Positions 1-64,000 of a stretch of 64,000 bases of DNA are shown piece after piece. A program made the translations under genes and the position numbers. How positions within the stretch are numbered: position 1 is the stretch's first letter; the number at the start of each line of letters is the position of its first letter. The DNA is from a virus (Duplodnaviria; Caudoviricetes). The stretch lies in IMG/VR virus record IMGVR_UViG_3300005512_000001, positions 64,001 through 128,000 of that record; one strand, written 5' to 3'. Under the pieces are notes generated by a model that saw only the letters and a list, made by a program, of their open reading frames with translations, was not told the DNA's origin and ran no database searches.

Positions 1-93
1 CCCAGCGATAGTTGCCGCACATGGCTTAGTTGGTTTTTTGGCTGCTGTTTTTATTTCTTTTTACATCTGGGAATAAACGTTTTACTGCTGCAA

Positions 94-122
94 TTGCTGC
101 TGGCGGCTATGCGCAGCACCAC
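94..122 (+). promoter_or_regulatory. C-for-T sigma70-like promoter
   Basis: TTGCTG-N17-CACCAC; T-free tract 111-154; followed by AGGAG and the ATG at 173. Confidence 0.7.
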
Positions 123-172
123 GACACCACGACACCACGACACACGACGCGCACTATGAATAGGAGAGAGTT

Positions 173-493
173 ATGAATTTCGAAGTCGTCTTGACCAGTA
201 CGGACCATGGATTCCACAAACGTGGCTTGGGCCAAACCCCATCGGTCGCCTTGACCAATGCATTTCGGAAGGTTTTGAAGTCTGAAATGCCTGCAGACCG
301 AGAGGAAGCTATTGACCAGATTGGCCCACAGGAAGTGGGTCAGCATTTCATGATGGTCAGTGTCTCAGATGAATTCCTTGAGAATCCCAAGACGCTCAAG
401 GAAGAAGTGCATGATTACATGCTCATCATCCGGGTCGATAAGTCCAAGGAAACGATGTACACCATCGCTGGATGGATTCGGCCAATTTTCTAA
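173..493 (+). CDS. hypothetical protein
   Basis: 106 aa ORF with AGGAG RBS downstream of the promoter motif. Confidence 0.75.
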   Translation: MNFEVVLTSTDHGFHKRGLGQTPSVALTNAFRKVLKSEMPADREEAIDQIGPQEVGQHFMMVSVSDEFLENPKTLKEEVHDYMLIIRVDKSKETMYTIAGWIRPIF

Positions 494-503
494 GAGGTAA
501 TCT

Positions 504-1334
504 ATGTCGATTTCAACAGAAGAAGTCTTGAAGACCGTTGAGTTAGCCATCACCCATTTCCGTAAAACGGCATTAACGGAAGAAGAAGTCTTGAAGACCG
601 TTAATGAGGTACTTGGTGATCATATCAATGACATAATCTTAAATATGGTTGGTATGAAGAAGTCGAGATGGGATAGTGGTTATGAGGTTGTCCATCCTAG
701 TATAGTCGATGCGATTATTAAGGACAAAATTACAGAAGGCGTCGACAAATTTCTTAATGAAGTTGCTAGTTCTATAAATTTAGCCCCCACCAAGCAACAA
801 TTGGCAGCGATTAAACGCAATGCCAAATCGAAGTATCTAAATGCCTTGCGAGAAGTAGTCACAGAATCTGTTGTGAAGCGTGCAAACGACGACGCTGCTA
901 AATTGACCCAACTAATTGTAGGAAGCCCCACTAGGGTTGCGGATTTTATCCGGCATTACCGTAGCAACCATATAGAGGCAACCGAAGAGATAAATACAGA
1001 ATTTAAATCTGGTGCAGTTCTTGAGGCAGCAGTTGCTGAGTCCTTAGTGCATGTCGATAGTATAGGGAAAATAAGCCCAATTTCTGTCGAAGACCCTTCA
1101 AATACGGATGTTAGGGTTCTCGTGCGGGTCACTGACAAATTACTGCACCAATCCGCCCATATAGTGGTAGATGGCGAGAAGTGGCAACCTGCTGTCTTGT
1201 GGCATGAGGATGGGGAATATTATTTAACATCAGAATTCAACTGGGGCGATCATGCAGTATTTTCCCTTATGGGACCAGCTGATAAAGTGATTATAAATGA
1301 GGCAGTACAGAAGTTTGTGGATGCTACCCCTTAG
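504..1334 (+). CDS. hypothetical protein, C-terminal DP/xDG family domain
   Basis: GAGG RBS; C-terminal EDPS...VVDGEKW...ADKVIINEAVQKF motif shared with other ORFs in the window. Confidence 0.7.
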   Translation: MSISTEEVLKTVELAITHFRKTALTEEEVLKTVNEVLGDHINDIILNMVGMKKSRWDSGYEVVHPSIVDAIIKDKITEGVDKFLNEVASSINLAPTKQQLAAIKRNAKSKYLNALREVVTESVVKRANDDAAKLTQLIVGSPTRVADFIRHYRSNHIEATEEINTEFKSGAVLEAAVAESLVHVDSIGKISPISVEDPSNTDVRVLVRVTDKLLHQSAHIVVDGEKWQPAVLWHEDGEYYLTSEFNWGDHAVFSLMGPADKVIINEAVQKFVDATP

Positions 1335-1414
1335 GGTCGTCTTGACACTCCCTTTGGCTCACGTCGCCATCTATCTATCCATGATATAGTAGAACACCCC
1401 GAGCCTGCATGTAA

Positions 1415-1443
1415 TTGACGACGCGGGCGTAGCGTTACACTAC
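1415..1443 (+). promoter_or_regulatory. C-for-T sigma70-like promoter
   Basis: TTGACG-N17-CACTAC, intergenic, followed by AGGAG. Confidence 0.7.
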
Positions 1444-1459
1444 GTGTTGTAGGAGATGG

Positions 1460-2140
1460 TTGATGCTATTAAGTGGTGACAGACAAAATGTGATTTCCTG
1501 GCTGGTAGAGAATATGGATTTATATACCGAGCAAGGATATAAATTCCATCGTGGCGACGGGAGCCGACACGACCGCCATGAATTGTCTATTAAACTTCCA
1601 GGTGTCATCTGCCATCTCAACAATAATGAATTCCAAATCCGATATAGGACGCATAAAGGCGGATACAATACACAATATTGGCGACTACCATGGAGTAGTG
1701 AAAGAGAAATAACCACAGAAGAAAAAGCCCTCCAGCTTCTTGACCACATGAAAGAGAAATCAGAGACTACTCCACTGTGCCCCAAAAGAATCACATCTAA
1801 ATCTCAATTGCCTTGCCCCTACCAATTTGTCACCAATATTGGATATGAAAATGGTGTTGCTGTGTCGTGTCAGGTATTGCGTGATTGCAAAGTAATAGAT
1901 ATTGTGGCGATTTCTAACAATCTGAAATTGATACGGCCATCTGAACCCGGCACCAATCCATGGTTTCTATTTGAATGCCAAACTCATACTAGTGGGCGGT
2001 TATGGGTCATTGTTAATACCAATGGGTATTATGAGGTTTCACGGAGCCAAAAAGTACAGGGGAAATTAAGACACTCAGAATTGACGAAATCAGACAAAGA
2101 ATTGATTTCATTAGCAATACGAAAGTTTGCAGATGGATAA
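1460..2140 (+). CDS. hypothetical protein, DP/xDG family
   Basis: SEPG...VNTNGYY...LTKSDKELISLAIRKF. Confidence 0.65.
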   Translation: MMLLSGDRQNVISWLVENMDLYTEQGYKFHRGDGSRHDRHELSIKLPGVICHLNNNEFQIRYRTHKGGYNTQYWRLPWSSEREITTEEKALQLLDHMKEKSETTPLCPKRITSKSQLPCPYQFVTNIGYENGVAVSCQVLRDCKVIDIVAISNNLKLIRPSEPGTNPWFLFECQTHTSGRLWVIVNTNGYYEVSRSQKVQGKLRHSELTKSDKELISLAIRKFADG

Positions 2141-2167
2141 TTATAACATTTTTGTGGGAGAATATTA

Positions 2168-2437
2168 GTGCTTGCACAAAATATATGTTTTGTTATCACG
2201 ATTGCGGGAGAGCAGCAAATCTATGCCATTACTGATGTTGGCGGGAACCTTCTCAGATGGCTAGAGGTGTTGTCCACGTGCATACCTGATAGTTCAGTCA
2301 CCGGGACGATTAGTGCTGGTGACAACGGAATGCATTTTGGTGTTTTCAACTACCACGAATTCCGTACGCTGCTAAAAGCAATAGGCTATGGTGACGCCAT
2401 AACCACTGCTGATATATTATATCAGAAGACCAAATGA
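2168..2437 (+). CDS. hypothetical protein
   Basis: GGGAG RBS, GTG start, stop overlaps next ATG. Confidence 0.6.
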   Translation: MLAQNICFVITIAGEQQIYAITDVGGNLLRWLEVLSTCIPDSSVTGTISAGDNGMHFGVFNYHEFRTLLKAIGYGDAITTADILYQKTK

Positions 2438-2838
2438 CCGCAAAGAACATATGGCTAGAGTTTGAGCAAAGCCAAATTCCAACTATAATTATACGGAATC
2501 GCTTAACATGGTATGGCAGTATATTCCTAACTAGAATATCAATAGCATCATATGTCTATGATGAAGGCAGTCTAATAGTCTGGTCCAGAGAAACAACCGA
2601 CCCCAATATGCCAGTAATGTTCTTGATTAATTATTTAGGGTCAACCTACAAGGCGGCATATCCACACCACATCGTAACAGACGGCGAAAAATGGTGCCCA
2701 TTAATTCAAGGCAATAGACATAAATGGAGGTCGTACCCAGGACAATATTATGGGTCTAACCTCACAACCGAGGACCAGCAACGACTATGTATCTACATTG
2801 AAAGCTACATAAGTGAAATAACCGAGGACCAGACATGA
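2434..2838 (+). CDS. hypothetical protein, DP/xDG family
   Basis: TDPN...IVTDGEKW...LTTEDQQRLCIYIESY; ATGA overlaps. Confidence 0.65.
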   Translation: MTAKNIWLEFEQSQIPTIIIRNRLTWYGSIFLTRISIASYVYDEGSLIVWSRETTDPNMPVMFLINYLGSTYKAAYPHHIVTDGEKWCPLIQGNRHKWRSYPGQYYGSNLTTEDQQRLCIYIESYISEITEDQT

Positions 2839-3731
2839 GTATAATCGTACAGGCCAAAGACCTTCTTGCGTCTATACCTGGAATAGAATTGTGGGATATG
2901 TCCATCATCTATGATGATGATGCTGGGTGTGACCCGCCACTTACGAGGCTCAGTGTCGTGCTTAAACGGGGTAAGAGCCGCTGTAATATTCGCTTTATGC
3001 TCGAAGATTCTTATGAGTGGATTACCCCATCAGACGGACGGAATGAAGACATATTCAATACAATAAACACATTAATAAATGCTGGGTTTAGAACTAGAGT
3101 AGCTTTCCAGTTTACTTTGCGTGATTCACTTCTTAATTTTAACACTGAATACATCACCGCGTCTAAGGACAAAGCACGCATTTTATGTTCTTGGCGCGGC
3201 GATGAGCTATGCATAGAGATAAAAGCCAGAGTCAGGGGCAAGCATTATAGAAGGATTCGAATACCACAAGATATATCCCTGGAAAATGCAATTATATTTG
3301 CTGATAAGCTTATCGAATCTATGAATGCAACAACGTATGAAAATATAACTCCTCCAAACATATTTAAACCCACAAGCTACTCTAGTCACAAAGAATATGT
3401 TGGTGTCGGCGGCGACCCAGGGAATAAAATAACAATGAAAAAGACTGATAGACTGAGGTCTATATCAGTAATTGATGCCGCCTGTTTGCAGCCAGATGGA
3501 GGATTCACATTTGACACTGCAGACCCTGGCAATAAACACGTATGGATTATTGTTTATGCTATAGATATCGAGGGGTTACAACGCGTATTGGCAGTGAACG
3601 GTGATGAATGGTATGAATTAGATGGCAAGAAGTATTTATATATAGGCATGCATATTGACGACCTTACCACAGATGACCAGTTGTTTATAAACGATTGTAT
3701 TAATAACTGGGCGGTGACTAGTCAAAGTTAA
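2835..3731 (+). CDS. hypothetical protein, DP/xDG family
   Basis: ADPG...AVNGDEWY...LTTDDQLFINDCINNW. Confidence 0.7.
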   Translation: MSIIVQAKDLLASIPGIELWDMSIIYDDDAGCDPPLTRLSVVLKRGKSRCNIRFMLEDSYEWITPSDGRNEDIFNTINTLINAGFRTRVAFQFTLRDSLLNFNTEYITASKDKARILCSWRGDELCIEIKARVRGKHYRRIRIPQDISLENAIIFADKLIESMNATTYENITPPNIFKPTSYSSHKEYVGVGGDPGNKITMKKTDRLRSISVIDAACLQPDGGFTFDTADPGNKHVWIIVYAIDIEGLQRVLAVNGDEWYELDGKKYLYIGMHIDDLTTDDQLFINDCINNWAVTSQS

Positions 3732-3735
3732 AACC

Positions 3736-4323
3736 ATGGCATTAGAATTCACATTAGATAATCCAATTCTTGGCGTTCAATATGAACGTAACGCACTAGA
3801 TGCATACCTCAGGAATTTTGTCGTGCTACGTCGATACTCTAAGATAAATAATTTTGGAGACGAGCTAGATGCGATTCTAATCAGACATGGCGGCGAAAAA
3901 TTGGCGTCCTTAGATGTTGAGGATTTGCCAGAAGAAGAAAAACAAAAGATGGGCGGAATGCTGCCAACCCTTAAACGAGCCATAGACACAGCACAAATAG
4001 AATTGAAAGACGAGATTGACGCTGGCCGAAAAGGCGTCAAACCATTTATAGACTCTATAGATTATAGGTTTAAGAACAAAGATGGGCGTCTAATTAATTT
4101 TAAATTGGACCCAGATGCCCGTGCATATAGAACACTTCAAGAATTCGAACAACTTCTATACAGTCTCCCAAATGGTGAGGAAATCGAGGCACAATTTTTA
4201 CCGACTTTTCAACTATTGCGTAGAGAGATGGTTAATTGGGGTTGGGACGAAAAGGATGCCAGCCCCCAAGCAACACTACTAACTATCAAAAAGCTTTGTG
4301 ATCAATGGTCTAATCATGGTTAG
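3736..4323 (+). CDS. hypothetical protein
   Basis: 195 aa ORF in a tightly packed operon. Confidence 0.65.
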   Translation: MALEFTLDNPILGVQYERNALDAYLRNFVVLRRYSKINNFGDELDAILIRHGGEKLASLDVEDLPEEEKQKMGGMLPTLKRAIDTAQIELKDEIDAGRKGVKPFIDSIDYRFKNKDGRLINFKLDPDARAYRTLQEFEQLLYSLPNGEEIEAQFLPTFQLLRREMVNWGWDEKDASPQATLLTIKKLCDQWSNHG

Positions 4324-4430
4324 TGGTGATAGGAGACTATCATGCTGCGATGGTTTAAAAAGATATTCAGGCTCAGACATAGACCTAATATTAAATTAGA
4401 GCTGAAATTTTTGCGTAAGATGGCTGGCCG

Positions 4431-5042
4431 ATGAAACTCACTTTGGGTTATTCTGAATTTGAATGTTCTAATGTTGGAACCAGAGTGCGATATGTTCATT
4501 GGTATGCGGCAGGCACTTATCTGTCTTTAATAGAGAAGAAATATCAGATTGTGGGTCATTGCCGTATTGATTGGCACCCTAAATTTGGCCAGCGTCAATA
4601 TGTCGATCATAAATTCATATTCAAACCTAGAATCAAGCAAATGCAGCACGATGGCATAAATGCATTTAAGATAGTTGAAAATGATGGTGAATTAAATGAG
4701 GCTGCAGCGGACCTCTATGACAATAGAACACCGATACGATTTTGTATAACAAAAATCAGAGATAGGAAAACCATTGTCGGCAATCGTAATGGTAAATTAG
4801 TAGCTAATTTAACTGACCCACAAACGAAGCCATTAGTTAAGCTGAGCATAATCCTGTCTCCCAAAATTCGATATCACACAGATTGCCATCTATATGTTTA
4901 TAGTGATGGCACTGCTCACTATGAACGGCGACCTAAAACATCATTCCTAAGACCCATATCCTTCTGCGCAGAAGACGCACAGAAAATCTATGTCGCTGTA
5001 GCAGAATGCGTTAGGGATTTTGCAAAGCAATACTTGTTATAG
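4431..5042 (+). CDS. hypothetical protein, DP/xDG family
   Basis: TDPQ...VYSDGTAHY...AEDAQKIYVAV. Confidence 0.6.
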   Translation: MKLTLGYSEFECSNVGTRVRYVHWYAAGTYLSLIEKKYQIVGHCRIDWHPKFGQRQYVDHKFIFKPRIKQMQHDGINAFKIVENDGELNEAAADLYDNRTPIRFCITKIRDRKTIVGNRNGKLVANLTDPQTKPLVKLSIILSPKIRYHTDCHLYVYSDGTAHYERRPKTSFLRPISFCAEDAQKIYVAVAECVRDFAKQYLL

Positions 5043-5062
5043 CGTGTCCGGCGTCACACCAG
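5034..5062 (+). promoter_or_regulatory. C-for-T sigma70-like promoter (weaker -10)
   Basis: TTGTTA-N17-CACCAG, T-poor leader, GAGGAG RBS before 5110. Confidence 0.55.
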
Positions 5063-5109
5063 ACGCGAACGAGCGTAACCGAGCGTAACACAGAAAAGAG
5101 GAGAGTCAA

Positions 5110-5760
5110 ATGGGTAATGCGTTTACAGCCGCAGCCGCCAAAGCACCTGCAGGGGCGGCATCGAAGAGTAAAAAGTCGCAAAATATCGTAGAAGTGCGGG
5201 ATGATGAGGTTGGGGCTGCTATCGATGAACTTGTTGCGGCCCATGGCCGTATCAAAGCTGCTGAGACAGATAAGAGCATCGCCAGTTCCACGGCTTTGCC
5301 ACACTGTCTTGAGAAGTTCTTGGCGGATTTCGCGGCTGCACAACGGAAGCCTAGCACCATGAAGTTCCGGTCTGAGAAGGGTAATACGGTCACTTTAGTG
5401 GTCCAAGACCGTGGTGAGCGGTATGACGTTTCCGAAGAGCAACACGCCACCATTCTTGCTATCTTGGGTAAGAAAAAGACTGAGGATATTATACTGCGGG
5501 ACATGACATTCTCATTCAACAATGCTATACTCAACAAGCCCGGTGTGATGGATGCACTCGGCGAGAAAATCGGTGAGTTGGTCGCCAGCGGAATTCTGAC
5601 CGGCGATGAAGCTGGTAGTCTGCTTGAGGCTAACCACCGCATGACGGTCCGCAAGGGCGTAGTTGATGACCTCGGAAAATTATGTGATAACGACCCCGAC
5701 CAAATGAAGACCTTGCTTGAGGCTCTCGGCTCACATTCGAGTGCCTATGTCAAACCGTAG
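5110..5760 (+). CDS. hypothetical protein (probably highly expressed)
   Basis: strong RBS, GC-richer codons, own promoter motif. Confidence 0.75.
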   Translation: MGNAFTAAAAKAPAGAASKSKKSQNIVEVRDDEVGAAIDELVAAHGRIKAAETDKSIASSTALPHCLEKFLADFAAAQRKPSTMKFRSEKGNTVTLVVQDRGERYDVSEEQHATILAILGKKKTEDIILRDMTFSFNNAILNKPGVMDALGEKIGELVASGILTGDEAGSLLEANHRMTVRKGVVDDLGKLCDNDPDQMKTLLEALGSHSSAYVKP

Positions 5761-5801
5761 TATTTGTGGTTACACAACCCTAAGGCCCTAAGGAGCGGCA
5801 T

Positions 5802-6293
5802 ATGTATAAAATGGAAATACTTCGCCATATTGTGGAACTTGTTGCCTCTGGCCCTAAAACGAAAAGGCCATGGGATGATATCGTGCTCCGGTATCAAAGT
5901 GCGACAAAAACTACAGTAGACAAAAAATCTTTATGTAATGCATATCACCGCATGACTAAAAAACAGGGGTCGCCAAATCCATTCAGGCGGTCAGCAATAA
6001 ATTCTGATACGCCCATAGTGCAATCCAAAGCACCCAAAGCACCCAAAGCACCCAAAGCACCTGGGACAATTCCAGGGGTAAGAGCAAGGATATACAAGCC
6101 TGACACAAGCCCCGCAGAGAGCTTCGGCTTAGCATTGCAAAAAATAGTTCGTGACACAGCACACCAAGCAATAGAAGAGGCAATACGTGATTTGGTAATC
6201 CGCCTCGAAACCAAAGCCGTAGCCGCCGACCCACAATCCGAGCTTTTCACTGCTGCAGTTGATAAGGCAGTTGAGGACCTCTTTAATCGGTGA
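5802..6293 (+). CDS. hypothetical protein with KAP repeat, possibly DNA-binding
   Basis: AAGGAG RBS; 9-bp tandem repeat AAAGCACCC encodes (KAP)4. Confidence 0.65.
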   Translation: MYKMEILRHIVELVASGPKTKRPWDDIVLRYQSATKTTVDKKSLCNAYHRMTKKQGSPNPFRRSAINSDTPIVQSKAPKAPKAPKAPGTIPGVRARIYKPDTSPAESFGLALQKIVRDTAHQAIEEAIRDLVIRLETKAVAADPQSELFTAAVDKAVEDLFNR

Positions 6294-6306
6294 GCTACAA
6301 AGACCA

Positions 6307-6353
6307 ATGATGAATGAATGCCCTGGCCCCACCCCAGGGCATTCATTCATCAT
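6307..6353. terminator. 20-bp perfect hairpin after gene
   Basis: ATGATGAATGAATGCCCTGG / CCAGGGCATTCATTCATCAT, 7-nt loop; no clear U-tract. Confidence 0.6.
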
Positions 6354-6448
6354 GTCTGTAAACGTGGAATAAGAACTAGCATCCTATTCAGCATGCACGA
6401 CAAAGAACTTTGGCTGAGGCAGCATAAATTCATTATAAGGAATAAAAA

Positions 6449-7309
6449 TTGAAAATTATATTAATCCTTTGCATTTTGGTGCAAATAGCAGAGGGTGGGT
6501 TGATTAGCAAGTTGGAAGCTGGGCACAACCAAAAAGTCGTTTGCATGGGAACTTCACTAACTGCTGGTGATAGATGGGTTGCACCATTAAGGGATTGGCT
6601 TATCAGCCGCTACCCTAGCCAAGTGGAAATGATTAATAGTGGCGTTCCAGGTTCAGAGTCTTCTGATGGTATCCGCGACCTGCAGGTATTAGTCCTCAAC
6701 CACCAGCCCGATGTTTTGTTTATCGAGTATGGGATGAATGATGCTTGGTCTATCGGCGAGGGTTATCCAGAGAAAATCTCGCCAGAAACATCCACAGCCA
6801 ATCTGAATTTCATAATAGATTCACTATTGTTACAAAACCCAAATGCAGATGTGATACTCCAAACAACCAATGCCTCAACGAGCATACATAGGCCGAGATT
6901 GCCATTATATTATCAAGTCCATCGGGATGTTGCAACTGCACGTGGCTTAATGTTAATTGACCAATACCCAGTCTGGGAGAAAATCTTAATAGAGGAACCA
7001 GAACTCTATGCTCAATATGTGAGTGATGGTGTTCATCCATCTGCTATTGCCTGGGGGGCTATTGGGTTCCCTATCATACAATGTAGTCTATTATCAACGC
7101 AATTTATACGCGGCGATATTGACACAGATGGCTTCATAAACGACGATGATTTGTCGATATTGTTATCGAATTGGAATACCGGCGAACAGTGGGAACATGG
7201 CAATTGTGATGGCGCTGGTGTAGTAGGTGATGATGACCTTAGCTATCTATTGGCTAATTGGACCGGCCCGCCCCCAACCGCAATTATCCCAATACGTTTG
7301 CCTTATTAA
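6449..7309 (+). CDS. secreted SGNH/GDSL hydrolase with C-terminal dockerin-like EF-hand repeats
   Basis: signal-like N-terminus; G-T-S-L-T, NSG, GMND and DGVHP blocks; GDIDTDGFINDDDLSILLSNW and GNCDGAGVVGDDDLSYLLANW repeats. Confidence 0.8.
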   Translation: MKIILILCILVQIAEGGLISKLEAGHNQKVVCMGTSLTAGDRWVAPLRDWLISRYPSQVEMINSGVPGSESSDGIRDLQVLVLNHQPDVLFIEYGMNDAWSIGEGYPEKISPETSTANLNFIIDSLLLQNPNADVILQTTNASTSIHRPRLPLYYQVHRDVATARGLMLIDQYPVWEKILIEEPELYAQYVSDGVHPSAIAWGAIGFPIIQCSLLSTQFIRGDIDTDGFINDDDLSILLSNWNTGEQWEHGNCDGAGVVGDDDLSYLLANWTGPPPTAIIPIRLPY

Positions 7310-7337
7310 TTCTAGGCAGCCTTATTTTAATTAAACC

Positions 7338-9158
7338 CTACAGGACTCTGCGGGCACCACTATGCGGCGGGGCAATTGCACCATAGAAACTACCATCATC
7401 ACGCCATAGCGACGTATTTGTCGGTATGTACTCGTCGCGCGAAGTTCTTGTCATACTAAGAATTCCTGGGTCAAGGTTGACACTATTCAAGTCATTATAT
7501 TCTGTATTCTCTTGATATGGTGTCTGCCATGCGGCTTGAACCTCTTCAATAGTTGTGCATTCATATAGTGCAAGATTGCCAGCACCATCACCAAGTGTCA
7601 TTAATATCGAGCCATTTGGTGCCCAATAGCAGTTCTTATCGCTACGCACTCGCATTGGGCGGGCTGCATTATATGTTGTATCAGCGGAGTATGCATAATC
7701 AGAAAAGCATGCAAATGGTGAATTCACTAATGGGTCGGCTGGCGCATCTGCAAGGGTTATAAATAAGTTATTTTCTATTGTTGAGTCGATGCTGACTTCC
7801 CAAGCTGTCCCTAAAGGCACCCCAGTCATACAAGCATTGCGTGAATCTGAAATAAATGTATTATTAACACACGTAGACCGGTCGCCAAATAACAAGCACG
7901 GCCAATAGCCCGCATGGCATACGTTATAACCCACAGTAACATCATCCGCAGCGATTTCAAAATCGTGTGCTTCTTCGCCGCCAAAGAGCGTGTTATTACG
8001 AATGATTGCGCCGTTTGGCCCGATACCAAGGCCGAATGAACCGCCAGATAAATCATCACCGCCAGGATTAAAAATTGTATTTTCTGCGATAACAACCTTA
8101 CCCCAAAGTTGTGAAGATGCTGCATATTCGACAGCACGCGTTGTTGTGCTCACTAACGACCCAATTTGAACTACACGTGCTTGCCCACCATTACCATCTG
8201 GCCAAGTAATTCGATTTTCTTGGAACGTTAGATTAAGTTTAGCATCTGAATCTGTTGACAAATCCATAATGTTAATTGGTGCTACGCGGTTATATAATGC
8301 GCCAGTTGTGCCGTGGAATAGCCAATCATTATCGACAATACGCCATGTTTTTGCAGTTGTCTTGATATCTGGGATGCAGAAGAAGCAATCTTGCGTATCT
8401 GATAATTTCCATTCAAATCGGTTCCCTTCGATATGTACATTACCGACCTCGACTGTATTACCTCTAACTGGTACAACTGTAGTGCCACCCCCACCAAGCA
8501 GCATTTGTGAAACTCCAGACATCCGGATGCCTGCGAAAGTGACTTGGTTTCGAAGAATTGATAAATCACCTGCACATTTCTTGAAATAGAAGAATGAGGC
8601 GTTGATATCGCCTGTTGATGTAATTACATTATCTTCAATTCTACGTGTGCCAGTGTGATCATGGCCTGCGCCATAAAAAGCTGCCTTATTTGTGCCTTCA
8701 AGATTGATAATACAATCATGGACATACAAATTCGAAGCATATTCGACTGGTGGTGCAAAATATTCAAGAAAATGACCTGCACCTGACCAGTCCATACCGG
8801 TGACTTCTAAAGTTGTATCGGCTGCATCATAGTCATTTATTAAAACGCCGCGTGTGTTATTGGAACCTAGTAAATATGTTGTTGCACCAAGGGTAGTACA
8901 TGGTCTGATTATAATATTAACACCATCATGTGTCGAAGTAAGGCTAATAAGGTCTCCTGCTGCAGCAGCACCGGAATTACGCGTGACAGGTCCTCTAACT
9001 TCGGCAATTACCGTATCGCCCGCGATCGTACCAATCCCAGCCCAACCAGCACCGAATACCTGGGTCATACTTGCCCATGCATCAGTGTTGGGGTCTGTGC
9101 CGCCATTACCATTATTGCCGCTGATATAGTCTACGTAGCGAGTATACGTTGTCGCCAT
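7338..9158 (-). CDS. right-handed beta-helix (pectin-lyase-like) protein, possible virion/tailspike protein
   Basis: N-terminal YVD..SGN..N.G...AW motif; recurring I.NN.(F/I) beta-helix turns; GGAG RBS. Confidence 0.6.
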   Translation of the reverse strand: MATTYTRYVDYISGNNGNGGTDPNTDAWASMTQVFGAGWAGIGTIAGDTVIAEVRGPVTRNSGAAAAGDLISLTSTHDGVNIIIRPCTTLGATTYLLGSNNTRGVLINDYDAADTTLEVTGMDWSGAGHFLEYFAPPVEYASNLYVHDCIINLEGTNKAAFYGAGHDHTGTRRIEDNVITSTGDINASFFYFKKCAGDLSILRNQVTFAGIRMSGVSQMLLGGGGTTVVPVRGNTVEVGNVHIEGNRFEWKLSDTQDCFFCIPDIKTTAKTWRIVDNDWLFHGTTGALYNRVAPINIMDLSTDSDAKLNLTFQENRITWPDGNGGQARVVQIGSLVSTTTRAVEYAASSQLWGKVVIAENTIFNPGGDDLSGGSFGLGIGPNGAIIRNNTLFGGEEAHDFEIAADDVTVGYNVCHAGYWPCLLFGDRSTCVNNTFISDSRNACMTGVPLGTAWEVSIDSTIENNLFITLADAPADPLVNSPFACFSDYAYSADTTYNAARPMRVRSDKNCYWAPNGSILMTLGDGAGNLALYECTTIEEVQAAWQTPYQENTEYNDLNSVNLDPGILSMTRTSRDEYIPTNTSLWRDDGSFYGAIAPPHSGARRVL

Positions 9159-9178
9159 ATTTATCTCCTATGGCTTGA

Positions 9179-9721
9179 TTACCATGCTTCTACATTTATA
9201 AAACCAACTACTCCAGCTCCCAGATACCTAAATGAGCTAATGCCACCACCGAAGGTGCGCTGATAGGTGTCGGTGGCCTCAACTCTTGGGTCCGACGTTG
9301 TTGCAGCGGTACCATCGAAGCTCAGATATATTGCAGAGGACCCACTATCAAGCCAAATTCGGACATTATCATATGTATTGCCAAATGGTATTTCAGTAGA
9401 AACTGCAGGATTTGCTAACGCTATCCGTTCGCGATAAGCATCAGAAGGTACTATTGGTGGGGTTGAAGATGCATCACCATTAGCAGTAATTATAAATGAT
9501 TGGTCTAAATGTCGCAGTGTGCCAAACCCAGAAGCGTCTTCTAAAGCTAAATACGCCTCGACTGTAGGATATCCAGCGGTATTAGCAAGACCGGAATCTA
9601 CTAGTACTCTAATCTCGCTACTAGATGTAGCGGCCTCCCCTATAGTCATAGAAGTGTGTTGCTTAACACTCCCGGTAGCGGTTATATGCACTAATCCCAA
9701 TCTTGCAACATGGATGGCCAT
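9179..9721 (-). CDS. putative virion structural protein
   Basis: AGGAG RBS before MAIHV; Ser/Thr/Ala/Gly-rich; preceded by TCAAATATA motif. Confidence 0.55.
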   Translation of the reverse strand: MAIHVARLGLVHITATGSVKQHTSMTIGEAATSSSEIRVLVDSGLANTAGYPTVEAYLALEDASGFGTLRHLDQSFIITANGDASSTPPIVPSDAYRERIALANPAVSTEIPFGNTYDNVRIWLDSGSSAIYLSFDGTAATTSDPRVEATDTYQRTFGGGISSFRYLGAGVVGFINVEAW

Positions 9722-9846
9722 ATTGTTATCTCCTACTATATAAATATATTTGAATAAATTTGCCATGAATATCTACGCTTCATTACGGCAATAATATTAT
9801 GGCAGTATTTGATTGCCGGTAATGGTATTATACACAAAAGCAATAG

Positions 9847-9875
9847 TTATCGTCAAAGGCTTGTTGCGCCACAAC
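9847..9875 (+). promoter_or_regulatory. C-for-T sigma70-like promoter
   Basis: TTATCG-N17-CACAAC, upstream of AAGGAG and the ATG at 9923. Confidence 0.6.
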
Positions 9876-9922
9876 GGCTTGATGACGTTTGGTGGTCAAT
9901 AACACACAGAAGGAGTTGGATT

Positions 9923-10327
9923 ATGTCACAGTCGAGCGAGCAGCGCAAGCAGTTTGGTGTTTCAAAGGCTCCCATCGTAGCCACGAGGGCTTTCGCCAAG
10001 GAATTGCCACATTTCAGTGAAAAGGGAATCGACGGCAAGTGTTGGATTCTGATGAACGATGAAGAAGGCACTCGGGTAAGCGTCAATACCTATAATGGCA
10101 ATGCTGGCAAGGGGTTCAAGGCCCAGCCCCATCCCATCCCGGACGACGAGAAGGTCTTGGCACGACTTATTCGCGGGTACGAGGAAGTACTAGTGGGTGA
10201 TTGCCCCGTCGCGGTTGAATTTTCTCAAGTCGTCGCTGTCGCTGAAGTAGGCGATGAAGTTGAGACTTCCGAGGTGGTCGATGAAGTTGAGACCTCTGGA
10301 ATCAATGAAGCTGAAGCTGTTGAATAA
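9923..10327 (+). CDS. hypothetical protein, distant paralog of 36875 and 41820 genes
   Basis: RKQFGVSKAPIVATRAFAK...SVNTYNG...HPIP...RGY, acidic tail. Confidence 0.75.
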   Translation: MSQSSEQRKQFGVSKAPIVATRAFAKELPHFSEKGIDGKCWILMNDEEGTRVSVNTYNGNAGKGFKAQPHPIPDDEKVLARLIRGYEEVLVGDCPVAVEFSQVVAVAEVGDEVETSEVVDEVETSGINEAEAVE

Positions 10328-10330
10328 GTT

Positions 10331-10371
10331 ATTATGGGGTTGCATGCTTAATCGGCATGCAACCCCATAAT
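10331..10371 (+). terminator. intrinsic terminator
   Basis: 17-bp stem ATTATGGGGTTGCATGC / GCATGCAACCCCATAAT directly after stop codon. Confidence 0.7.
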
Positions 10372-11005
10372 TTCTGTAGCATCCTGCGTGTGCTATTATG
10401 TGTTATGAGCAGTTTATGCAAAAATTCAGTTACGCTATCATACATCCCATTATTCTATCCTGAGATAGCAGCATCCAATCTTCGTACGCAATATCGGCGT
10501 CGCAATTTCTTGTTGCGGGCTACAGATGCCCTAAAATATGCAAAAGCCCAAAATATAGGATTAGCAACTACTTGCATACAACATAAGCTTGGCCCAATCT
10601 TTGTGCTGCAACATGGGCAGGCAATTGTTAAACACATCATGTGGTGGTCAAATAATCATCCAGATGAATTATTTGAATTCCATGCATATTATCATAATGA
10701 GCAATTCAGTGCTATGTTGGTACCTAATTTGAAATGCTCATCAACTAAAACATCTATAGATATTTGCGGTATGGGCATTGACCCATCAATTGACGTACTA
10801 TTCTTACCACTGCGTGTATTTATGATGGATACAAGCCAAAAATTTTATTACAGCAGTGAGACTATTAATCTTGGTATTATAGACTTAGCGATGCTGGGTA
10901 TGGGGAACCAATTCAATCAAAATGACGTGCATTGGCTGCAGAACATACCATTATCTTCTGCCAATTATTTAGAAGCTTTGCATGGGCTATAACCTCATTT
11001 ATCAG

Positions 11006-11034
11006 TTGTTTGCGCGACGCTGGCGCGACACAAA
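11006..11034 (+). promoter_or_regulatory. C-for-T sigma70-like promoter heading the NAD salvage operon
   Basis: TTGTTT-N17-CACAAA with CGCGA extended -10. Confidence 0.7.
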
Positions 11035-11071
11035 AGAGCGATGAAGCGTGCCATCTAGATAGGAGAATAAA

Positions 11072-11644
11072 ATGGCATATAATAAGAGTAATAACAATGG
11101 CAACCGTAATGGCAACCGTGGCAACCGCAACAACCACAATGGCAACCGCAAATTACAAAAAGTAGTGCACCCGCATTTCGCCGTCCGAAGGCTCCCTCTC
11201 CCGATATTTAGGCATTATCAAGAACACAAACAAGCCGATTCTATTGATAGTTCTCGATTCTATCATTCTGATGGAGAGATACTTATCGAAGTGACTCGCG
11301 ACGATGAATATGACACCTGGACATGGAGGGGCGGTGAATTCCATGTTGCGGCTGACATATTGCCGAAGCAAATCTTCCGGTATTACCGCCAAGGCAAACG
11401 TGAGATTTTCATCAGAGAAACTATGTTTTATCTTGAAGACAAGCAGGTTGTTGTCCAGGTAGACTTGGGCGACACTATTGATATATGGCGATGGCAACTT
11501 GCTAATGACAATAATAACACTGACGATTTCCGTGTTTGGAAGATTGAGTCTAGTGAACCGACAGATGGCGAGGCAGTCGAAGTCGCTACCGCGAGTGAGT
11601 GGGAATTCACCGAGAGTGGTATGATAGAAGAGGATGACGAATGA
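11072..11644 (+). CDS. hypothetical protein with Asn/Arg-rich N-terminus and internal two-fold repeat
   Basis: AGGAG RBS; LP..IFR.Y...K......FY......(I/V).V.....D.W.W occurs twice; ATGA overlap with pncB. Confidence 0.7.
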   Translation: MAYNKSNNNGNRNGNRGNRNNHNGNRKLQKVVHPHFAVRRLPLPIFRHYQEHKQADSIDSSRFYHSDGEILIEVTRDDEYDTWTWRGGEFHVAADILPKQIFRYYRQGKREIFIRETMFYLEDKQVVVQVDLGDTIDIWRWQLANDNNNTDDFRVWKIESSEPTDGEAVEVATASEWEFTESGMIEEDDE

Positions 11645-12792
11645 CATCAATGTTAGATGATGATTTATATAAGTTCACTATGGCTCAGGCTGTCTTAAAG
11701 GCGGCACCAAACGCCATGGCCGAATATAGATTCACCAATAGAGGAACGCAGCATTTCTTCTCAGAAGAATTCTTCTGTGCTTTACGTAGCCAAGTTTCAG
11801 AAATGACCAACATCAAAGCAACTGACGAAGAACTGCAATGGCTCTCTAGTCTTCCATTCATAACACCATGGTTTGTAGATTATATTGCAAACTACCGTTA
11901 TGACCCATCTGAGGTATCTATTAGGAACCGCAACGGACACCTAGAGGTGAAAATACGTGGTCCTTGGCGACGCACGATTCTCTGGGAAGTAAAACTGCTT
12001 AGTCTCATCAGCGAGCTGTATTTCCAGATTATAGATGTCGACTGGGATACTGCAGCTACGTGGGATGAGCAAGCCCTAAAGATTGGACGCAAAGCAGCAC
12101 ATCTCTCGGGTACGCATTATGCCGACTTTGGTACACGCAGAAGGCGTTCTTTCAAATCTCAAAACACCCTAGTTGATTTGATGCGGCGAAAAAGCGGCTT
12201 TGTTGGCACCAGCAATATGCATCTCGCAATGGAATATGGCATTAAGCCGATCGGGACCATGGCTCACGAATGGCCTATGGCTTGGAGTGTATTGGCCGGA
12301 TTGAGGAATGCCAACCGATATGCATTGCAATCGTGGTCCGATATGTACGGTGGGAATTTGGGCATTGCACTGACTGATACTTTCGGTTCAGATGCATTTT
12401 TCCGTAACTTCACATTACAATATGCCAAGCTATATGATGGTGTTCGGCATGATAGTGGATGTCCATTTGATTTTATTGAAAAGACAATTAGCCATTACCA
12501 GAGGCTTGGTATAGACCCAACCACTAAGACAATTATATTTAGCGATGGTTTGAAGCCAGACTTAGCTGTAAGACTGAATGGTAGTTGTTCTGGCAGAATC
12601 AAAGCAGCTTTTGGCATCGGCACAAATTTTACCAATGATTTTGCGACTCCAGCTTTGAATATCGTAATAAAGTTGCGTAAGCTCAATGGGGTGGATGTAG
12701 TAAAGTTGAGCGACGATGATGGCAAAGCAACTGGGGATGCTGATGCAATCCGCGTGGCACGCTGGGTTTTCAATAATACACCTCTTGACTAA
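11641..12792 (+). CDS. pncB: nicotinate phosphoribosyltransferase
   Basis: LDDDLYKFTM, DFGTRRR, GTSN, GTMAHE, LTDTFG, GVRHDSG, FSDGL, FGIGT, KLSDD.GK motifs. Confidence 0.95.
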   Translation: MTSMLDDDLYKFTMAQAVLKAAPNAMAEYRFTNRGTQHFFSEEFFCALRSQVSEMTNIKATDEELQWLSSLPFITPWFVDYIANYRYDPSEVSIRNRNGHLEVKIRGPWRRTILWEVKLLSLISELYFQIIDVDWDTAATWDEQALKIGRKAAHLSGTHYADFGTRRRRSFKSQNTLVDLMRRKSGFVGTSNMHLAMEYGIKPIGTMAHEWPMAWSVLAGLRNANRYALQSWSDMYGGNLGIALTDTFGSDAFFRNFTLQYAKLYDGVRHDSGCPFDFIEKTISHYQRLGIDPTTKTIIFSDGLKPDLAVRLNGSCSGRIKAAFGIGTNFTNDFATPALNIVIKLRKLNGVDVVKLSDDDGKATGDADAIRVARWVFNNTPLD

Positions 12793-13003
12793 CAAGATAG
12801 AGAGTTGGAAATGACTTATTCAGTTTATATTGAATATACAGATGGGCAAACGGAGAGACTCACTCGCGTAACTCAATATGATCTTAGGCGTAAATTATTT
12901 TATTTTGTTCTTGGGAGTGGGCGGACAAAGCATATTCATAGTGACACGGTTAAGAGCGTTCTTGTCACGCCAAACGATGAAGAGTAGGAATAACAGGAAT
13001 AGT

Positions 13004-13819
13004 ATGAAGAATATGAAGAATTTAGCATCAGGAATTGCAGATTGGGTTAGAAATTATGCCACCAAAGCCGGCAAAGAAGTATTGGTGGTTGGTATTTCTG
13101 GTGGCATTGACTCCGCTGTGGCTGCGAAATTGTGTGAGATGACGGGGTTGAGGACCATTTGTGTTTCAATGCCTGCAACCCCAGATGGCGTCACTACTAA
13201 CTCCACAATACGCGCGATTAACCAATGCAGGCAGATGGAAATTGAACTCATAGAGGCCGACATTGGTACGGTTCTCGACAATATGTGCCTAGCCATCGAC
13301 ACTTGGACTAATAATGGTCCGGTCGATGACTCCAATTCTCACAAACTGCGCCGTGGGAATTTGGCGGCCAGAATCAGGGCGAATGTCTTATATGACACCG
13401 CCGCAACGAATAATGGCTTGGTGGTCGGAACCAGCAATCTAGATGAGATAGAAATTGGTTATCTCACAAAAGGCGGCGATGGACTTGTGGACTTAGAACC
13501 TCTTGCTGGTCTGCATAAGAGGCAAGTAAGAGAACTTGCAAGGTACCTCGAAATCTCTAGTGAAATTATCGATGCTGCCCCCAGCGCTGAATTATGGGAT
13601 GGACAAACCGATGAGCAAGAACTCGGGATGACCTATGACGAACTTGCATTTGCTATTGATTACATCCATAATACTCATATTGACACTCCATTAAATGAGC
13701 AACAAGCAGTGGTTGTTGAAAAAGTTCGACAGCGAATGCAGGCCAATAATCACAAAACTTCTTTGCCACCTGTCTTCCCATTACAAATATGGAAGATTGA
13801 ACAGGACCTTTGTATTTAG
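13004..13819 (+). CDS. nadE: NH3-dependent NAD+ synthetase
   Basis: SGGIDS PP-loop, N..ARIR, GTSN..E, GY.TK.GDG, PSAELW.GQTDE.ELG; no glutaminase domain. Confidence 0.93.
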   Translation: MKNMKNLASGIADWVRNYATKAGKEVLVVGISGGIDSAVAAKLCEMTGLRTICVSMPATPDGVTTNSTIRAINQCRQMEIELIEADIGTVLDNMCLAIDTWTNNGPVDDSNSHKLRRGNLAARIRANVLYDTAATNNGLVVGTSNLDEIEIGYLTKGGDGLVDLEPLAGLHKRQVRELARYLEISSEIIDAAPSAELWDGQTDEQELGMTYDELAFAIDYIHNTHIDTPLNEQQAVVVEKVRQRMQANNHKTSLPPVFPLQIWKIEQDLCI

Positions 13820-13825
13820 GGATAT

Positions 13826-14440
13826 ATGATGAAGAGAGCACTACTGCTGGTTGATATCCAATATGATTTTTTGCCGCGCGGACCATTATCTGTCCCATTC
13901 GGCGATGAAATTATACCAGTCGCGGAGGCCATGATTTTGCAATTCGCTAGTCGTGGCGACCCGATTTTTACATCACAAGATTGGCATCCTGCTGGACATT
14001 GCAGCTTTGCCAGTACGCATGGAAAGACTGTGTATACGACGTTAGAAACCGGCGAAATGTTGTGGCCCGATCACTGTGTGATTCACACTGATGGTGCCAA
14101 ACTGGCAGTGACCGTTCCTTGGAATGCCGTGAAGGTATACAAGGGTGTCGATATTAATATTGATAGCTATAGTGCATTTTACGACAACAACCACGCCAAA
14201 TCTACTGGTTTGGCGGAGTCTCTGGCTGCACGCCGCATTACAGATTTGTATGTTATGGGTTTAGCTACAGATTATTGTGTGAAAGCAACTGTTGATGATG
14301 CTTTGGATGAGGGGTTTAATGTCCATCTTATCATCGATGGCTGTAGAGGTGTCGATATAGCCACTACTGAAAAGGCGATATTTGAAATGCTGAAAAGCGT
14401 GTCTATGATTCAATCTGCACACCTTCTATCAGTGCGATGA
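13826..14440 (+). CDS. pncA: nicotinamidase/pyrazinamidase
   Basis: VDIQYDF, QDWHP..H.SF, WPDHCV, KG...DSYSAF, GLATDYCV. Confidence 0.95.
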   Translation: MMKRALLLVDIQYDFLPRGPLSVPFGDEIIPVAEAMILQFASRGDPIFTSQDWHPAGHCSFASTHGKTVYTTLETGEMLWPDHCVIHTDGAKLAVTVPWNAVKVYKGVDINIDSYSAFYDNNHAKSTGLAESLAARRITDLYVMGLATDYCVKATVDDALDEGFNVHLIIDGCRGVDIATTEKAIFEMLKSVSMIQSAHLLSVR

Positions 14441-15258
14441 TTATCATAACACCACATCCTGATAGACTAGAGGACCCTGATTTTAAAGATATTGTGGGTT
14501 ATGACGACGGCCTAGAGGAAATACGTATCTTCAATGCAAAGCAAGCATATTGCTATGCTTATGATGTTATTATAGGAAGATGGCCTGAGGGTGAAGAGGT
14601 TATAAAGAATGACCCTGAATATGCATATCGCTATGCTTATGGTGTTATTAGAGGAAGATGGCCTGAAGGTGAAGAGGCCATAAAGAATGACCCTGAATAT
14701 GCATATCGCTATGCCCGTGATGTTATTAGAGGAAGATGGCCTGAGGGTGAAGAGGCTATAAAGAATGACCCTGAATGGGCATATTGTTATGCCTATTATG
14801 TTATTAGAGGAAGATGGCCTGAAGGTGAAGAGGTTATAAAGAGCAGCCCCGAATATGCATATTGCTATGCCTATAATGTTATGCCTATAATGTTATGCCC
14901 AAAGGAGAACATTATGAATGAATTACTTCTATTAAAAAGACGTGCTAAATCTTTTTGTGATGCACATGGTTTAAAATATAACTACAGCGAGTCATATGGT
15001 GGTTTTATAGGCATCGGACAATCTGGATTCTGGGTGTCTGATGCATCACCTGATGAGGTGCAATCTATTTTAGAAGATTGCCTAACAGAGCACAAAAAAT
15101 TCGAACAAGTCGTGTGGGAACCTGGATTATTATACAAAGCACTTCATGATATCGATGACCCTATTAAGAGTGCCATTGAAGATGAGTTGGGAGATGTATT
15201 CGATAAAAAAACTTTAGATAAAATTGCCAGGATATTTTATAAATACACTGCGGGCTAA
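14437..15258 (+). CDS. 26-aa tandem repeat protein, apparently fused in frame to a second gene starting at 14914
   Basis: (AYxYAxxVIxGRWPEGEExIKxxPEx)x4; internal AAGGAG RBS and ATG at 14914. Confidence 0.7.
   Translation: MIIITPHPDRLEDPDFKDIVGYDDGLEEIRIFNAKQAYCYAYDVIIGRWPEGEEVIKNDPEYAYRYAYGVIRGRWPEGEEAIKNDPEYAYRYARDVIRGRWPEGEEAIKNDPEWAYCYAYYVIRGRWPEGEEVIKSSPEYAYCYAYNVMPIMLCPKENIMNELLLLKRRAKSFCDAHGLKYNYSESYGGFIGIGQSGFWVSDASPDEVQSILEDCLTEHKKFEQVVWEPGLLYKALHDIDDPIKSAIEDELGDVFDKKTLDKIARIFYKYTAG
14545..14880 (+). repeat. 78-bp coding tandem repeat, 4 full units plus a partial
   Basis: units start at 14545, 14623, 14701, 14779 and 14857. Confidence 0.9.
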
Positions 15259-15518
15259 TAATTGGGATTCTTTAAGCGACCAAGCATGCCCTCAATCATG
15301 CGAATGCTCTCTGCATAATCTACTAAGCTTTCAGGCTCAGCGTCCCATATATTACTGAGCTTTAATTCCTCGATTTGCTTGGATAGGCCGCTGACTACAT
15401 ATTGTATTTCCGCTAATGCACCATCAATCCTTCTCATAGTTTTCGATGTGAAATCAGATGAAGGGGAATCACCCCATGCTTCATTAAGCCGCTTATCTAA
15501 TCGTTTGCTGAATTCCAT
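15255..15518 (-). CDS. hypothetical protein, probably late-expressed
   Basis: isolated minus-strand gene preceded by CAAAAATATA motif. Confidence 0.6.
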   Translation of the reverse strand: MEFSKRLDKRLNEAWGDSPSSDFTSKTMRRIDGALAEIQYVVSGLSKQIEELKLSNIWDAEPESLVDYAESIRMIEGMLGRLKNPNY

Positions 15519-15571
15519 AATGGTTCCTTATTATATTTTTGTTTGTGATATGTGGCATTTGTAATAAGGAA

Positions 15572-15600
15572 TTGCCCATAACAGCGTCGTGCAGCACGAC
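15572..15600 (+). promoter_or_regulatory. C-for-T sigma70-like promoter
   Basis: TTGCCC-N17-CACGAC; T-free tract 15591-15621 to the RBS. Confidence 0.7.
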
Positions 15601-15627
15601 GACGGACAGAACACGAAAGGATAAAAA

Positions 15628-16032
15628 ATGTCTGTTGATTTTGTGCACACATTTATGATTGGTTTTTCGGTATCGGAAAGTTTATTGTGCGATGCCGACG
15701 ATTCTGGGGAAATAATGTGGAAACCCGAGATTGCAGCCAAATTGGGCCTTGACAAATCGTTAGAACCTGGTGAATTATGGGATTCCCATTGCGATGGAAT
15801 TGGGGCTATTGTGCTATATAAGTTGGACCCATCTATCGCCGATGAGTCCGATGTAGCATATCTTGTTGGCATAGAGTTGACGAGTTTCGTGAGTCAGGAA
15901 GATGGATGGGTAGCGAGAACGGATGTACCGGCACTCCCTTCTAAAGAGGAACTCGCAGCATGTCTGCAGGAATTTGGGGTGCCATTCGATGAAAATTCAT
16001 GGGGTTTTTGGCGGTATACAGAAGTAAGTTAA
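15628..16032 (+). CDS. acidic hypothetical protein
   Basis: AAGGA RBS, downstream of the promoter motif. Confidence 0.65.
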   Translation: MSVDFVHTFMIGFSVSESLLCDADDSGEIMWKPEIAAKLGLDKSLEPGELWDSHCDGIGAIVLYKLDPSIADESDVAYLVGIELTSFVSQEDGWVARTDVPALPSKEELAACLQEFGVPFDENSWGFWRYTEVS

Positions 16033-16060
16033 GGAACTCAACCCAAATAAGGACCGGAAA

Positions 16061-16525
16061 ATGTCCCACGTCGCCAAGATTGATATCAAAATTACAGACT
16101 TAGACGCCCTAGAGAAGGCAGCTGCGGATTGTGGATTAGAATTAGTGCGAGGCCAGAAGACATATAAATGGTACGGTCGCTGGGTCGACGATTATAGTGC
16201 CAATGATGCCGCTTACAAGCATGGGATTAAACCCGCTGATTATGGGTCTTGCGACCATGCTATAAGAATCCCTGGCAACTCAATGGCATATGAGGTTGGT
16301 GTCGTTAAGAATCCCAACGGCGAAGGGTGGGTCCTTATTTGGGATTTCTGGAATGGAGGCCATGGCTTGCAAGCGAAGCTCGGTGGTGCCAAAGATTGCT
16401 TTAAGCTTCAAGATGCATATAGCAAACATGTCGCTATCAAACAAGCCGACGCACTAGGCTATGTTTGGGAAGAAGAAGTAGATGAAGACGGTGAAATAAC
16501 CATTAATATGTATGACTATAGCTAG
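16061..16525 (+). CDS. DUF1257-like protein
   Basis: MSH...I...I.DL.AL..A start, YEVG, DFW, and terminal GY..EE...DG.I.I pattern. Confidence 0.7.
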   Translation: MSHVAKIDIKITDLDALEKAAADCGLELVRGQKTYKWYGRWVDDYSANDAAYKHGIKPADYGSCDHAIRIPGNSMAYEVGVVKNPNGEGWVLIWDFWNGGHGLQAKLGGAKDCFKLQDAYSKHVAIKQADALGYVWEEEVDEDGEITINMYDYS

Positions 16526-17366
16526 AGAGACCGATGAGCTATCTGCACAATCTAATAATCAACATTGCCCTTATATGTTTTAATGTTGTGGCATGCGGTA
16601 CACATATAACATCATGGTTGGCTCTGCCATTCGCGGTCACGGTTGTACTTATATTACTATTGATTTGGTGGCAAACCAAAAATGTCAATAAGTTGTGTCG
16701 ATTATCAGAACCAGCCTTGGAAATATTAGGGCATAAAGATGGCCCCAATATAGTTCGTGGCGCGGACGACCCTGACAACCATATTATGCCAGTAATGGTT
16801 ATATCTGGCAGAAAACAAAACAGCATTGAATCTCATGTGGCCACAAACGGCAAAAATGCATGGATAGTCCGCCAAGATTACAAATCGGAGAAGTATATTG
16901 TCACAATGACTATTGGCTATATGCCCAAAGGGTTAAAAGAAACTATGGCAGAGGTTTGTGTGGAGGATAATTGATGAGCGTCTTCATTTACCCATGCTAC
17001 GACGATTTAGAACCGTGGATATTCAATGCCAATGGATGGGGCTTAATAGGCAAGGTACACAAAGCATCTGGGACTGATTTGGTCTTAGAGACATTGAACG
17101 GGCCAGAGCTTCCATTATCAATGACAGATGATGATGCTAAAGAAATGTCGCGATTTTTGAAGTCGCTAAAACAAGAGCGAATCATAGAGGTCATGCATGA
17201 AAACAATAATCTCTGGGGAGGGACAGCAGAGGCTTTTATAAAACATATAAACGATTGGGCTGATTTTCTGGCGGATTGTGGTGGGTACGAGGCAGGATAA
17301 TGGAACTATTACCTCACATCCTGCCCAACATTTAAACCAATAATAAATCGTTGATAGAATCGAATA

Positions 17367-17681
17367 ATGGCTTCTAGAAGAAAACACCGACAGGATTGCA
17401 TTGAACGCCTAGGAAATGATTGGGATGAAGTACATGCTTGGTTGGACGGGCGTTTTATGGAGTGCAATGGACACATACGGCATCGCATTTACCGTCACAA
17501 TGCCGAAGGCGTCGAAAAAATACGTAAATGGTGGGGCGATGAAGCCGCACAAGCAGCTAAAATCCACATCCAACGAGATTTCGGACTTCTTGATGTTCCA
17601 GGTGTTTCGTTAGATGAAATCCCAAAAAACATGAAAGATGCAGCAGTTATTTTGGCTATAATTCTTGAGGACCAAAAGTGA
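17367..17681 (+). CDS. DUF6915-like protein
   Basis: H...C....G...VH.WLD...RHR..RH..EG...HI..D pattern. Confidence 0.55.
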   Translation: MASRRKHRQDCIERLGNDWDEVHAWLDGRFMECNGHIRHRIYRHNAEGVEKIRKWWGDEAAQAAKIHIQRDFGLLDVPGVSLDEIPKNMKDAAVILAIILEDQK

Positions 17682-18118
17682 AAGAACATGCGTCTCTCAC
17701 CATTAAGCCAGCTGAAGTTATCCCAACAAGCATAGTGGAATGCATCGCTATTGTTGGGACCACGGTCTGCGCGGTCCCAACATATGATTCTACGGCCTAT
17801 GCTACAAAGCATAAAGCTGAGCTTGCAATTTTCTTGGTAGAGGCGATTGACCCATCAAAAGATAATGTGTACTTTCTACTATACTTATCTACCCAATATG
17901 GATACTGTTATTACGCCGTCGACCATAATGAAAATGTCTATAGGGTATCAAAATTAGGCGGTGGTGACCCTAAATATCCAACTGTAACTAGTGACGGGCA
18001 TTCTGGGATTTTTAAAGTACAGAACCCACAAGAAGAAATAGATTGTATGGAAAAACTTATACTACTAGAGACGGTCAAACTGTATTGTGAGGCTCCTGGT
18101 GGCAGCGAAAACAAATAG
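17678..18118 (+). CDS. hypothetical protein, DP/xDG family
   Basis: IDPSKDNVYF...YAVDHNENVY...DCMEKLILLETVKLY. Confidence 0.55.
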   Translation: MKEHASLTIKPAEVIPTSIVECIAIVGTTVCAVPTYDSTAYATKHKAELAIFLVEAIDPSKDNVYFLLYLSTQYGYCYYAVDHNENVYRVSKLGGGDPKYPTVTSDGHSGIFKVQNPQEEIDCMEKLILLETVKLYCEAPGGSENK

Positions 18119-18366
18119 GTGTACTGGGCTAGGATAAATTATGAGAAAGTATGGTCCAAAGCACAAAGACCATAAGAGTATAGGGTCTCCATGCCCATTA
18201 TGTCACGTCGAATTCAAGGAGAACGATTTCACCACTTTACTTGCCCTGTTCCCGGATGGAATAGAACAAGCAGAGCGAATGCTCGATGGCATGAATTATA
18301 CCGCGCATGCCGTAGAAGTCCACGTACATTGTGCCGAAAAAGCTGGATATAAAGTAGAGGACTAAA

Positions 18367-19119
18367 ATGAGCGAGCCAGAATTCAACACAGTTAGTATGT
18401 ATACGTCGCCGGATAACGCACTAGTAATCAAAAGGTCCAAGACTAGGAGCTTCCTAAGGAAAATAACTAACCCATCAATATTCGGAATCAGAGTTAGCTT
18501 CCACTGGACTATGTTGATTCTACCGCTGATGTGGTTGCTGCAAGGTTATGGTTTGGGGCAGTCTCTATCGTTGTTTGTGGTCGTATTCACATCAGTCTTG
18601 TTGCATGAATTCGGCCATGTGGCAGCCAGCAATGTACTCGGGTCATCGTGTAGCCAAATTACTCTCCACCTATTTGGTGGCGTGGCAATGTCTAGAGGCG
18701 ATATAAAGCCATCACGCAGATTAGTGGTGTATCTGTGCGGCCCTGCAGTTTCCTTGGCTTTGTTAGTGACTAGCTTCATATTATTTATGTCGCCTAGCAC
18801 ATCATACTATCAGCTTGGGCAACTTTATTATTCGAACTTCTATTATTATGTTGTTGGCATGACAGCTATTATTAATTTCATGCTGTTCGTCTTCAATATG
18901 CTGCCGATGTATCCGTTAGACGGCGGCGGTGCATTGTTGTCTTTACTAAGCATAAAATTGCCGGTATCTAAGGCAAGACGCATCACTGGGGTTGTAGGTC
19001 TGACCACAGCGGGCCTGATTGGGATGTACTTCCTAAGCCGTGGTCAGATTATGGGGCTTTGCATAGTGGTATTTGCAGTTCTTGCCAACTTATCTCTGCT
19101 GCGAGACCAAAATGCCTAA
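18367..19119 (+). CDS. site-2 protease (peptidase M50)
   Basis: HEFGH zinc motif, LFGG, GPAVS, FNMLPMYPLDGG, several TM segments. Confidence 0.9.
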   Translation: MSEPEFNTVSMYTSPDNALVIKRSKTRSFLRKITNPSIFGIRVSFHWTMLILPLMWLLQGYGLGQSLSLFVVVFTSVLLHEFGHVAASNVLGSSCSQITLHLFGGVAMSRGDIKPSRRLVVYLCGPAVSLALLVTSFILFMSPSTSYYQLGQLYYSNFYYYVVGMTAIINFMLFVFNMLPMYPLDGGGALLSLLSIKLPVSKARRITGVVGLTTAGLIGMYFLSRGQIMGLCIVVFAVLANLSLLRDQNA

Positions 19120-19774
19120 ATTTGAATCCTGTGGAAACAAAGCGGTCTCAACAATATCCAAACCCATAATCATTTCATATACCATTGGGGTTGAGGGCTG
19201 GCTACACAATCTGCTAAACGGCACAGGGTCGCTTATAGCTTATATTAAAATCATAGGCGCAGACCAGGCGCAAGTCACAAGAGAATATAAATCGAAGTCT
19301 AAACGGTATAAAGCTAGATTGAAAGATGGCAAACTCATAGTCGGTGGGAAACCATTAAATGCCGTTAATGCTGACAAAGTGATTGCGGCTCTAAAACACA
19401 CCAAACCATATCGTGTTCCTGGGGAGCTAGACCCAATTGGAAATATTTATGTGATGGATAGGCAGATTTATGGGCTATGCAACAACATAATCACAGATGA
19501 TATAGATACTCCCGGTCGAGAGCTAGTAGTAATAGTAAATTGCCCAATTTGCACTCCCCATTTTGTGTCCCATAGAGACCATCGGCGAGTCAACCGTGTA
19601 TGCATTGCGTTTGATGCTACTAAAGACAAGTGCTATGAAGTTCTCACTACTACCAGAAAAGTTATAGGCAAGAAAGTGGCCGATATCGGGCTTGAGTATG
19701 CCATACAAAAATCAATAAGCCATAAAGTGGCAGAATTTATAGAATCATGGCATCGAAGCAACGAACATACTTAA
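19112..19774 (+). CDS. hypothetical protein
   Basis: long ORF overlapping upstream stop; weak DP/xDG-like C-terminus. Confidence 0.6.
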   Translation: MPKFESCGNKAVSTISKPIIISYTIGVEGWLHNLLNGTGSLIAYIKIIGADQAQVTREYKSKSKRYKARLKDGKLIVGGKPLNAVNADKVIAALKHTKPYRVPGELDPIGNIYVMDRQIYGLCNNIITDDIDTPGRELVVIVNCPICTPHFVSHRDHRRVNRVCIAFDATKDKCYEVLTTTRKVIGKKVADIGLEYAIQKSISHKVAEFIESWHRSNEHT

Positions 19775-19784
19775 CGTTCCGCAA

Positions 19785-19813
19785 TTCTCGCAGCCGCTTC
19801 TGTGCTGCACAAC
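19785..19813 (+). promoter_or_regulatory. C-for-T sigma70-like promoter
   Basis: TTCTCG-N17-CACAAC, intergenic before GGAG and the ATG at 19851. Confidence 0.65.
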
Positions 19814-19850
19814 AGCACGAGACAATGCGCGGCTATCGGAGAAGCTAACA

Positions 19851-20249
19851 ATGTCAATGCAAGACCAGATGGATATGCCGTATGATGACTGGATTGTTGA
19901 GGTTGCAAGGCTCTTAGGGCAGAAACCAGAGCAGGTAAATGCGATTCCTGGAATCTCCCATTTGTACGGCACTATCACGCCGGTAGTAGCCGTAGAAATA
20001 ATTACCAACACATCTAATGCAGATGATGAGAGTTATGATGTGTTGGCTGTATTGTTAGAAGATATAGGCTACGATACCAAACTCTTTGGTATTCATAATA
20101 CATCAGACTTGAAGCTTGTTATTGCCCACATAAAGGAATGGTTGGGGGCGAAAGCTGAGAGTGACCACAAGCCATGTAATGATGAGATTAGGGATGCTGC
20201 CATTAAGGCAGTCTTATTAGCCACACGGCTTGCAGGTGGAGACCTATAG
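19851..20249 (+). CDS. hypothetical protein
   Basis: GGAG RBS, downstream of promoter motif. Confidence 0.65.
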   Translation: MSMQDQMDMPYDDWIVEVARLLGQKPEQVNAIPGISHLYGTITPVVAVEIITNTSNADDESYDVLAVLLEDIGYDTKLFGIHNTSDLKLVIAHIKEWLGAKAESDHKPCNDEIRDAAIKAVLLATRLAGGDL

Positions 20250-20540
20250 AATGGTCAATCCAATCTGTAAGAATTGTAGGGTCCAAATGGAACGTACCTC
20301 TGACCGATTCCCGGTGAAAGACCCACCGATGAGTGGATTTAAGAGTACAGTTTGGGTGGGCGACCTTTTTAAATGCCCAGAATGTGGTATCCAAATAGTC
20401 CTGAATTTCGGCCAGCCTTTGCGGTCTGAAATATCGGAACATTGGAAACATAAGGCGTTACAGTTCAGATATTCGTAATCGGTTCGTATAACCGGATTTG
20501 CTCGTAGCCACGCATATTGTGTGCGCATTTGGAGCCGAAC

Positions 20541-21470
20541 ATGAAATTCCAAACATTCTCCGCAGTCGTCGGCAATAAAGCCTGTAATGGGAAATGCGAT
20601 TTCTGTGTCGCCAAAATGACAGCGGTCGGCTCGGCCCTGACCCATAATTTCAATTGTAAAAATCTGGAAGTCGCATGCAGATTGGCTGAGAAGGGTGGAG
20701 TTACCACTGGCTTACTGACCGGCAAGGGGGAACCTACGTTGTTCCCTAGTGTGATTACCACATACCTACAAACTATGTCCAGATATTTTCCTCTAATTGA
20801 GCTCCAAACCAATGGGTTGATATTCACACCAATGATTGGACAACGATATGGCACCAAAAAGGTCGAAACAGATGCTGATATCCAACTCTTGACGGGTAGA
20901 TGGAGAGACTATTTAGAGGAGTGGAATGACCAAGGGCTAACAACTGTGTCGCTGTCGATTGCCCACTATGAAAACAACCGCAACCGCGAAATTTATTGTG
21001 ATAGCAACGGCGAGTTCCGATTTGAATACCCCGACCTCGCAACTACTATCAAATTTTTGCATAATATTGGGTTGTCGGTGAGGTTAAGTTGCATTGGACT
21101 TCGGGATTACATTGATGACGACCTGCGACTTCGGAGTTTAATTAGATTCGCTAAGAATTGTAAGGTGGAGCAACTCACATGGCGACCAGTTACCACGCCC
21201 GAATATGTTGGCGAAGACGATGCGGAATGGGTTAAGCGGCTTAGTTGTGACCCACTAAAGACACAATTTCTTACAGAATATGTGCGGAAGAACGGCACAT
21301 TGTTGTTAAGGCTCCCACATGGTGCTGAGGTATTTGATATACAAGGGCAAAATCTTTGCTTGTCCAACTGCCTCACGCGTCAACCCGATACCGACGTGGT
21401 TAGGCAATTAATTTATATGGACGGGCATCTTTACTACGACTGGTGTTATGAAGGAGCGATAATACTGTGA
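20541..21470 (+). CDS. radical SAM protein
   Basis: CNGKCDFC (CxxxCxxC), TGKGEP, QTNG motifs. Confidence 0.9.
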   Translation: MKFQTFSAVVGNKACNGKCDFCVAKMTAVGSALTHNFNCKNLEVACRLAEKGGVTTGLLTGKGEPTLFPSVITTYLQTMSRYFPLIELQTNGLIFTPMIGQRYGTKKVETDADIQLLTGRWRDYLEEWNDQGLTTVSLSIAHYENNRNREIYCDSNGEFRFEYPDLATTIKFLHNIGLSVRLSCIGLRDYIDDDLRLRSLIRFAKNCKVEQLTWRPVTTPEYVGEDDAEWVKRLSCDPLKTQFLTEYVRKNGTLLLRLPHGAEVFDIQGQNLCLSNCLTRQPDTDVVRQLIYMDGHLYYDWCYEGAIIL

Positions 21471-21962
21471 AAAGTCCTGTAACTGAAGAAATCTATGGTG
21501 CCAAAGATTTAGAGCCGATGATTTCTGATGTGCTGACATTCAAACCTGAGGACCAAGGAATGGGTGCGTATGAATATGCGGGGGCAACAGGAGTGGATGT
21601 TTACGTTGTTATGGTTATACAGGAGCCATATGTGTATGTGGATATTACCAAAACCGAAGACCATGAACTGCCAAATAGCATTAAAGGCCGGTTGTGGTCT
21701 AAATCTGGACTAATAGAATTTACCGCCACATTGTACGATGAACCGTTCCAGCAAGGCGATAAACTACTGCAAACATATGAGATATCACAATGAAGAAATT
21801 GCTCTTATCTGCTACCGCCATGGTAGTAGCGATTATATTGGTTGTCCCATGCCGTGGGGTAGAGTTTACGGTGGTCACCTCTGCTCGCATGTATGTCGGT
21901 GCTGCATTAGCGGCCACTAGTGGTATTTTCCTCGGAATAGTCCTGAAGATAAAGGCATAATT

Positions 21963-22406
21963 ATGGATTTCAAAGGTTTGCTTGGGGCACCTGTACGCCC
22001 GCTGACGCAAGATGAATCGAAAATGTTCATCGCTACCAGCATGAAGGAAAGCCAGGTATCGTTCGAAGAAACAGATGCGATGGCAGCATCTTCCTTGCAG
22101 TATCGCATTATACGTACTCGAATGATGAACATGGCTGACCGCATAACCCCGGCTCTTGCGGTGTTTGTTGCGTCTATCTGCGACAGGCCAGGCAATGCAG
22201 TTATGTGGGCATATACATTGTGTTGCATGGCTGCTAAAAAGCCCGATAAGGAGGCTGTCGATATAATGGATTGGACAATGGAATTTCCAACTGGGGTGCC
22301 GACAGATGAAGCCTATCGTGCCGTATGGGAATCCCAAAAGGGCCACAATATAGGCGAAAAATTCGATAACTGGTTAGACAACTCAGAGAATTGGCCCCAG
22401 GATTAA
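21963..22406 (+). CDS. hypothetical protein
   Basis: 147 aa ORF in operon. Confidence 0.6.
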   Translation: MDFKGLLGAPVRPLTQDESKMFIATSMKESQVSFEETDAMAASSLQYRIIRTRMMNMADRITPALAVFVASICDRPGNAVMWAYTLCCMAAKKPDKEAVDIMDWTMEFPTGVPTDEAYRAVWESQKGHNIGEKFDNWLDNSENWPQD

Positions 22407-22409
22407 TAA

Positions 22410-22438
22410 TTTCTTCAGCCCGATCGGCGCGACACCAA
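22410..22438 (+). promoter_or_regulatory. C-for-T sigma70-like promoter
   Basis: TTTCTT-N17-CACCAA with CGCGA extended -10. Confidence 0.6.
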
Positions 22439-22460
22439 AAATTGGTCGAGGAGAAGCAAC

Positions 22461-22631
22461 ATGGCAACAAGTGAAGTGGAAATGATGCTGACCGAAGCAC
22501 AACGCGAAGACATGGACCGAATGATATATGAAGCCGAGCAAAATGAACAACGTTGCTTGTTAGATGACCCAGACTATCTGAGATGGCTGGAGGCAAAAGC
22601 CAATGAACACGGACATGGGGCGGACAGTTAA
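22461..22631 (+). CDS. small acidic protein (56 aa, absent from ORF track)
   Basis: GAGGAG RBS; MATSEVEMMLTEAQREDMD...; directly after promoter motif. Confidence 0.6.
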   Translation: MATSEVEMMLTEAQREDMDRMIYEAEQNEQRCLLDDPDYLRWLEAKANEHGHGADS

Positions 22632-22859
22632 TATAGTAGTTAAGGATGGTTGGACGATCGACGGCCTGCGGAAAGCCATTGCAACCACGCTTAAACGAAT
22701 GACACCCATAGATGGGGTGATCGTTGATTACTCCAGCTGGATAGGTGAATTCCCAGGTGAAATAATCTTGGACCATTGCATGTTGGTTCATGACCTCGAT
22801 ATAAGCAGAAAGTTGATGGTCAAACACGGTCGGTGTATGGAATTCTATAAGGTAAACAC

Positions 22860-23489
22860 ATGATTTTTGTCTTAGAAGACAGCCCCGATAGACTGAAGTG
22901 GTTTAAGCGGCACTGGTCCAATTTAGTACATGCCGACACTCCATTTGCGGGCCTGGAATTGCTCCAAAAACATGATGATTTGGAGATGATTTTCCTGGAC
23001 CACGACCTTGGTGGCCCATTCCAAAGAGGTCCGCATGGCGACGGCATTGATTTAGTCGACCTGATGGTGAAGGAGAAATTACATGTCGATACTCCAATTG
23101 TTGTACATTCTCTAAACCCAGGCGGCGCACAAACCATGGTCAGTACGTTGAGGAAAACGCATTCAGACGTTCGGCGAATTCCATTTTATCTTGTACGCAA
23201 TATGGTAGACGCTGGGGTGGACGACACAAAAGTACGAGAACTCAAACGCAACGCAGTAGACACAATATGCGGCATGGGATTTCCATTATATCATATGACA
23301 GAAGAAGCAGATGGCTATAGGGTGTACATCATTAGAGGCAAGGACGATGTAGAAGGTCGTCACTACGCCCAAGATTGCCCATCTTCATTGATAGATATGA
23401 GCTTGACAGTGTTAGCAGAAATCATTGAGTCTTCTCAACACGAATTTGATGTGCCAATACATCAAAAACGTTTCTTTGGATTGCAATAA
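22860..23489 (+). CDS. cyclic-phosphate-processing receiver-like domain protein
   Basis: IFVLED, FLDHDLG, G.D, VHSLNP.G motifs. Confidence 0.75.
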   Translation: MIFVLEDSPDRLKWFKRHWSNLVHADTPFAGLELLQKHDDLEMIFLDHDLGGPFQRGPHGDGIDLVDLMVKEKLHVDTPIVVHSLNPGGAQTMVSTLRKTHSDVRRIPFYLVRNMVDAGVDDTKVRELKRNAVDTICGMGFPLYHMTEEADGYRVYIIRGKDDVEGRHYAQDCPSSLIDMSLTVLAEIIESSQHEFDVPIHQKRFFGLQ

Positions 23490-24086
23490 TGTCTTTTATT
23501 AAAAAATTATTAGGGCCTATCAAGCGGCTATACCCCAACACCGAGTACGGGTATAATAGTGCGCCACCAGACTTGGACAACCCATGCGATATCATCGTTC
23601 GCCCATTTACTTCTGATGATGATGTATTCTCTATTATGGCAGATGGTAATAAGTATCTCATATGCCATATAAGGAATGCTGATTCGGAGACGTTCAAAAC
23701 TGTTGCAGAGACTTTGGGCGAGTGGAGATTCGAATCGTTAGAACAGGTTTTGACTACTTTGCGGGAAGCTATAGAAACAATCAAATCAAGTAACAGGGAA
23801 TTTTTTGCGGATTGCGATGGACTACCAATATTCTCAGCCGCATGGAAAGAAGAAATGGGTATCTCATAAGGATAGCAAGGATGCGAAGAGCAAGAATTGC
23901 AAGACGAAATATTCCAGGGCAGATGTTTTTGTCTTTTGATTTGCCGCCAAGGCGGAAACACAAAGTTAGTTACAAGGATTTCGACCCCTCCAAACATACA
24001 GTTGGTGATTTGGATTTAAGGACATTACCCAGGAAAGCGTACACCCAGCATGTAGTATCGTGTATGCAAACAGTAGGAGCGAGACA

Positions 24087-24701
24087 ATGAGATTCTTAAG
24101 TAGTAGATGGATGTTGTTATTTATTTTGGTTCTGGCTATCCCAATTTGTGCCAGTGCTGTGGATAGTGTTGTAAACATTTACCAATCCCCAGCCTTGAAA
24201 CAGCAGAAAACTCGGTTCGATAGAACAGAAGCCGCTGCCAAGGCCAGAATGGATTCTTCGATTACTTTAGTGAAGTTTGCGTACGACCGAGAGACCAAAA
24301 CTGCTAGAGAGGAATTAGTTAAAACCTTAAAGGCTGCTACGGATGATGCCACTAAGTCCGGTAACCTCGACCTCGCAATCGCATTAAGAGCTGAGTATAG
24401 GAAGATTGAGGCTGGCGGCACCACGAAGGCCGAGCCTAAAGATGATAGTAAGAAGATTAATACCTCTATTACCTATGAGGATGTGGATAAGTTAGCTGTA
24501 ACTATTCATCCAGATGGAACTGGCAAAGTAGGAAAGCCCGGCACCACGACGTACAGAGGGAATTGGGCTATGAAAGAGGTGATGCTGTTCGAAACAATGA
24601 TACGGTCCCAGCCAGTTGTCTACATTGTTGTTCCAACAACCAAAGGGTTGCGGCTTGGTAAAACCACACCGTTGCCAGTAAAAGTTTCGTCGGCGAAATA
24701 A
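24087..24701 (+). CDS. secreted helical protein
   Basis: AGGAG RBS, signal peptide, TKSGNLDLAIALRAE motif. Confidence 0.65.
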   Translation: MRFLSSRWMLLFILVLAIPICASAVDSVVNIYQSPALKQQKTRFDRTEAAAKARMDSSITLVKFAYDRETKTAREELVKTLKAATDDATKSGNLDLAIALRAEYRKIEAGGTTKAEPKDDSKKINTSITYEDVDKLAVTIHPDGTGKVGKPGTTTYRGNWAMKEVMLFETMIRSQPVVYIVVPTTKGLRLGKTTPLPVKVSSAK

Positions 24702-24708
24702 GGCTCAC

Positions 24709-24840
24709 AGGGGCGAAAGGTTTCGATCGGCTATGCAGCAAGCATCTGACGTGGTAGTCAAGGCGGGTAAATGCCCAAGCAAAGACCGCCGGTGCCCAAG
24801 TACATAGCACGAGACGAGAGTTCGATTCTCTCCGCCTCTA
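24709..24840 (+). ncRNA. ssrA: minimal tmRNA-like RNA (tRNA-like domain only)
   Basis: acceptor AGGGGCG/CGCCTCT with G3.U70 and discriminator A; stemless D-loop ending TTCGA; helix TCG-GCTATG/CATAGC-A-CGA; GAC linker; T-arm GAGAG-TTCGATT-CTCTC; no encoded CCA. Confidence 0.8.
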
Positions 24841-25259
24841 TTATGCGAATTAGAAAAGTAAAATGGCGAGGTTACACCTACTACATCCAGGGACGCGTAT
24901 TCTCTATGGATAAAGGTAGAATCATGCTTCGTAGCCGCGACGGGGAGCCAAATAAAATGGTTTCCAAGAGTGAAGTCGAAGAGGTGCAACCTACAGAGGA
25001 GGTTGATATCTCATGACTAGACGCGAAAAACTCAAGAAATATGGTTTGCCAGGCTCTGTAATTGCTGGCTCAGCCTATTTCCGGCAGTATTGTAGGTATT
25101 GCAATGAACCAATGCGTGCTGACTCAGATGACCCAACTTTGGATTATCAGTGTGACAAGTGCAGTGGGGTGCGTAAAATGCTGACTCCTGGCGGTCACGC
25201 CGGGCCACTAGATTCTGATTCTGGCGGATATCAAGCAAATGCCCGAAAGGCTTTAGAAG

Positions 25260-25526
25260 ATGGATAGGCCCAAATTAACCGAATCTGAATTCGCCGAAAC
25301 AGTTGATGCAACCATCCAAGCATTTCGTACGAAGCTAGATGGGAAAGGTTGGCATATTTCTGTTTCGCCGCATGAAATTCTCGGCCTTACTAGTGAAGAA
25401 TTTCATGAATTTGCAGCTGCTGTCCACGACAATAACCATACACAAATGAAATCGGAATTGGAGGATATAGCAGTGGCTTGTCTGTTAGGCATTGCAAGCA
25501 TCAACTCCAGAAAGATGGATTGGTAA
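25260..25526 (+). CDS. MazG-like all-alpha NTP pyrophosphohydrolase
   Basis: SPHEILG...EEFHE...ELEDIAV (EExxE...ExxD). Confidence 0.6.
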   Translation: MDRPKLTESEFAETVDATIQAFRTKLDGKGWHISVSPHEILGLTSEEFHEFAAAVHDNNHTQMKSELEDIAVACLLGIASINSRKMDW

Positions 25527-25856
25527 TGCATTCGGAAGATATAAATCGAGTACTACTTGATGCTGCGATTGTTGATGATACCTTAAAATTCATTAAAAAT
25601 AGGGATTTAGAGAAGATAGCCCGGATTGAGAGTGGCGGACTTGTAATTCTCTTGGCTGCCACACCGTCGATGGCTAAATGGTCTAAACCCGGCGTAACAC
25701 CGCGTTTTCTAGCATGTTGTGCAGCATTTTTTGATAGCTCCACATTACTTGCCGAAGTTAGAGCCGATGGGTTTTATAGTGGCGATAAGAAGTTAAAAGT
25801 TAAAAATTCGGACGCGCTACTCAAACTCTGCATTATTAAGATTAGGGAGCTAGTCG

Positions 25857-26426
25857 GTGAGGATAAACGGGATTAAACAAATAACAGAGAAGCCCTTTCT
25901 CAATTTATTTGAGACGACGTACACCGACGGCGGCGGCAAAAAAAGAAAATGGATATATGCATCCAGAAACTCTATTTTATCTGAATCGCCCACTACGAAT
26001 GCTGTTGTTATAATCCCCACTCATATAAGCACAGATGGGACAAGAAGACTCGTATTAATTAGCGAATTTCGCGTTCCAATCAGAGGATTTGAGTTAGGAT
26101 TCCCAGCTGGGCTAATTGAGGACAGCTATACGCCAGAAGAAACCGCCAAAATCGAATTGCACCAGGAAACTGGTCTAACCGTTACTAAGGTCATTAAAAC
26201 AAGCCCGCCTGTGTATAGCTCGGCTGGCATGACTGATGAATCAACGATACTCGTGTTTGTAGAATGTACCGGCACGTTATCCACAGACCACTTAGAAGAA
26301 ACAGAGCAGATTAAACCTATGCTCGTTGACTTTGAAGGTCTAAAAATCGTATACCATTCTGATGTGAATTTTGGTGCCAAGTGCTGGCCAATTATTGATG
26401 CCATAATCGACCGTGGTGCAATCTAA
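25857..26426 (+). CDS. Nudix hydrolase, ADP-ribose pyrophosphatase-like
   Basis: EFRVP, PAGLIE...A..EL.QETG Nudix box, SSAGMTDE. Confidence 0.85.
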   Translation: MRINGIKQITEKPFLNLFETTYTDGGGKKRKWIYASRNSILSESPTTNAVVIIPTHISTDGTRRLVLISEFRVPIRGFELGFPAGLIEDSYTPEETAKIELHQETGLTVTKVIKTSPPVYSSAGMTDESTILVFVECTGTLSTDHLEETEQIKPMLVDFEGLKIVYHSDVNFGAKCWPIIDAIIDRGAI

Positions 26427-26654
26427 TGCCTATCACGCTCGGCAAGCCAATCCAGACTAAAGCCTTTCGCAGCCCTACGCTCATGTTTATCAATATGCTT
26501 GGGATGCAGGGCCTATCTCCCATCTGCCGTCGTATTTTATACAAGAGGCGGGTCGATTAATAAGAAAATTCGAGTCGAAAAAGACTAAATTTCTTACGCG
26601 TTGCTGGCGCTTCGCCGAGGTCCACACGCGACAGAGAGCAAAGGAGTCAGACAA

Positions 26655-27317
26655 ATGGGAAAGCCAATTATCAAGGTTAACGCTGAACTGAATGTAGACG
26701 ATGTGGTGTCTGTGAAGCTTAGCTCGATTGAGACCAAGCTTCACGATGAAGATACCAGATTGGCTTCCGCAATCAAAGATGCGCGGGGGAAAACTGACGA
26801 GGCTAAGAAACAGGTTAAGGTGGCTGCTCAAGATGCGGCTGAAAACGCCCTATCCGACCACGCCCGCACCATTCTTGATGCTTTCAACACCATCAGTCCC
26901 GAATCCAAAATCAATATTTCAGGATTCTACGAAGGCGGCAAGATACATGCCAAATTCTTAGTTGAAACCGGGAGACGCGGCAATCGCAATTACATCGGGA
27001 GCAATGGCAATGCAGTTGATGGTTATATATCGTACAATATAGCCATTGCAAGCACCGATGCGGTGCTTGCTGCGTTGCAGCGGGTGAATGAGCTAGAAAA
27101 GAGTTTGGCCGCATTACAAAGCCAAGCTGTTGAGATTAAGAAGGCTCTATCTAATATGGGCATGTATGAGCGTCAGATTCGTGCTCATCTGGCGAGATGG
27201 CGGCTTTCCGAAACAACTGATGGTCGTCAAATCATAAGTAAACTGGACGACTTCGAAGTCCCCGGACTTCTGCCCATCATCCCCGCGAATTGCCGACCAA
27301 CGGTGGTTAATGGTTGA
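26655..27317 (+). CDS. coiled-coil hypothetical protein
   Basis: AAGGAG RBS; two heptad-rich segments. Confidence 0.7.
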   Translation: MGKPIIKVNAELNVDDVVSVKLSSIETKLHDEDTRLASAIKDARGKTDEAKKQVKVAAQDAAENALSDHARTILDAFNTISPESKINISGFYEGGKIHAKFLVETGRRGNRNYIGSNGNAVDGYISYNIAIASTDAVLAALQRVNELEKSLAALQSQAVEIKKALSNMGMYERQIRAHLARWRLSETTDGRQIISKLDDFEVPGLLPIIPANCRPTVVNG

Positions 27318-27433
27318 TAGTAAAGGCTAGGCCAAGTTCTCTATCGAGCTTACGGAAGTATGCTCTGCCAAGGCTAAAAGAACCTGCCCGAAAAACTTGC
27401 CATAGCAAGCTTGCCTTTACTATCAACCATTAA
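27307..27433 (+). ncRNA. candidate structured RNA closed by a 21-bp stem
   Basis: TTAATGGTTGATAGTAAAGGC / GCCTTTACTATCAACCATTAA enclosing smaller hairpins. Confidence 0.45.
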
Positions 27434-27709
27434 TTACGCTTAAAGAGCTTGAGGCTGCGGGCTTCGAGCACAGAACTAGACGATTTGATATAGGATTCGA
27501 AAAATGAAATCATTCAAAAGTAAAAAGGGTAAGGAAACCCCGAAAGTTATCCATGACGCCATGGAAGGCACAATCGGTAAGCTTATCGCCACAATCGCAC
27601 ACAACAACAATACGGATCGGTATGATTTCAGGATTGACAGCAGGTTGAACTTGTCGGGAAGCCACGCTGACTGCCTGCACCGAGCCAATGAACATGAGGT
27701 AGTCTGGAG

Positions 27710-28075
27710 TTGAAGTACGTCGACCTGAGAGAAATCGTAAAGCAGTTGCACAACAGAGGTATGAGTATAGATGAGATTGCGGAGCAAGCAGAACTTGCCC
27801 CGAAAGATATCAAGGTCATGATTAACAAAGGTAAAAAGTTGATTAGGGCCAAAATTGAGTCAGCCACTCGGCTTCTGCGGCCCACCTATAGGGCTATGAC
27901 ACAACAAGATGAAACAGTTGTGCTATTGAGCGATCGGGATAGGGGCAAATTCCTGGATTGTATGGAGAATCCGCCCGAACCAAATGATAAGCTACTTCGG
28001 GCCGCTAAGAGCCATGAATCACGAACTACAGAAAGCAGCAGTACTGGACAGCCTACTCCGCCAAGCTGGGGCTAG
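27710..28075 (+). CDS. HTH protein with DUF1778 (TacA antitoxin-like) C-terminal motif
   Basis: GMSIDEIAE HTH; LSDRDRGKFLDCMENPPEPNDKLLRAA. Confidence 0.55.
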   Translation: MKYVDLREIVKQLHNRGMSIDEIAEQAELAPKDIKVMINKGKKLIRAKIESATRLLRPTYRAMTQQDETVVLLSDRDRGKFLDCMENPPEPNDKLLRAAKSHESRTTESSSTGQPTPPSWG

Positions 28076-29396
28076 GGAATGTCTAATCGTGGGGGGCTTT
28101 GTTCGCGACCGTCTTATGGGAATCCCATGTGCTGACGTAGATATGGAAGTCTATGGTCTCAACTACTCCCAAATCGTTAATGCCATTTCAAATGCTGGGT
28201 TCTCCACTGACCTAGTAGGAAAGGCGTTCGGGATTGTTAAAGTCGATAACTATATCGATGTTAGTGTCCCACGACGGGAGAACAAGCGTGGGGTCGGGCA
28301 TAAAGACTTTGAGATAAACCACGACCCGAACATGACCGCAAGAGAAGCGGCTGCTCGTCGGGATTTCACCATTAATAGTATAGCTATGACTATTAATGGT
28401 GAAATCATAGACCCATTTGGCGGTGAAGCTGACTTACGCGCTGGCATCTTAAAAGCCACCAGTAATGCATTTTCTGAAGACCCACTACGGGTTCTGCGGG
28501 GGATGCAGTTTGCTGGTAGGTTTGGGTTCGTCATGGACGCCAAAACTATCAGAATGTCTGTGGCAATGAAAGATGAATACAAGCACCTCCCCAAAGAACG
28601 AGTATTCAGCGAGTGGCATAAATGGGCTGTAAAATCTAGGTATCCTAGCAAGGCACTTGCTCTATTGCTTGAGACCCGGTGGGTTGAAAATTTCCCAGAA
28701 TTAAACCGGCTGGTGGGTTTGGAGCAGGAAAAGGAGTGGCATCCAGAGGGGGATGTCTATAGTCATACAGGTTGTGCACTAGATGCGGCCATAGGCATCT
28801 GCAATAGGCGAGGATTTACCTCTGAGCAACGAGAGGCTGTTATGTTTGGGGTATTGGGTCATGATTTTGGGAAAGCAACCACTACCACCACGGTTATGAG
28901 GCATGGTATTGAGAGAATTATCTCTCATCGGCATGCAGCTGCAGGTCGGACCATGGTCCTCAACTTCATGGATTCCATTAAGTCACCCCTCAAGCTGCGG
29001 GAGATTGCCGCCATCCTGACTGCTGAGCATATGTCCCACATCAGTAGGCGCAAAGATAAACTTACGGAGCGTATGGTTCGCCGGTTAGCTGTTAGGCTGC
29101 ATCCAGCAACGATAGATTTATGGGCTGCAGTATGTGAGTCGGACGCCTCTGGTAGACACCCCTTACCCCCGACAAATCCAGTAGCCCAGTGGGAGGAGGC
29201 GGCTGTTAAGTTGTGCGTCCAAGCCAACCGACCCAAGCCAATCCTTATGGGTAGACACCTAATCACCGAAGGATACGAGCCTGGAGTAGAGATGGGAAAG
29301 TTGCTAGATGCTGCGTTTGAGGCACAATTAGATGGAGAGTTCATTGACTTGAACAGTGCTTTGGAGTTTGTACATAAACAGCAACAAAAAGATTGA
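28014..29396 (+). CDS. cca: CCA-adding tRNA nucleotidyltransferase with HD domain
   Basis: VGGFVRD, DVD, RRDFTINS, DPFGG, EDPLRVLR, HPEGDV..H, HDFGK. Confidence 0.92.
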   Translation: MNHELQKAAVLDSLLRQAGARECLIVGGFVRDRLMGIPCADVDMEVYGLNYSQIVNAISNAGFSTDLVGKAFGIVKVDNYIDVSVPRRENKRGVGHKDFEINHDPNMTAREAAARRDFTINSIAMTINGEIIDPFGGEADLRAGILKATSNAFSEDPLRVLRGMQFAGRFGFVMDAKTIRMSVAMKDEYKHLPKERVFSEWHKWAVKSRYPSKALALLLETRWVENFPELNRLVGLEQEKEWHPEGDVYSHTGCALDAAIGICNRRGFTSEQREAVMFGVLGHDFGKATTTTTVMRHGIERIISHRHAAAGRTMVLNFMDSIKSPLKLREIAAILTAEHMSHISRRKDKLTERMVRRLAVRLHPATIDLWAAVCESDASGRHPLPPTNPVAQWEEAAVKLCVQANRPKPILMGRHLITEGYEPGVEMGKLLDAAFEAQLDGEFIDLNSALEFVHKQQQKD

Positions 29397-30235
29397 GTAT
29401 AAAACCATTCGACCTAGCAAATACAACCACATTTTTGGAACATACAATGAGCCACATGGCCGCATTTAAGGTCGAGCATAGCGATGACTGCATCCAATGG
29501 GAAATTGCTAATACTGATGAAGAAATATTGCGACGGTCTGAAATTGAGACCCCAATATGGATTAATAGCGTAGACGATTTGGTCGCGGCAGTCTATGCAT
29601 ATGCACTAGAAAAGTATCCATCTGAGCCGGAAGTCCGTAAATACTCTATTATGAAATCTGGGCCGCTCTCTAAGACGATGTGGGTACAGCTCAATACTCT
29701 ATACCCCACTAAGGTTGCCGACAATACGCCCAGAGACAGGGTTTTGGAGCTTGCAAGGAAGTATAAACGCATCTCTCATATGGCGGATTGGACATGTGAA
29801 GGACCATTTGGCGTAATTGATGATGAATTTATCATCAATTACGCCATCGTTAGATATGACCCCAAAAGAGCCGCAGACATTAAATGCAAGGCTACCCGGA
29901 AGCTCAAAAATATAACACTCCGAGAGATGGAATCCTTTATTGCCAGACTTTATAGGGCTTTAAATGCGGCGTTTAGGGATAAGTGCCCATTTATGCATTT
30001 GTCGTTATCCGGGCGTACCGGCAACACAATTGAAAAACGTATGGCATGTATTTTATCTGCATGCAAACTCCATAAAGTAACAACAGGCAAAAAACATGAA
30101 CATGAGCATATCTATGCCAAAGAATGGTCAAAATATGCCAAGGGCTTATTAGCATCTGATTCGCCGACCAAAATAGAATTTGGCAAGTGGATTGTCCGAA
30201 ACAAGAGAAAACGAAATGAAAGTAAAACTATTTGA
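29393..30235 (+). CDS. hypothetical protein
   Basis: 280 aa ORF overlapping cca stop. Confidence 0.65.
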   Translation: MSIKPFDLANTTTFLEHTMSHMAAFKVEHSDDCIQWEIANTDEEILRRSEIETPIWINSVDDLVAAVYAYALEKYPSEPEVRKYSIMKSGPLSKTMWVQLNTLYPTKVADNTPRDRVLELARKYKRISHMADWTCEGPFGVIDDEFIINYAIVRYDPKRAADIKCKATRKLKNITLREMESFIARLYRALNAAFRDKCPFMHLSLSGRTGNTIEKRMACILSACKLHKVTTGKKHEHEHIYAKEWSKYAKGLLASDSPTKIEFGKWIVRNKRKRNESKTI

Positions 30236-30504
30236 CGATGAATTAGAATTCGCAGAGGCAATCGGCGGTAGAATTATGTCATACTCCGAATGGCCTGAGC
30301 ATCTCAGTGCTGTAGTCATTGATACAGCTGAGGAGATGGAATTTGAGTTGGAGCGGGGCGGTGATATGCGCGTCATCCAAATTGGCGATCGTAAACTTAT
30401 CTTGAGGGCCGACAATATAGATGGCCACGGAGCTTTAACCTGTGGTGAAATCATCGAGGGATAGGTTCAGGCAAATATGAAGCAATAAAGCAGGGACAAA
30501 TGAA

Positions 30505-30532
30505 TTTACAAAACGCGACAGCACGACACAAA
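30505..30532 (+). promoter_or_regulatory. C-for-T sigma70-like promoter (16-bp spacer)
   Basis: TTTACA-N16-CACAAA, T-free 30508-30536. Confidence 0.5.
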
Positions 30533-31080
30533 AACATAGACCTAAGCCTAAGAGTAGCTATGGCCACTGATGCTATTGTAGTTCTGGAGCACCCAGACCT
30601 CAAAGAGCAAACCCCTTGGGCAATTAGCGAATTTGAAAAATATTGGGATGTATTTGAAGATCGCATCACAAGTGTACGTTAGTTAGCGATTTTCCCACAA
30701 TTCGAGATGAACACATGAACGGCAAGACCGCCCCGGCTAATAAGATTCACCAACTCCGTCCTTACGTCGACTATATCCTTGAAACCCTAGGGATGACCGA
30801 TGCAACCATTACTGATGCCTCCAAAATAGACCATCTATTGGATGCTGAATTATGGGATAAGGACGACCACGGTGAACGCACAGACCTAAATGAGGATGGC
30901 GAGAGATACATAGCCCATATCTCTTCGATTATTGGGGTGAAGATTAAATTGGGTGACCATATCCACGATATCGCCTCTAGGTTCGCCAAGCAAATGTCTT
31001 AATAGCCTGCCGTTATCGGCAGTTTTTTATAAGGGAGACCTTGGTGCTTATACGCCAAGGTCTCCCTACTATATCCGGAA

Positions 31081-31109
31081 TTTCCCCGCCGACGACAGCG
31101 CGGCACAAC
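31081..31109 (+). promoter_or_regulatory. C-for-T sigma70-like promoter
   Basis: TTTCCC-N17-CACAAC; T-free tract 31084-31128. Confidence 0.7.
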
Positions 31110-31357
31110 ACAACGCAGCGGACGGAGCTAGGGCAGGAGTACCTGAGAGTGGGAAACTGCCCTAGATTTATATTAACCTTGGGAAATAATAATGACTGCA
31201 ATCAAACACCAACTCATCAAGGAAGTGCAGATAGTGGCAAGGCACAATATATAATCCCATTTGAGATCGTTGTTATGTTCTTGGTCTCACATGGACACCT
31301 TCAGGCCGATGAGGAATATATCATCAGCTATTCCTGGTAATTGTTAGGAGTCTTACC

Positions 31358-31762
31358 ATGCGACGTTGGTCACTGCTCATGACGGCGTTACTGGTCCCAT
31401 TCATTGGTGGTTGCGGCCTTAATTTCTCCAAAGGACAAGGTTCCTTGGCGAAACTGGAGTCGTCTTGGTCGTTATCGATTTTTGACAGTTCTGGAAGCCA
31501 TCAGGTCGGTATGACAAACCCATTGCGGAACACCGGGCCAGCAGAAATCGTGGCCTGTAAACAGATTGACACTGGGCCGCAAACCACTGAAATTGGTGGG
31601 TATCAAAATCGATTGATGCCTGATACCACCAAGAATACCCCAAAATTGTGGCGTGCCTGGAATGAGAAGACCAGACAGATAGAATATATTCCATGGGATG
31701 AATTGCCACCTAGAACTCAAAGGGCTTATAGTTCGGCGCAAGCAATGCCTCAAACTTGGTGA
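31358..31762 (+). CDS. putative lipoprotein
   Basis: AGGAG RBS; signal peptide ending FIGGC. Confidence 0.6.
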   Translation: MRRWSLLMTALLVPFIGGCGLNFSKGQGSLAKLESSWSLSIFDSSGSHQVGMTNPLRNTGPAEIVACKQIDTGPQTTEIGGYQNRLMPDTTKNTPKLWRAWNEKTRQIEYIPWDELPPRTQRAYSSAQAMPQTW

Positions 31763-31908
31763 GGGAACTAGGATATGATGGACTCATCAAATGAAAATCC
31801 AGATTTATGTGCTGCGTGTGGCGGGGAATGTTGCAAATGCGGACCAGGTATTGTGCATCCAGACGATTTGGAAGGTGATATCACAGCAGCTATAGGAGTG
31901 CTAGCAAT

Positions 31909-32862
31909 ATGGAAATAGAGCCCACAAAACCCACTAGAGCTATTTCTTGGACTCAATGTAATCATATTCGAAAATGCAACATCACGGTTACTACCGATGA
32001 TGCTCTTGAGTTTGTGTTGGCCTACACTGACTTCGATGTCTCTACTCTTCAAGAAATCAAAGTAATACGGGACCAGTTCTATTTTATTTGTGATGGCTAT
32101 GAAATTAGTGTGAAACCTAGCCTAGTGTTCGGTCACAAACACCGCCTACGCCCTGTGTACACTAAATATAATGTAGCTTGGGTTTCAGACATCATTGAAA
32201 AAGATAGAACTATCAAATTGCGTATAGCCTATGCCTATGTGGAATTCGACAATGGTAAAAACAAACTGATTATCACACAAAGACACGTCAGAGTCCGGGT
32301 GCAGAACTACTATGCTTATTTATCTGTTAAAAATAAAGATGGTAAATGGGAGGAATTGAGATGTATATCAGTTTATAATCATACAAACAGGATAGATATG
32401 GCAGTATATGAGCTATTAGCACAGGGTCTCTCTATACCTGCTCCCCCTACTAAAGAAGAACTTCTTAAACTAGGGCTTCCTGAACCCCACAAATTTGATA
32501 ATACTGGAAGAATAACAACTGAAACTAGTGGATGGTATCGCCTGAAACGCGGAATTATTTCAACTGTTTTTGTTGAGGCTATTGTCTGTATAAATCAAGA
32601 TAGAACTTTGAGAGACGCAGTTGGGCCTTCTGAGTCTGAAGCCTGGTTCCAGTTAAGCTGCTATTCTAACGTTAGGCACACCAAATTCACTGTCTTGTCT
32701 AATGGAGAATCTTTCTATATCGCCACTAAAGTTGGGAAGAATTTGAAAGTAGTTGAGTCCACAAAAATTAATAGCTACCTTGACGCCAAACTCACTGATA
32801 TGGACCAGACTATGATTAAAGAAATTATGGCCTGCCACGTGGAGAAACTAGAGCTAGAATGA
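31909..32862 (+). CDS. hypothetical protein, DP/xDG family
   Basis: VLSNGESFY...LTDMDQTMIKEI. Confidence 0.65.
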   Translation: MEIEPTKPTRAISWTQCNHIRKCNITVTTDDALEFVLAYTDFDVSTLQEIKVIRDQFYFICDGYEISVKPSLVFGHKHRLRPVYTKYNVAWVSDIIEKDRTIKLRIAYAYVEFDNGKNKLIITQRHVRVRVQNYYAYLSVKNKDGKWEELRCISVYNHTNRIDMAVYELLAQGLSIPAPPTKEELLKLGLPEPHKFDNTGRITTETSGWYRLKRGIISTVFVEAIVCINQDRTLRDAVGPSESEAWFQLSCYSNVRHTKFTVLSNGESFYIATKVGKNLKVVESTKINSYLDAKLTDMDQTMIKEIMACHVEKLELE

Positions 32863-32981
32863 TAATTGTAGCTGCAGACATCAATAGATTAGAAGAACCT
32901 GGGTACTCAGATTTCGTTATGGCGAAGCACTACGAGGGCCAAATCTCCGAACTCAAGTCCCAAATACGGGCGTACAGTTAG
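32859..32981 (+). pseudogene. truncated paralog of the 14437/35916 family
   Basis: MIIVAADINRLEEPGYSDFV resembles MIIITPHPDRLEDPDFKDIV, then switches to unrelated GC-richer sequence. Confidence 0.5.
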
Positions 32982-34055
32982 GGAGTCGACCATGTTGCGA
33001 CCCAACCAGCTCCATCTCATCTGGAAGATGCTTTCCACCGCCCATGACCTCAACATCAAGTGGAACGAACTTTCCATAGCCCACCTGCGTCATCTGGTAA
33101 GTCACGATATAACCGGTGTCGAAGCCGAAGCCATGACCCTACACGCCAAGATAGATGCCATCCAAGTGTTTGATGACGTCTATGACGATGAGGGGATATC
33201 GTGGTCAGGCCGCGAAGTCAGGAGTCTCATCTCGGACCTTATTAATCTCCAGAGGGATGGGTGGGAAGTCTACACGTGGTCCGGCCCAAACGATGAATCG
33301 CTGATCATCGCCGTACAAATGAGGAGCTAGCCAAATGCAAACTATCATGGAACTTCGCCATTGGATTCGCAGCTGGGGAAAGATTGACCTGGAGTGGGGG
33401 CAAAATCAGATGTGGTACTCGTATGAGTACCCCAATGCCCCGACATGGCGGGTGAAGGTGATGGTTTACACCGATATCATCCGCTGCCAACTCAAGGGTT
33501 TGGTCTGCATCTTTCTGCAACACAAGTGGGTGGATGACAGCTACGGCGGTCCGGAGTCCGGGTACGAATCCATCGAGTGTATGCGGTGTGGCGAAAGCCA
33601 TTTCCAGAGAATGTACTAGAGGAAGAATCAGCATGGACATGAAATATATCGTTGTTGAAGCTTACCCCTGCCAATTCGCTGTGATTATCTTCTCGGATAA
33701 TCTAGAGCATTCCGCGATGGTCCCTAATGATATCAGCCCTAAGAGGATTAGGTCTGCTGGCTTCTGTCGCATTTCATGCCGTATTTCCCCGTCTATCAGC
33801 ACAAAGGCATATATGCCCACACCAGAAATAAGTTGCTATACTTGGGGGCGATCCCAATCTCTGAATGTTGATTCCAACGAAGACGATGCTGACTTAATCT
33901 TAAAAGAGCTTAATAGGTGGAGCAGATGAAATACACAATCAACCTTCATAAACCCGCGATGGGCGGTTGGTAACAGGCGATTCCTAACAGAGAGAATTCA
34001 ATGTGCTCTAACCTCGCCCAATTGAATCTAGAAGCTGCTGGATTCATTAAAGATT

Positions 34056-34445
34056 CTATTCTACTCTACGCGAGGATTTCCTCACGTGGACGACGGCAGA
34101 ATTCCCTAGTAGCTCTTCCATCTGGTCAGAGAATGACAGCACGAATTCTCCGACTTTGCTACCCTCATCTTGGTTGTTTGGTGGGAATGCAGAGGAACAT
34201 TTCCCGGCTTTGGCACGCCCCAGAGCGATCTGCCTACCTAGCTTCTTATTGAAATGGTCCTTCTTATGGCAAGCAGACCATCCAATATCTATGAAATTGT
34301 CCTCATCCACAATCGCTACGGCACAAGCGATAGGTGCCCAAGTATTAACGTCTCTCAGGTACCGGGTGAAGATTCGCGGCTTGGGGTCTTCATCTGAAGA
34401 CTTCTCCACATCCACACTCACGACCTTCGACATTACTTTTTCCAT
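34056..34445 (-). CDS. conserved phage hypothetical protein
   Basis: G.S.C...D.FNKK.GR.IA..RA motif. Confidence 0.65.
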   Translation of the reverse strand: MEKVMSKVVSVDVEKSSDEDPKPRIFTRYLRDVNTWAPIACAVAIVDEDNFIDIGWSACHKKDHFNKKLGRQIALGRAKAGKCSSAFPPNNQDEGSKVGEFVLSFSDQMEELLGNSAVVHVRKSSRRVE

Positions 34446-34848
34446 CTCTGCTTCCTTTCAAAGTTCCAAGACTCTAACGTTAGGCTCAGGTTTATTGTGT
34501 GTTTTTGGTTTGCGATAGACAATTCTATGCTTCCTATCGCAATATTTTATAGCCACATTTCAGGCACCATTCCCCATTCCCCATTCCCCATTTATGCTTG
34601 CATCTCTAGCTCTAACACCCTCGCATTGGAAGGTATTTTCTTTTTGGGTTTCCTCTTAACCTTTTTCTTTTTCAATCTTCGATATTGGGTGTCATAATAC
34701 CCACCCATCCAGTACTCACCCCTCCTGGTTCTCAAAGTACCGCATTTCTGGCACCATTCAACTGTCCGCCTAATGTGGAATCCCTCATCCAGTCGGGAAT
34801 CGCTCCCCCCACCTATCACAGTTATAAATGACCAAGTATGCCTACATC

Positions 34849-35088
34849 TCATAATTCTAATACCCGAGGTTTTGGCTTTTTAATCTTGATTTTTAGTTTG
34901 GGTTTACGTTTGGGCTTACGTTTGGGCTTACGTTTGGGCTTACGTTTGGGCTTACGTTTGGGCTTACGTTTGGGCTTTACAGGTTTTACCTTGTAGTACC
35001 GATAATAGTAATGGTCGTAGGCAGGGGTATGTGGTCTACATAACTCTCGTATAGCCCCCACAGTTCTTACACCAATCCCATGCATCAC
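34849..35088 (-). CDS. small basic protein with (KPKR)n, ends RVLEL
   Basis: 12-bp microsatellite, about 6 units at about 34900-34977. Confidence 0.55.
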   Translation of the reverse strand: MMHGIGVRTVGAIRELCRPHTPAYDHYYYRYYKVKPVKPKRKPKRKPKRKPKRKPKRKPKRKPKLKIKIKKPKPRVLEL

Positions 35089-35736
35089 CTATATGGTCCC
35101 ACTCGTGAGAGCATCTTTTTGTCTTTTTCTTTATTGCCATTTATGTTCAATCCGTAGAAGCCCAATAGCCAACCGAACTTCTTTAATGTGATGTTGATGC
35201 GGGCAGGACAACTGTGGGATTGGGGCAGTTATAATATTTTGAATCTGTCACAATACGATTGCCACCAATAATTGTTGACATTATCATTTTTAATTGTCAA
35301 TTCTACATCGGGCGGGCATCTTTGTCCTGTTATCATTGCATGGTGTCTGGCCCAAATTGGCGATTTATAAAGTATAGGTTTCAAAAGGTCCATGTTGTTC
35401 TGAAACATCCCGCTTTCCACATAAGCAAGTTCAGCTAGAGACATTGCCGTAACGTCATCTTTCCCATCGTCAATGATAACGTCACTGCTATATATCGGCG
35501 TGGTACTTCGTTGTATAATAGTGACGTTAGAACAAGTTAGCAACAATTACATGTTTTATGTCGGGGGACTTTTGCGTAAATAATTGGATTTAATATATTT
35601 TAGAATATATATTTATCCCGCCCTCGCTCTAGCGAAAATACTTTTTCTCGCGTGAGAAGTATCATTTGGAACATTCTGAATTGCTCTCGTAACGCTCCTG
35701 AGGCACTATTCAAAAATCCACAAGCTAGGCCCTAGT

Positions 35737-35884
35737 GGGCAGATTTAGAGATTATAACGTTATAAACTGAATTATTTCAGCAGCAACCATCCGAGGGCAG
35801 ATTTAGAGATTATAACGTTATAAACTGAATTATCTATGGTGCGAAAACCCGAAAACACCCGCTTATTATTTCTATAACGTTATA
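35737..35884. repeat. 39-bp direct repeat x2 containing a 14-bp palindrome, plus a third palindrome copy
   Basis: GGGCAGATTTAGAGATTATAACGTTATAAACTGAATTAT at 35737 and 35795; TATAACGTTATA at 35873. Confidence 0.9.
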
Positions 35885-35915
35885 ATTAATCTTCTATTTT
35901 GCTAGCAGAGAGATA

Positions 35916-36326
35916 ATGATTATTGCAACTAAAAACCCTGACAATCTTGCTATTCCCGGTTTTACAGATTTTGTGCTTTATGACAACGGGACAGAAGAAA
36001 TAACTGTTATTGGGATTAAGGAAATCTTCTGTTTTTGCATGGAGAGCAGAGTCAGAATTCCTAAAATGGAGGGAATTTTGGCGCAAAGTGCCCGGTATTC
36101 GTATCTTTATGCGTTAATATTTGGGAGATTTGGAATTGGGGAGGTTGCGATTCTAAAATCTCCCAAATATTCATATCGATATGCAGTTAACGTTATAAAA
36201 GGCAGATGGATAGAGGGAGAAGATACGATTTACCGAGACCCAGAATGCGGGTTGGCCTATCATAGATGGGTGAAGGATAGGTATCCATCTATTTCTCTCG
36301 AAGACTATCGTTTTATTAAGAAATGA
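35916..36326 (+). CDS. paralog of the 14437 repeat protein
   Basis: MIIATKNPDNL..PGF.DFV.YD.G.EEI; YSYRYAVNVIKGRWIEGED.I..DPE. Confidence 0.7.
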   Translation: MIIATKNPDNLAIPGFTDFVLYDNGTEEITVIGIKEIFCFCMESRVRIPKMEGILAQSARYSYLYALIFGRFGIGEVAILKSPKYSYRYAVNVIKGRWIEGEDTIYRDPECGLAYHRWVKDRYPSISLEDYRFIKK

Positions 36327-36816
36327 TATGGGAATTGGGTATTTTTCTGGGAGTGCGCGAGCTCTCCCGCCGAGCATAACTCCTAATTGGGGGGCTAATT
36401 AGGGTGCAAGCCAACCTCAGACTATAGATTTAACTAGAAAGGTATACCACGGCTTGGGAGGGAAATAGGTATTTGGAAATTGACATATACGGTGATTAGA
36501 CTGGGAAGTTATTGACTCATATCCTACTGGGGAGGGAGTGACATGCACCCTGCTTAGCAAAAATAACTCAGGAGTTAAAAATGGATATAAACGAAATTTT
36601 GAATTGGGTAAGGCAGAGATTGAGAGATGAGCCAGAAATGCACAGCCATGATGAGAGAATGATTTCTCTCGGGAGGCAGGAAGCATTCAATGAAGTTTAT
36701 AGTTATTTGGGCAAGATTTCCGATTCTCTAGTGCCAAGTCCTGAAGAGCAGGTAGATGATGACTGGGTAAGTATCGACGACGTTGGCCAAATCGCCGACC
36801 AGATGTAAATACAGCG

Positions 36817-36848
36817 AGAGGGGACTCCTAATTAAAGGAGTCCCCTCT
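36817..36848. terminator. bidirectional terminator between convergent genes
   Basis: AGAGGGGACTCC / GGAGTCCCCTCT hairpin. Confidence 0.7.
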
Positions 36849-36874
36849 CTTCCTACCGGGGGGTCAGGCCGTCG

Positions 36875-37228
36875 TCAGGCCGTCGCCAGTTCCTCGGCAT
36901 CCCGGACTTCCTCACCGTCCGCGTCGATGAGCTGGAGGCATTCCCAGTCATCCACGTGGCCTTCGGCGTACCCGGCCTTGGTCCAGGACTTCCACTTGGG
37001 GGAGTCGGGGGCCGGGAGCGGGTGCGTCATGCACTCGGCGTCGAAGTTCCGGCCCAGATTCCCACCGTACACGTTGGCCGACGTGAAGGTGTTTTCCTGG
37101 TCATTGACGATCAAGAGGGTGTTTGCCGGGGTTCCGAAATCGTGATCCATCGGCTTCACGAAGACCCGAGTTGCCTGAATGGGCTTCCCACCCAGACCGT
37201 ACAGCTTGCGAAGTTGCTTACTCGTCAT
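36875..37228 (-). CDS. hypothetical protein, paralog of 41820 gene
   Basis: GGGAG RBS; MDHDFGT, QENTFTSANVYG, DAECMTHPLPAPDS.KWK.WTK.GYA shared. Confidence 0.85.
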   Translation of the reverse strand: MTSKQLRKLYGLGGKPIQATRVFVKPMDHDFGTPANTLLIVNDQENTFTSANVYGGNLGRNFDAECMTHPLPAPDSPKWKSWTKAGYAEGHVDDWECLQLIDADGEEVRDAEELATA

Positions 37229-37286
37229 GTCAAATACTCCCATAATGGAGGAATCGTCGCGGGCAAGCCTCTCTCGCCCGACACTT

Positions 37287-37315
37287 TCCGTGTCGCGGCG
37301 TGCGTTGCCGGTCAA
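37287..37315 (-). promoter_or_regulatory. C-for-T sigma70-like promoter
   Basis: TTGACC-N17-CACGGA with CGCGA extended -10. Confidence 0.6.
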
Positions 37316-37778
37316 CTGGGTATTTGGAAATGGGAATTTCCCGTCTGGAAATTCCAAATTGACATGCACGCTACTTAGGGTAGATGAGAATTTCCTGTAC
37401 CCTGCTTAGCCGGAGAATCCTAGTTGCCTCCGCCGCCCCGACGCGACACAAAAAGCGGCGACGGAACACGATGGGACGCTGGGCTTGCACCCCTGACGCC
37501 CCGACCAAGCACCCCCACCAATAGATTATGGCAAGATGGTCGTTGGTGGGTCGGATTAAGCAGGTGTGAGGTTAGCAATCTCGGGTTGGGTTTGACCAAT
37601 AGCCTGCGGAGCGGGCGGGGCTCCTAAGGGACAATTCGAATTGCTCAATTTAAATTCTTTTTTCGTACAGGATAAAGGAATATAGTATGAAAGAAAGAAT
37701 ACCGCCCTAGGGCGTGGTCAGAGAGTAGGCCGAAGAGCCAATATTATGGAGTACCGAGTGTAAAGCAGTGTGAAGTAT

Positions 37779-37808
37779 AGAGGGCCGGGTGATATCACCC
37801 GGCCCTCT
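37779..37808. terminator. perfect 30-bp palindrome/hairpin
   Basis: AGAGGGCCGGGTGAT|ATCACCCGGCCCTCT; related hairpin at 40488-40516. Confidence 0.6.
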
Positions 37809-38173
37809 TAGATTATCCAAGCAGGGCGTAAGTCAATACATCTCCCTATGGATTAGAGTGCGAGATATTTATTGACTTACACCCTGCTTGGTGGGCAGTC
37901 AGGGAAATTTACATCTACGCTGATTAGGTGGGATTTTCTCGTACCCTACTTGGATAAGGGGTCTAGGACGCAAATGGAGAACTCCGGTCCTATGCTCATT
38001 CATTCAAGAATAAAAACAGCAAGGAAAAAGAGGGAAAGCCATCAAGCTCCTTCATTACAGGCTGTACTAAGCACATAACTCTTTTTCACCAAAGCCCTAC
38101 TAACGGGGCTTTCGGGAATATAAACCCTTCTTTGCTGTTTTATTCTAGACAATCAGTGGCCTATTACTAGCTC

Positions 38174-38476
38174 TTAGCTAGTCATATAGCTGTTTTTTTG
38201 GCAGCGATTGCAAATCCCATTGCACTGCTCCCCAACGGTCTGCAGCAGATCGCCGCAATCTATGCAGACCACAACTGGAGCATCCTCGAATTTGGGCTTC
38301 TCGACGTGAGGTGAGTAGATCGAGATGGAGGCCGGATCGCCCATGCAGACTTCTTGGACAATCTCTAGCTCCATGGCTGCTTGGTCCTCGGCAGTGATTC
38401 CGGCAACCATTTCTCCATTCTCATCGAACCAGACTTCAACACCGTTTGCAAATTTCAACTTGATGTAACGCATCAA
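38174..38476 (-). CDS. hypothetical protein with C-terminal Cys4 motif
   Basis: GAGG RBS; CIDC...CNRC. Confidence 0.6.
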   Translation of the reverse strand: MMRYIKLKFANGVEVWFDENGEMVAGITAEDQAAMELEIVQEVCMGDPASISIYSPHVEKPKFEDAPVVVCIDCGDLLQTVGEQCNGICNRCQKNSYMTS

Positions 38477-39946
38477 AGCACCTCGGTCTCGATTTTCACG
38501 AGGTGGCCGCCATTTTGCCAGAACTCGGTGAGTTCATTGACCTTGCGACAGCCGCCTGGGTCTTGTGTGTCATACATCTGCGAGAGTCGGGCTTTCCGTT
38601 TTGCCAGCCATTCATCCAACTCCTCGGCTCGTATGGCCGCGATGATGGAGTCGGCATCTCCCTCGATGTGCCGGATAATGATGATTTTCATGTGTTTCTC
38701 CAGAGGTTGGGGCTTATCCGTGTTCCGTCGCCGCTTTTTGTGTCGCGTCGGGGCGGCGGAGGCAACTAGGGTACATTCTCATCTGATTCCTACTGTGACT
38801 GGACCAGTTCCGGGTCATGGAGTGCCATTGCCGAATCGATGCTCTCGGCTTGGCATACCCACACATCGCCATTGTCCCGGAATTGCAGGATGTTGAGGTA
38901 TGCGGGGGCCATCGCCGGAGTTACCACTTTGGCGAGGGTCAATGACCCACCGGGGATGTTGCCACCCTTGTACCGAAGTTCCTTGGTAGTGACGGCCAAT
39001 TTCCAGCCGTCCAGATAGTCAGGCCCGTATTGTGGGTACTGCTCGTGGGCCTTGTTGAATTGGTCCACTAGCATTTGCTTGATTGTTGAGTTCATTGCCC
39101 TAGGTTCTCCTCGACGTCCATGTAGTAGACCCAACCCGCAAAGTCCTCGCCTTCGACTACCTCTGCGACCTCGATGCAGGCATAGGTGCCATACCCTTCA
39201 ATCTCCCCAGCGATGATGATTGGAGATTCCACGGCTATATCCGGATCACACCCGTAACGACCGGCCTTCAACCTCAGCCGGTCGCCTTCTTTGATTGCCG
39301 CATTGTGGGGTCGCGAGGGGTTATGTTCCTCTCGCCACTGTTCCAAAAAATCCGGTTGGTTCCAGTTCATTGGTCAGTCCTCGCAGGTGCTCACCACTTT
39401 GTGGACCCGGAAGTTCGGGGTGGCCAGAATGTCTTCCATCAGCATGTTGACCATCCGCATGACTCCCCGCCCGTACTTAACCCCGACTGCCGGGTGGAAA
39501 TGGCAGGTCTCGGCAACGACCTCAACGTGCCCAATCCGCCTGTTGTTGTCATGCCCATCCCCGAGGTACACGTTGTGGACTTTGTCGCGGTGGTGAACGT
39601 CACTTGGACGTCGCACAGCGATAACTTCGACTTGGCTTTTCATCGACTTGCTCCCAAAGAAGTGTTGTTCTCGCCCATCTCCTGGTGTCGCAGAGGTGCT
39701 CGCACGTCAACTGCCTACTTGTACGTGCAGAACTTCCCACTTTGGAGTGCCATATCTTGGCCGGGTCGGTCCAGTTCGGCGATGTGGAATCCCTCATTCA
39801 ATCTGGAATCGAAACTGCGAGGGAGTTTCAGGTATTTGGCAGTGCAGAACGGGCAAAATTCCTCGTCGTGGTCGCGTCCGCATACTTCGCAGGTCTCCAT
39901 CCTTGAATCTCCCAATAGTCGCCAAAGAAATGCTTCTCGCCACCTT

Positions 39947-41001
39947 TTGGTGTGACGCGCCGCCGCAGCGGACAACTCCTAAGTTGGCTTCGGTAGGGCA
40001 GCCATCCATTTACTGCCCTGCGGGGACCAATAAATACCAGTCCCGTTCGCTCCGCAGCCGATATGAAGATAAATCATATCTTCATACTCCCCGCCGAGGA
40101 TGAAACTCCCGAGTTTCTCGCCATCCGGCATATTGGGCCGACGGTGGGATCGGAATCCCAAACATTCCAACTCGAATTTCGTCAGTTCGGCCATCTTTCC
40201 ATCGAGCATCCGGAACATTCGCACGATCGGCCCGTCGATGGGGATGATGGGTTTGACGCCGAGAAGATTGAAAGTCTCGGCAAGATGGCGTCTCCAGTCG
40301 TCAGCAACATACATCCCCGGCAGTTCTTTGGTCTTCGACATTTCGAGTCTCCCAACTGGAAATAGAGAAAGGGCACAACCGCCCGCCAAAAAATGGTGTT
40401 GCGCTGGCAGGCCGAGGTCAACTGGGTATTTGGAAATTGACATCTACGGTGATTAGGTGGTTTTCTCGTGCCCTACTTGGATAGACCGGAGGGCCGGGTG
40501 GTATTCCCGGCCCTCCTCGCAATTGCACTGTATCACCAACGGATGGAGCTATTCCTGGACTCTTGGATTCTCCGCTGTTGTTGGCCTAACCTTGCCGAAT
40601 GAGTCCTGCCGGTGCAAGATTAAGGGTTGGCCAGACTAATCCCAGTGCCTCCGGCTAATTCTAGGCAGGTCCTAACCGTAGCCGTATGGCTCGGTGGCCT
40701 GCCGCCGTCGCTAGTTGTTGTGTCGCGCCCGCCTGTCGAGGGCAACTACCCAATCAGTTGCCCCTCAGATTATTCAGGGCGTCGATGTTGGCCTTGGTGG
40801 CCTTGATTTCGGGTTTCAGCGTCGGCCACACTTTCCCAATAATCTGTTTGGCCAACTGCCCCATGATTACCAGCCCGGTAATCCAAACTGCTGAATTACC
40901 AAGGACCTTGGCGAGTTCGATAAGTTCGGTATCCATCACTTGCTCCTAGAAAGGTCTGTTCCTCGTCGCCTTATAGTGGCGCAGAGCTGCGGCCACGCCA
41001 A
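39947..41001 (-). promoter_or_regulatory. four C-for-T promoters
   Basis: TTGTCC-N17-CACCAA (39947-39975), TTGACC-N17-CACCAT (40393-40421), TTGCCC-N17-CACAAC (40717-40745), TTGGCG-N17-CACTAT (40973-41001). Confidence 0.7.
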
Positions 41002-41723
41002 TTACCCATTTCCCTCTGGCGCAGAGCTGCGGCCACGCCAATTACCCATTTCCCCTAAGCAGGGCACAAGAAATCCCTAATCTAATTAGCGTGTGGATAA
41101 ATAAAAAGGGAGGGGTTACCTCCCTTTGTGGTCCGTAATATGCTCTGTAAGAGTGGGGGGCTGCCTTCTACCGCATGATGCACCTCGTTCCAGTCTAGTG
41201 CTTTGTGGCGTTGTTATATCCAACCCAAATGGCAAATCCTGCCAACCAGGTGGTGAAGAGCCATTTCCAGAGTTCCAGGATTTGGTCGCAAGGAATTGCC
41301 ATCAGACCGGAACCTTGAGGCTGAGCCGGATAATCATCCCGGAAACCGTATCGCCGATATTCGTCTCTTTCGGTTCGGTGTGCCAAGACGGAGAACTGCC
41401 ACTCACGCCATGCGGCATATGGAAATTCTCGATGTGCCGGAATGTCACGTAGTCGTTGTACCCGTCGCAATGGTTGGTGGCCATCACGATATCGCCGGTC
41501 TGAACTCCCAACTTCTTGAGTTCACCTATTACGGCGTCGTAGAATTCACCCGGTTTCATTTGAGAATCTCCTCGGCAAGCCGTCTTTGACGGATTTGCTG
41601 CTCGGGGGTTAGGATGCTCGGACCGTAGAGTTGCTCATCGATTGCCCGCAATTGCTCCCGTTCAGAGTCAGTCAGAACCTCTTTCGCGGCCAATGCCCGT
41701 TTTTGGTCTAGTAGTTCCATAAA

Positions 41724-41775
41724 GGAGATGCCCGGATTCGAACCGGGCGATTGTACTTGCTGTACCCGTATCTCC
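41724..41775 (-). ncRNA. degenerate tRNA-like element (acceptor stem plus T-arm, no D-arm)
   Basis: GGAGAT...CCCGG-TTCGAAT-CCGGG-C-ATCTCC; single internal GTAC/GTAC hairpin. Confidence 0.45.
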
Positions 41776-41783
41776 ATGAGACG

Positions 41784-41810
41784 GGGGGAGTCCCATTTCG
41801 GGACTCCCCC
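41784..41810. terminator. intrinsic terminator
   Basis: GGGGGAGTCCC / GGGACTCCCCC directly after stop of the 41820 gene. Confidence 0.7.
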
Positions 41811-41819
41811 CTTTGGCCG

Positions 41820-42263
41820 CTAGGCCGTGGCGGTCTCGGCTTCCTCGACCGGGGCATCGGCGTCGTCCGGTTCGGGGTCGGTGGTGTCGGCGGCGATCGA
41901 CTCCAGGACGATGAAGTCGGAGACCTTACCGGGCGCGTAGCCCTTCTTGGTCCACGCCTTCCACTTGTCGGAGTCGGGGGCCGGGAGCGGGTGCGTCATG
42001 CACTCGGCGTCGTAGCCCTTGCCGAGTCGCTGTTCGTCGCCCGAACCGTAGACGTTGGCCGACGTGAAGGTGTTCTCCTGGCGGTTGATCGCCAAGATGG
42101 ACACGGCGGCAGTGCCGAAATCGTGGTCCATGCCCTTGACCAGCACTTCGGAGGCCGGGATGGGCTTCCCGAGGATGCCAAACCGCTTGCGGGCTTGGGC
42201 CTTCGAGAGGCTGGGGGTCTCGGGGATTTCGACGGTCTCGGTCTTCGCGTTCTTCCTCGGCAT
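41820..42263 (-). CDS. hypothetical protein, paralog of 36875 gene
   Basis: AGGAG RBS, very GC-rich third positions, two tandem promoters upstream. Confidence 0.85.
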   Translation of the reverse strand: MPRKNAKTETVEIPETPSLSKAQARKRFGILGKPIPASEVLVKGMDHDFGTAAVSILAINRQENTFTSANVYGSGDEQRLGKGYDAECMTHPLPAPDSDKWKAWTKKGYAPGKVSDFIVLESIAADTTDPEPDDADAPVEEAETATA

Positions 42264-42323
42264 GGTTGAATCTCCTATATCGTCAACCGTGTTATCAAAG
42301 GGGCGGCGTTCGCCCCGCATCTC

Positions 42324-43071
42324 TTTGTGTCGCACCGTTCGCTGCCGGTCAATTGCCAGTGAAGGTCGTCGTTGTCTCCAATTCCCGACAAAAAGTGGTG
42401 TTGCGCCAGCCGGTCGCGGTCAATTGGGTGGTTGGTGGGACAACTGGGTATTTAGATCGGTGCCCCAGTGGCCTTGAACTCGGCCCAGAATTCATCACTC
42501 CACTCCTCGTATTCAACTACCGAATCATCGGCGTTGATGACTGCCTCCGCGAGATCTGAGGCGTCGAGGAAGTCGTAAAGGTCTCGCCTGTTAACGCCAT
42601 CCTCACCAGCGTGGAGGATATCGAGTTTGCCATTCTCCACCCCGCAATACGCCCATCCGGGACCAAATCCAACCCATACATCGATCGGAATCATGGCTCT
42701 GGCATCATCCTCTTGGGGTGATTTCACCCATCCGAAGTTGCTGACTCGGAATTTCCCCCCATCGGCTCGGATCAGGACGTTGGGGAATGCCGGTCGGCTA
42801 TGTCCCATGTACAACTTGTCGCCATTGTCGAATTCCACATAGGCATAACATTCATGGCCTCGTACTTTTGTCGCTTTCATCCCAATCTCCTAGAAGTGGT
42901 GGTCTTTCGCTCGGTTTTATAGTGTCGCGCCAGCTCACGCCGGCCAATTGGGTATTTCCCACCTAACTACGAGCTGCCCCGTCCTCAGTTAACGTCGCCT
43001 TATCCGTTCGTGAACCACCCCAAATGCCCTTCCCGACAAAAAGTGGTGTTGCGCCAGCCGGTCGCGGTCAA
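42324..43071 (-). promoter_or_regulatory. four C-for-T promoters
   Basis: TTGACC-N17-CACAAA (42324-42352), TTGACC-N17-CACCAC (42395-42423, identical copy at 43043-43071), TTGGCC-N17-CACTAT (42919-42947). Confidence 0.75.
42452..42880 (-). CDS. hypothetical protein
   Basis: AGGAG RBS, own promoter. Confidence 0.7.
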   Translation of the reverse strand: MKATKVRGHECYAYVEFDNGDKLYMGHSRPAFPNVLIRADGGKFRVSNFGWVKSPQEDDARAMIPIDVWVGFGPGWAYCGVENGKLDILHAGEDGVNRRDLYDFLDASDLAEAVINADDSVVEYEEWSDEFWAEFKATGAPI

Positions 43072-45093
43072 TTACTTGGACCCTGCTTAGGGGAAGGAAT
43101 ACATGGGTATATGGGTAACTATGGGGGAATACATGGGTATTCCTCGGGTAGTACATTAAGTGTTTTTCCGACGCGTAATATATTTCCGCGTGAAGGGTTT
43201 GGATATTTGTTATCCAGTATTTTTAGCGTCAGCGTCAGCGTCAGCGTCAGCGTCAGCGTCAGCGTTGGAAACGATGGAAACGACGAGGGTCCACTGGGTC
43301 CACCCGCCATATGACATACATTAGAATCATTGCGATTAACCCACCAGACCCAGCAAAGCAAAGTTGCAATGCCATAAATGTATCACTAGAATCCCACGGC
43401 ATGTCCTCATACCAAGACACACGAAGATATAGCATCATATTAATAGCGGCGACCGAACCACTAAACCATGCTATGCAGATGGCTATCAGTATGGACAACG
43501 TTGGTTCCCCTCGTCGTTTCCATCGTTTCCGTCGTTTCCATCGTTTCCATCGTTGATGTCTTTCATAAAACGATGAAGAAGATTAAGGTAATCATAACAT
43601 GCTATATCTAAAGATTCTTCATCGTGTATTGTTTCCAATAATGTTTCATGCAGGCACGACGCATAAGCATTCAGCCGCAGTGTCCTAGGGCTATTCATAA
43701 TATACCAAATCTTCTCTAAGCCGCCAAATTCCCACGCCCACATAAAAAATACCATATTGCCATTATAGTCGCGCAATCTTTGCAACATATCAGCTATGCA
43801 GCTAAGAAGAGCATCAACCATGTCTTCTGTGTGTTCTGTGTGTTCTGTGTGTTCTGTGTCTTTTGTGTGTTCATTCATCTCGTTCAAATTGCACCACCAA
43901 ACTAATATAAATAGCGCAAGATAATGGCCCAAATATGAATGATATTATGCTGAAGAATACATCGTCGATGGAGTCCGGATGATTATGGCCCCAAGTTATG
44001 CCATACCGTATATGCATCCACACCAATAGCCCAAAGGCGAGCATCCCAAAACTGAACCAATAGATAATAAACCAAGCAGGTGGCATATTATTCCACTAAC
44101 ATCTTCAGGCAATTGAGTGTAGGTGCCATTGCGTCAGCGAGACAGCAGAGAGATATTATAACACAGGCAACAAAGCCTCCTGTATACACTAGACCAATAA
44201 GCACCATATGTGCACCAGCATTGCATATGGTCTCTTGCTTACGCCAAACCGTACCACAGTGCTTATCCCTCATTTCTTGTGTAATAGTTGCATCAAAGGC
44301 CCCACGCAAGTCTTTTATGCGCCGATGCATTACTTTAATGCTCCTACGCCCAATAACAGCAATTATTATTGCGAGCAGACCTAGACCCGCCGCAAATACT
44401 AGCTGCCTGTTCTGGTACTCCTGAATCACTTGCTGACATAAAGGTGCAGCTGCATTCGCCGCATCACCAAGCTTGTCTGCTACTTTGTCGATAACTTCGT
44501 TTACTTGTTCTGCTGGCGACCCCATTTACGTCTCCTGTGCTGGTTGCTGGTTTCTGGGTATCTAATTGATTCGCTCAATTATGTTGCCTCGAAGAGTTAT
44601 TCTGGGCAACTATATGCTTCCTCAATTTCATTAATGCTAGCAATCTGGTCTATAGCATCGCCATATCGGATGCCCGGAATGGCCTTTTCTAAATCCAGGA
44701 ATTCTACAACACCAACCATCCATTTGCCGTTAACGCGAACCAAGACCTCCTGGCCCTCATTCAGGTTAGCACTGGTGAGGTTTAATTCTTGGAATTGGAC
44801 ACCCTGGCAGGCTGTGCAAATGCAGCACCGACAAGAAGGGGAATCCCCACTGGTGCTCTCCATATTGTTGTAATAAGTGCTGCCGCATCTTACACATGTA
44901 AATTGTGACATTGTGGTCTCCTAACGTTTTAAAGTGGCCCAAAAATCAAAATACATCAAAGAATGTTTGGCATTACAACGTTACGGTCGAGAGGAAGAAA
45001 AAAGAGTTTCTTTATTGTAGTAATTTATAATCTAGGCACCTACCATTTCATTAGCAAAGATGCAAATAGATTCAGCAGAATAACAGGTATTCG

Positions 45094-45546
45094 TTATTCA
45101 ATTACTTCCAAAGTATTCAACAGAATTTGTTTAAGCTCATCAGAAAATCCAAACCTATTCTGATTTATTTCAATACTCTTGCGAATATCCCCGTCGTTGT
45201 GTCGCAAAGTTGCAGCTTTCCAATCGCACAGCATTTCAACGATATCAATAAGGTTCATACCTTTAACACCATCTTCAAAATGCTCCGGATGATGCCTATT
45301 AGTGGCGTAGTGGTGGTCTAGGGCAGGCTTCATAGCTTTCAAGTACTTCTGATATTCATCAGACCCATAAGTGCAACCGGCGAGCTTCGGAGTATACTCG
45401 TTGAATGTCGAAAGCTCGGGTTCTTGTAACTTAGAGGCATCATGGATAGGACGCCTCGCAGTTAATGCGATTCCCATTTTAAAAAGAAGTTCTTGTACAT
45501 GGTCAATATGCTCTCGGGTGGCAGGTCTGGAATCTTCTTCTGTCAT
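45094..45546 (-). CDS. DUF5662 / HD-like protein
   Basis: HDASK, HHY..NRHHPEH, EMLCDW. Confidence 0.8.
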   Translation of the reverse strand: MTEEDSRPATREHIDHVQELLFKMGIALTARRPIHDASKLQEPELSTFNEYTPKLAGCTYGSDEYQKYLKAMKPALDHHYATNRHHPEHFEDGVKGMNLIDIVEMLCDWKAATLRHNDGDIRKSIEINQNRFGFSDELKQILLNTLEVIE

Positions 45547-46717
45547 AATATATCCTAAATTATGGATTGATTTTCTTGGGTCCCATCAATATGGGATTTT
45601 AGTTGCCCATTGCGGCTATTGCTTTTATAATGTTTTCCCGACTTGCTAGAATTTCTGGTCTTATTCGCATGTCTTCGACAAATTCGCCCACCAAAAAACC
45701 AAGATGATAATGGGTTGTGTGGTCTATTGGGTCGTCAATAAAATGAATTCCATTACGCCCATAATATACTATTAGGCAGCCAGTTATATCTTCGTCCACT
45801 AATATATCATATGGGCATATTTGCTCCATGCGTAATAGGAACACATTCGGCACAACAGATGGGTCTGTAACATCTAAAAAATGATTATCTTCAATTCTAT
45901 AAAATTCAACCGACTCGATAGCAAAAATGGGGTCGTCTACTATTTGTGGAATTTTAATCATAACTTATGTTTCTAGTGACCTAATATTATTAATATGCTC
46001 TTCTCGGCATATTAAATTAATACCAAATTTCTCAGCAAATTTCCTATCGCTGAATATCCGCCTTAGAAAGTCCACATCAGCAATTTCATCCTTAGAATCG
46101 AAATTATCAGGTGCCCACCAGGTTGTGTTATCATTTTGGCACTCTAATACAATGCTACCGTCGGGAACTTCGAATTCATATTGTGTATCACGCTCGTGGT
46201 TATAATTTAGATTGATTTCTATGATTTCATATAGATTAAAGACGCTGCGGCCAACTTTTATAAAGGCTGGTTTTCTTTCTGGCATGATTATGTAATCTCT
46301 AATGCGTTAAAACGAGAAGCGGCCTTTGATTTCTTGCGTTTGTACCGAACACGTTTTTTCTTTTCTATTGGGTCTACATCTTTTCGCCTATCGTGTTTAT
46401 TGTTGAAGAATTTAGAACGCTTAGCACCACTTTTTATTCTTGACGAAATATTAGCCCTAGCGTGGTCTGGTCGTAATGTGGTTTTTATGACAATCACATC
46501 AGGCGTCGGGGCACAAACAAACACTACATTACTATTGGTTTTTTCGCAACGTGACATAACAAGAAAGTCATCAGAAGCTTGTCCACCACCCCATAATACG
46601 CCTTGGTAATACATTGCCCGCATTATGCCACAAACATTTATTCTAGCTAAATCTGGCATAATCTCTTTAAACCGTTCAGCAGCATGTCTAGACGCTATGA
46701 TTGGCTTATTCGTGGGT

Positions 46718-47041
46718 TTATCCACGATGCACCTCCGAATCAGCCCAACCTGCGACCTTGTTGCGTGCATCTTTAAGCAGACAGACTGCTTCGGTGAGCA
46801 ACTCGTGCTGTCCAGCCTGCTCCACCACATCAATAGCTATATTAATTGCTTTTTCTTGCTCTGTTAATTGGTTCTCACCCAAACGCTTAGGCGATGCGTC
46901 TGGCTCTATAACCGGCTCTACTAGACGTGGAAACACACCTCTTGCTCTAATTTTCGCAGTAGCTTCTAATCTATCTGTGGCTCGGATAGTATCCATAATT
47001 GTGCCGCCTGTTGAATCTATTGCCTCAAATTTAAATAACAT
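46718..47041 (-). CDS. protein with PilC/GspF N-terminal-like segment
   Basis: AAGGAG RBS; FKFEAIDSTG...DTIRA.D..EA..KIR.RG.FP. Confidence 0.5.
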   Translation of the reverse strand: MLFKFEAIDSTGGTIMDTIRATDRLEATAKIRARGVFPRLVEPVIEPDASPKRLGENQLTEQEKAINIAIDVVEQAGQHELLTEAVCLLKDARNKVAGWADSEVHRG

Positions 47042-47055
47042 TTTAAACTCTCCTT

Positions 47056-47385
47056 TTAAAATGCAACTACTAGTAGTTGGCATATATGCAATGCTTGGTC
47101 TATGCACAAATGCCTGAGGAATTTCGTGTTATCTTGTTGTTGTACCTTCCAGCTGTCAATAACGAAGTGCCCGACAACCAGGAAGGGAATCTTTTGCCAC
47201 ACTAAGACTTTAAAGATTGCTAAAGGTATGCAAACAATCCCAGCCCAAGCAATACAATGTGCTAACATTATTATCGAATGTTTCCCTTTATTAGTAGCCA
47301 CATAGTCGCCTTGAATGCACCAGTCAGCAATGACATGTGCCACAAGTAACCACCATAATAGCCATATTATCATTTCTGCTGTCAT
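47056..47385 (-). CDS. DUF3307 membrane protein
   Basis: H.IADW..Q, H, H..ID, DQALH motifs. Confidence 0.75.
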   Translation of the reverse strand: MTAEMIIWLLWWLLVAHVIADWCIQGDYVATNKGKHSIIMLAHCIAWAGIVCIPLAIFKVLVWQKIPFLVVGHFVIDSWKVQQQDNTKFLRHLCIDQALHICQLLVVAF

Positions 47386-47827
47386 TTTTCTCGCTCCTGC
47401 TATTAGTGCCGCCGAATATTGTTGACAGAAACTACCAACCTATTGTAACAATACTGCGAATAATTGTTTTAATGTGTTTTAGTATTGTGCGCAAGATTAA
47501 TTGGAGAAAATTCAAACCCGTTAGGACAGTCCATATCGATTGCATTAGAAATATTGATATAGTGGCCTATGACCAAAAAGGTCGATTATATGAAAAAGAT
47601 TTAGCAAACCCAAACGACCCCATGCCTATGTTGTTTTGGGCATGCATTATGCCTCTTGGAAATTGGTTGCCGATAGATATTGGTTTTAACTATGATGGGT
47701 ATGTTTTTGGGTGGCGGGGCAAAAGATTGTCATCATTGCCTGAGCACGAATATTATTGGAGGGAATGTGTGTGGTTTACTGAAGGCGATAGGGATTTTAT
47801 GTTCAATAGCTTCACAAAAGAGATGTT

Positions 47828-48133
47828 TTAACCACTCTCTTTTGCTTTTTTGCCAGCTGATTCCATTTTTGCAAGTCTTGTGTAATAATCTGGCAATTCT
47901 TTGAGATGGGCAAGAGCGATTTTGCCAGTCGCTACTAAATCATCATCAGTAACGTTAGTCTGCTCATCTTTAGTCCCGTGTTCTAATTCCACTTCCATCC
48001 CCATGCGGAATTCTTCTAAGTCATATTGGCCCCAATCAATGCCCATTTCATTACCAACTTCTTTGGCCTGCTCAGCGGTAAATTTACCACTCATCTGGTC
48101 AGCTACATCTTGTGGTGTGTTTGGGTAGCCCAT
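47828..48133 (-). CDS. DUF5661-like protein
   Basis: MGMEVELEH...T.DD...KIALAHL.E.PDYYTRL. Confidence 0.75.
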   Translation of the reverse strand: MGYPNTPQDVADQMSGKFTAEQAKEVGNEMGIDWGQYDLEEFRMGMEVELEHGTKDEQTNVTDDDLVATGKIALAHLKELPDYYTRLAKMESAGKKAKESG

Positions 48134-48172
48134 ATTATATTTTTGATGCCGATTAACCAAATATATAATATA

Positions 48173-48652
48173 ATGAAATGCAAAAGAATATCCGGATTCG
48201 AGAACGAGTATGTTGTTTCTAGGAATGGACGTGTATTTAGGAAGCTCAAGAATGGGCATAGTGAAATCTCCCCATCTACTAATGAAGATGGCTACAGGAC
48301 TGTTGTGCTATATAAAGATGGGGAACCAACATTTAGATATGTGCATGATCTCGTTGCACAATCTTGGATGGATAACCCAGATAGCAAGGGATATGTGAAC
48401 CATAAAGATGGCGATAAATCTAATAATAACGGAGATAATTTAGAATTTGCCGATGCCTCAGAAAACACTAAACACGCTTACGATAAAGGTTTGGCCAAAG
48501 GCCCAAAAGGTGAAACCAACGGTAAATCTAAGTTAACCAAAGCACAAGTCGCTAAAATACGAAGTTCAAAAGAGTCAGGGGTTAAATTGGCGGACATGCA
48601 TAATGTCGATCCAGCGACGATCAGCTTAATCCGGAACAAGCGTAGGTGGTGA
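48173..48652 (+). CDS. NUMOD4/HNH homing endonuclease
   Basis: Y.VS..GRV, VH.LVA, VNHKDGDK.NN...NLE, EN..HA; C-terminal HTH. Confidence 0.85.
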   Translation: MKCKRISGFENEYVVSRNGRVFRKLKNGHSEISPSTNEDGYRTVVLYKDGEPTFRYVHDLVAQSWMDNPDSKGYVNHKDGDKSNNNGDNLEFADASENTKHAYDKGLAKGPKGETNGKSKLTKAQVAKIRSSKESGVKLADMHNVDPATISLIRNKRRW

Positions 48653-49530
48653 ATCCTTTTTTAGAAGCGGGCATATACTCTTTGCATCCTCATAAGACTT
48701 GATGTTAGGTTCTTCTTTGCATCCCACCAAAACAAACGAATTCGTTTTGGTGTCTTCACACACCCTGCTTGCACACTTCCAGCAAAATGGTATTCTCATT
48801 ATGTCTCCAACTTCGCAATAGTTGTCCAATGTCCAGATTATTGAAGCACAATAATCTTTAGTTTTTTATTTGTATTTATATTATTGTCCTATCTTTGTAA
48901 CACACAACAGCATAAAAGACAATTATGAAGTCATACCTAATAATTTAACGGAGTGCGACATGCCTGAAGGTATCATTTCTGTGACTTTGAACAAAAATTG
49001 TAATTATTGTGGCAACCCAATTACAACTAGTTGTATAACAAAAGATGATGCTGAAAGACTCGAAAATACCCTTGAAGAAGACTTATGCGACTTTTATTTA
49101 TGTGATAAGTGTGTCATAGATGCATTGTTATTAATAGGTGATTCAAAATCTATTTGCCATTTACAATAGTACAGTTCTTAAAGTTGTATCTATTTAAACC
49201 TGCTGCAAATGGGTCCCAATCTTCCATATTGCTTTCACAATATTTATTAATTGCGTCTATTATTATGCTACTATCATGTCGTGATAATAATGTAGTCTCA
49301 TATGTATAAAAATCCACTCCATCTGTTCTGACTTCGAAATAGATGGAGTGCGGCGTCTCACACCATACTTTGAACATTACTAATACGTCTGGGTCCAATA
49401 AATCCGCTTCTTTGCCATCTTTATACCCAATCATTGTGCCAACTTTGGCGGATATGATTCGCGAATCTGCATTATCAAAGCCAATTAGATGCATGTCGTC
49501 GATTTTAGCGCACATAATACTTAAATACGT

Positions 49531-50238
49531 TCACTCGTTGATTTGATTCAAAGCTGATAATATGACTTCGCAATATTCAACATCAATCATTTTGTTGTGC
49601 CGCAAAATAACACCATCAAACCCAGCCGAATAAACTTGTCTAATTGCGGTTTCGAGTCGTAAAGGTTCTATCAACTTACCTGATAGCACTTTGGATGATG
49701 CGTGGTATGATAATGTCATATCAACATAAACTGGTTTATAAAATTTAGACGCTTTGTTGAATGACGTATGAAGTAGTTCTTCCCATTCATCCCATGCTGC
49801 TGTATAGGGATGTGCCCAGCACGTAATAAACTGCAACAGCTTTAAAATATTAGGTTGGCCATATCTATTCTGTTTAAACGTACCCTCAATTGACTCTACT
49901 ATTTGTTTTGTTGTAAATGCTTTAGTTGGTGTTGGCCATAGGCTGCAAAATCCTACTTGAGAATTGTGACCGGAACAGCTGTGATAAATATCTAATAATT
50001 CGGCAATATTGTGTCGCCCAGTATTAGAGCGGCTTATATGGCTTATGTCAAGCACAGTAGGGGCATGTATAGCTTGCTCAATAAGCTTAGATTCAATATT
50101 GTTATATGCAGCGCCACCATCATATGTTAACTTGCCACCTTTTAACAAGGATGTCCATGTGATTGGAATATAATTAAAATGCAATAGCCCAATCACAGGT
50201 TTAATATTGATATCTTGATTAACTAATATTCTAAACAT
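49531..50238 (-). CDS. hypothetical protein, possible TIM-barrel glycoside hydrolase-like
   Basis: KPVY...Y and terminal G.DGVIL pattern; function call is weak. Confidence 0.4.
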   Translation of the reverse strand: MFRILVNQDINIKPVIGLLHFNYIPITWTSLLKGGKLTYDGGAAYNNIESKLIEQAIHAPTVLDISHISRSNTGRHNIAELLDIYHSCSGHNSQVGFCSLWPTPTKAFTTKQIVESIEGTFKQNRYGQPNILKLLQFITCWAHPYTAAWDEWEELLHTSFNKASKFYKPVYVDMTLSYHASSKVLSGKLIEPLRLETAIRQVYSAGFDGVILRHNKMIDVEYCEVILSALNQINE

Positions 50239-50259
50239 GGCATATTTTTGTGTGGGGTA

Positions 50260-50721
50260 TCATAAATGATAAATATTTACATTGCTTACAACTGGAACCC
50301 ATAATTCTATTATCAACGCTTTAATTACATCCCAATTTCCACCAGCCAAACCACATCCGAATTTCGGGCAGCTTATTGAGACAGCTTTCTGTTTTGCGAA
50401 TTTGGCCACTTGTGCCATAGCAGATACCAATGCACTATACCTAATCGGGGGTTGATGCCCAACCTTATTATTGATTGTCCCAGATTGTGCTATCATATTT
50501 GCTATATAAACATTATCGTACTCTATAAATTGAACCCGGCCGAGTCCAAATGCAGGTTGTTTGGATTTATACCATTCCCTATATCTTGACTCTGCTAGTG
50601 GCCATTTACTACTTATCGCACCACTAACACCAGCGCCCCAATGCCCAATATTATTGCAGACATGTGCGATAACGGTTTGATGTGCTATGTTTGTAATATC
50701 TTGGTTTACGTATTTCAGCAT
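50260..50721 (-). CDS. macro domain (ADP-ribose/Appr-1-p processing) protein
   Basis: DIT, HVCN..G.WGAGV, ANM.AQ, PKFGCGLAGG.W. Confidence 0.9.
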   Translation of the reverse strand: MLKYVNQDITNIAHQTVIAHVCNNIGHWGAGVSGAISSKWPLAESRYREWYKSKQPAFGLGRVQFIEYDNVYIANMIAQSGTINNKVGHQPPIRYSALVSAMAQVAKFAKQKAVSISCPKFGCGLAGGNWDVIKALIIELWVPVVSNVNIYHL

Positions 50722-51148
50722 TTGTTATTCTACAATACAACAAAATTATTATTAAACCTATAGAAAATTGTTGGATGTATTAAATATTACATGTCAACAG
50801 AGGATATTTGTTTTTTTATTCTAAATTTCGCACCATTGCAGCTTCCTCAATGGTCTATAGCTAGAATACTGACATATGTGGTGTTCCCATACAACCCAGA
50901 CATAAAACCATATATAAAAGCAGTTATGGTGGTTAGGCGGTTCTTGGCATATCAATTTACATCGGATTATATTGACGGCATTGAATTTAATGCTGAAACA
51001 TATAAATTCAATAAACAACAGCTTTATTTACGGCTAGGCCAAGAGCTAATAGACCCAATGAATCTAAAAGAGGTTGAGAAAGAAGTAGCTAAAGAAATTC
51101 GCTACCGTTGTGAGTCGATGTAATTGACGAACAATTTCTGGATATTTT

Positions 51149-51667
51149 TTATCTATACCGCTCCATATATGTTTTTACATGCTCCCAAGATATAGGTGCG
51201 TATTGCACAGTGTCAACCCCAACATCCATAGACCATTTTTGAGGCTGCGATATCATACCGTGGACATGCCCATGTAAATGCCAGCTACCATGGAAACTTG
51301 CATTCCATGACAGCATTGGGTAATGGCATAAGGTGACCTTTTGTGATTCTATTTTAGTATCAAGATACCCATAATATAATTTCACCTTGCTACCTAGTTG
51401 TGATTTCAATAGAGACTTATCATGGTTTCCAACAATAATTCTTATGTCATTACAGTTAATAGCATCCAGAAAAACATTTGGGTTTGTCCAAGCAAAGTCG
51501 CCTAAATGCCAATATGTGTCATTTCTACCAACAACATCATTGATATTAGCCAATTGTTCATTATTCATTTGTTCTAGTGTTTCAAACGGCCTATCACAAT
51601 ATTTTATAATATTGTAGTGATTGAAATACCTAATGGGTGTCAGCAGAAAAATAATGCTGACACCCAT
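51149..51667 (-). CDS. calcineurin-like metallophosphoesterase with disrupted first DxH motif
   Basis: H.NII..C.RPF, HLGDF, GNHD, CHYP, HLHGHVH, DVGVD; in-frame N-terminus lacks DxH. Confidence 0.8.
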   Translation of the reverse strand: MGVSIIFLLTPIRYFNHYNIIKYCDRPFETLEQMNNEQLANINDVVGRNDTYWHLGDFAWTNPNVFLDAINCNDIRIIVGNHDKSLLKSQLGSKVKLYYGYLDTKIESQKVTLCHYPMLSWNASFHGSWHLHGHVHGMISQPQKWSMDVGVDTVQYAPISWEHVKTYMERYR

Positions 51668-52278
51668 TCTCCTTTATGTTTTGCATTTATTTTCCCTTAC
51701 TACTACTGAAACCATCGCCGGTGATATTTTCTAGCTATTTCAGACTGCTTAAGCCCGGATTCAAGTAATTTTGGAATTATTTTCCTAATGTTGCGAAATT
51801 TTCTACGTGAGCTTATGAAAGACCCATCAATTTTATTTATATTGGTATTTATATTAAAATAGTTCACTTATTGTCTCCCCAACTACATCCATAATCAATT
51901 GTCTATCTAATAGTGTTAGAGATAATGCATTTGCTATGTTATTAACGGGGAAGTATATTTCCCCATTAGTGAGTATTGACGATTGTATTCTGCCCCTATA
52001 TAATACAACATAAAAGAAGATATTATTATTATTTGGGTCTGTAATATCTAGGGTCTTAACATTAGAGATATCTGGGATAGTTAAGCGTTCAAATTCTATG
52101 GCCCTCATGTCGATAACACAGGCACTTGTGACCTTGGGAATTACAGTAAAATTCCGTGGTTCTGAAAATTTATATGGGCCATAATACTTCAAATCTCTGT
52201 CTACCATACCGTGACGCATGTTAATACAATATTTACAACCGCAATGAATAATTGGCAAATGTACTATAAAGGAATATT

Positions 52279-52749
52279 ATGATATATTTGCTAGCGCAAG
52301 CAACAGATGTTGTCAATGAAAACCCGCATATAGAGGTAACTTTACCGGCCGCTATAACATTTGCTGGTATTTGTGGGTTGGTGTTTTTATTGATTAAACT
52401 AGGTGATAGATTGTGGCGGCCAAAGCAGGGGTCTCTTATGGGCAATGATGATTTAAAAGGGTTATGCGACAACATAGATAGATTAGGTAATGCTTGTAAT
52501 AGAAACAAGGAAAAGATAGTCGAGAACATGATGAAGCTGTCAGAGGCCATGACACGATATATAGAATTACAACAAGCATCTTTAAGAATTGCTGAGTATA
52601 GGCATGAAGCCATATTAAAACAACTAGAGATTATTTCTGGCCAATCGGTAGAATCCCGTAATGCAAGCCAAGCGAGCCAAACTGAAGCTGGCTTGATACG
52701 TGAACGACTTAACCACATCGCGTTAAACATTGAAAAGCTTGTTAGCTAA
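52279..52749 (+). CDS. single-TM coiled-coil membrane protein
   Basis: hydrophobic segment near N-terminus followed by coiled coil. Confidence 0.55.
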   Translation: MIYLLAQATDVVNENPHIEVTLPAAITFAGICGLVFLLIKLGDRLWRPKQGSLMGNDDLKGLCDNIDRLGNACNRNKEKIVENMMKLSEAMTRYIELQQASLRIAEYRHEAILKQLEIISGQSVESRNASQASQTEAGLIRERLNHIALNIEKLVS

Positions 52750-53387
52750 TTATGAAATCTTTCATAGCCCTTATTCTGCAGTTTTTCACGCCATTTCTTA
52801 ATGCTTTTTATTTTATAACAAGCATTGGGGTTATCTACTAATTTTTTCACAGGGTCAACTTTCGCCCCGAACGATTGGTTATATAAGTTAAATGATATAT
52901 AGTTATCGCCGATGCGATAACTGAATGCAGCAACTTGCATGTCATGGTCAAAATTAATGCCAGATTTCATCCATAACTCACCTTTAGTTGCTAAAACTGA
53001 GAGGTCAACAACAGACGCTTTTGCCTTCTCCACAACTTTATGGCTTTCTGAATTGGCTCGTTTGTTTTTCCCACTAATTCTGACTCGGAAACTGCCGCAC
53101 GCACACTCGCCATCGTCCCCAGTTATCTTACGCACACCTCCACATATTGGGCATGCGGCAATTGCTGCCCCATTACTGATAGCAGCTAGACTGCCATTTG
53201 TCGACGCTTCTTCTACGCGATTTGGATTTATCTTAAAAATCGAATTCTGCACTGGGTCTAAAATGCTAACCAAACCTGATTTATCTGGTTTAGGGTCGAT
53301 TAATAGATATCCGTCGCGTAATACACCAATAGGGTCTAAAATGCGGATTGGTTTTAAATTTTCTGTGTTGATTTGTATGTCATTCAT
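52746..53387 (-). CDS. hypothetical protein with Zn ribbon; C-terminus resembles 36875/41820 family
   Basis: CPIC...CAC; FDHD...SFNLYN...KW...NKGY. Confidence 0.6.
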   Translation of the reverse strand: MNDIQINTENLKPIRILDPIGVLRDGYLLIDPKPDKSGLVSILDPVQNSIFKINPNRVEEASTNGSLAAISNGAAIAACPICGGVRKITGDDGECACGSFRVRISGKNKRANSESHKVVEKAKASVVDLSVLATKGELWMKSGINFDHDMQVAAFSYRIGDNYISFNLYNQSFGAKVDPVKKLVDNPNACYKIKSIKKWREKLQNKGYERFHN

Positions 53388-53630
53388 AGGTGGTTATGCC
53401 ACGATAATGTTGCGAGGAAAATTGTACACATATCAAATATAATTTATGAAACTTAAGCAACTACATCGCGGCCAGCCAATAGCTAAGAAAAAGAAGGTAT
53501 GGGATAAAGATGAACATTTAGGTCGTTTCAAATCGCGATGGTATAATAAATCTGCGAAGACGAAACCATATAATTGGTCAAAAACTGGAACTTTTCACGG
53601 CCAATCTGAAGGATATAACGACCATATCAT

Positions 53631-54092
53631 CTAATCACTAATTTCAATTTTACCTTTACTATCATTGGCGAAATTATTTTTCATATAAGCTAATAAAAGC
53701 CTACCACCTTTACGCTTTACTAACTTCTTAATTAATCTTGATAGTTGGTCAGAAGTGATATGATTATCTTGGAAAAATCTCATCAAGCTATGATTCTTCT
53801 TTTTATTGCGGCATCTATCGCAGCAAGGCACTACATTTGCAAGAACACATGGTCCTTTTTCTTTTATAGGAAATGGATGGTCAGGACTATCTGCTAATTC
53901 ACCACAATACGAACATCTGAAATTTTCATTATTATAAATATCCACAACATCCTGATAATCGATATCAACTTCTATATTCGATTTTCTGCTGCGATATCGG
54001 CTTTGCCTTAACCAACCGCTTATTTTCTTTTTCAATAATTCAATATGGTCGGCTGAACATGGTATGCCATCTACATTATGCTCGATTTCCAT
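53631..54092 (-). CDS. HNH endonuclease
   Basis: CSYC...DH..P...G....NVVPCC..C..KK. Confidence 0.75.
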   Translation of the reverse strand: MEIEHNVDGIPCSADHIELLKKKISGWLRQSRYRSRKSNIEVDIDYQDVVDIYNNENFRCSYCGELADSPDHPFPIKEKGPCVLANVVPCCDRCRNKKKNHSLMRFFQDNHITSDQLSRLIKKLVKRKGGRLLLAYMKNNFANDSKGKIEISD

Positions 54093-54501
54093 CTGTTACC
54101 TCGCCTATCGGTTACTAATTGGTCGTATTAGGTACATCTTGAGTCGGTGCGACTAATCTGACCACACCCGCCAGGATATCGGCGAGGTTTTCATCATCTA
54201 CAGTCATCCAACTTCCGCACAATTTAACTGCAGGTACTGATGCTAAATTAAACTGCGTGGCCTCTGGATATTCACCATCAGCGTCTGCAGTAACCATCTC
54301 TAAGAGTAATATAAATCCAATACCAGATCCAGCTTCATCATATCTTCTAAGTTGCTCCTCGACCGCTAATTTAGGAAGCTCAATAACTTCCGTCCCCAAT
54401 CTTGCTTTAACCCATTCTTCTACCGTAACTGTGTGATTCATGATGTTCTCTCAAATAAGGTCATATAACGTTATTTTATATACATGTGAGAGAATGCAGT
54501 A

Positions 54502-55359
54502 TTATTTTTGGGGTTGTTTTGACCGTTTTTCACGTCTTCTTTTCTTTTTCAATTCATCAGCCCGTTCTACTTCTCGGTCTGTGATTTCGTCGGCGATATT
54601 CCTTATAGTATACAATGCAGCAGTATACTTCACCTGGCCTTGAGTTAGGTGCGGCCAATAATGGCTGAGAATTATGACCCTTGCATCAAAAGTCTTTCTC
54701 ATCTTTTCTGATAAATCAAGATACTTGCCACGACTTATAACTGCTACAATATCTTTAAACTGGTCAATCAAGCTCCGGTTATTATCTAATACAATCACCT
54801 GCTTCTTGCCTTCTGGGTCAGCAGAAAACATTTTCAACGGGACATTTGGGTCTATATTTTTCGGATTTAGAAGTTGCATCATGCTTAAATCAGGCCCGCT
54901 GTAATGCCCCTTCGCTTCGTCTTTTAATAATGCAACTGCATTTTTCAGCTCTCTACTAGCTGTTTTACGGGGGACTTGAATTTGGGTTTTTAACTCATGT
55001 TCCCGCTCCCGAACCTTTTCGTCAAAATGCTCCTGCTGAAGATTCATAAGAATAGTATGCACTTCAGTATATGTTAGTGGGTTTTCGATAGATACTTCAT
55101 CAATATCTCTGCTAACAGATGCCTGGATTAGGTCGCGGAATTCTTTGTCCAACCCATTTGCCCTAGAGGCATCCCGTATTTTTTCGATACGCCGAAGCCC
55201 ATCACTATAGCGTTTCCACTCTCGCGTAATCCCCAGCCGCTTGTCTAAACCCAATTCAGTCGGGTCATCAATAGTTATAGACTGCGCTTCGAAAATAGAA
55301 GCCGTACCAAATGGCTTCCCAGAGATTATGTCTAATTTTTCGTTTAGTGTAAATTCCAT
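54502..55359 (-). CDS. hypothetical protein, probably late
   Basis: 285 aa; TCAAATATA immediately upstream. Confidence 0.65.
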   Translation of the reverse strand: MEFTLNEKLDIISGKPFGTASIFEAQSITIDDPTELGLDKRLGITREWKRYSDGLRRIEKIRDASRANGLDKEFRDLIQASVSRDIDEVSIENPLTYTEVHTILMNLQQEHFDEKVREREHELKTQIQVPRKTASRELKNAVALLKDEAKGHYSGPDLSMMQLLNPKNIDPNVPLKMFSADPEGKKQVIVLDNNRSLIDQFKDIVAVISRGKYLDLSEKMRKTFDARVIILSHYWPHLTQGQVKYTAALYTIRNIADEITDREVERADELKKKRRREKRSKQPQK

Positions 55360-55379
55360 TTTCTATATATTTGAATATA

Positions 55380-57020
55380 CTAGTCTATAATCACAGACTC
55401 TTTGAACCACCCAGGCAAGATTCTCTTATTCTTATTGTACCACCATCTAAACGTACTGTCAATGATGTAAGTCTTGGCCCAATCATTTTTGCTGCGGACG
55501 CTACGCCCGACAGATTGGACTAATTTAAGTGCCGTAAGCCATTCGTAGAATTGCGGGTCCTCCTCCATTCTTGCTGCTAATTGTTTATCTTCGAACTGGT
55601 TTGGGAATGGGACCTTACATATTATTTGGAATCTACTTAATTCCCCGATCAGGTCAATGCCCTCATGCATTGCTGGGGCGATAATAATTGTATCAGGTGA
55701 TTTAGAGTGAAGTTCTAACATTTCTGTTTTATTGCGGAAGTCTTTTTGGAACAATGACCTACGCCTGACATCTGAGTTGCAACTATCTATCAACATCTCA
55801 GCAATGTAGAAATTATGCGTGTGGATTATACCACGTTGTGTTGTGTGTTTTTTCGCTATTTTATTGACTTCATTAACTAATTGACCAGACCACTGTGGCA
55901 TATTCCTCTTGCCGCCAGTAACCTTAGCAACGGGATTAAAAAATATTGGTCTGTTTTCGACTGGGAATTTGCTACTCATCCGTTTGGCTGCGATATCCTT
56001 TTTCTCAATTCCCAACGACCTTGACATTACATTAACATCTAAAATAGTGGCAGACATAATTAAAACACTCATGCCCCAGCTAAATAAAAGGTCATGAGCG
56101 TAATTATCAACAAATACAGGCTTGAATGTAACTCTACTGTTCACCTTATTTTGCAATTTTGCATATTCTGCAACCCATGGTTTGTGGTCTTTCTTGAACA
56201 TCTCTGTTATGAAATGTTCAAGTTTTCTAATCACTGAGTCTAGTTCATCTGCCTTCCGAGTATCCTCTGCGATTCGAGCAGCGTTTAATTTATCAGTGAG
56301 AATTTTTATAATGCCATTATTATTTAACCACACTGCATAATCTTGTGGGCTATAATTATTTGGGAATTTCAGGCCATTGAACTCCAAATCTGATATTGAT
56401 ATAGAGACGAAATTCATTAACTGTGACTCTATATTATGCCCTTCATCTAAAATCAACAGCGACCTTGGCTCGAACCGTTTAGTGAATGCTGTTTGATGTA
56501 AGAAGCTAGCGAAGTTCATAAGGCATATTTTAGATGCCACAGATTTCTCAACTTGATTAAAATAATGGCAAATTTTGGTTTGCAAACACGATGAATATAG
56601 GCTTTTCCCTTTCCGCTTGCAAAACCCATCAGCACAATTGTGCGGTTTGGTTTCATTCCATTTCTTGATAGACTTGGCATTGTGTAGCATGGGGTCTGGC
56701 TTATAAGTACACTCATAAGCATTTCTGCCTTTTAAATCTATTAGCAGCTTATCGTGCTTACCATGTTCGCCAAAATCTTTAGATAGTTGGTCCTGTAGGA
56801 TTTTTGTTATTGTGAGCCAATATACAGAGTCAAAAAATGATGAGACAGTCGCCGCTATCGCACTTTTGCCACACCCACATGGCCCTTCTAAAATAACAAA
56901 TTTTTTGCCATCATGAAATTGATTCACTATCCATTTTACAGTCTCTATTTGGCCATCACGTGGCTCTTCAAACGGGAATTTATCAAGAATAACACTATCG
57001 GTCAAGATTATATTGTCCAT
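55380..57020 (-). CDS. DinG/Rad3-like SF2 helicase
   Basis: PRDGQ, GPCGCGKS, KGRNAYEC, DEGH, SAT, EGID, KVPFP, QSVGRSVR. Confidence 0.9.
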   Translation of the reverse strand: MDNIILTDSVILDKFPFEEPRDGQIETVKWIVNQFHDGKKFVILEGPCGCGKSAIAATVSSFFDSVYWLTITKILQDQLSKDFGEHGKHDKLLIDLKGRNAYECTYKPDPMLHNAKSIKKWNETKPHNCADGFCKRKGKSLYSSCLQTKICHYFNQVEKSVASKICLMNFASFLHQTAFTKRFEPRSLLILDEGHNIESQLMNFVSISISDLEFNGLKFPNNYSPQDYAVWLNNNGIIKILTDKLNAARIAEDTRKADELDSVIRKLEHFITEMFKKDHKPWVAEYAKLQNKVNSRVTFKPVFVDNYAHDLLFSWGMSVLIMSATILDVNVMSRSLGIEKKDIAAKRMSSKFPVENRPIFFNPVAKVTGGKRNMPQWSGQLVNEVNKIAKKHTTQRGIIHTHNFYIAEMLIDSCNSDVRRRSLFQKDFRNKTEMLELHSKSPDTIIIAPAMHEGIDLIGELSRFQIICKVPFPNQFEDKQLAARMEEDPQFYEWLTALKLVQSVGRSVRSKNDWAKTYIIDSTFRWWYNKNKRILPGWFKESVIID

Positions 57021-57177
57021 TGGAGTACCTTATAAATAGTGAAAAATCATTGCTTCATGTTGGGGTGGCCAGTCGGCTAGTTCTTTAGCACGCTATTTTA
57101 ATACATCAAAACAAATAGGATAAAGCACGGTCTTTTAACTACTGATCACCATATTATTTTTTAGTATTTAATCAACT

Positions 57178-58260
57178 ATGAAGATAGCAATAACAGCCGA
57201 TGTGCATATTGGCATCCCTGGGAAACTCCAAGATATTATGTGGGGCTTGCGCAAAATAAGACAACATTGTATTGATAATAACATAAAACACATAATGATA
57301 TTGGGAGATTTATTGCATGACCGTGAACAAGTTAGGATAGAGGATTTAAACTTCCTAGTTGACTTTTTGATAGAAACCGATGCAAAATATGGGATTAGTG
57401 TAATAACATTCCCAGGCAACCACGACATGTACCTAAAAAACTCATGGAAAATAAACGGTTTGAGACCATTGTCGCGATACTTAAACAGCTATCATGATAT
57501 ATCGACATTGACCTTAGACGGCATTCGTTTTTGGATTCTCCCGTTTATCCATTATGAGTCGGACTATATGGCTGCATTAGACGACATACACAAACAACAC
57601 AAAGATGGTGATGTGCTACTCACACATATTGGGGTTAAATCATCTACATTAAATGCATGCTTTCTGTTGAAATCTTGGTCTGTTGTTGAATTTTCAGAGT
57701 CACCATTTGATAGGATTTATACTGGCCATTTCCATATTCCGCAACAAGTTGGCCAGAACGTGTGGTATCCTGGCAGTCCAGTGCCATTTCGATTTGATGA
57801 AGGTGATTGCGACCATGGGTTTATAGTCTTCGACACAACAATGCGTGACCATGAATTTGTGAATTTGTGGGGTGATGGCGATAAAACAGCCCCACCACAA
57901 TTCGTTACTATAAACGATTCTAAATTAAAAAACACACATAAGGCAGATATAGACAATAATGTAGTACGCATCGCTTTGTCAAAAGAGTATACACACAACC
58001 AGCTTTCGGAAATTAGAAAAACTTTGCAGAATTTAGGCGCAAAAGACGTTAGGTGGATGCATCTGGCATCTAAAGAAGAAAAAGAAGTTATTATAGCAGC
58101 GAAGGATGCTGCTGCTAATGCAGATGAATTGTTTAAAAGATTCGTGGAAGCAGATAAAGATGGCATAAAAGGTTTGAATGCAACCTTATTATCTAAATTA
58201 AACAGTACGATAGTCGCCGATGGCGATAGACAATATTCAGAAAGCTATATTGATGCTTGA
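57178..58260 (+). CDS. SbcD/Mre11 (gp47-like) nuclease
   Basis: DVH, GDLLH, GNHD, TH, GHFH, YPGSP motifs; coupled to SbcC-like gene. Confidence 0.9.
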   Translation: MKIAITADVHIGIPGKLQDIMWGLRKIRQHCIDNNIKHIMILGDLLHDREQVRIEDLNFLVDFLIETDAKYGISVITFPGNHDMYLKNSWKINGLRPLSRYLNSYHDISTLTLDGIRFWILPFIHYESDYMAALDDIHKQHKDGDVLLTHIGVKSSTLNACFLLKSWSVVEFSESPFDRIYTGHFHIPQQVGQNVWYPGSPVPFRFDEGDCDHGFIVFDTTMRDHEFVNLWGDGDKTAPPQFVTINDSKLKNTHKADIDNNVVRIALSKEYTHNQLSEIRKTLQNLGAKDVRWMHLASKEEKEVIIAAKDAAANADELFKRFVEADKDGIKGLNATLLSKLNSTIVADGDRQYSESYIDA

Positions 58261-60043
58261 AATAAAGAATATACGATTAAAAAACTTTTGGTCGTATGGC
58301 GACTATGATACTAAATTAAACTTAAATAACCTAGGTCCATGCTTAATAACAGGCGAGGTGGTCGACCATGCCGATGTCGACCCAAAAAAGACTAGCAATG
58401 GTGCCGGTAAAAGTGCAATCATAGAAGCGATGTTGTGGTGCTTATTCGGTCGTACTATGAGAATTCCAAACCCAGGCAACAAAGTGGTGAATTTCTTTAC
58501 TAATAAAGATTGCCTTGTTGAAATCGAATTTTGTAATGGCGATGTGCTTAGACGCACACGGAACCTCTCTGGTCACAACGACTTATTGCTAATCAAAGAT
58601 GGCGAAGATATATCGCTTGGCACCACTACAATGGAACAACAACGCCTAAATAATTTACTGGGCCTTGATTGGGATATATTTTGTGGTTCTACATTTTTTT
58701 CGCAATTTGGCAAATCATGGATGGAAATATCTGATACTAAGCGTAAAGAAGCACTAGAACGTGAATTCCATCTCGACAAAATAAAATTATATGCATCGGC
58801 TGCTAAATCCAGATTAGATATTGCGAAGTCGGAACAAGAGAAACTTAAATGGGAAGCCGATGGCATACAGGGTGATATCGATAGGCATACTGAAGAAATA
58901 ACATCTTTTTCTACAGCATCAAAACAATTTGACCAAATTAAACAGGGTAAAATCAGCAGTGTGTTATCTAGAATATCAGATATTCAAGCACAAATAACAA
59001 ATATCCCTGATGTTGATATAGAAAAATTAGAACAGCACTGGAGAACCTGGGAGGAGATATCTCGCAAAATTGATATGCAAAGAGACAAAGTAAAAGATTT
59101 ACAGTGGGTTGCTAATAACATAAGTAGAGACATCCAAAACAACCAGGCACTTATAAACAAATGGCAAGGCAAAAAATCGGTATGCTCTGCGTGCGAGCAA
59201 CCTATCAGCGCAAGACATGTTGCTAGCAAAATCGCAACGCCACAACAAAAAATAACTGCTTTGCAAGCACAGGCAGAAGAAAATCGCAAAGCAACCGAAC
59301 GCAAAAAGGCATCAATCTTGTTAGTAGCTGAAGCTGCCAATAAGAAAAAGCCAACTATGAGTTTGGTCGAAGCTAAAAATTTATTAAGTAAAAAAACTCA
59401 ACTGCAAAAACAAATAACACAAGAGCAGAAGCTGATAGAACAAATATCGTCCGAACAAAACCACTATGATGATACTATAAACACATTAAAAACCAAACTT
59501 GGTGCACTCAAAAAGTCATTATCCACTATAAATAATAAAATCGCGAAATTTGATACAATCATTTTGCATATAAATTATATTTATCGAGCATATCATGATA
59601 GGCGAAAGATAAAAAGTTATATGTTATCTGAATATATTCCCTACTTAAATAATAGGATTGCATATTATTTAGAGAAATTCAAGCTAGACCTCAAAATAGA
59701 ATTCACAAACGCATTAGGCATCAAAAATGAATATTGGGGATATGAATCATTTAGTGGTGGCGAATGCAAGAGGTTTGACGTGGCGATGATGCTTGCTATA
59801 TTCGATTTACATACCTTAATGTATGGTAGGCATTGTAATTTATTGGTGTTCGATGAAGTCGATGGCAGGTTAGATGTAGTTGGTGCCGAAATACTGGCGG
59901 ATATAATAAGGAGTGACTTCGCTGATAAAGTTGATACTATATTAGTTATAAGCCAACGCACAGATATGCGTAGTGCTATGCCGTCAGAAATCAAAATAAT
60001 CAGAGAGGATAGATTCTCTCGCATATCAGAGATTTTGAAATAA
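58253..60043 (+). CDS. SbcC/Rad50 (gp46-like) ATPase
   Basis: KNFWSY, NGAGKS, CSAC zinc hook, coiled coils, FSGGE, FDE. Confidence 0.92.
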   Translation: MLEIKNIRLKNFWSYGDYDTKLNLNNLGPCLITGEVVDHADVDPKKTSNGAGKSAIIEAMLWCLFGRTMRIPNPGNKVVNFFTNKDCLVEIEFCNGDVLRRTRNLSGHNDLLLIKDGEDISLGTTTMEQQRLNNLLGLDWDIFCGSTFFSQFGKSWMEISDTKRKEALEREFHLDKIKLYASAAKSRLDIAKSEQEKLKWEADGIQGDIDRHTEEITSFSTASKQFDQIKQGKISSVLSRISDIQAQITNIPDVDIEKLEQHWRTWEEISRKIDMQRDKVKDLQWVANNISRDIQNNQALINKWQGKKSVCSACEQPISARHVASKIATPQQKITALQAQAEENRKATERKKASILLVAEAANKKKPTMSLVEAKNLLSKKTQLQKQITQEQKLIEQISSEQNHYDDTINTLKTKLGALKKSLSTINNKIAKFDTIILHINYIYRAYHDRRKIKSYMLSEYIPYLNNRIAYYLEKFKLDLKIEFTNALGIKNEYWGYESFSGGECKRFDVAMMLAIFDLHTLMYGRHCNLLVFDEVDGRLDVVGAEILADIIRSDFADKVDTILVISQRTDMRSAMPSEIKIIREDRFSRISEILK

Positions 60044-60068
60044 TTCAAATATATTAATGAGGTGATTT

Positions 60069-60605
60069 ATGAGTCTTTCTGATAATTTAGAATATATCTT
60101 CAATTCAGAACTAGCAAAAAGGTTGTTAATACGTTATTTCTCTACCAAAGGTTTCCATGAGAATTTCGACAAAAAAGTATATCCACCACAGATTCAAGAC
60201 TTGGTTGAATCTGTGCCAGAATTAAATGGTAAGTTGGAGATAATCCCGCATGCTATAGAAGTAGACCCAACTAATGGTTTCGCCAGAATTGGTTGGAATT
60301 TATTTATTTTGGGCAATCAGCGAATGTATTTAGGTGAGACTGAACATTCACAGCTTCAAGAACTAGCCCAGCAACTTGAATCTGGAATGGTAGTTGTTGA
60401 GGGAGAAGAAGAACAGGCTATGCGGCAAGGAAGAAGTGCAAGAGACATTATTGGATGGATAGTTCGAGTGCTTGGGAAAAATGAGGCTGGGATTATTCGC
60501 ATGATACCACAAGCAGACCAAATGGGATTCCAACACCTAGGCCCTCAAGGCACCGATTTCTATGAAAGACCTAGAACTATACGACCAGAAACGAAGTTCA
60601 ATTAA
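60069..60605 (+). CDS. hypothetical protein, probably late
   Basis: GAGGTG RBS; TCAAATATA upstream. Confidence 0.65.
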   Translation: MSLSDNLEYIFNSELAKRLLIRYFSTKGFHENFDKKVYPPQIQDLVESVPELNGKLEIIPHAIEVDPTNGFARIGWNLFILGNQRMYLGETEHSQLQELAQQLESGMVVVEGEEEQAMRQGRSARDIIGWIVRVLGKNEAGIIRMIPQADQMGFQHLGPQGTDFYERPRTIRPETKFN

Positions 60606-61018
60606 ATCTCACGCGGACATACTTTCCTGGGTTGAGATGCTTGCAAAAGTCGCATTCAGTATTGCATAATTCCCACTCTTTACTATATATTTCATAACCA
60701 CATGCTCTATCAACATACTCAAATCTAAGTGCATTCAAACACCGTTCACAAGCTATGCCAACTATAATTATAGCTTGCTTTAACCCATAATCGCCTGAAT
60801 TAACCATGCCTAGCACTAAGTCTTCCGACCATGTACTATTAGTAGTGTTGATTAAAATAGATTTTGAATTTGGTTGTGTATCTAGCCTATAAGTAACGTG
60901 CGTCACATCGCAGCCGATATGATGGTAATATACAGCATCTTTTGGCACAACTATTCCATAGCTAAAATTTGGATAGACTTTGTTGCCATCTTTATCTTCC
61001 CACCATGTTGTCTGTATA

Positions 61019-62545
61019 TTATCTTTTATGTTCAAAGCAACACTCGCATGCCTTAACTAGCTTCTGCCGCCCGTCTACTTTTATAAATCCATGTTTAATA
61101 GTAATTACAGCGCCAACGGTCCATTCTCCATCAGAAGTAAAGTTTTCGATGCACCCACATTCTGACCCAATGTGGGCGGTGTTATCTGGCATAATTAACA
61201 CCATGTCGCCGCATCCGACTAAATATTTAGTTTTGTCATTATTATCTGGGCTCATAGCATTGCAGATATTTTTTATAATTCGTTTATGCTCTTCTACTTT
61301 TTTAATTGAAACCCCCAAAAATTTTGCGATATGAGATTTGGCTGCTTCTTTAGCACCATATCGCTTAGAGAATTCATCCCAGATTGGGCCGCGCTGTGAA
61401 TAGATTCTAAAAATTGCTTTGCTGATATAGTCTTGTAAGTTATTATAAGCAACTGTCATCCAGTCGTCTTCATCCACACTGATGTCGTGCGATATATTGT
61501 CTCTATTCGCATTAGATTCTAATGTATCTGACCAGTTACGAGATTCATCATTGCCACTACTATTTTTAGGTGTGTTCATACTGAGCATTATTACAGGGTC
61601 TTCTGTAACAATAGTAGATTCAATGATAGGCGATACACCCTTAGCAACAATTTTTACCGAGAAAAATGTGGGAGTAATCTCCACATCATAATTCTTATAT
61701 TTATATATCATGGAGATTATGAACTTGCTCCAATCTAACTCCAAGGCCATAATGCTAGCTAATATTTCAACTTCACTGTTGTTGATACTGGATTCATCTA
61801 CATAATATTTATGGCCTAGCCTTTTAAATTCATTTATTAGTTCATACACAGCAACAGTATGTGCAGGCCCAGAGATATTGACTTGATGCTTGTTGTGGGT
61901 TCGTATCGCATTCTCATTCAATATCTGTCTAAAGTAGTTCCATACCCATACTGAATACCATTTGCCACGTTGTTCTTTGTCGTCCAAAATCTTATGTGGG
62001 TCAGCCACTTTTCTATTGCCAAGTATAGGTTTTATGGGCGATTGTAATATCTTCTCTATGTCGACTCTTTTGCGGAAAAATTCACTAATTCTTTCCCCAT
62101 CTCCATCTACCAAGTAATATCCATGCGACTCTTTCTTAAGTGATGCTACTTGGTCGTTTAAGAATGTTCGTGTGCAATATGGACACACCTTATATTGCCT
62201 ATCAAAAGACTTCTTTTTATTTGTCGAGGTGGTATATTCGACCTCGCCACATAATGTACAGTGATATGTATAATTCCTATGGTGCAATAGATAAACTGTA
62301 GCACGCCACACAGCAATACGGAATTCCTGCTCGGCCACATCTCTATCTGACTTATAGTCACTGCGAATAGTATTGCCAAGTTGTTTTATAAACTCGAATT
62401 TATCTGCTGCCAACACGGGGTCAGCCATTATCATCTTGACTATCTTATCGACTTCTTTTATTTGTGTTTGTGTTAAATTACCCATTGTCTGGGTTGCAAG
62501 AGAACCTCTAATATATAGTTCAGACAATTGCATCAACCGTGACAT
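61019..62545 (-). CDS. large sigma70-like/HTH protein with zinc-finger insertion
   Basis: DVAEQEFRIAVWRA (region 2.2-like), CTLC...CPYC, WYSVWVWNYFRQIL (2.4-like), IAKFLGVS.KKV (region 4-like HTH). Confidence 0.45.
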   Translation of the reverse strand: MSRLMQLSELYIRGSLATQTMGNLTQTQIKEVDKIVKMIMADPVLAADKFEFIKQLGNTIRSDYKSDRDVAEQEFRIAVWRATVYLLHHRNYTYHCTLCGEVEYTTSTNKKKSFDRQYKVCPYCTRTFLNDQVASLKKESHGYYLVDGDGERISEFFRKRVDIEKILQSPIKPILGNRKVADPHKILDDKEQRGKWYSVWVWNYFRQILNENAIRTHNKHQVNISGPAHTVAVYELINEFKRLGHKYYVDESSINNSEVEILASIMALELDWSKFIISMIYKYKNYDVEITPTFFSVKIVAKGVSPIIESTIVTEDPVIMLSMNTPKNSSGNDESRNWSDTLESNANRDNISHDISVDEDDWMTVAYNNLQDYISKAIFRIYSQRGPIWDEFSKRYGAKEAAKSHIAKFLGVSIKKVEEHKRIIKNICNAMSPDNNDKTKYLVGCGDMVLIMPDNTAHIGSECGCIENFTSDGEWTVGAVITIKHGFIKVDGRQKLVKACECCFEHKR

Positions 62546-62590
62546 TAGCGTCTCCGTGCATCAAAAAATTTTATTAGGTATTTAAATTAT

Positions 62591-63238
62591 ATGGGAAAAT
62601 ATTGCGATCCAAAAATACTAGAATCAACATGGCTTGCTTTCATGCTTGCATATAGAACTCCTGAACTGAACGACATTAGAAACACTGGGCTATTGTTCAC
62701 GCAATATAACAATTGCCTAAAACATTGTGTGGCATCTACACAGCAATATTCATTTACTGCTGATAATGACATAATTAGTGCCCACGATTTAAACAATGCA
62801 ACTAAAGCTAGTTTTTACCCATTAGACTTAACGTTGGCGCATCGCCTCGTTGATGACAATTATACACATGAGGTTCCCATAGAAGAAAGCTGGCATGGTT
62901 TGACATCGATGGTCTATAAAATTTGTTGTGGCGTAGCATTAAATTTCAGACCACCAAATGATGATGTGAAGAACGAGTTAATCCAAGAAGCATTCGCCCA
63001 CACGCTTACAAAAATACATAGAAATAAGCTACGAATGGAACCTGGTCGTGCACCAGCGTTTAATTTATTGACAACTGCTATTTTTAGAATTATGTATTCC
63101 ATTAAAAATAAAGAGAAGCGCAATCGCGACCATAAATCGCAATTAGTAGAACAGTTAGTATGCGGGAATAAATTGCCAGATTTCAATAGTATTCGCGTAT
63201 CGAAGAGTCTTATTGGCCATGCCAAAATTAAAACATAA
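62591..63238 (+). CDS. T4 gp55-like late sigma factor
   Basis: KIC.GVA.NF...ELIQEA...AFNLLTTAIF....I.NKEKR pattern; near gp46/gp47-like genes. Confidence 0.6.
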   Translation: MGKYCDPKILESTWLAFMLAYRTPELNDIRNTGLLFTQYNNCLKHCVASTQQYSFTADNDIISAHDLNNATKASFYPLDLTLAHRLVDDNYTHEVPIEESWHGLTSMVYKICCGVALNFRPPNDDVKNELIQEAFAHTLTKIHRNKLRMEPGRAPAFNLLTTAIFRIMYSIKNKEKRNRDHKSQLVEQLVCGNKLPDFNSIRVSKSLIGHAKIKT

Positions 63239-64000
63239 CAGAACTATTCGTGTCAAGTCTATTGCAGGACACCCTGTGCGACCAGCCAAAGCATCGATCG
63301 TCTCAAACTTAAAGCATAGGCTGAAACCAACACCTGTAAAATCAATAGTAGCTAAACCACCTCAACCAGGCAAAGTAATATCGCCGAATCCTCGGAAAAT
63401 AAAAGCGACATCTAGACGCACCACTTCATTGGCTACAAAACGCACCATAAGGCAACTACCCAATACTAGGGCACGCATAGGCGGCAAAAGGCAGCCTGTG
63501 AATAGGCGGTCAGCTACTAGTAATGGCGAGGCCATAAAAATCCTCCGCAACATAGGTGTAAATAGAATCCTAATTATTGTCGGAAATGGCCCATCCCATA
63601 AAGAGGCTGCATTAGACGAGCTATTAAAATATTCATATATAGATTTTATGTCTGTAAATCGCCCAGATGATCGCATATGGCCAACGAAGCATTGGATATT
63701 TTGCGATAACTCACAACAAAGACGACACAAACCATTGTGGGCATCATATAATGGCACACTAATAAACTCGTCCGCCATTAAACAAATAAAACCAAATTCC
63801 ACATTGATAAAATCATTACATGGCAAGGGATTTAGTCAGAATTTAATTAAAGGGATGTATATTGGCAGGTCTAGTGTATATGCTGCTATACAAGTCGGCG
63901 TTTGGATGAATTATGACCATATCTATGTATTTGGATGTGATATGACCGCTGTTGGCGGCAAATTATATCCATGGGGAACAAACCCTGATGTGCCAGACCA
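63219..64000 (+). CDS. Maf/DUF115 or sialyltransferase-like glycosyltransferase, partial (runs off window)
   Basis: open frame from ATG 63219: basic N-terminus, then IIVGNGPS, SVN, SSVYAAIQ, IYVFGCDM. Confidence 0.65.
   Translation, partial: MPKLKHNRTIRVKSIAGHPVRPAKASIVSNLKHRLKPTPVKSIVAKPPQPGKVISPNPRKIKATSRRTTSLATKRTIRQLPNTRARIGGKRQPVNRRSATSNGEAIKILRNIGVNRILIIVGNGPSHKEAALDELLKYSYIDFMSVNRPDDRIWPTKHWIFCDNSQQRRHKPLWASYNGTLINSSAIKQIKPNSTLIKSLHGKGFSQNLIKGMYIGRSSVYAAIQVGVWMNYDHIYVFGCDMTAVGGKLYPWGTNPDVPD

Follow-up and report, generated by a model that had tools for sequence, protein, structure and literature searches.

A 341-kb phage genome (58% A+T) carries about 45 promoter-like sites in which a normal TTG −35 box is followed, at the position of TATAAT, by GC..CAC.A. 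We asked whether these sites form a promoter class of their own and, if so, what might read them. The original prediction, made on a 64,000-nucleotide stretch of this genome (the window), listed 21 sites as CGCGnCACAAC where TGTGnTATAAT was expected, and in this description it was largely right.

A two-block motif with C in the −10 region

All 21 listed sites read back at their coordinates, and a weight matrix, seeded genome-wide and independently of gene calls, recovered 20 of them at 22 to 46 bits; the exception was the site at 30505, with its 16-nt spacer. The list omitted two minus-strand sites in the window (39710 and 47431) and about 25 elsewhere, mostly upstream of the window. As it had been worded, the pattern amounts to TT-N21-CAC and occurred at chance level, with 166 matches in the window and 16% of its matches genome-wide lying between genes.

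An untrained pattern, TTK-N16-GC-NN-CAC-N-A, had 45 matches in the genome, of which 33 (73%) were intergenic, compared with about 12% of the genome. The reversed control pattern matched eight times and never between genes, and shuffled genomes gave 0 to 10 matches to the untrained pattern (mean, about 4). The weight matrix found 47 sites, which we call the CAC class; 43 were intergenic, and 42 lay between 3.5 and 111 kb of the genome. A few CAC-class sites were also seen near the right end of the genome.

The consensus reads A-R-TT-K-n-Y, then y-G-C-r-r-C-A-C-n-A, then G six bases on, with a spacer of exactly 17 nt. In the −35 half, T−35, T−34, and Y−31 were present in all 47 sites, R−36 in 46, A−37 in 44, and K−33 in 42. 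In the −10 half, C−12, A−11, and C−10 occurred in all 47, G−16 and A−8 in 46 each, and C−15 in 39, and the G six bases past the hexamer was found in 37. Position −7, which holds the most conserved T of σ70 promoters, was unconserved (C, 18; A, 15; G, 7; T, 7), and no site had T at −12 or −10. Of 42 intergenic sites checked for spacer length, all had exactly 17 nt, and no intergenic site had 16 or 18 nt. The spacer is 65 to 76% G+C in a genome of 42% G+C, and T makes up 3 to 10% of the non-template strand between −15 and +9, compared with about 29% in the flanks.

Like σ70 extended −10 promoters (TTGACA-N17-TRTGnTATAAT), the CAC class has two blocks, a TTG −35 box, 17-nt spacing, and A−11, and it lies at 5′-UTR distance upstream of genes. 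The purines are also those of the extended −10 consensus (G−16, R−14, A−11, A−9, and A−8), while C takes the place of T at the pyrimidine positions −17, −15, −12, and −10. Other differences from the σ70 class are the unconserved −7, the invariant −10 and −8, and the G+C-rich, T-poor spacer of invariable length. The predicted YGCRn before the hexamer was correct, and the reading of the sites as C for T holds from −17 to −8; it breaks down at −7, so the class is no simple transliteration. Some alternative sigma factors also use promoters with C at −12, namely σ32 (TTGAAA-N13/14-CCCCATnT) and Bacillus subtilis σE, σK, and σG (CATA-type). These share CA at −12/−11 with the CAC class, and σ32 promoters also place TTG about 16 to 17 nt before the CA, but they keep T at −10 and/or −7, and none combines GC at −16/−15 with CACnA.

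Placement in the genome

The median distance from a site to a start codon preceded by a Shine-Dalgarno (SD) sequence was 45 nt (interquartile range, 33 to 60 nt). Orientation follows the genes: plus-strand sites accompany plus-strand genes at 3.5 to 95 kb, and minus-strand sites accompany minus-strand genes at 101 to 111 kb. The sites of the window are collected in Table 1.

No second two-block class was found in the genome. Of 202 matches to canonical TTGACA/TATAAT, 25 (12%) were intergenic, which is no enrichment, and TAT versions of the motif were not enriched there either. The region from 110 to 340 kb is covered by two other upstream motifs, CAAATATA and GTAWWTA, neither with a −35 box.

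Table 1. Putative CAC-class promoters (given as −35-N17-−10), the island that holds many of them, and sigma-like proteins; positions are those of the window except for p528. PWM, weight matrix score.
Feature	Position	Strand	PWM (bits)	Remarks
TTGCTG-N17-CACCAC	92..128	+	28.8	Intergenic; −7 to ATG with SD, 51 nt
TTGACG-N17-CACTAC	1413..1449	+	26.4	Intergenic
TTGTTA-N17-CACCAG	5032..5068	+	22.5	Overlaps end of upstream gene; ATG at 5110, 48 nt on
TTATCG-N17-CACAAC	9845..9881	+	24.7	Intergenic
TTGTTT-N17-CACAAA	11004..11040	+	37.1	Precedes 11072-11644 and NAPRTase gene (Pfam)
TTGCCC-N17-CACGAC	15570..15606	+	26.6	
TTCTCG-N17-CACAAC	19783..19819	+	29.2	
TTTCTT-N17-CACCAA	22408..22444	+	35.2	
TTTCCC-N17-CACAAC	31079..31115	+	41.6	
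GC-rich island	36500..43100	−		Small orphan genes, a separate CAC-class site for each; 50-55% GC vs 42% in genome; 12 sites
TTGACC-N17-CACGGA	37281..37317	−	34.0	
TTGCCT-N17-CACAAA	37422..37458	+	45.9	No SD-preceded ORF within 400 nt downstream
TTGCCT-N17-CACAAA	38731..38767	−	44.0	
TTGACG-N17-CACCAG	39676..39712	−	34.0	
TTGTCC-N17-CACCAA	39941..39977	−	33.7	
TTGACC-N17-CACCAT	40387..40423	−	34.2	
TTGCCC-N17-CACAAC	40711..40747	−	42.4	Then about 225 nt without ORF; next ORF at 376 nt
TTGGCG-N17-CACTAT	40967..41003	−	37.4	
TTGACC-N17-CACAAA	42318..42354	−	38.6	Tandem pair, proximal member
TTGACC-N17-CACCAC	42389..42425	−	33.0	Tandem pair, distal member
TTGGCC-N17-CACTAT	42913..42949	−	32.0	
TTGACC-N17-CACCAC	43037..43073	−	34.3	
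TTTCTG-N17-CACTAA	47397..47433	−	23.6	Weaker; 18 nt to ATG
p508, σ70-like	61019..62545	−		Predicted sigma domain 2 with Cys4 insert, extra beta domains, sigma domain 4 (residues 356-432); AF2 model, pLDDT 82.5
p215, small sigma-domain-2-like protein	62591..63238	+		gp55-type candidate, divergent from p508; atlas features
p528, σ70-family candidate	genome 289790-291376			Structure match and atlas placement

Sigma-like proteins of the phage

A Pfam search of the genome found no phage RNA polymerase, and the phage encodes at least two σ70-like proteins with domain 4, which gives real support to the suggestion in the original prediction that a phage-encoded sigma factor reads the sites. One of them, p528, is predicted to have a clear sigma domain 2. 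In its model, which is of intermediate confidence (pLDDT 66), residues 142 to 213 superpose on residues 375 to 446 of Escherichia coli σ70 (Z, 9.8; rmsd, 1.7 Å; 24% identity), and the best 50 matches of the structure search were all sigma chains, some reaching domain 4. A protein atlas groups p528 with Sigma70_r2/r4 clusters, and searches of Pfam, NCBIfam, and PDB sequences gave no match to a sigma factor; its putative membership in the family rests on the model and on language-model features. When p528 was aligned with σ70 by hand, the equivalent of Y430 was kept and those of W433, W434, and Q437 were not, which makes a different −10 specificity plausible. The p528 gene itself is preceded by a motif of the GTAAATA type and is remote from the early region.

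The model of p508 matched more than 35 sigma chains colinearly (Z, 7 to 7.5), with an rmsd of 2.2 to 2.5 Å for domain 4. A homology search gave 34 homologs, and in a comparison of 35 the recognition-helix region was near-invariant. The smaller p215 had an atlas feature score of 0.97 to viral clusters, some with Sigma70_r2, and its structural neighbors were all sigma clusters; in BLASTP against T4 gp55 it reached only E = 0.13.

Homologs of p508 are present in two relatives, G001 and G002, whose records (70% and 20% complete) show the AT-rich motifs and lack both the CAC class and p528. p528 is rare, with four homologs, and so is the motif. We therefore favor p528 over p508, although tentatively, as p528 is tied to the motif by co-occurrence in one genome and absence from two incomplete relatives.

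What the sites are and what might read them

Could the motif be something other than a promoter? Every small orphan gene of the GC-rich island has a repeated promoter of the early type and a hairpin at its flanks, and exact 44-bp copies surround the cassettes there (the sites at 42423 and 43071 are identical, and those at 37424 and 38765 form an inverted pair); Pfam gave no match for 10 proteins of the island. This resembles the promoter-early stem-loops (PeSLs) of T4-type phages, some promoter copies in the island being identical, although PeSL promoters are canonical σ70 promoters. T4-type phages shuffle genes between such elements, and the repeats might be recombination sites around mobile cassettes or binding sites of a phage regulator. 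We regard this as very improbable, since a promoter would account for the two blocks, the TTG, and the exact 17-nt spacing, and equally for the same-strand orientation of 40 sites over 110 kb at 33 to 60 nt from SD-preceded start codons; any shuffling at such repeats would come on top of promoter function. Scarcely credible is the proposal that deamination or other editing, inside the virion or during entry, makes the C residues T-like, or that they are sequencing miscalls of a modified base, with TATAAT as the true −10 element. Converting C to T does yield TGTGnTATAA-like sequences, and the suggested search for pyrimidine enzymes turned up a dCMP deaminase and a divergent thymidylate-synthase-family enzyme, besides a Mom-family domain. 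But the deaminase (154 amino acids) is of the nucleotide-pool type, no C5 DNA methylase was found in the genome, and position −7 would still be a purine in 22 of 47 sites. Editing or misreading would have to strike about five specific C residues on one strand at every site and spare the neighboring C residues of the spacer, and the invariant −10 and −8 are unlike σ70 promoters. T should also appear at −12 or −10 if T were equivalent to edited C. Its absence there in a genome of 58% A+T implies that the reader distinguishes C from T, which argues against a further proposal, that modified C mimics T.

DNA chemistry might act in another way, if 2-aminoadenine (Z) replaced A and the sites had evolved to exclude Z from the template strand between about −30 and +10; either a phage or a host sigma factor could then be the reader. 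With the three hydrogen bonds of a Z:T pair, richness in A+T would no longer make a −10 element easier to melt. The scarcity of T on the non-template strand, the G+C-rich spacer, and the retention of the purines beside pyrimidines that are all C would fit. The phage encodes a PurA-family protein with GSSGKG and NFINY whose phage homologs (27 to 33% identity) come mostly from Arthrobacter, Vibrio, and Acinetobacter phages; several of the homologs listed are annotated as 2-aminoadenine (PurZ-type) synthetases, and this PurZ-like gene would allow for a 2-aminoadenine genome. We nonetheless consider the explanation improbable: neither a DatZ nor a MazZ partner was identified, the neighboring genes having no Pfam or PHROG match, and no comparable avoidance is seen in the remaining genome, the AT-rich −10-only motifs included. 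A literature search for effects of Z on bacterial promoter melting or sigma pockets found nothing. In jumbo phage AR9, promoters depend on uracil read on the template strand by the phage's own multisubunit polymerase (PMC5449584). The phage studied here is likewise a jumbo phage and may also link its promoter code to an unusual base, but it differs from AR9 in its σ70-like architecture and in that no phage polymerase was found.

A host sigma factor is a more serious candidate, though we still think it the less likely reader. It could be a housekeeping sigma with an unusual −10 consensus or an alternative sigma that accepts C at −12, the phage mimicking host promoters for early expression. Early genes normally rely on what the cell already has, and CAC-class sites occupy what is apparently the early third of a genome that has terminal repeats. 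If the class fires first, a phage sigma would have to come with the virion or from a host-type promoter, and we found no canonical promoter class in the genome to launch one. The −35 half (A-R-TTGAC-like) looks host-type, and its context, ATAGTTGAC, also heads the few perfect TTGACA-N17-TATAAT promoters in a distant relative, G003, which makes a host sigma possible. Against this, the CAC class is missing altogether from the incomplete records of G001 and G002, and the exact motif gave only single matches in viral and metagenome collections, on contigs that share no protein with the phage. A housekeeping consensus with obligatory C at −12 and −10 and without T at −7 is not known to us from any bacterium.

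The explanation we prefer, at about even probability, is a phage-specific two-block promoter class of the σ70 type that works on the host core polymerase. Its architecture would be a canonical-looking −35 element (A-R-TTG-n-Y), a rigid, G+C-rich 17-nt spacer, G−16 C−15, and a −10 element C-A-C-n-A, with transcription likely starting at the G six bases downstream of the hexamer. We infer both this start and the identity of the sigma factor, which would have a domain 2 diverged from that of the housekeeping sigma and is probably p528.

Phage sigma cascades are familiar from SPO1 (gp28 and gp33/34) and T4 (gp55), in which private classes serve middle and late genes and early genes depend on the host sigma. 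The phage resembles them in having no detected RNA polymerase, several sigma-like genes, and several private promoter classes that would use the host core. To our knowledge, the CAC consensus matches none known from such cascades, and our literature search did not contradict the claim that no phage promoter class like this has been described. Sigma factors are known from "group 2" T4-like jumbo phages (PMC7824862). The sigma candidates here have Zn-finger inserts and go unrecognized by Pfam. Early genes of SPO1 and T4 are left to the host, whereas here the private two-block class would serve what is apparently the early third, at about 3.5 to 111 kb, with a few more sites near the right end. 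It looks like a private promoter code, in which p528 and the CAC class would form an orthogonal pair and host σA would not be expected to read the sites.

Composition and placement of the CAC sites

All 21 promoter-like sites listed in the original prediction are present where it placed them. The loose pattern drawn from them, TT-N21-CAC, has no value as a test, since it has 166 matches in the window and its matches are 16% intergenic genome-wide. We seeded a weight matrix on the whole genome, making no use of gene calls, and it converged on 47 sites, 43 of them intergenic in a genome of which 12% is intergenic by our gene calls. These sites, which we call the CAC class, consist of a TTG-type −35 element, a 17-nt spacer, and GC..CAC.A as the −10 region. 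An untrained pattern, TTK-N16-GC-NN-CAC-N-A, found 45 matches in the genome, 33 of which were intergenic; reversed as a control, it found 8, none of them intergenic, and shuffled genomes yielded about 4. In a scan with a split matrix, the spacer was exactly 17 nt in 42 of 42 intergenic sites, and versions with 16- or 18-nt spacers occurred inside genes only, so the predicted site at 30505, with its N16 spacer, is unsupported.

Across the 47 sites, T-35, T-34, and Y-31 are invariant; A-37 is found in 44, R-36 in 46, and K-33 in 42 (G in 31 and T in 11). Upstream of the hexamer, the counts are 31 for C-17 (T in 14), 46 for G-16, 39 for C-15, 40 for R-14, and 43 for R-13. Within the hexamer, C-12, A-11, and C-10 occur in all 47 sites, A-9 in 25, and A-8 in 46, and position −7 is unconserved (18 C, 15 A, 7 G, and 7 T). 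A G lies six bases 3′ of the hexamer in 37 sites. The spacer is 65 to 76% G+C, and T on the non-template strand is down to 3 to 10% from −15 to +9.

Forty-two of the 47 sites lie within the first 111 kb of the genome. Between 3.5 and 95 kb they are on the + strand and the genes run rightward; between 101 and 111 kb they are on the − strand and the genes run leftward. Measured from −7, the next start codon with a Shine-Dalgarno sequence before it lies a median of 45 nt away (interquartile range, 33 to 60), and some genes are preceded by tandem pairs of sites. Downstream of the sites at 37424 (+) and 40745 (−) are ORF-free stretches. Two other upstream motifs, CAAATATA and GTAWWTA, are found in the rest of the genome, and because neither has a conserved −35 element, no class in this genome other than the CAC class has two blocks. 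To judge by its location and gene content, this is apparently an early class. Judged from sequence, the CAC sites are a real and statistically solid promoter class, apparently lineage specific, with sigma-70-like geometry and a noncanonical GC..CAC.A −10 region.

The two A+T-rich motifs without a −35 element lie upstream of genes between 110 and 340 kb (CAAATATA at about 40 to 58 genes, GTAWWTA at about 56), often just 4 to 30 nt from the ATG, and are common to the relatives G001 and G002. Both classes are probably middle or late, and some of their genes may give leaderless transcripts.

The ORF-free stretches downstream of the strong CAC promoters at 37424 and 40745 end in G+C-rich hairpins and are candidate small RNAs; an Rfam search of window 34 to 44.5 kb gave no match. 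Promoter copies identical over more than 40 bp occur as an inverted pair around a 1.3-kb segment and as a direct pair around a gene, a layout suggestive of cassettes being duplicated or shuffled at the repeated promoters. Two genes of the GC-rich island, apparently paralogs, have long near-identical nucleotide stretches in common. Neither has a Pfam family, and since the GC-island proteins have none, they give no clue to the host. A second repeat of about 50 nt, GGAAATTGACATCTACGSTGATTAGGTGG..TTTTCTCGTRCCCTRCTTRG, lies back to back with several CAC promoters of the island; it contains TTGACA, with no recognizable −10 element at 16 to 18 nt. A tandem hexanucleotide repeat sits at the island edge.

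Coordinates of features in the window and elsewhere in the genome
Feature	Coordinates	Strand	Description
CAC sites absent from the original list	window 39710; 47431	−	
Tandem CAC site pairs	window 42352 with 42423; 42947 with 43071		
ORF-free stretch	window 37424-37810	+	candidate small RNA
ORF-free stretch	window 40488-40745	−	candidate small RNA
Exact promoter copies, inverted pair	window 37424; 38765	+; −	
Exact promoter copies, direct pair	window 42423; 43071	−; −	around gene 42452-42880
Island genes	window 36875-37231; 41820-42263	−; −	
Second repeat	window 37340-37400; 37895-37950; 40430-40480	+	
Second repeat	window 41040-41100	−	
Hexanucleotide repeat	window 43228-43266		(CAGCGT)n
121-aa protein	window 27710-28075	+	TacA-like antitoxin match
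p508	window 61019-62545	−	model pLDDT 82.5
PurZ-like protein	genome 136319-137569 (L041:2320-3567)		adenylosuccinate-synthetase homolog (PurA family)
487-aa protein	genome 193626-195089 (L039)		N-terminal MerR-like HTH, nuclease-like middle, C-terminal Mom-family domain
745-aa protein	genome 225654-227891 (L037)		LAGLIDADG intein
p528	genome 289790-291376	−	AF2 model, 5-sequence alignment, pLDDT 66
305-aa gene 5′ of p528	genome 291424-292341		

Known promoter classes and the C-for-T reading

The CAC class resembles promoters of the housekeeping sigma-70 (group 1) in its TTGACA-like −35 element and in a spacer within 17 ± 1 nt, and differs from them in the −10 element, which in those promoters is TAnnnT with T at −12 and −7; A-11 is retained in all 47 sites, and −12 is C in every one. 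T4-type late promoters (TATAAATA) have an A+T-rich −10 octamer and no −35 box, whereas in the CAC class a −35 box is present and the −10 region is rich in G+C. T4 middle promoters combine a sigma-70 −10 element with a MotA box, (a/t)(a/t)TGCTT(t/c)A, at −30, and by eye ARTTKnY (−37 to −31) is not a MotA box. Promoters of ECF sigma factors are of the GGAAC-N16/17-CGTC type, with an AAC-containing −35 element and CGT or GTC at −10; the CAC class has TTG without AAC at −35 and GC..CAC.A at −10. In sigma-54 promoters a GG at −24 lies 10 nt from a GC at −12, but the CAC class has no conserved GG 10 nt 5′ of its GC, and its conserved blocks are 20 nt apart.

The original prediction read the −10 region as TGTGnTATAAT written with C in place of T. 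Set against TRTGnTATAAT, this holds for most of the element, with the purines kept (G-16, R-14, A-11, A-9, and A-8) and C at −17, −15, −12, and −10, but it fails at −7, where sigma-70 promoters conserve T most strongly and the CAC class has no conserved base. The conservation profile is also unlike that of sigma-70 promoters in that −10 and, but for one site, −8 are invariant. Since the genome is 58% A+T and yet none of the 47 sites has T at −12 or −10, the reader of the sites tells C from T, a discrimination not expected if a modified C serves as a T mimic. TAT versions of the pattern showed no intergenic enrichment (11 to 14% intergenic), nor did TTGACA-N16-18-TATAAT with up to two mismatches (25 of 202 matches intergenic; about 133 matches in shuffles). 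Editing or miscalling of the C residues found no support. Site-specific editing would need to hit about five defined C's per site and spare adjacent spacer C's, and of enzymes that might act in this way we identified only a dCMP deaminase of the nucleotide-pool type and no C5 methylase. The genome encodes a divergent enzyme of the thymidylate synthase family.

Candidate readers and the distribution of the class

Pfam detected no single-subunit or multisubunit RNA polymerase in the genome, and we therefore assume that the host core polymerase is used. Phage-encoded sigma factors are known from genomics in T4-like jumbo phages (PMC7824862). The reader of the CAC class is most likely a phage-encoded protein of the sigma-70 family. 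Searches with Pfam, NCBIfam, and PHROGs found no sigma factor among p215, p508, p528, and p745.

The candidate p528 likewise had no sigma match in a six-frame PF04542 search or in a profile search of PDB sequences, in which the p528 family matched only Zn-ribbon proteins. In its model, residues 142 to 213 superpose on residues 375 to 446 of E. coli sigma-70 (Z score, 9.8; rmsd, 1.7 Å over 70 residues; 24% identity), and the best 50 of 50 matches in the structure search were sigma chains, many of them continuing towards domain 4. The model thus has the predicted fold of sigma-70 domain 2 (regions 2.1 to 2.4). For domain 4, long alignments extend to sigma-70 residue ~609 to 611 (model residue ~497) with a large overall rmsd, and the HTH appears by eye to be split by an insert. 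Independently, a protein atlas based on language-model features placed p528 among Sigma70_r2/r4 clusters. In a hand alignment, the equivalent of Y430 is kept and those of W433, W434, and Q437 are not. Only four homologs, each on a short contig, were found in a set of 5.8 billion proteins, and the neighboring genes of p528 gave no pointer to membership in a virion module. On three of these contigs (L051:1301-2260, L052, and that of homolog P0002), the p528 homolog lies directly 3′ of a gene of the adenosine deaminase family (PF00962); the gene at the corresponding position here encodes 305 aa and belongs to a PHROGs family of unknown function.

The second candidate, p508, is colinear over model residues 22 to 432 with more than 35 sigma chains at Z scores of 7 to 7.5, a range close to the background that the tool states for helical proteins, and residues 356 to 432 superpose on sigma domain 4 with an rmsd of 2.2 to 2.5 Å. 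The model is suggestive of a sigma factor with colinear domains 2 and 4. Its 34 homologs are near-invariant in the region of the recognition helix, and its synteny with p215, gp46/gp47, and the helicase is conserved in relatives including G001 and G002. The divergent neighbor p215 clusters with small viral proteins, Sigma70_r2 being present in some of them, and has marginal similarity to T4 gp55 (E = 0.13). A TTGTC-N17-CAA sequence conserved inside the p215 gene in three phages was rejected as a promoter and judged to be a coding constraint. Elsewhere, the exteins of the 745-aa protein have by eye the look of a gp55-type sigma factor plus a Zn ribbon.

The record, 341,434 bp with direct terminal repeats and 42% G+C, was judged complete, and we found no annotated relative of the phage. 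The window encodes gp46/gp47-type recombination nucleases, a DinG-like helicase, an NAPRTase, and a CCA-adding enzyme; the gene for the 121-aa protein (TacA-like match, E = 1e-5; weak HTH resembling sigma region 4) adjoins the last of these on its upstream side. A megablast of 30 kb of the window had zero matches to isolated phages, tblastn with a capsid-like protein had none, and gp46 reached at most 27% identity to isolates. Searches of this genome by phmmer with T4 gp55, gp45, gp43, gp42, and other T4 proteins were also negative; the phage is "T4-like" in a loose sense only, by virtue of gp46/gp47.

No CAC-class sites were found at loci around NAPRTase and gp46 homologs or in the related records G001 to G004. 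The incomplete records G001 (256 kb, 70% complete) and G002 (20% complete) carry the CAAATATA and GTATTT motifs, and neither the CAC class nor p528 was found in them. The exact 16-base motif had 14 matches in viral contigs, all single, and at least 117 in metagenome contigs; among the 80 of these listed, it occurred only as single or exact tandem copies, and no proteins were shared with this genome. The motif as a class was thus not found in the other phages and contigs searched, comprising incomplete relatives and the metagenome matches listed. A few promoters of a distant relative, G003 (L075 to L086; 235 kb, 57% G+C), are perfectly canonical, reading ATAGTTGACC-N17-TATAAT with TG (for example, at 5486, 127838, and 182469), and share the −35 context of the CAC class.

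Since G001 and G002 have p508 and neither the CAC class nor p528, we infer by elimination, from very few genomes, that p508 would serve a clade-wide promoter class and p528 the lineage-specific CAC class. The p528 gene, at 291 kb, is itself preceded by a GTAAATA motif, so if the CAC class fires first, p528 would have to be brought in with the virion or made from a promoter of an unrecognized type. This difficulty in having p528 ready makes a host sigma factor a serious rival as reader of the CAC class. The −35 half of the class is host-type, and the few perfect promoters of G003 are headed by the same ATAGTTGAC. A phage-encoded sigma factor remains our preferred reader.

DNA chemistry and implications

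The PurZ-like protein has the sequence features that mark PurZ within the PurA family, namely, Ser in the P-loop (GSSGKG, at residue 22) and NFxN replacing TKLD (NFINY, at residue 360). Its phage homologs are mostly from Arthrobacter, Vibrio, and Acinetobacter phages; the annotation in several of these names a PurZ-type synthetase, and the best match is in Flavobacterium phage MaF61 (33% identity). No DatZ or MazZ was recognizable beside the gene, whose neighbors have no Pfam or PHROG match. The Mom-family domain of the 487-aa protein (Pfam E = 2.5e-20; PHROG "Mom-like DNA modification protein") suggests that this protein may be an adenine-modifying enzyme.

We entertain, as a long shot, the idea that the CAC class is a promoter code built for a genome containing 2-aminoadenine (Z) and read by p528 as a dedicated sigma factor. 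Every base pair of such a genome would have three hydrogen bonds, so that a −10 element rich in A+T would have no melting advantage over CACAAC and would lose its purpose. The phage would then have rewritten TRTGnTATAAT as CRCGnCACAA, and since a T-free non-template strand means a Z-free template strand, the rewriting would exclude Z from the template strand of the bubble and from the first transcribed bases. Possibly carried in the virion, p528 would read Z at −11 and −8. If all this were true, early transcription would be orthogonal to the host and would also depend on the chemistry of the phage's own DNA.

Private phage promoters read by phage sigma factors are already known. The unusual feature here is that a two-block class retains the host-type −35 element and the purines of the extended −10 element, replaces every conserved pyrimidine with C, loses T-7, and seems to drive the early third of a 341-kb genome. 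Its interest lies in a clean orthogonal code, in how infection starts, and in a possible link with a Z genome. If a phage sigma factor reads the class, the two would form a natural orthogonal pair of clear-cut specificity (a fixed spacer of 17 nt, and C versus T at −12 and −10), which would aid understanding of how sigma domain 2 reads DNA and may be a part for synthetic biology; it would also raise the question of how infection begins when no promoter of host type is there to start it. Should the PurZ-like gene indicate a Z genome, the CAC sites would be a direct test of promoter melting and of sigma pockets facing 2-aminoadenine.

Follow-up and report, generated by a model that had tools for sequence, protein, structure and literature searches.

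The thymine-free tracts of this DNA are probably the core and the downstream part of a lineage-specific class of promoters in an uncultured jumbo phage. The window, which is the whole stretch of 64,000 nucleotides that was analysed, is part of the complete 341-kb phage genome, and its coordinates are used below unless genome positions are named. From the geometry, position, and conservation of the sites, we infer both their promoter function and their transcription start sites.

T-free and A-free runs

Four T-free runs had been described in a sequence-only reading of the window, and all of them are exact: 111-154 (44 nt), 15591-15621 (31 nt), 31084-31128 (45 nt), and 37430-37471 (42 nt). Minus-strand sites likewise have their mirrored A-free runs, at 38717-38759 (43 nt), at 37284-37313 (30 nt), and at 40714-40738 together with 40687-40712. 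Under a second-order Markov null, T-free runs of at least 40 nt are in large excess, with three in the window against 0.08 expected and eight genome-wide against 0.3 expected; A-free runs of at least 40 nt number two in the window and four in the genome (0.03 and 0.13 expected, respectively). C-free and G-free runs show no excess, and their numbers match an iid model. The original observation is confirmed, while the interpretation given with it is partly supported.

Coding tandem repeats at 6025-6061, 43821-43872 (minus strand), and 41857-41895 (minus strand), which have no tie to promoters, are also among the longest T-free or A-free runs.

A bipartite promoter class

The promoter-linked runs all fall in one bipartite class with about 35 good sites. 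A -35 box reading tAGTTGCY leads into a 17-bp spacer, then come YGCGA and the hexamer CACnAn, and after these 20 to 40 nt rich in purines and C. The -10 box of the class is CACAA and not TATAAT, and the consensus differs from any known to us. The sites in the window, called C-type promoters, are as follows.

94-154, plus strand: C-type promoter; -35 TTGCTG at 94-99, hexamer CACCAC at 117-122, T-free 111-154, SD, ATG at 173; PWM 30.1
11006-11053, plus strand: C-type promoter; hexamer CACAAA at 11029, 5' of the pncB/nadE operon; PWM 38.2
15572-15621, plus strand: C-type promoter; -35 TTGCCC at 15572-15577, hexamer CACGAC at 15595-15600, T-free 15591-15621; PWM 24.8
19785-19832, plus strand: C-type promoter; hexamer CACAAC at 19808; PWM 33.5
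22410-22457, plus strand: C-type promoter; hexamer CACCAA at 22433; PWM 34.3
31081-31128, plus strand: C-type promoter directly 3' of a terminator-like hairpin; -35 TTTCCC, hexamer CACAAC at 31104-31109, T-free 31084-31128; PWM 37.8
37419-37471, plus strand: C-type promoter; hexamer CACAAA at 37447, T-free 37430-37471, 52-bp identical copy at 38719-38770; PWM 42.1
38717-38770, minus strand: C-type promoter; first base of hexamer at 38742, plus strand A-free 38717-38759; PWM 42.1
37268-37315, minus strand: weaker C-type promoter; hexamer CACGGA from 37292, A-free 37284-37313; PWM 21.1
39663-39710, minus strand: C-type promoter; hexamer CACCAG from 39687; PWM 30.7
39928-39975, minus strand: C-type promoter; hexamer CACCAA from 39952; PWM 29.2
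40698-40745, minus strand: C-type promoter; hexamer CACAAC from 40722, A-free 40714-40738 and 40687-40712; PWM 37.4
40954-41001, minus strand: C-type promoter; hexamer CACTAT from 40978, which contains T; PWM 33.6
42305-42352, minus strand: C-type promoter; hexamer CACAAA from 42329; PWM 29.9
42900-42947, minus strand: C-type promoter; hexamer CACTAT from 42924; PWM 28.8

Matches to the PWM at a score of at least 18 number 39 in the genome and one in a shuffled genome; similarly, the pattern TTKY-N15-GCRRCAC has 25 matches against one in the control. The per-position table of 35 sites has T,T at -23/-22, G at -4, and C0, A1, and A4 in 35/35, with C2 in 34/35, whereas position 6 of the hexamer may be any base (T 20%). 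In the -35 box the invariant TT is followed by G in 63% of the 35 sites and then by C/T and C/T, giving TTGCYN. The geometry is that of the sigma70 family: the -35 box resembles TTGACA, and an ungapped PWM fits the 35 sites with exactly 17 bp from TTGnnn to the hexamer, within the canonical 17 +/- 1 bp. The canonical TATAAT with A-11 and T-7 is not found, as A-11 is kept in 35/35 sites but C stands at -12 in 35/35 and at -10 in 34/35. Matches to TTGACA/TATAAT themselves show no enrichment, with 46 found where 51 were expected and 3 where 1.9 were. The spacer is GC-rich and A-poor (A 9%) and ends in YGCGA, a skew upstream of the hexamer that is opposite to that of the T-poor tract. The sites stand 25-60 nt 5' of SD-bearing genes throughout the early-looking 0-107 kb of the genome, with an orientation that fits placement 5' of an SD and ATG.

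Extent and strand asymmetry of the T-poor zone

From about -16 to +13 of the predicted start, T falls to 8-10% and A stays near 32%, compared with 28% T in the control 5' regions of 169 other genes. With positions numbered from the first hexamer base, the T content is 8-10% over +6 to +24 and reaches 20-25% from +25 onward, with A at 31-35%. In a set of 24 promoters chosen without regard to T-free runs, the 456 bases at +6 to +24 hold 50 T and 144 A (T against 0.29, p = 1e-20; A against T, p = 1e-11). The earlier claims that the tracts lie at promoters, deplete T while keeping A on one strand, and extend past the hexamer to cover the discriminator and the beginning of the transcript are supported. 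Only about one-third of the sites are T-free from the hexamer for at least 17 nt, and tracts wholly free of T are the extreme cases of a rule that keeps T low. The first 13 transcribed bases at least are about 67% purine.

A T-free tract consists of two layers, the first being fixed motif positions that happen to be other than T, and the second a composition rule that acts against T, but permits A, in the non-template strand over about -16 to +13 and at some sites to +30. A U-less, purine-rich start may help to stabilize short RNA:DNA hybrids and to make escape from the promoter efficient.

The same composition could serve the RNA, either as a U-free mRNA 5' end that resists RNase E or another U-dependent endonuclease or as a leader kept unstructured or protein-bound for translation, and this is unlikely. 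One-third of the sites are indeed T-free for 17-40 nt past the hexamer, well inside the transcribed leader, and the leaders, rich in A, G, and C, have SD sequences at their ends. However, T depletion begins 5' of the predicted start (the discriminator, +6 to +11, has 8.6% T here and 6.9% in relatives), the zone is anchored to the hexamer and not to the start codon, and long leaders regain 20-25% T well before the SD. No Rfam family matched in the window, and a CsrA gene is absent from this genome.

It had also been proposed that DarT2-type toxins, which ADP-ribosylate thymidine, select against T in single-stranded promoter DNA. The macro domain cited for this is real (PF01661, 28 bits, 50260-50721, minus strand), and the T-less tracts hold no TNTC target, but TNTC is not avoided genome-wide, with an O/E of 0.90 like that of TNTA (0.90). 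Furthermore, the T-poor zone is about 40 nt long, is anchored to and confined to one promoter class, and reaches +13 to +30, past the -11 to +2 bubble, whereas replication forks expose far more single-stranded DNA everywhere. The proposal thus finds no support and is highly improbable.

Conservation in related phages

The same promoter class occurs in five related metagenomic phages (loci L020, L021, L046, L047, and L027, whose MoxR-like protein is 54-69% identical), including at the promoter of the same gene. The 17 class sites of these loci have 11.8% T against a background of 22.8% (p = 1.5e-6). The orthologous promoter of the MoxR-like gene is T-free for 13-26 nt past the hexamer in 6/6 phages, in otherwise unrelated sequence. 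Since the relatives keep the T-poor rule while the sequence drifts, the rule is, to judge from these alignments, maintained by selection and not made by DNA damage, in line with the earlier view that the tracts are inherited; the duplicated promoters on which that view drew are a 52-bp identical pair at 37419-37470 (plus strand) and 38770-38719 (minus strand).

A footprint-targeted T>C (A>G) mutation of promoter DNA that is often single-stranded was the other process envisaged, and it is extremely improbable. It draws on the resemblance of the extended -10 region to TGnTATAAT when C is rewritten as T and on tracts that are GC-richer than the flanking DNA, and it would have orthologous promoters differ mostly by T/C changes. 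Those differences contradict it: at +6 to +24, the six orthologous promoters differ by 121 transversions and 52 A/G changes but only 19 C/T changes. In addition, the -35 TT is invariant and T is about 20-30% at spacer positions -10 to -5, both within the footprint; the hexamer positions hold C in particular (35/35 and 34/35) and not just any non-T base, with A also retained in the hexamer; and phages whose GC ranges from 42% to 58% follow the same rule.

Candidate reader of the promoters

No phage RNA polymerase was detected, as PF00940, PF00562, and PF00623 gave no match and the large ORFs have no DxDGD motif. The class would be read by the host core RNA polymerase with a sigma of non-TATAAT specificity, for which the best candidate is a 528-aa phage protein (genome 289790-291376, minus strand). 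Its AF2 model (pLDDT 66) has a region 2 fold with helices 2.1-2.4, in which residues 142-213 superpose on 375-446 of E. coli sigma70 (1sig; VIA-align Z 9.8, rmsd 1.7 A over 70 residues), and 50/50 matches listed in the fold comparison are sigma factors; Foldseek alone gave no match to the model at E <=0.001. The protein keeps the equivalent of Tyr430, is without the Trp433/Trp434 pair, and carries a Cys4 finger that separates its sigma2-like part from its C-terminal part. An Atlas search led to viral Sigma70_r2 clusters, while Pfam, PHROG, and PDB sequence searches returned no sigma family for it; among the Sigma70_r2/r4 profiles, PF04542 had no match in the genome at E <=1.

The gene adjoins an adenosine deaminase in this phage lineage, namely in G000, in L015/L016, and in G009 (hhalign probability 98.3%), while four relatives lacking the promoters have no such ORF after the deaminase and 5/5 complete relatives have no match. 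The protein is found only in the lineage having the promoters, and we infer its link to them from this co-occurrence, in two genomes, and from its fold. The candidate gene has no C-type promoter of its own and would need an earlier promoter; what lies 5' of its operon is limited to a moderate match, TTGACT-16-TATGCT, and a CTAAATATA motif.

A second sigma-like protein is encoded in the window and is possibly a transcription factor, to judge from its model.

61019-62545, minus strand: 508-aa protein with a sigma region-4-like domain (residues 355-437; Z 7-8, model pLDDT 55)

It is present across the wider clade and thus is not specific to these promoters.

PurZ and 2-aminoadenine

The genome encodes a PurZ-type protein (genome 136256-137569; phrog_1211 match 1.7e-35) with a PurA-like fold, in which the motif GSSGKG has Ser for the catalytic Asp of GDEGKG. 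Its best PDB matches are the PurZ of phiVC8 (6FM1/6FKO, 4e-23) and of S-2L (7ODX, 1.4e-19), ahead of archaeal PurA (5e-18). The DNA may, because of this gene, carry 2-aminoadenine (Z). Neither DatZ nor MazZ was identified in this genome. Z in the template is reportedly inhibitory to T7 RNA polymerase and human Pol II, and if the PurZ gene means a Z genome, a T-poor start may also spare the polymerase 2-aminoadenine in the template.

If RNA polymerase tolerates template Z badly as long as its transcript is short, avoidance of Z would keep the template free of A/Z, and the non-template strand free of T, over the bubble and the first 13-30 transcribed bases. The PurZ-type gene speaks for this reading, and the retention of A with exclusion of T on the non-template strand is what such a template-only rule predicts; nevertheless, it is an unlikely explanation. 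PurZ with GS[STC]GKG occurs in 5/5 complete members of the wider clade, all without C-type promoters and with T-free runs in coding low-complexity sequence, and neither PWM matches nor systematic intergenic T-free tracts are found in the Z phages S-2L, SH-Ab 15497, and PMBT28 or in the PurZ-bearing MaF61. Moreover, the downstream genes have ordinary T, so elongation reads template A/Z regardless, and the invariant C at the untranscribed hexamer positions 1 and 3 is left unexplained. There is a small chance that the promoter class as a whole is an adaptation to a Z genome, a lineage-specific sigma reading a T-less -10 box and the template being kept Z-free until escape, and this, if true, would be a promoter grammar molded by a non-canonical base of the genome, the first to be described.

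Significance

The lineage-specific promoter class defines a grammar for an uncultured giant-phage clade that is usable to annotate transcription units, and it comes with a concrete candidate pair of sigma and promoter. A conserved near-ban on one base that spans the bubble and the earliest transcribed nucleotides is unusual, and it provides a natural model for studying how promoter escape depends on the composition of the initial transcribed sequence. With PurZ in its genome, the phage can also be used to study the handling of 2-aminoadenine DNA by host RNA polymerase, a subject on which, to our knowledge, very little is known. Directed T>C editing and avoidance driven by DarT, the two more exotic readings, are removed.

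Comparison with known systems

The class resembles sigma70 bipartite and extended -10 promoters in its two elements 17 bp apart, its TTG-led -35 box, its invariant A at the A-11 position, and a predicted start about 6-7 nt past the hexamer. It is unlike them in the hexamer CACnAn, with C at -12 and -10 and a free -7 where sigma70 needs T, and in a GC-rich spacer and discriminator with a nearly T-free initial transcribed region. The conserved G two bases 5' of the hexamer recalls the extended -10 TGn, but the upstream dinucleotide is CG and not TG.

Phage-encoded sigma cascades include gp28 and gp33/34 of SPO1 and gp55 of T4. Similarly, this phage lacks an RNA polymerase of its own, has a gene of sigma region-2 fold, and carries a private consensus before gene blocks; unlike those sigmas, the candidate has 528 aa, a Cys4 finger, no sequence-level match to known sigmas, and a presumed pairing with its promoters, which occupy the early-looking third of the genome. 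The PurZ-type synthetase, with Ser in the P-loop motif, is shared with the Z-genome phages S-2L, phiVC8, and SH-Ab 15497, but the present one belongs to a jumbo phage clade and the known Z phages are without such promoters or tracts. The likeness to DarT/DarG is limited to T in single-stranded DNA being the toxin target and to a macro domain being encoded, whereas motif usage carries no DarT-related signal and none of the present tests ties the macro gene to the promoters.

According to a statement quoted in PMC5961368, the purine content of the initial transcribed sequence correlates with productive yield. The purine-rich early transcribed sequence of the class is like that linked to higher productive yield in promoter escape at T5 N25 in the same source (PMC5961368); unlike T5 N25, the phage has a near-ban on one base, which begins 5' of the start and is kept across a natural promoter family and related genomes.

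Thymine-free runs and their promoter class

The four T-free runs described in the sequence-only reading were confirmed at window 111-154, 15591-15621, 31084-31128 and 37430-37471, and the genome holding them, of which the window spans 64001-128000, is a complete virus record of 341,434 bp with direct terminal repeats. Under a model of independent bases, C-free or G-free runs occur at the expected frequency, and T-free or A-free runs of at least 40 nt are in 30- to 60-fold excess; a second-order Markov null predicts 0.08 T-free runs of at least 40 nt in the window (3 observed) and 0.3 in the genome (8 observed). Several long runs are coding and mostly tandem-repeat (window 6025-6061, 43821-43872 on the minus strand and 41857-41895 on the minus strand; genome 229158-229230), and these coding repeats have no relation to promoters. 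They consist of CCAAAGCAC in four copies at 6025-6061, a ACACAGAAC-type repeat at the 5' end of an ORF at 43821-43872 and GAAGAGGCC in eight copies at genome 229158-229230. The intergenic T-free or A-free runs are all oriented towards the downstream gene; the window has no family match in Rfam.

A position weight matrix (PWM) was seeded with 11 sites sharing the flanks of the intergenic tracts and then iterated, with position 0 as the first base of the hexamer. The converged PWM finds 39 sites scoring at least 18 in the genome vs 1 in a shuffled genome, and 35 of the 39 score at least 24. These sites constitute the C-type class, with the -10 hexamer CACnAn.

Consensus of the C-type promoter in the 35-site table
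-32 to -30: AAT
-27 to -19: gTA(G/A)TTG(C/T)(C/T), TT in 35/35 sites
Between the -35 box and (C/T)GCGA: GC-rich spacer, A only 9%
-5 to -1: (C/T)GCGA, G at -4 in 35/35
0 to 5: hexamer C-A-C-a-A-n; C0, A1 and A4 in 35/35, C2 in 34/35, sixth base free
Downstream of the hexamer: A/G at 6; CG at 10/11

TTGnnn and the hexamer are separated by exactly 17 bp, the geometry of the sigma70 family, so that transcription would start at about position 11-13. Matches of the TTGACA/TATAAT type show no excess over shuffles, and the alternative that the -35 box represents the -12 element of a sigma54 promoter was rejected since the per-position table, judged by eye, has no GG at -24. The sites lie 25-60 nt 5' of SD-bearing start codons, with plus-strand sites at 3.6-95 kb, minus-strand sites at 101-107 kb and three further sites at 300-306 kb, and one is directly preceded by a terminator-like hairpin. 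Identical 52-bp promoter copies at window 37419-37470 (plus) and 38719-38770 (minus) face each other 1.25 kb apart, both within a GC-rich island (about 36.8-43 kb) in which 11 of the window's promoter sites lie. Separately, the T-free tract at 31084-31128 is followed by a leader element (31129-31175) made up of a hairpin, CTAGGGCAG...CTGCCCTAG, containing GAGTGGGAAACTGCC, and then AGATTTA; its core is repeated at genome about 43071-43100, after a T-free run at genome 43040-43070.

Strength and asymmetry of the T loss

Asymmetry was assessed in the 24 sites whose selection did not depend on a T-free run, over positions 6-24 (the PWM does not cover 13-24). Their 456 bases include 144 A and 50 T (T depletion vs 0.29, p = 1e-20; A vs T, p = 1e-11). 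The loss goes far beyond what local GC content accounts for and is asymmetric downstream of the hexamer, so neither outcome that the sequence-only reading had named as refuting it was observed; in the spacer upstream of the hexamer, the scarce base is A.

T content of all 35 sites by position from the hexamer
-4 to 5: 4.9%
6-11: 8.6%
12-24: 7.9%
25-37: 20%
38-50: 25%

For comparison, T makes up 28% of the 5' regions in a control set of 169 other genes. This profile places a T-poor zone between about -16 and +13 relative to the inferred start, and the zone is longer at some sites, with 17-40 nt free of T from the hexamer in 13/35. It is anchored to the promoter and not to the start codon.

Related phages and the conversion hypothesis

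Close DNA relatives were sought among GenBank phages by blastn with no match, and IMG/VR scans with three window proteins gave none or only remote matches; the exact promoter pattern had three single matches in IMG/VR, which were taken as chance. The promoter at genome 36998 precedes a gene for a MoxR-like ATPase, a protein with hundreds of homologues. With it, tblastn found no match among GenBank phages, and cultured members of the clade are thus absent from that set. Through its homologues, the C-type class was also found on four metagenomic contigs (L020, L021, L046 and L047; 58-69% identical) and in IMG/VR record G009 (locus L027; 54% identical), with hexamers CACGAC, CACGGC or CACAAC. Here, 17 sites score at least 16, and T amounts to 11.8% at positions 6-24 vs a background of 22.8% (p = 1.5e-6). 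Two of these contigs (L021:12094-14574 and L020:7463-7651) also encode, beside the MoxR-like gene, a protein of 826 aa whose domains are those of the major vault protein (PF17795, PF11978), as well as an early-region CsrA homologue.

The orthologous MoxR-like gene promoter is T-free for 13-26 nt after the hexamer in 6/6 phages, in sequences that are unrelated. Pairwise differences among the six at positions 6-24 comprise 19 C/T, 52 A/G and 121 transversions, which argues against the T>C conversion that had been proposed as one origin of the tracts; the sequence-only reading had itself suggested this comparison. What the tracts conserve is composition and not sequence. In more distant relatives (35-52% identity, including five complete genomes), the promoter pattern occurs at background counts only; their T-free runs were rejected as promoter tracts, being coding low-complexity sequence, and a weak and uneven enrichment of canonical sigma70 promoters in relatives was set aside.

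A candidate reader of the promoters

Pfam searches gave no match to T7-type, beta or beta' RNA polymerase domains, and the large ORFs contain no catalytic motif; the host core enzyme is therefore assumed to transcribe these genes.

Sigma-like candidates
Genome 289790-291376, minus strand: 528-aa ORF, region-2 fold in the model
Window 61019-62545, minus strand: 508-aa protein, sigma region-4-like domain, weak model

Sequence searches of Pfam, PHROGs and the PDB place the 528-aa protein in no family. In an AlphaFold model built with five homologues as input (pLDDT 66), residues 142-213 resemble sigma70 region 2 (Z 9.8, rmsd 1.7 A over 70 residues), and all 50 matches listed are sigma factors; Foldseek matched the model to no PDB structure at an E of 0.001 or better, and an Atlas search led to viral Sigma70_r2 clusters. 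In our reading of the alignment, the equivalent of Tyr430 is kept and the Trp433/Trp434 pair is absent, a pattern that would loosely fit a non-TATAAT specificity. The gene directly follows an adenosine deaminase gene in the source genome and in contigs L015 and L016, and in G009 a very divergent homologue (hhalign probability 98.3%) occupies the same place. Only small ORFs follow the deaminase gene in four relatives without C-type promoters, and none of the five complete relatives has a match to the protein. The homologues P0002 and P0003 come from samples other than those of the promoter-bearing contigs and so add no co-occurrence data. Fold and co-occurrence together suggest that the 528-aa sigma is paired with C-type promoters. 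Upstream of its own operon are AT-rich motifs together with a TTGACT-16-TATGCT match of moderate quality.

The 508-aa protein is present across the whole clade and hence does not track the C-type class. A gp55-like reading of the ORF at window 62591-63238 (plus) was rejected for want of a Pfam, PHROG or PDB sequence match; upstream of this ORF is an AT-rich motif, TTAAATTATATG, instead of a C-type promoter.

Nucleotide enzymes and a putative 2-aminoadenine genome

Nucleotide-metabolism genes of the source genome
Genome 136256-137569 (L009:8256-9569), plus strand: PurZ-type adenylosuccinate synthetase homologue, GSSGKG motif, 8.3 kb past the window end
Genome 132517-133668 (L009:4514-5668), minus strand: divergent thymidylate synthase (TS)-like enzyme, 384 aa, Cys-rich insert
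Genome 291424-292341 (L014:3424-4380), minus strand: adenosine deaminase (PF00962, 1e-37); the next gene downstream is the 528-aa sigma-like one

PurZ-type genes with a GS[STC]GKG motif are found in 5/5 complete IMG/VR relatives, and the whole jumbo phage clade may therefore have 2-aminoadenine (Z) DNA. If A is replaced by Z, a T-free non-template strand would mean a Z-free template during initiation, a possible reason for the exclusion of T that agrees with the PurZ-type gene of the source genome (best PDB matches, the PurZ of phiVC8 and S-2L; phrog_1211). However, the wider clade as a whole has PurZ with the same motif, even where C-type promoters are absent, and the known Z phages (S-2L, SH-Ab 15497 and PMBT28) and the PurZ-bearing phage MaF61 have neither PWM matches nor promoter-linked T-free runs. 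The deaminase is clade-wide and, in a PurZ phage, might remove adenine nucleotides. The TS-like gene is unique to the source genome among 13 records searched; its product was rejected as a cytosine modifier because its uracil-selecting residue, by comparison with thymidylate synthase, is Asn, which makes it dUMP-type, and its activity might be that of an ordinary ThyA or of a dUMP hydroxymethylase. Its analysis gave no evidence of modified C.

Why T is excluded

One part of the T-free tract is the motif itself, and the remainder (discriminator and initial transcribed region) appears to follow a compositional rule. We favor a kinetic explanation based on promoter escape: a purine-rich first 13 or more nt without U would form stable short hybrids, which in turn would permit efficient escape from a GC-rich promoter. 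This is in line with a reported correlation, quoted in PMC5961368, of productive yield with how purine-rich the initial transcribed sequence is. A role of the U-free 5' end at the RNA level is possible but would not account for the T loss that precedes the inferred start; regulation of the leaders by CsrA was rejected, as the genome has no CsrA gene. The suggested pressure from DarT2 finds no support, with TNTC at an observed/expected ratio of 0.90, and the macro domain gene cited with it does exist in the window, but no test here connects it to the tracts.

Comparison with known systems

To our knowledge, no promoter consensus resembling tAGTTGCY-N13-YGCGA-CACnA has been described, and a limited literature search found none. 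A link between the base-exclusion rule and a putative Z genome is possible. The C-type class shares its geometry with the canonical sigma70 promoter but fails the defining -10 test, and it would work like the sigma-specific promoter classes of phages SPO1 or T4, with a presumed pairing of sigma and promoter here; its base-exclusion rule is unusual and conserved.

Follow-up and report, generated by a model that had tools for sequence, protein, structure and literature searches.

A message-less miniature tmRNA gene in an uncultured jumbo phage and its conserved family of relatives

A 132-nt tmRNA-like gene in a jumbo phage genome

The window analyzed here is a stretch of 64,000 nt, corresponding to bases 64001-128000 of IMG/VR record IMGVR_UViG_3300005512_000001, a sequence of 341,434 bp with direct terminal repeats. 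The record, from an uncultured jumbo phage, is phage-like in its PHROGs matches, which include a DNA helicase and SbcCD-like nuclease subunits. Judged by the helicase, the nearest cultured or huge phages are Tunturiibacter phage Tunturi_5, Bacillus phage G, huge uncultured phages, LR756501/2, and Stenotrophomonas CM1, at ~28-30% identity, and a search for related loci using the phage's CCA-adding enzyme as query found no close relatives. When Tunturi_5, LR756501/2, and Stenotrophomonas CM1 were searched, each being separated from the window phage by that same helicase distance, no copy of the RNA described below was found.

A 132-nt RNA gene, hereafter the mini-tmRNA, occupies the gap separating ORF 24060-24701 from a downstream ORF whose first ATG within the gap lies at 24843; all three are on the + strand. 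The upstream ORF (P0001) had no homologue except itself among 5.8 billion proteins. The features of the gene and of its surroundings are as follows.

20517-21470: weak radical-SAM match (domain search)
22860-23489: cREC_REC (cyclic-phosphate processing receiver) protein (domain search)
24709..24840, + strand: mini-tmRNA gene, 132 nt, with a predicted mature length of ~135 nt including CCA (RF00023 full-model alignment and position in the gap)
24709..24715, + strand: acceptor 5' strand AGGGGCG, containing A1 and G3 (7/7 pairs with 24833-24839)
24716..24726, + strand: stemless D-loop analogue AAAGGTTTCGA, consensus GG.UUCGA (sequence; fits the Rfam tmRNA consensus GGaUUCGAC)
24727..24735, + strand: helix 2, 5' strand TCGGCTATG (pairs with 24803-24812 over 9 bp, with A24809 bulged)
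24742..24746, + strand: helix 3, 5' strand GCATC (pairs with GGTGC at 24791-24795; constrained fold)
24747..24760, + strand: hairpin A, TGAC-GTGGTA-GTCA, with a GUGGUA hexaloop and a stem of 24747-50 with 24757-60 (fold and covariation)
24762..24790, + strand: hairpin B, GGCGG/CCGCC (24762-66 with 24786-90), with the 19-nt A-rich loop GTAAATGCCCAAGCAAAGA carrying the motif GCCY...GCARA (fold and covariation)
24803..24812, + strand: helix 2, 3' strand CATAGCACGA (sequence, constrained fold, and covariation)
24813-24815 and 24816-24832, + strand: GAC junction and T arm GAGAG-TTCGATT-CTCTC (cmscan local match, tmRNA model positions 346-363)
24833..24840, + strand: acceptor 3' strand CGCCTCT, with U70 = T24837, and discriminator A73 at 24840 (sequence; G3 = G24711)
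25857-26426: Nudix hydrolase (domain search)
27984..29396, + strand: phage CCA-adding-type enzyme with a PolyA_pol head, an RNA-binding part, and an HD domain (PF01743, E 2.5e-17; PF12627; PF01966)

The initial annotation, which was made from the sequence alone, had described an alanine-type acceptor stem with G3.U70 and discriminator A, a stemless D loop, helix 2, a GAC linker, and a perfect T arm in non-permuted order. Each of these elements is present at the positions given there, with all seven acceptor pairs formed and the gene order non-permuted, and the GG and UUCGA of the D loop are invariant or nearly so in alignments of relatives (A1, A3). The three short interior helices that it had listed (GCATC/GGTGC, TGAC/GTCA, and GGCGG/CCGCC) were likewise recovered, both in the free MFE fold (-48.2 kcal/mol, z = -2.8, with 0/200 shuffles as stable) and in a fold constrained to keep the tRNA-like domain, under which the interior was unchanged. 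This interior comprises ~67 nt (24736-24802) arranged as nested hairpins in the folds. Inspection of the interior by eye, which is a weak test, revealed no covarying pseudoknot, including between the hairpin-A loop and downstream sequence.

We examined how established tmRNA and tRNA models treat the locus. ARAGORN reported neither a tmRNA nor a tRNA there, cmscan at the gathering score (RF00023 cut-off, 47 bits) returned nothing in the window, and cmscan in local mode at E <= 10 recovered the T arm only. When the whole model was aligned (glocal), RF00023 positions 1-374 matched 24709-24843 at 41.7 bits (E = 3.8e-16 for the genome), which is below the 47-bit cut-off, while the phage's own tRNA-Ala scored 30.8 bits under the same model, i.e., 11 bits below the mini-tmRNA. 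Because an independent model aligns the RNA over its whole length with such a lead over tRNA-Ala, the match goes beyond chance. With the mitochondrial tmRNA model RF02544, no match at the locus was among those listed for E <= 10, overlapping matches of the same clan being collapsed; the permuted tmRNA model RF04321 reached 11-14 bits there, on the T arm only, and found nothing significant in the whole phage genome. The tmRNA assignment made in the initial annotation is upheld by the full-length RF00023 alignment but not by ARAGORN, gathering-score cmscan, or RF02544. Our own covariance model, R1 (described below), gave the window copy 106.7 bits, the copy being itself among the seed sequences. 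A tRNA-Ala identity was rejected: ARAGORN finds no tRNA, the D stem and anticodon arm are lacking, and the phage's true tRNA-Ala lies elsewhere. The acceptor and T arm of that tRNA-Ala differ from those of the mini-tmRNA, so the latter is not a recent copy of it. Annotation of phages thus misses genes of this kind, to which ARAGORN is blind, and the window copy also lies below the Rfam cut-off.

The mini-tmRNA gene does not encode CCA, its 3' neighboring sequence being TTA. This had been noticed in the initial annotation together with a CCA-adding enzyme ~3 kb downstream, and the protein at 27984-29396, with its PolyA_pol head and HD domain, bears out that identification. None of the 44 tRNA genes of the phage, which lie at 34-46 kb and, for the most part, at 305-335 kb of the genome, encodes CCA (0/44), and most are followed by T-rich tails. 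As with those tRNAs, CCA must be added to the mini-tmRNA post-transcriptionally, presumably by this enzyme, an association that we infer. Neither a sigma-70-like promoter on the gene's own strand nor an intrinsic terminator was found flanking the mini-tmRNA, so the RNA is probably cut from a longer transcript.

A conserved family with covarying helices

Relatives were sought in IMG/VR with a pattern scan that combined a 5' D-loop motif, a gap, and a T loop, with position 70 unconstrained and tandem tRNAs filtered with ARAGORN. Among chance and tandem-tRNA matches, the scans yielded nine true relatives of 120-137 nt. All nine viral members possess 7/7 acceptor pairs, G3.U70, and A73, in patterns that did not fix position 70. 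Scans of metagenome contigs and species-representative genomes, whose patterns did fix U70, were added, giving at least 35 distinct minis of 80-137 nt from phage contigs, metagenomes, and some Chloroflexota chromosomes; G3.U70 occurs in 35/35 relatives, a count that is unbiased only for the nine viral matches. BLASTN of the window locus, and also of the mini from relative L021, against 50,697 phage records gave no match, and with other minis as queries the matches were limited to the T arm and 3' end of full-length phage tmRNAs.

All viral relatives except L187, for which no match was reported, exceed the RF00023 cut-off, at 51.7-69.6 bits, and L192, L005, L266, and L021 are called tmRNA by cmscan at the gathering score. 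In the alignment of L192 to RF00023, 38 nt stand in place of 253 model positions, and ~253 positions are deleted in most relatives; the L192 equivalent of helix 3 aligns in cmscan to the distal portion (CAUGC/GCAUG) of tmRNA helix 2. No full-length tmRNA was found in the nine mini-bearing viral records, three of which are rated 100% complete (53, 88, and 356 kb).

To assess conservation more quantitatively, R1 was built from 12 sequences sharing the architecture of the window copy, and all 35 minis were aligned to it (alignment A3; 29 modeled pairs). In this alignment, which is fitted to R1 and so favors the modeled structure, 88.5% of cells held standard pairs, compared with 62.3% in shuffled and 39-53% in slid controls. 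Similarly, 258 cells were changed on both sides, compared with 87 (shuffled) and 36-69 (slid), and the covariation score was 0.544, compared with 0.156 and at most 0.11, respectively. Compensatory change was seen in 26/29 pairs, to which the acceptor (5/7 pairs), helix 2 (10/10 modeled), hairpin A, the hairpin B stem (4/4 modeled), and the T arm (4/5) all contribute, and T-arm cells are 100% paired across the 35 minis. An independent analysis of 12 sequences with MAFFT and RNAalifold recovered the same helices, with 21/24 pairs compensated. Covariation in relatives, which the initial annotation had named as a way of checking its reading, is thus strong. Together, these results confirm that the RNA is a real gene in a real conserved family.

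The same data bear on the idea that the RNA is a functionless remnant of a full-length phage tmRNA, left by a recent deletion, which the initial annotation had recognized as fatal to its own reading. Full-length phage tmRNAs do exist, such as the 360-nt tmRNA of Calle_1, and the window copy falls short of the Rfam cut-off. However, the 35 diverged copies keep their architecture by compensatory change, and the minis of L005 and L192 are only 69% identical, yet retain every helix within a syntenic block of genes whose products share 68-85% identity. Moreover, the window copy is the only one of the 35 with A1-U72, which it has in place of G1-C72, a compensated double change. With the conserved family in hand and full-length tmRNAs missing from the nine viral records, we rejected recent deletion or decay, which is hardly credible as an account of this gene. 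A compensated A1-U72 pair has also been described in the tmRNA of Carsonella (PMC4131195). An attP-type ssrA fragment was rejected as well, since the RNA retains both halves of its acceptor and the phage genome ends in direct terminal repeats.

In the lineage of L005, L192, and L238, the block reads, in order, Cpn10 (GroES-like), Hsp20, mini, sigma-70-like factor, Gp157, and SNF2 helicase (L005:235-4626), so that the mini sits in a protein-quality-control neighborhood. No gene neighbor is conserved across the mini family as a whole.

A stretch in Gordonia phage GMA2 (L448:357-435; KR063281 ~60392-60470) was not counted as a member, owing to two acceptor mismatches. It is an unannotated 79-nt segment resembling the tRNA-like domain (TLD), with a good T arm and 29.6 bits under R1, and may be a degenerate mini-tmRNA.

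A structured interior without a message

The window copy belongs to a subclass of at least eight minis with helix 3, a GUGGUA hairpin, and an A-rich GCCY...GCARA hairpin. The motif GUGGUAG recurs at one fixed position in seven minis of 132-137 nt (the window copy, L021, L236, L204, L275, L197, and L206), and L310 has a close variant; only ~0.6 occurrences would be expected in shuffled interiors. GUGGUA forms the loop of a 4-bp hairpin, the stem of which covaries (GGGC/GCCC, UGGC/GCCA, and GCGC/GCGC). The hairpin-B loop motif GCCY-n(2-4)-GCARA was present in seven class-I minis, compared with ~1 expected; the regular expression for GCCY...GCARA also matched two other minis at a different position, which we read as spurious. 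The other mini subclasses have different interiors.

Tagging by tmRNA needs both a resume codon and a stop codon. When the 35 minis were compared, no conserved tag frame was observed, consistent with the initial annotation, which had recognized no tag ORF in the window copy. A frame ending in hydrophobic-Ala-stop occurs in only 3/35 minis, any frame being allowed, and several minis are without a stop in almost any frame. We nevertheless considered whether the RNA is a true but ultra-short tmRNA, in which the GCA of hairpin B serves as the resume codon and a few codons lead to a stop, adding a tag that is not a degron. A frame opened by GCA AAU ends after 8 codons at a shared stop position in L005, L308, and L192, and spans 10 codons in L204, and natural 2-aa tags are catalogued (PMC11915505). 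In contrast, the GCA-opened frame meets no stop before the 3' end in the window copy, L021, L236, L275, or L266. In L238, a 1-nt indel relative to its close relative L192 reduces the only candidate frame to 3 codons while the enclosing stem is kept, and the putative codons lie inside covarying stems. A short tag is therefore very improbable.

As for precedents, the initial annotation had pointed to tag-less forms in protist mitochondria. Message-less mitochondrial tmRNAs are indeed known, CDS-less forms from mitochondria and plastids being catalogued (PMC11915505), but the phage precedent had been omitted. This is mycobacteriophage DS6A, listed as a "TLD only" tmRNA by Hudson, Lau & Williams 2014 (PMC4131195; tmID 11587, tmRNA Website). 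We located the DS6A RNA at JN698994 28478-28560, where it spans 83 nt and is unannotated in the record; it scores 43.2 bits under RF00023, compared with 41.7 bits for the window RNA, and is found by R1 at 46 bits. Like the window RNA, it is phage-encoded and non-permuted, with a complete TLD, G3.U70, and A73, no tag frame or pseudoknots, and no encoded CCA. The two differ in that helix 2 of the 83-nt DS6A RNA is closed by one small hairpin, whereas the 132-nt window RNA contains helix 3 and two hairpins, and in that DS6A is a temperate 60-kb actinophage, whereas the window phage has a jumbo genome of 341 kb and 44 tRNA genes.

Full-length tmRNAs are present in ~2% of phage genomes (PMC9004378). 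In comparison with the standard one-piece tmRNA (RF00023; also that of Bxz1-like mycobacteriophages, Bacillus phage G, and Cellulophaga phage Calle_1), the acceptor, D-loop analogue, helix 2, GAC, and T arm of the minis align to the model ends, while ~253 positions (PK1, the resume codon and tag frame, helix 5, and PK2-4) give way to ~40-65 nt. The organellar message-less tmRNAs, i.e., those of jakobid and oomycete mitochondria (RF02544) and two plastid forms of ~65 bp, likewise consist of a TLD without a tag frame and are presumed to depend on SmpB (PMC11915505), but their genes are usually permuted and without an interior. Stable phage RNAs of similar size are also encoded beside the tRNA genes of T4, namely rnaC (139 nt) and rnaD (119 nt), also called species 1 and 2. 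The 3' domain of rnaC (its 3' 92 nt; L460:2909-3047, - strand) combines a T arm with a 7-bp acceptor that contains G3.U70. We rejected rnaC and rnaD as family members, since R1 gave rnaC a weak 22.8 bits compared with at least 46 for members, GG-UUCGA is missing, U takes the discriminator position, and additional 5' sequence extends beyond the acceptor.

The tmRNA of Calle_1 (L317:1174-1533) is called by ARAGORN as full-length, at 360 nt. Its 22-aa tag, AQIEANMEAVNAILNLEVAVGV, is atypical and flagged as "not identified," and the GenBank tmRNA feature lies ~50 nt off the ARAGORN call.

In the literature, we found no description of structured mini-tmRNAs of 115-137 nt. What is new here is therefore the longer structured form, which is largely unannotated, and its spread, the TLD-only phage tmRNA itself having already been published for DS6A.

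Possible roles in ribosome rescue

Trans-translation is the main system by which bacteria rescue ribosomes and tag the resulting proteins, and it is a drug target. Within the tRNA-like domain of tmRNA, AlaRS recognizes G3.U70 and A73, EF-Tu binds the acceptor and T arm, and the conserved junction of GG-UUCGA, GAC, and helix 2 is the SmpB site. The RNA probably interferes with or bypasses the host rescue-and-tag system. More specifically, we infer, with a probability of roughly 0.45, that it is a functional message-less miniature tmRNA that competes with host tmRNA for SmpB and stalled ribosomes and thereby suppresses tagging.

Such a mini-tmRNA would be co-transcribed with the flanking + strand genes and then excised as a tRNA is, by RNase P at A24709 and by a 3' cut after A24840. 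The phage CCA-adding enzyme would supply CCA, and host AlaRS would alanylate the product via G3.U70 and A73. The window phage encodes no smpB, Pth, or ArfB, and no smpB was found in five other mini-bearing phage genomes (at least 91% complete). Because the phage has no smpB of its own, the mini-tmRNA would have to recruit the SmpB of the host. Together with SmpB, and with EF-Tu once charged, it would compete with full-length host tmRNA for SmpB and the empty A site. An RNA with neither a resume codon nor a stop codon, and without a pseudoknot ring, could not add a degradation tag, and the net outcome would be a suppression of ssrA tagging during infection.

Several lines of evidence support competition: the anatomy and independent model score of the RNA, G3.U70 and A73 in all nine viral members, relatives that exceed the Rfam cut-off, the covariation of the family, the lack of a phage smpB and of a tag frame, the absence of full-length tmRNA from the nine mini-bearing viral records, the occurrence of Chloroflexota minis with a host-type D loop beside a normal tmRNA, and the precedent of DS6A. 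In PMC4131195, with reference to Mao et al. 2009, a molecule similar to the DS6A RNA is described as a strong inhibitor of tmRNA in both chargeable and non-chargeable form, perhaps through titration of SmpB, and the statement on inhibition is repeated for DS6A in the 2025 tmRNA database paper (PMC11915505). On the other hand, as the published inhibitor worked uncharged, titration alone does not explain why G3.U70, A73, the T arm, and CCA are so strictly kept, and the retention of these charging determinants speaks for an action on the ribosome. A simple sponge also leaves the conserved interior (GUGGUA and GCCY...GCARA) without a role, and the window copy itself is below the Rfam cut-off and has the unusual A1-U72 pair.

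These difficulties are better met by the main rival to competition, tag-free rescue, which explains both the conserved charging determinants and the conserved interior. Here, the alanyl-mini with SmpB and EF-Tu would enter stalled ribosomes, accept the nascent chain and, lacking a message that would retain it, leave as peptidyl-RNA, to be hydrolyzed by host factors of the Pth or ArfB type. The ribosome would thereby be freed and phage proteins would remain untagged, and the hairpin-B loop may fill the mRNA channel in lieu of a message. The family-wide conservation of alanine identity, T arm, and CCA fits a need for charging, the interior is likewise conserved, and some bacteria keep a chromosomal mini beside a full tmRNA. 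The B loop (UAAAAAGCC...GCAAA) may also resemble the A-rich segment and the GCA resume codon of standard tmRNAs such as that of E. coli. For message-less mitochondrial tmRNAs found together with SmpB, a role in dealing with incomplete mRNAs has been proposed (PMC11915505). Tag-free rescue faces objections of its own, as neither Pth nor ArfB is encoded by the phage. We also know of no mechanism by which a peptidyl-TLD is released. In addition, the only published experiment that we know of on such a molecule is reported to have shown inhibition rather than rescue (PMC4131195). On balance, we regard tag-free rescue as possible but doubtful.

By extension, the minis of 115-137 nt might constitute a distinct functional class, in which the two-hairpin insert is a module that fills the mRNA channel or decoding site, or binds a partner, and lets the alanyl-RNA either resolve stalls without tagging or switch trans-translation off, in phages and some bacteria; we put this forward tentatively, as the less probable case. 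The structured interior offers specific mutational targets. If widespread, natural message-less tmRNAs, found in phages with genomes of 50-356 kb as well as on some bacterial chromosomes, would be ready-made modulators of trans-translation, and the family bears on what message-less tmRNAs do, the mitochondrial and plastid forms included.

A further explanation is that the RNA acts as a decoy or substitute for a host nuclease or defense system that attacks tRNA-Ala, tmRNA, or tRNA-like RNAs, and may belong to a neighborhood for tRNA repair or protection. The genes around the window copy, including those for the cREC_REC protein, the Nudix hydrolase, and the CCA/HD enzyme, would suit this role, and AcrIIIA1 (PMC11662646) is an example of a phage factor that turns t(m)RNA fragments against defense. 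However, contexts differ widely across the family, with no conserved gene neighbor, and the conserved part is specifically a tRNA-like domain of the SmpB/AlaRS type. For the initial suggestion of a decoy against tRNA-targeting nucleases, we found no evidence, and a role in defense appears improbable.

The mini RNA is not restricted to phages, and its bacterial chromosomal copies suggest a cellular use rather than one directed only against a host, which counts against competition as the sole role. Three Chloroflexota MAGs carry minis of 120-123 nt, and two of them also possess, on another contig, a normal tmRNA of 385-424 nt with a standard tag; the minis of those two genomes share the host-type GGCUUCGA D loop. 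In one Chloroflexota family, minis were present in 6/41 sampled genomes, one of which has two copies, while no mini was found in 120 other genomes of the same class, where stricter filters were applied. This sporadic distribution suggests mobility. Some of the Chloroflexota minis lie deep within contigs of 1.6 Mb and nearly 4 Mb. The loci are as follows.

L451:5001-5126: Chloroflexota mini locus
L452:5001-5123: Chloroflexota mini locus
L454, L455, L457, and L459: further Chloroflexota mini loci

Their contexts are cellular and varied, comprising a histidine kinase with response regulators and S30AE/HPF, a P-type ATPase, prephenate dehydratase, Fic, and HNH endonucleases. One Chloroflexota mini lies 58 nt after the S30AE/HPF ribosome-hibernation gene, and several adjoin small HNH endonucleases.
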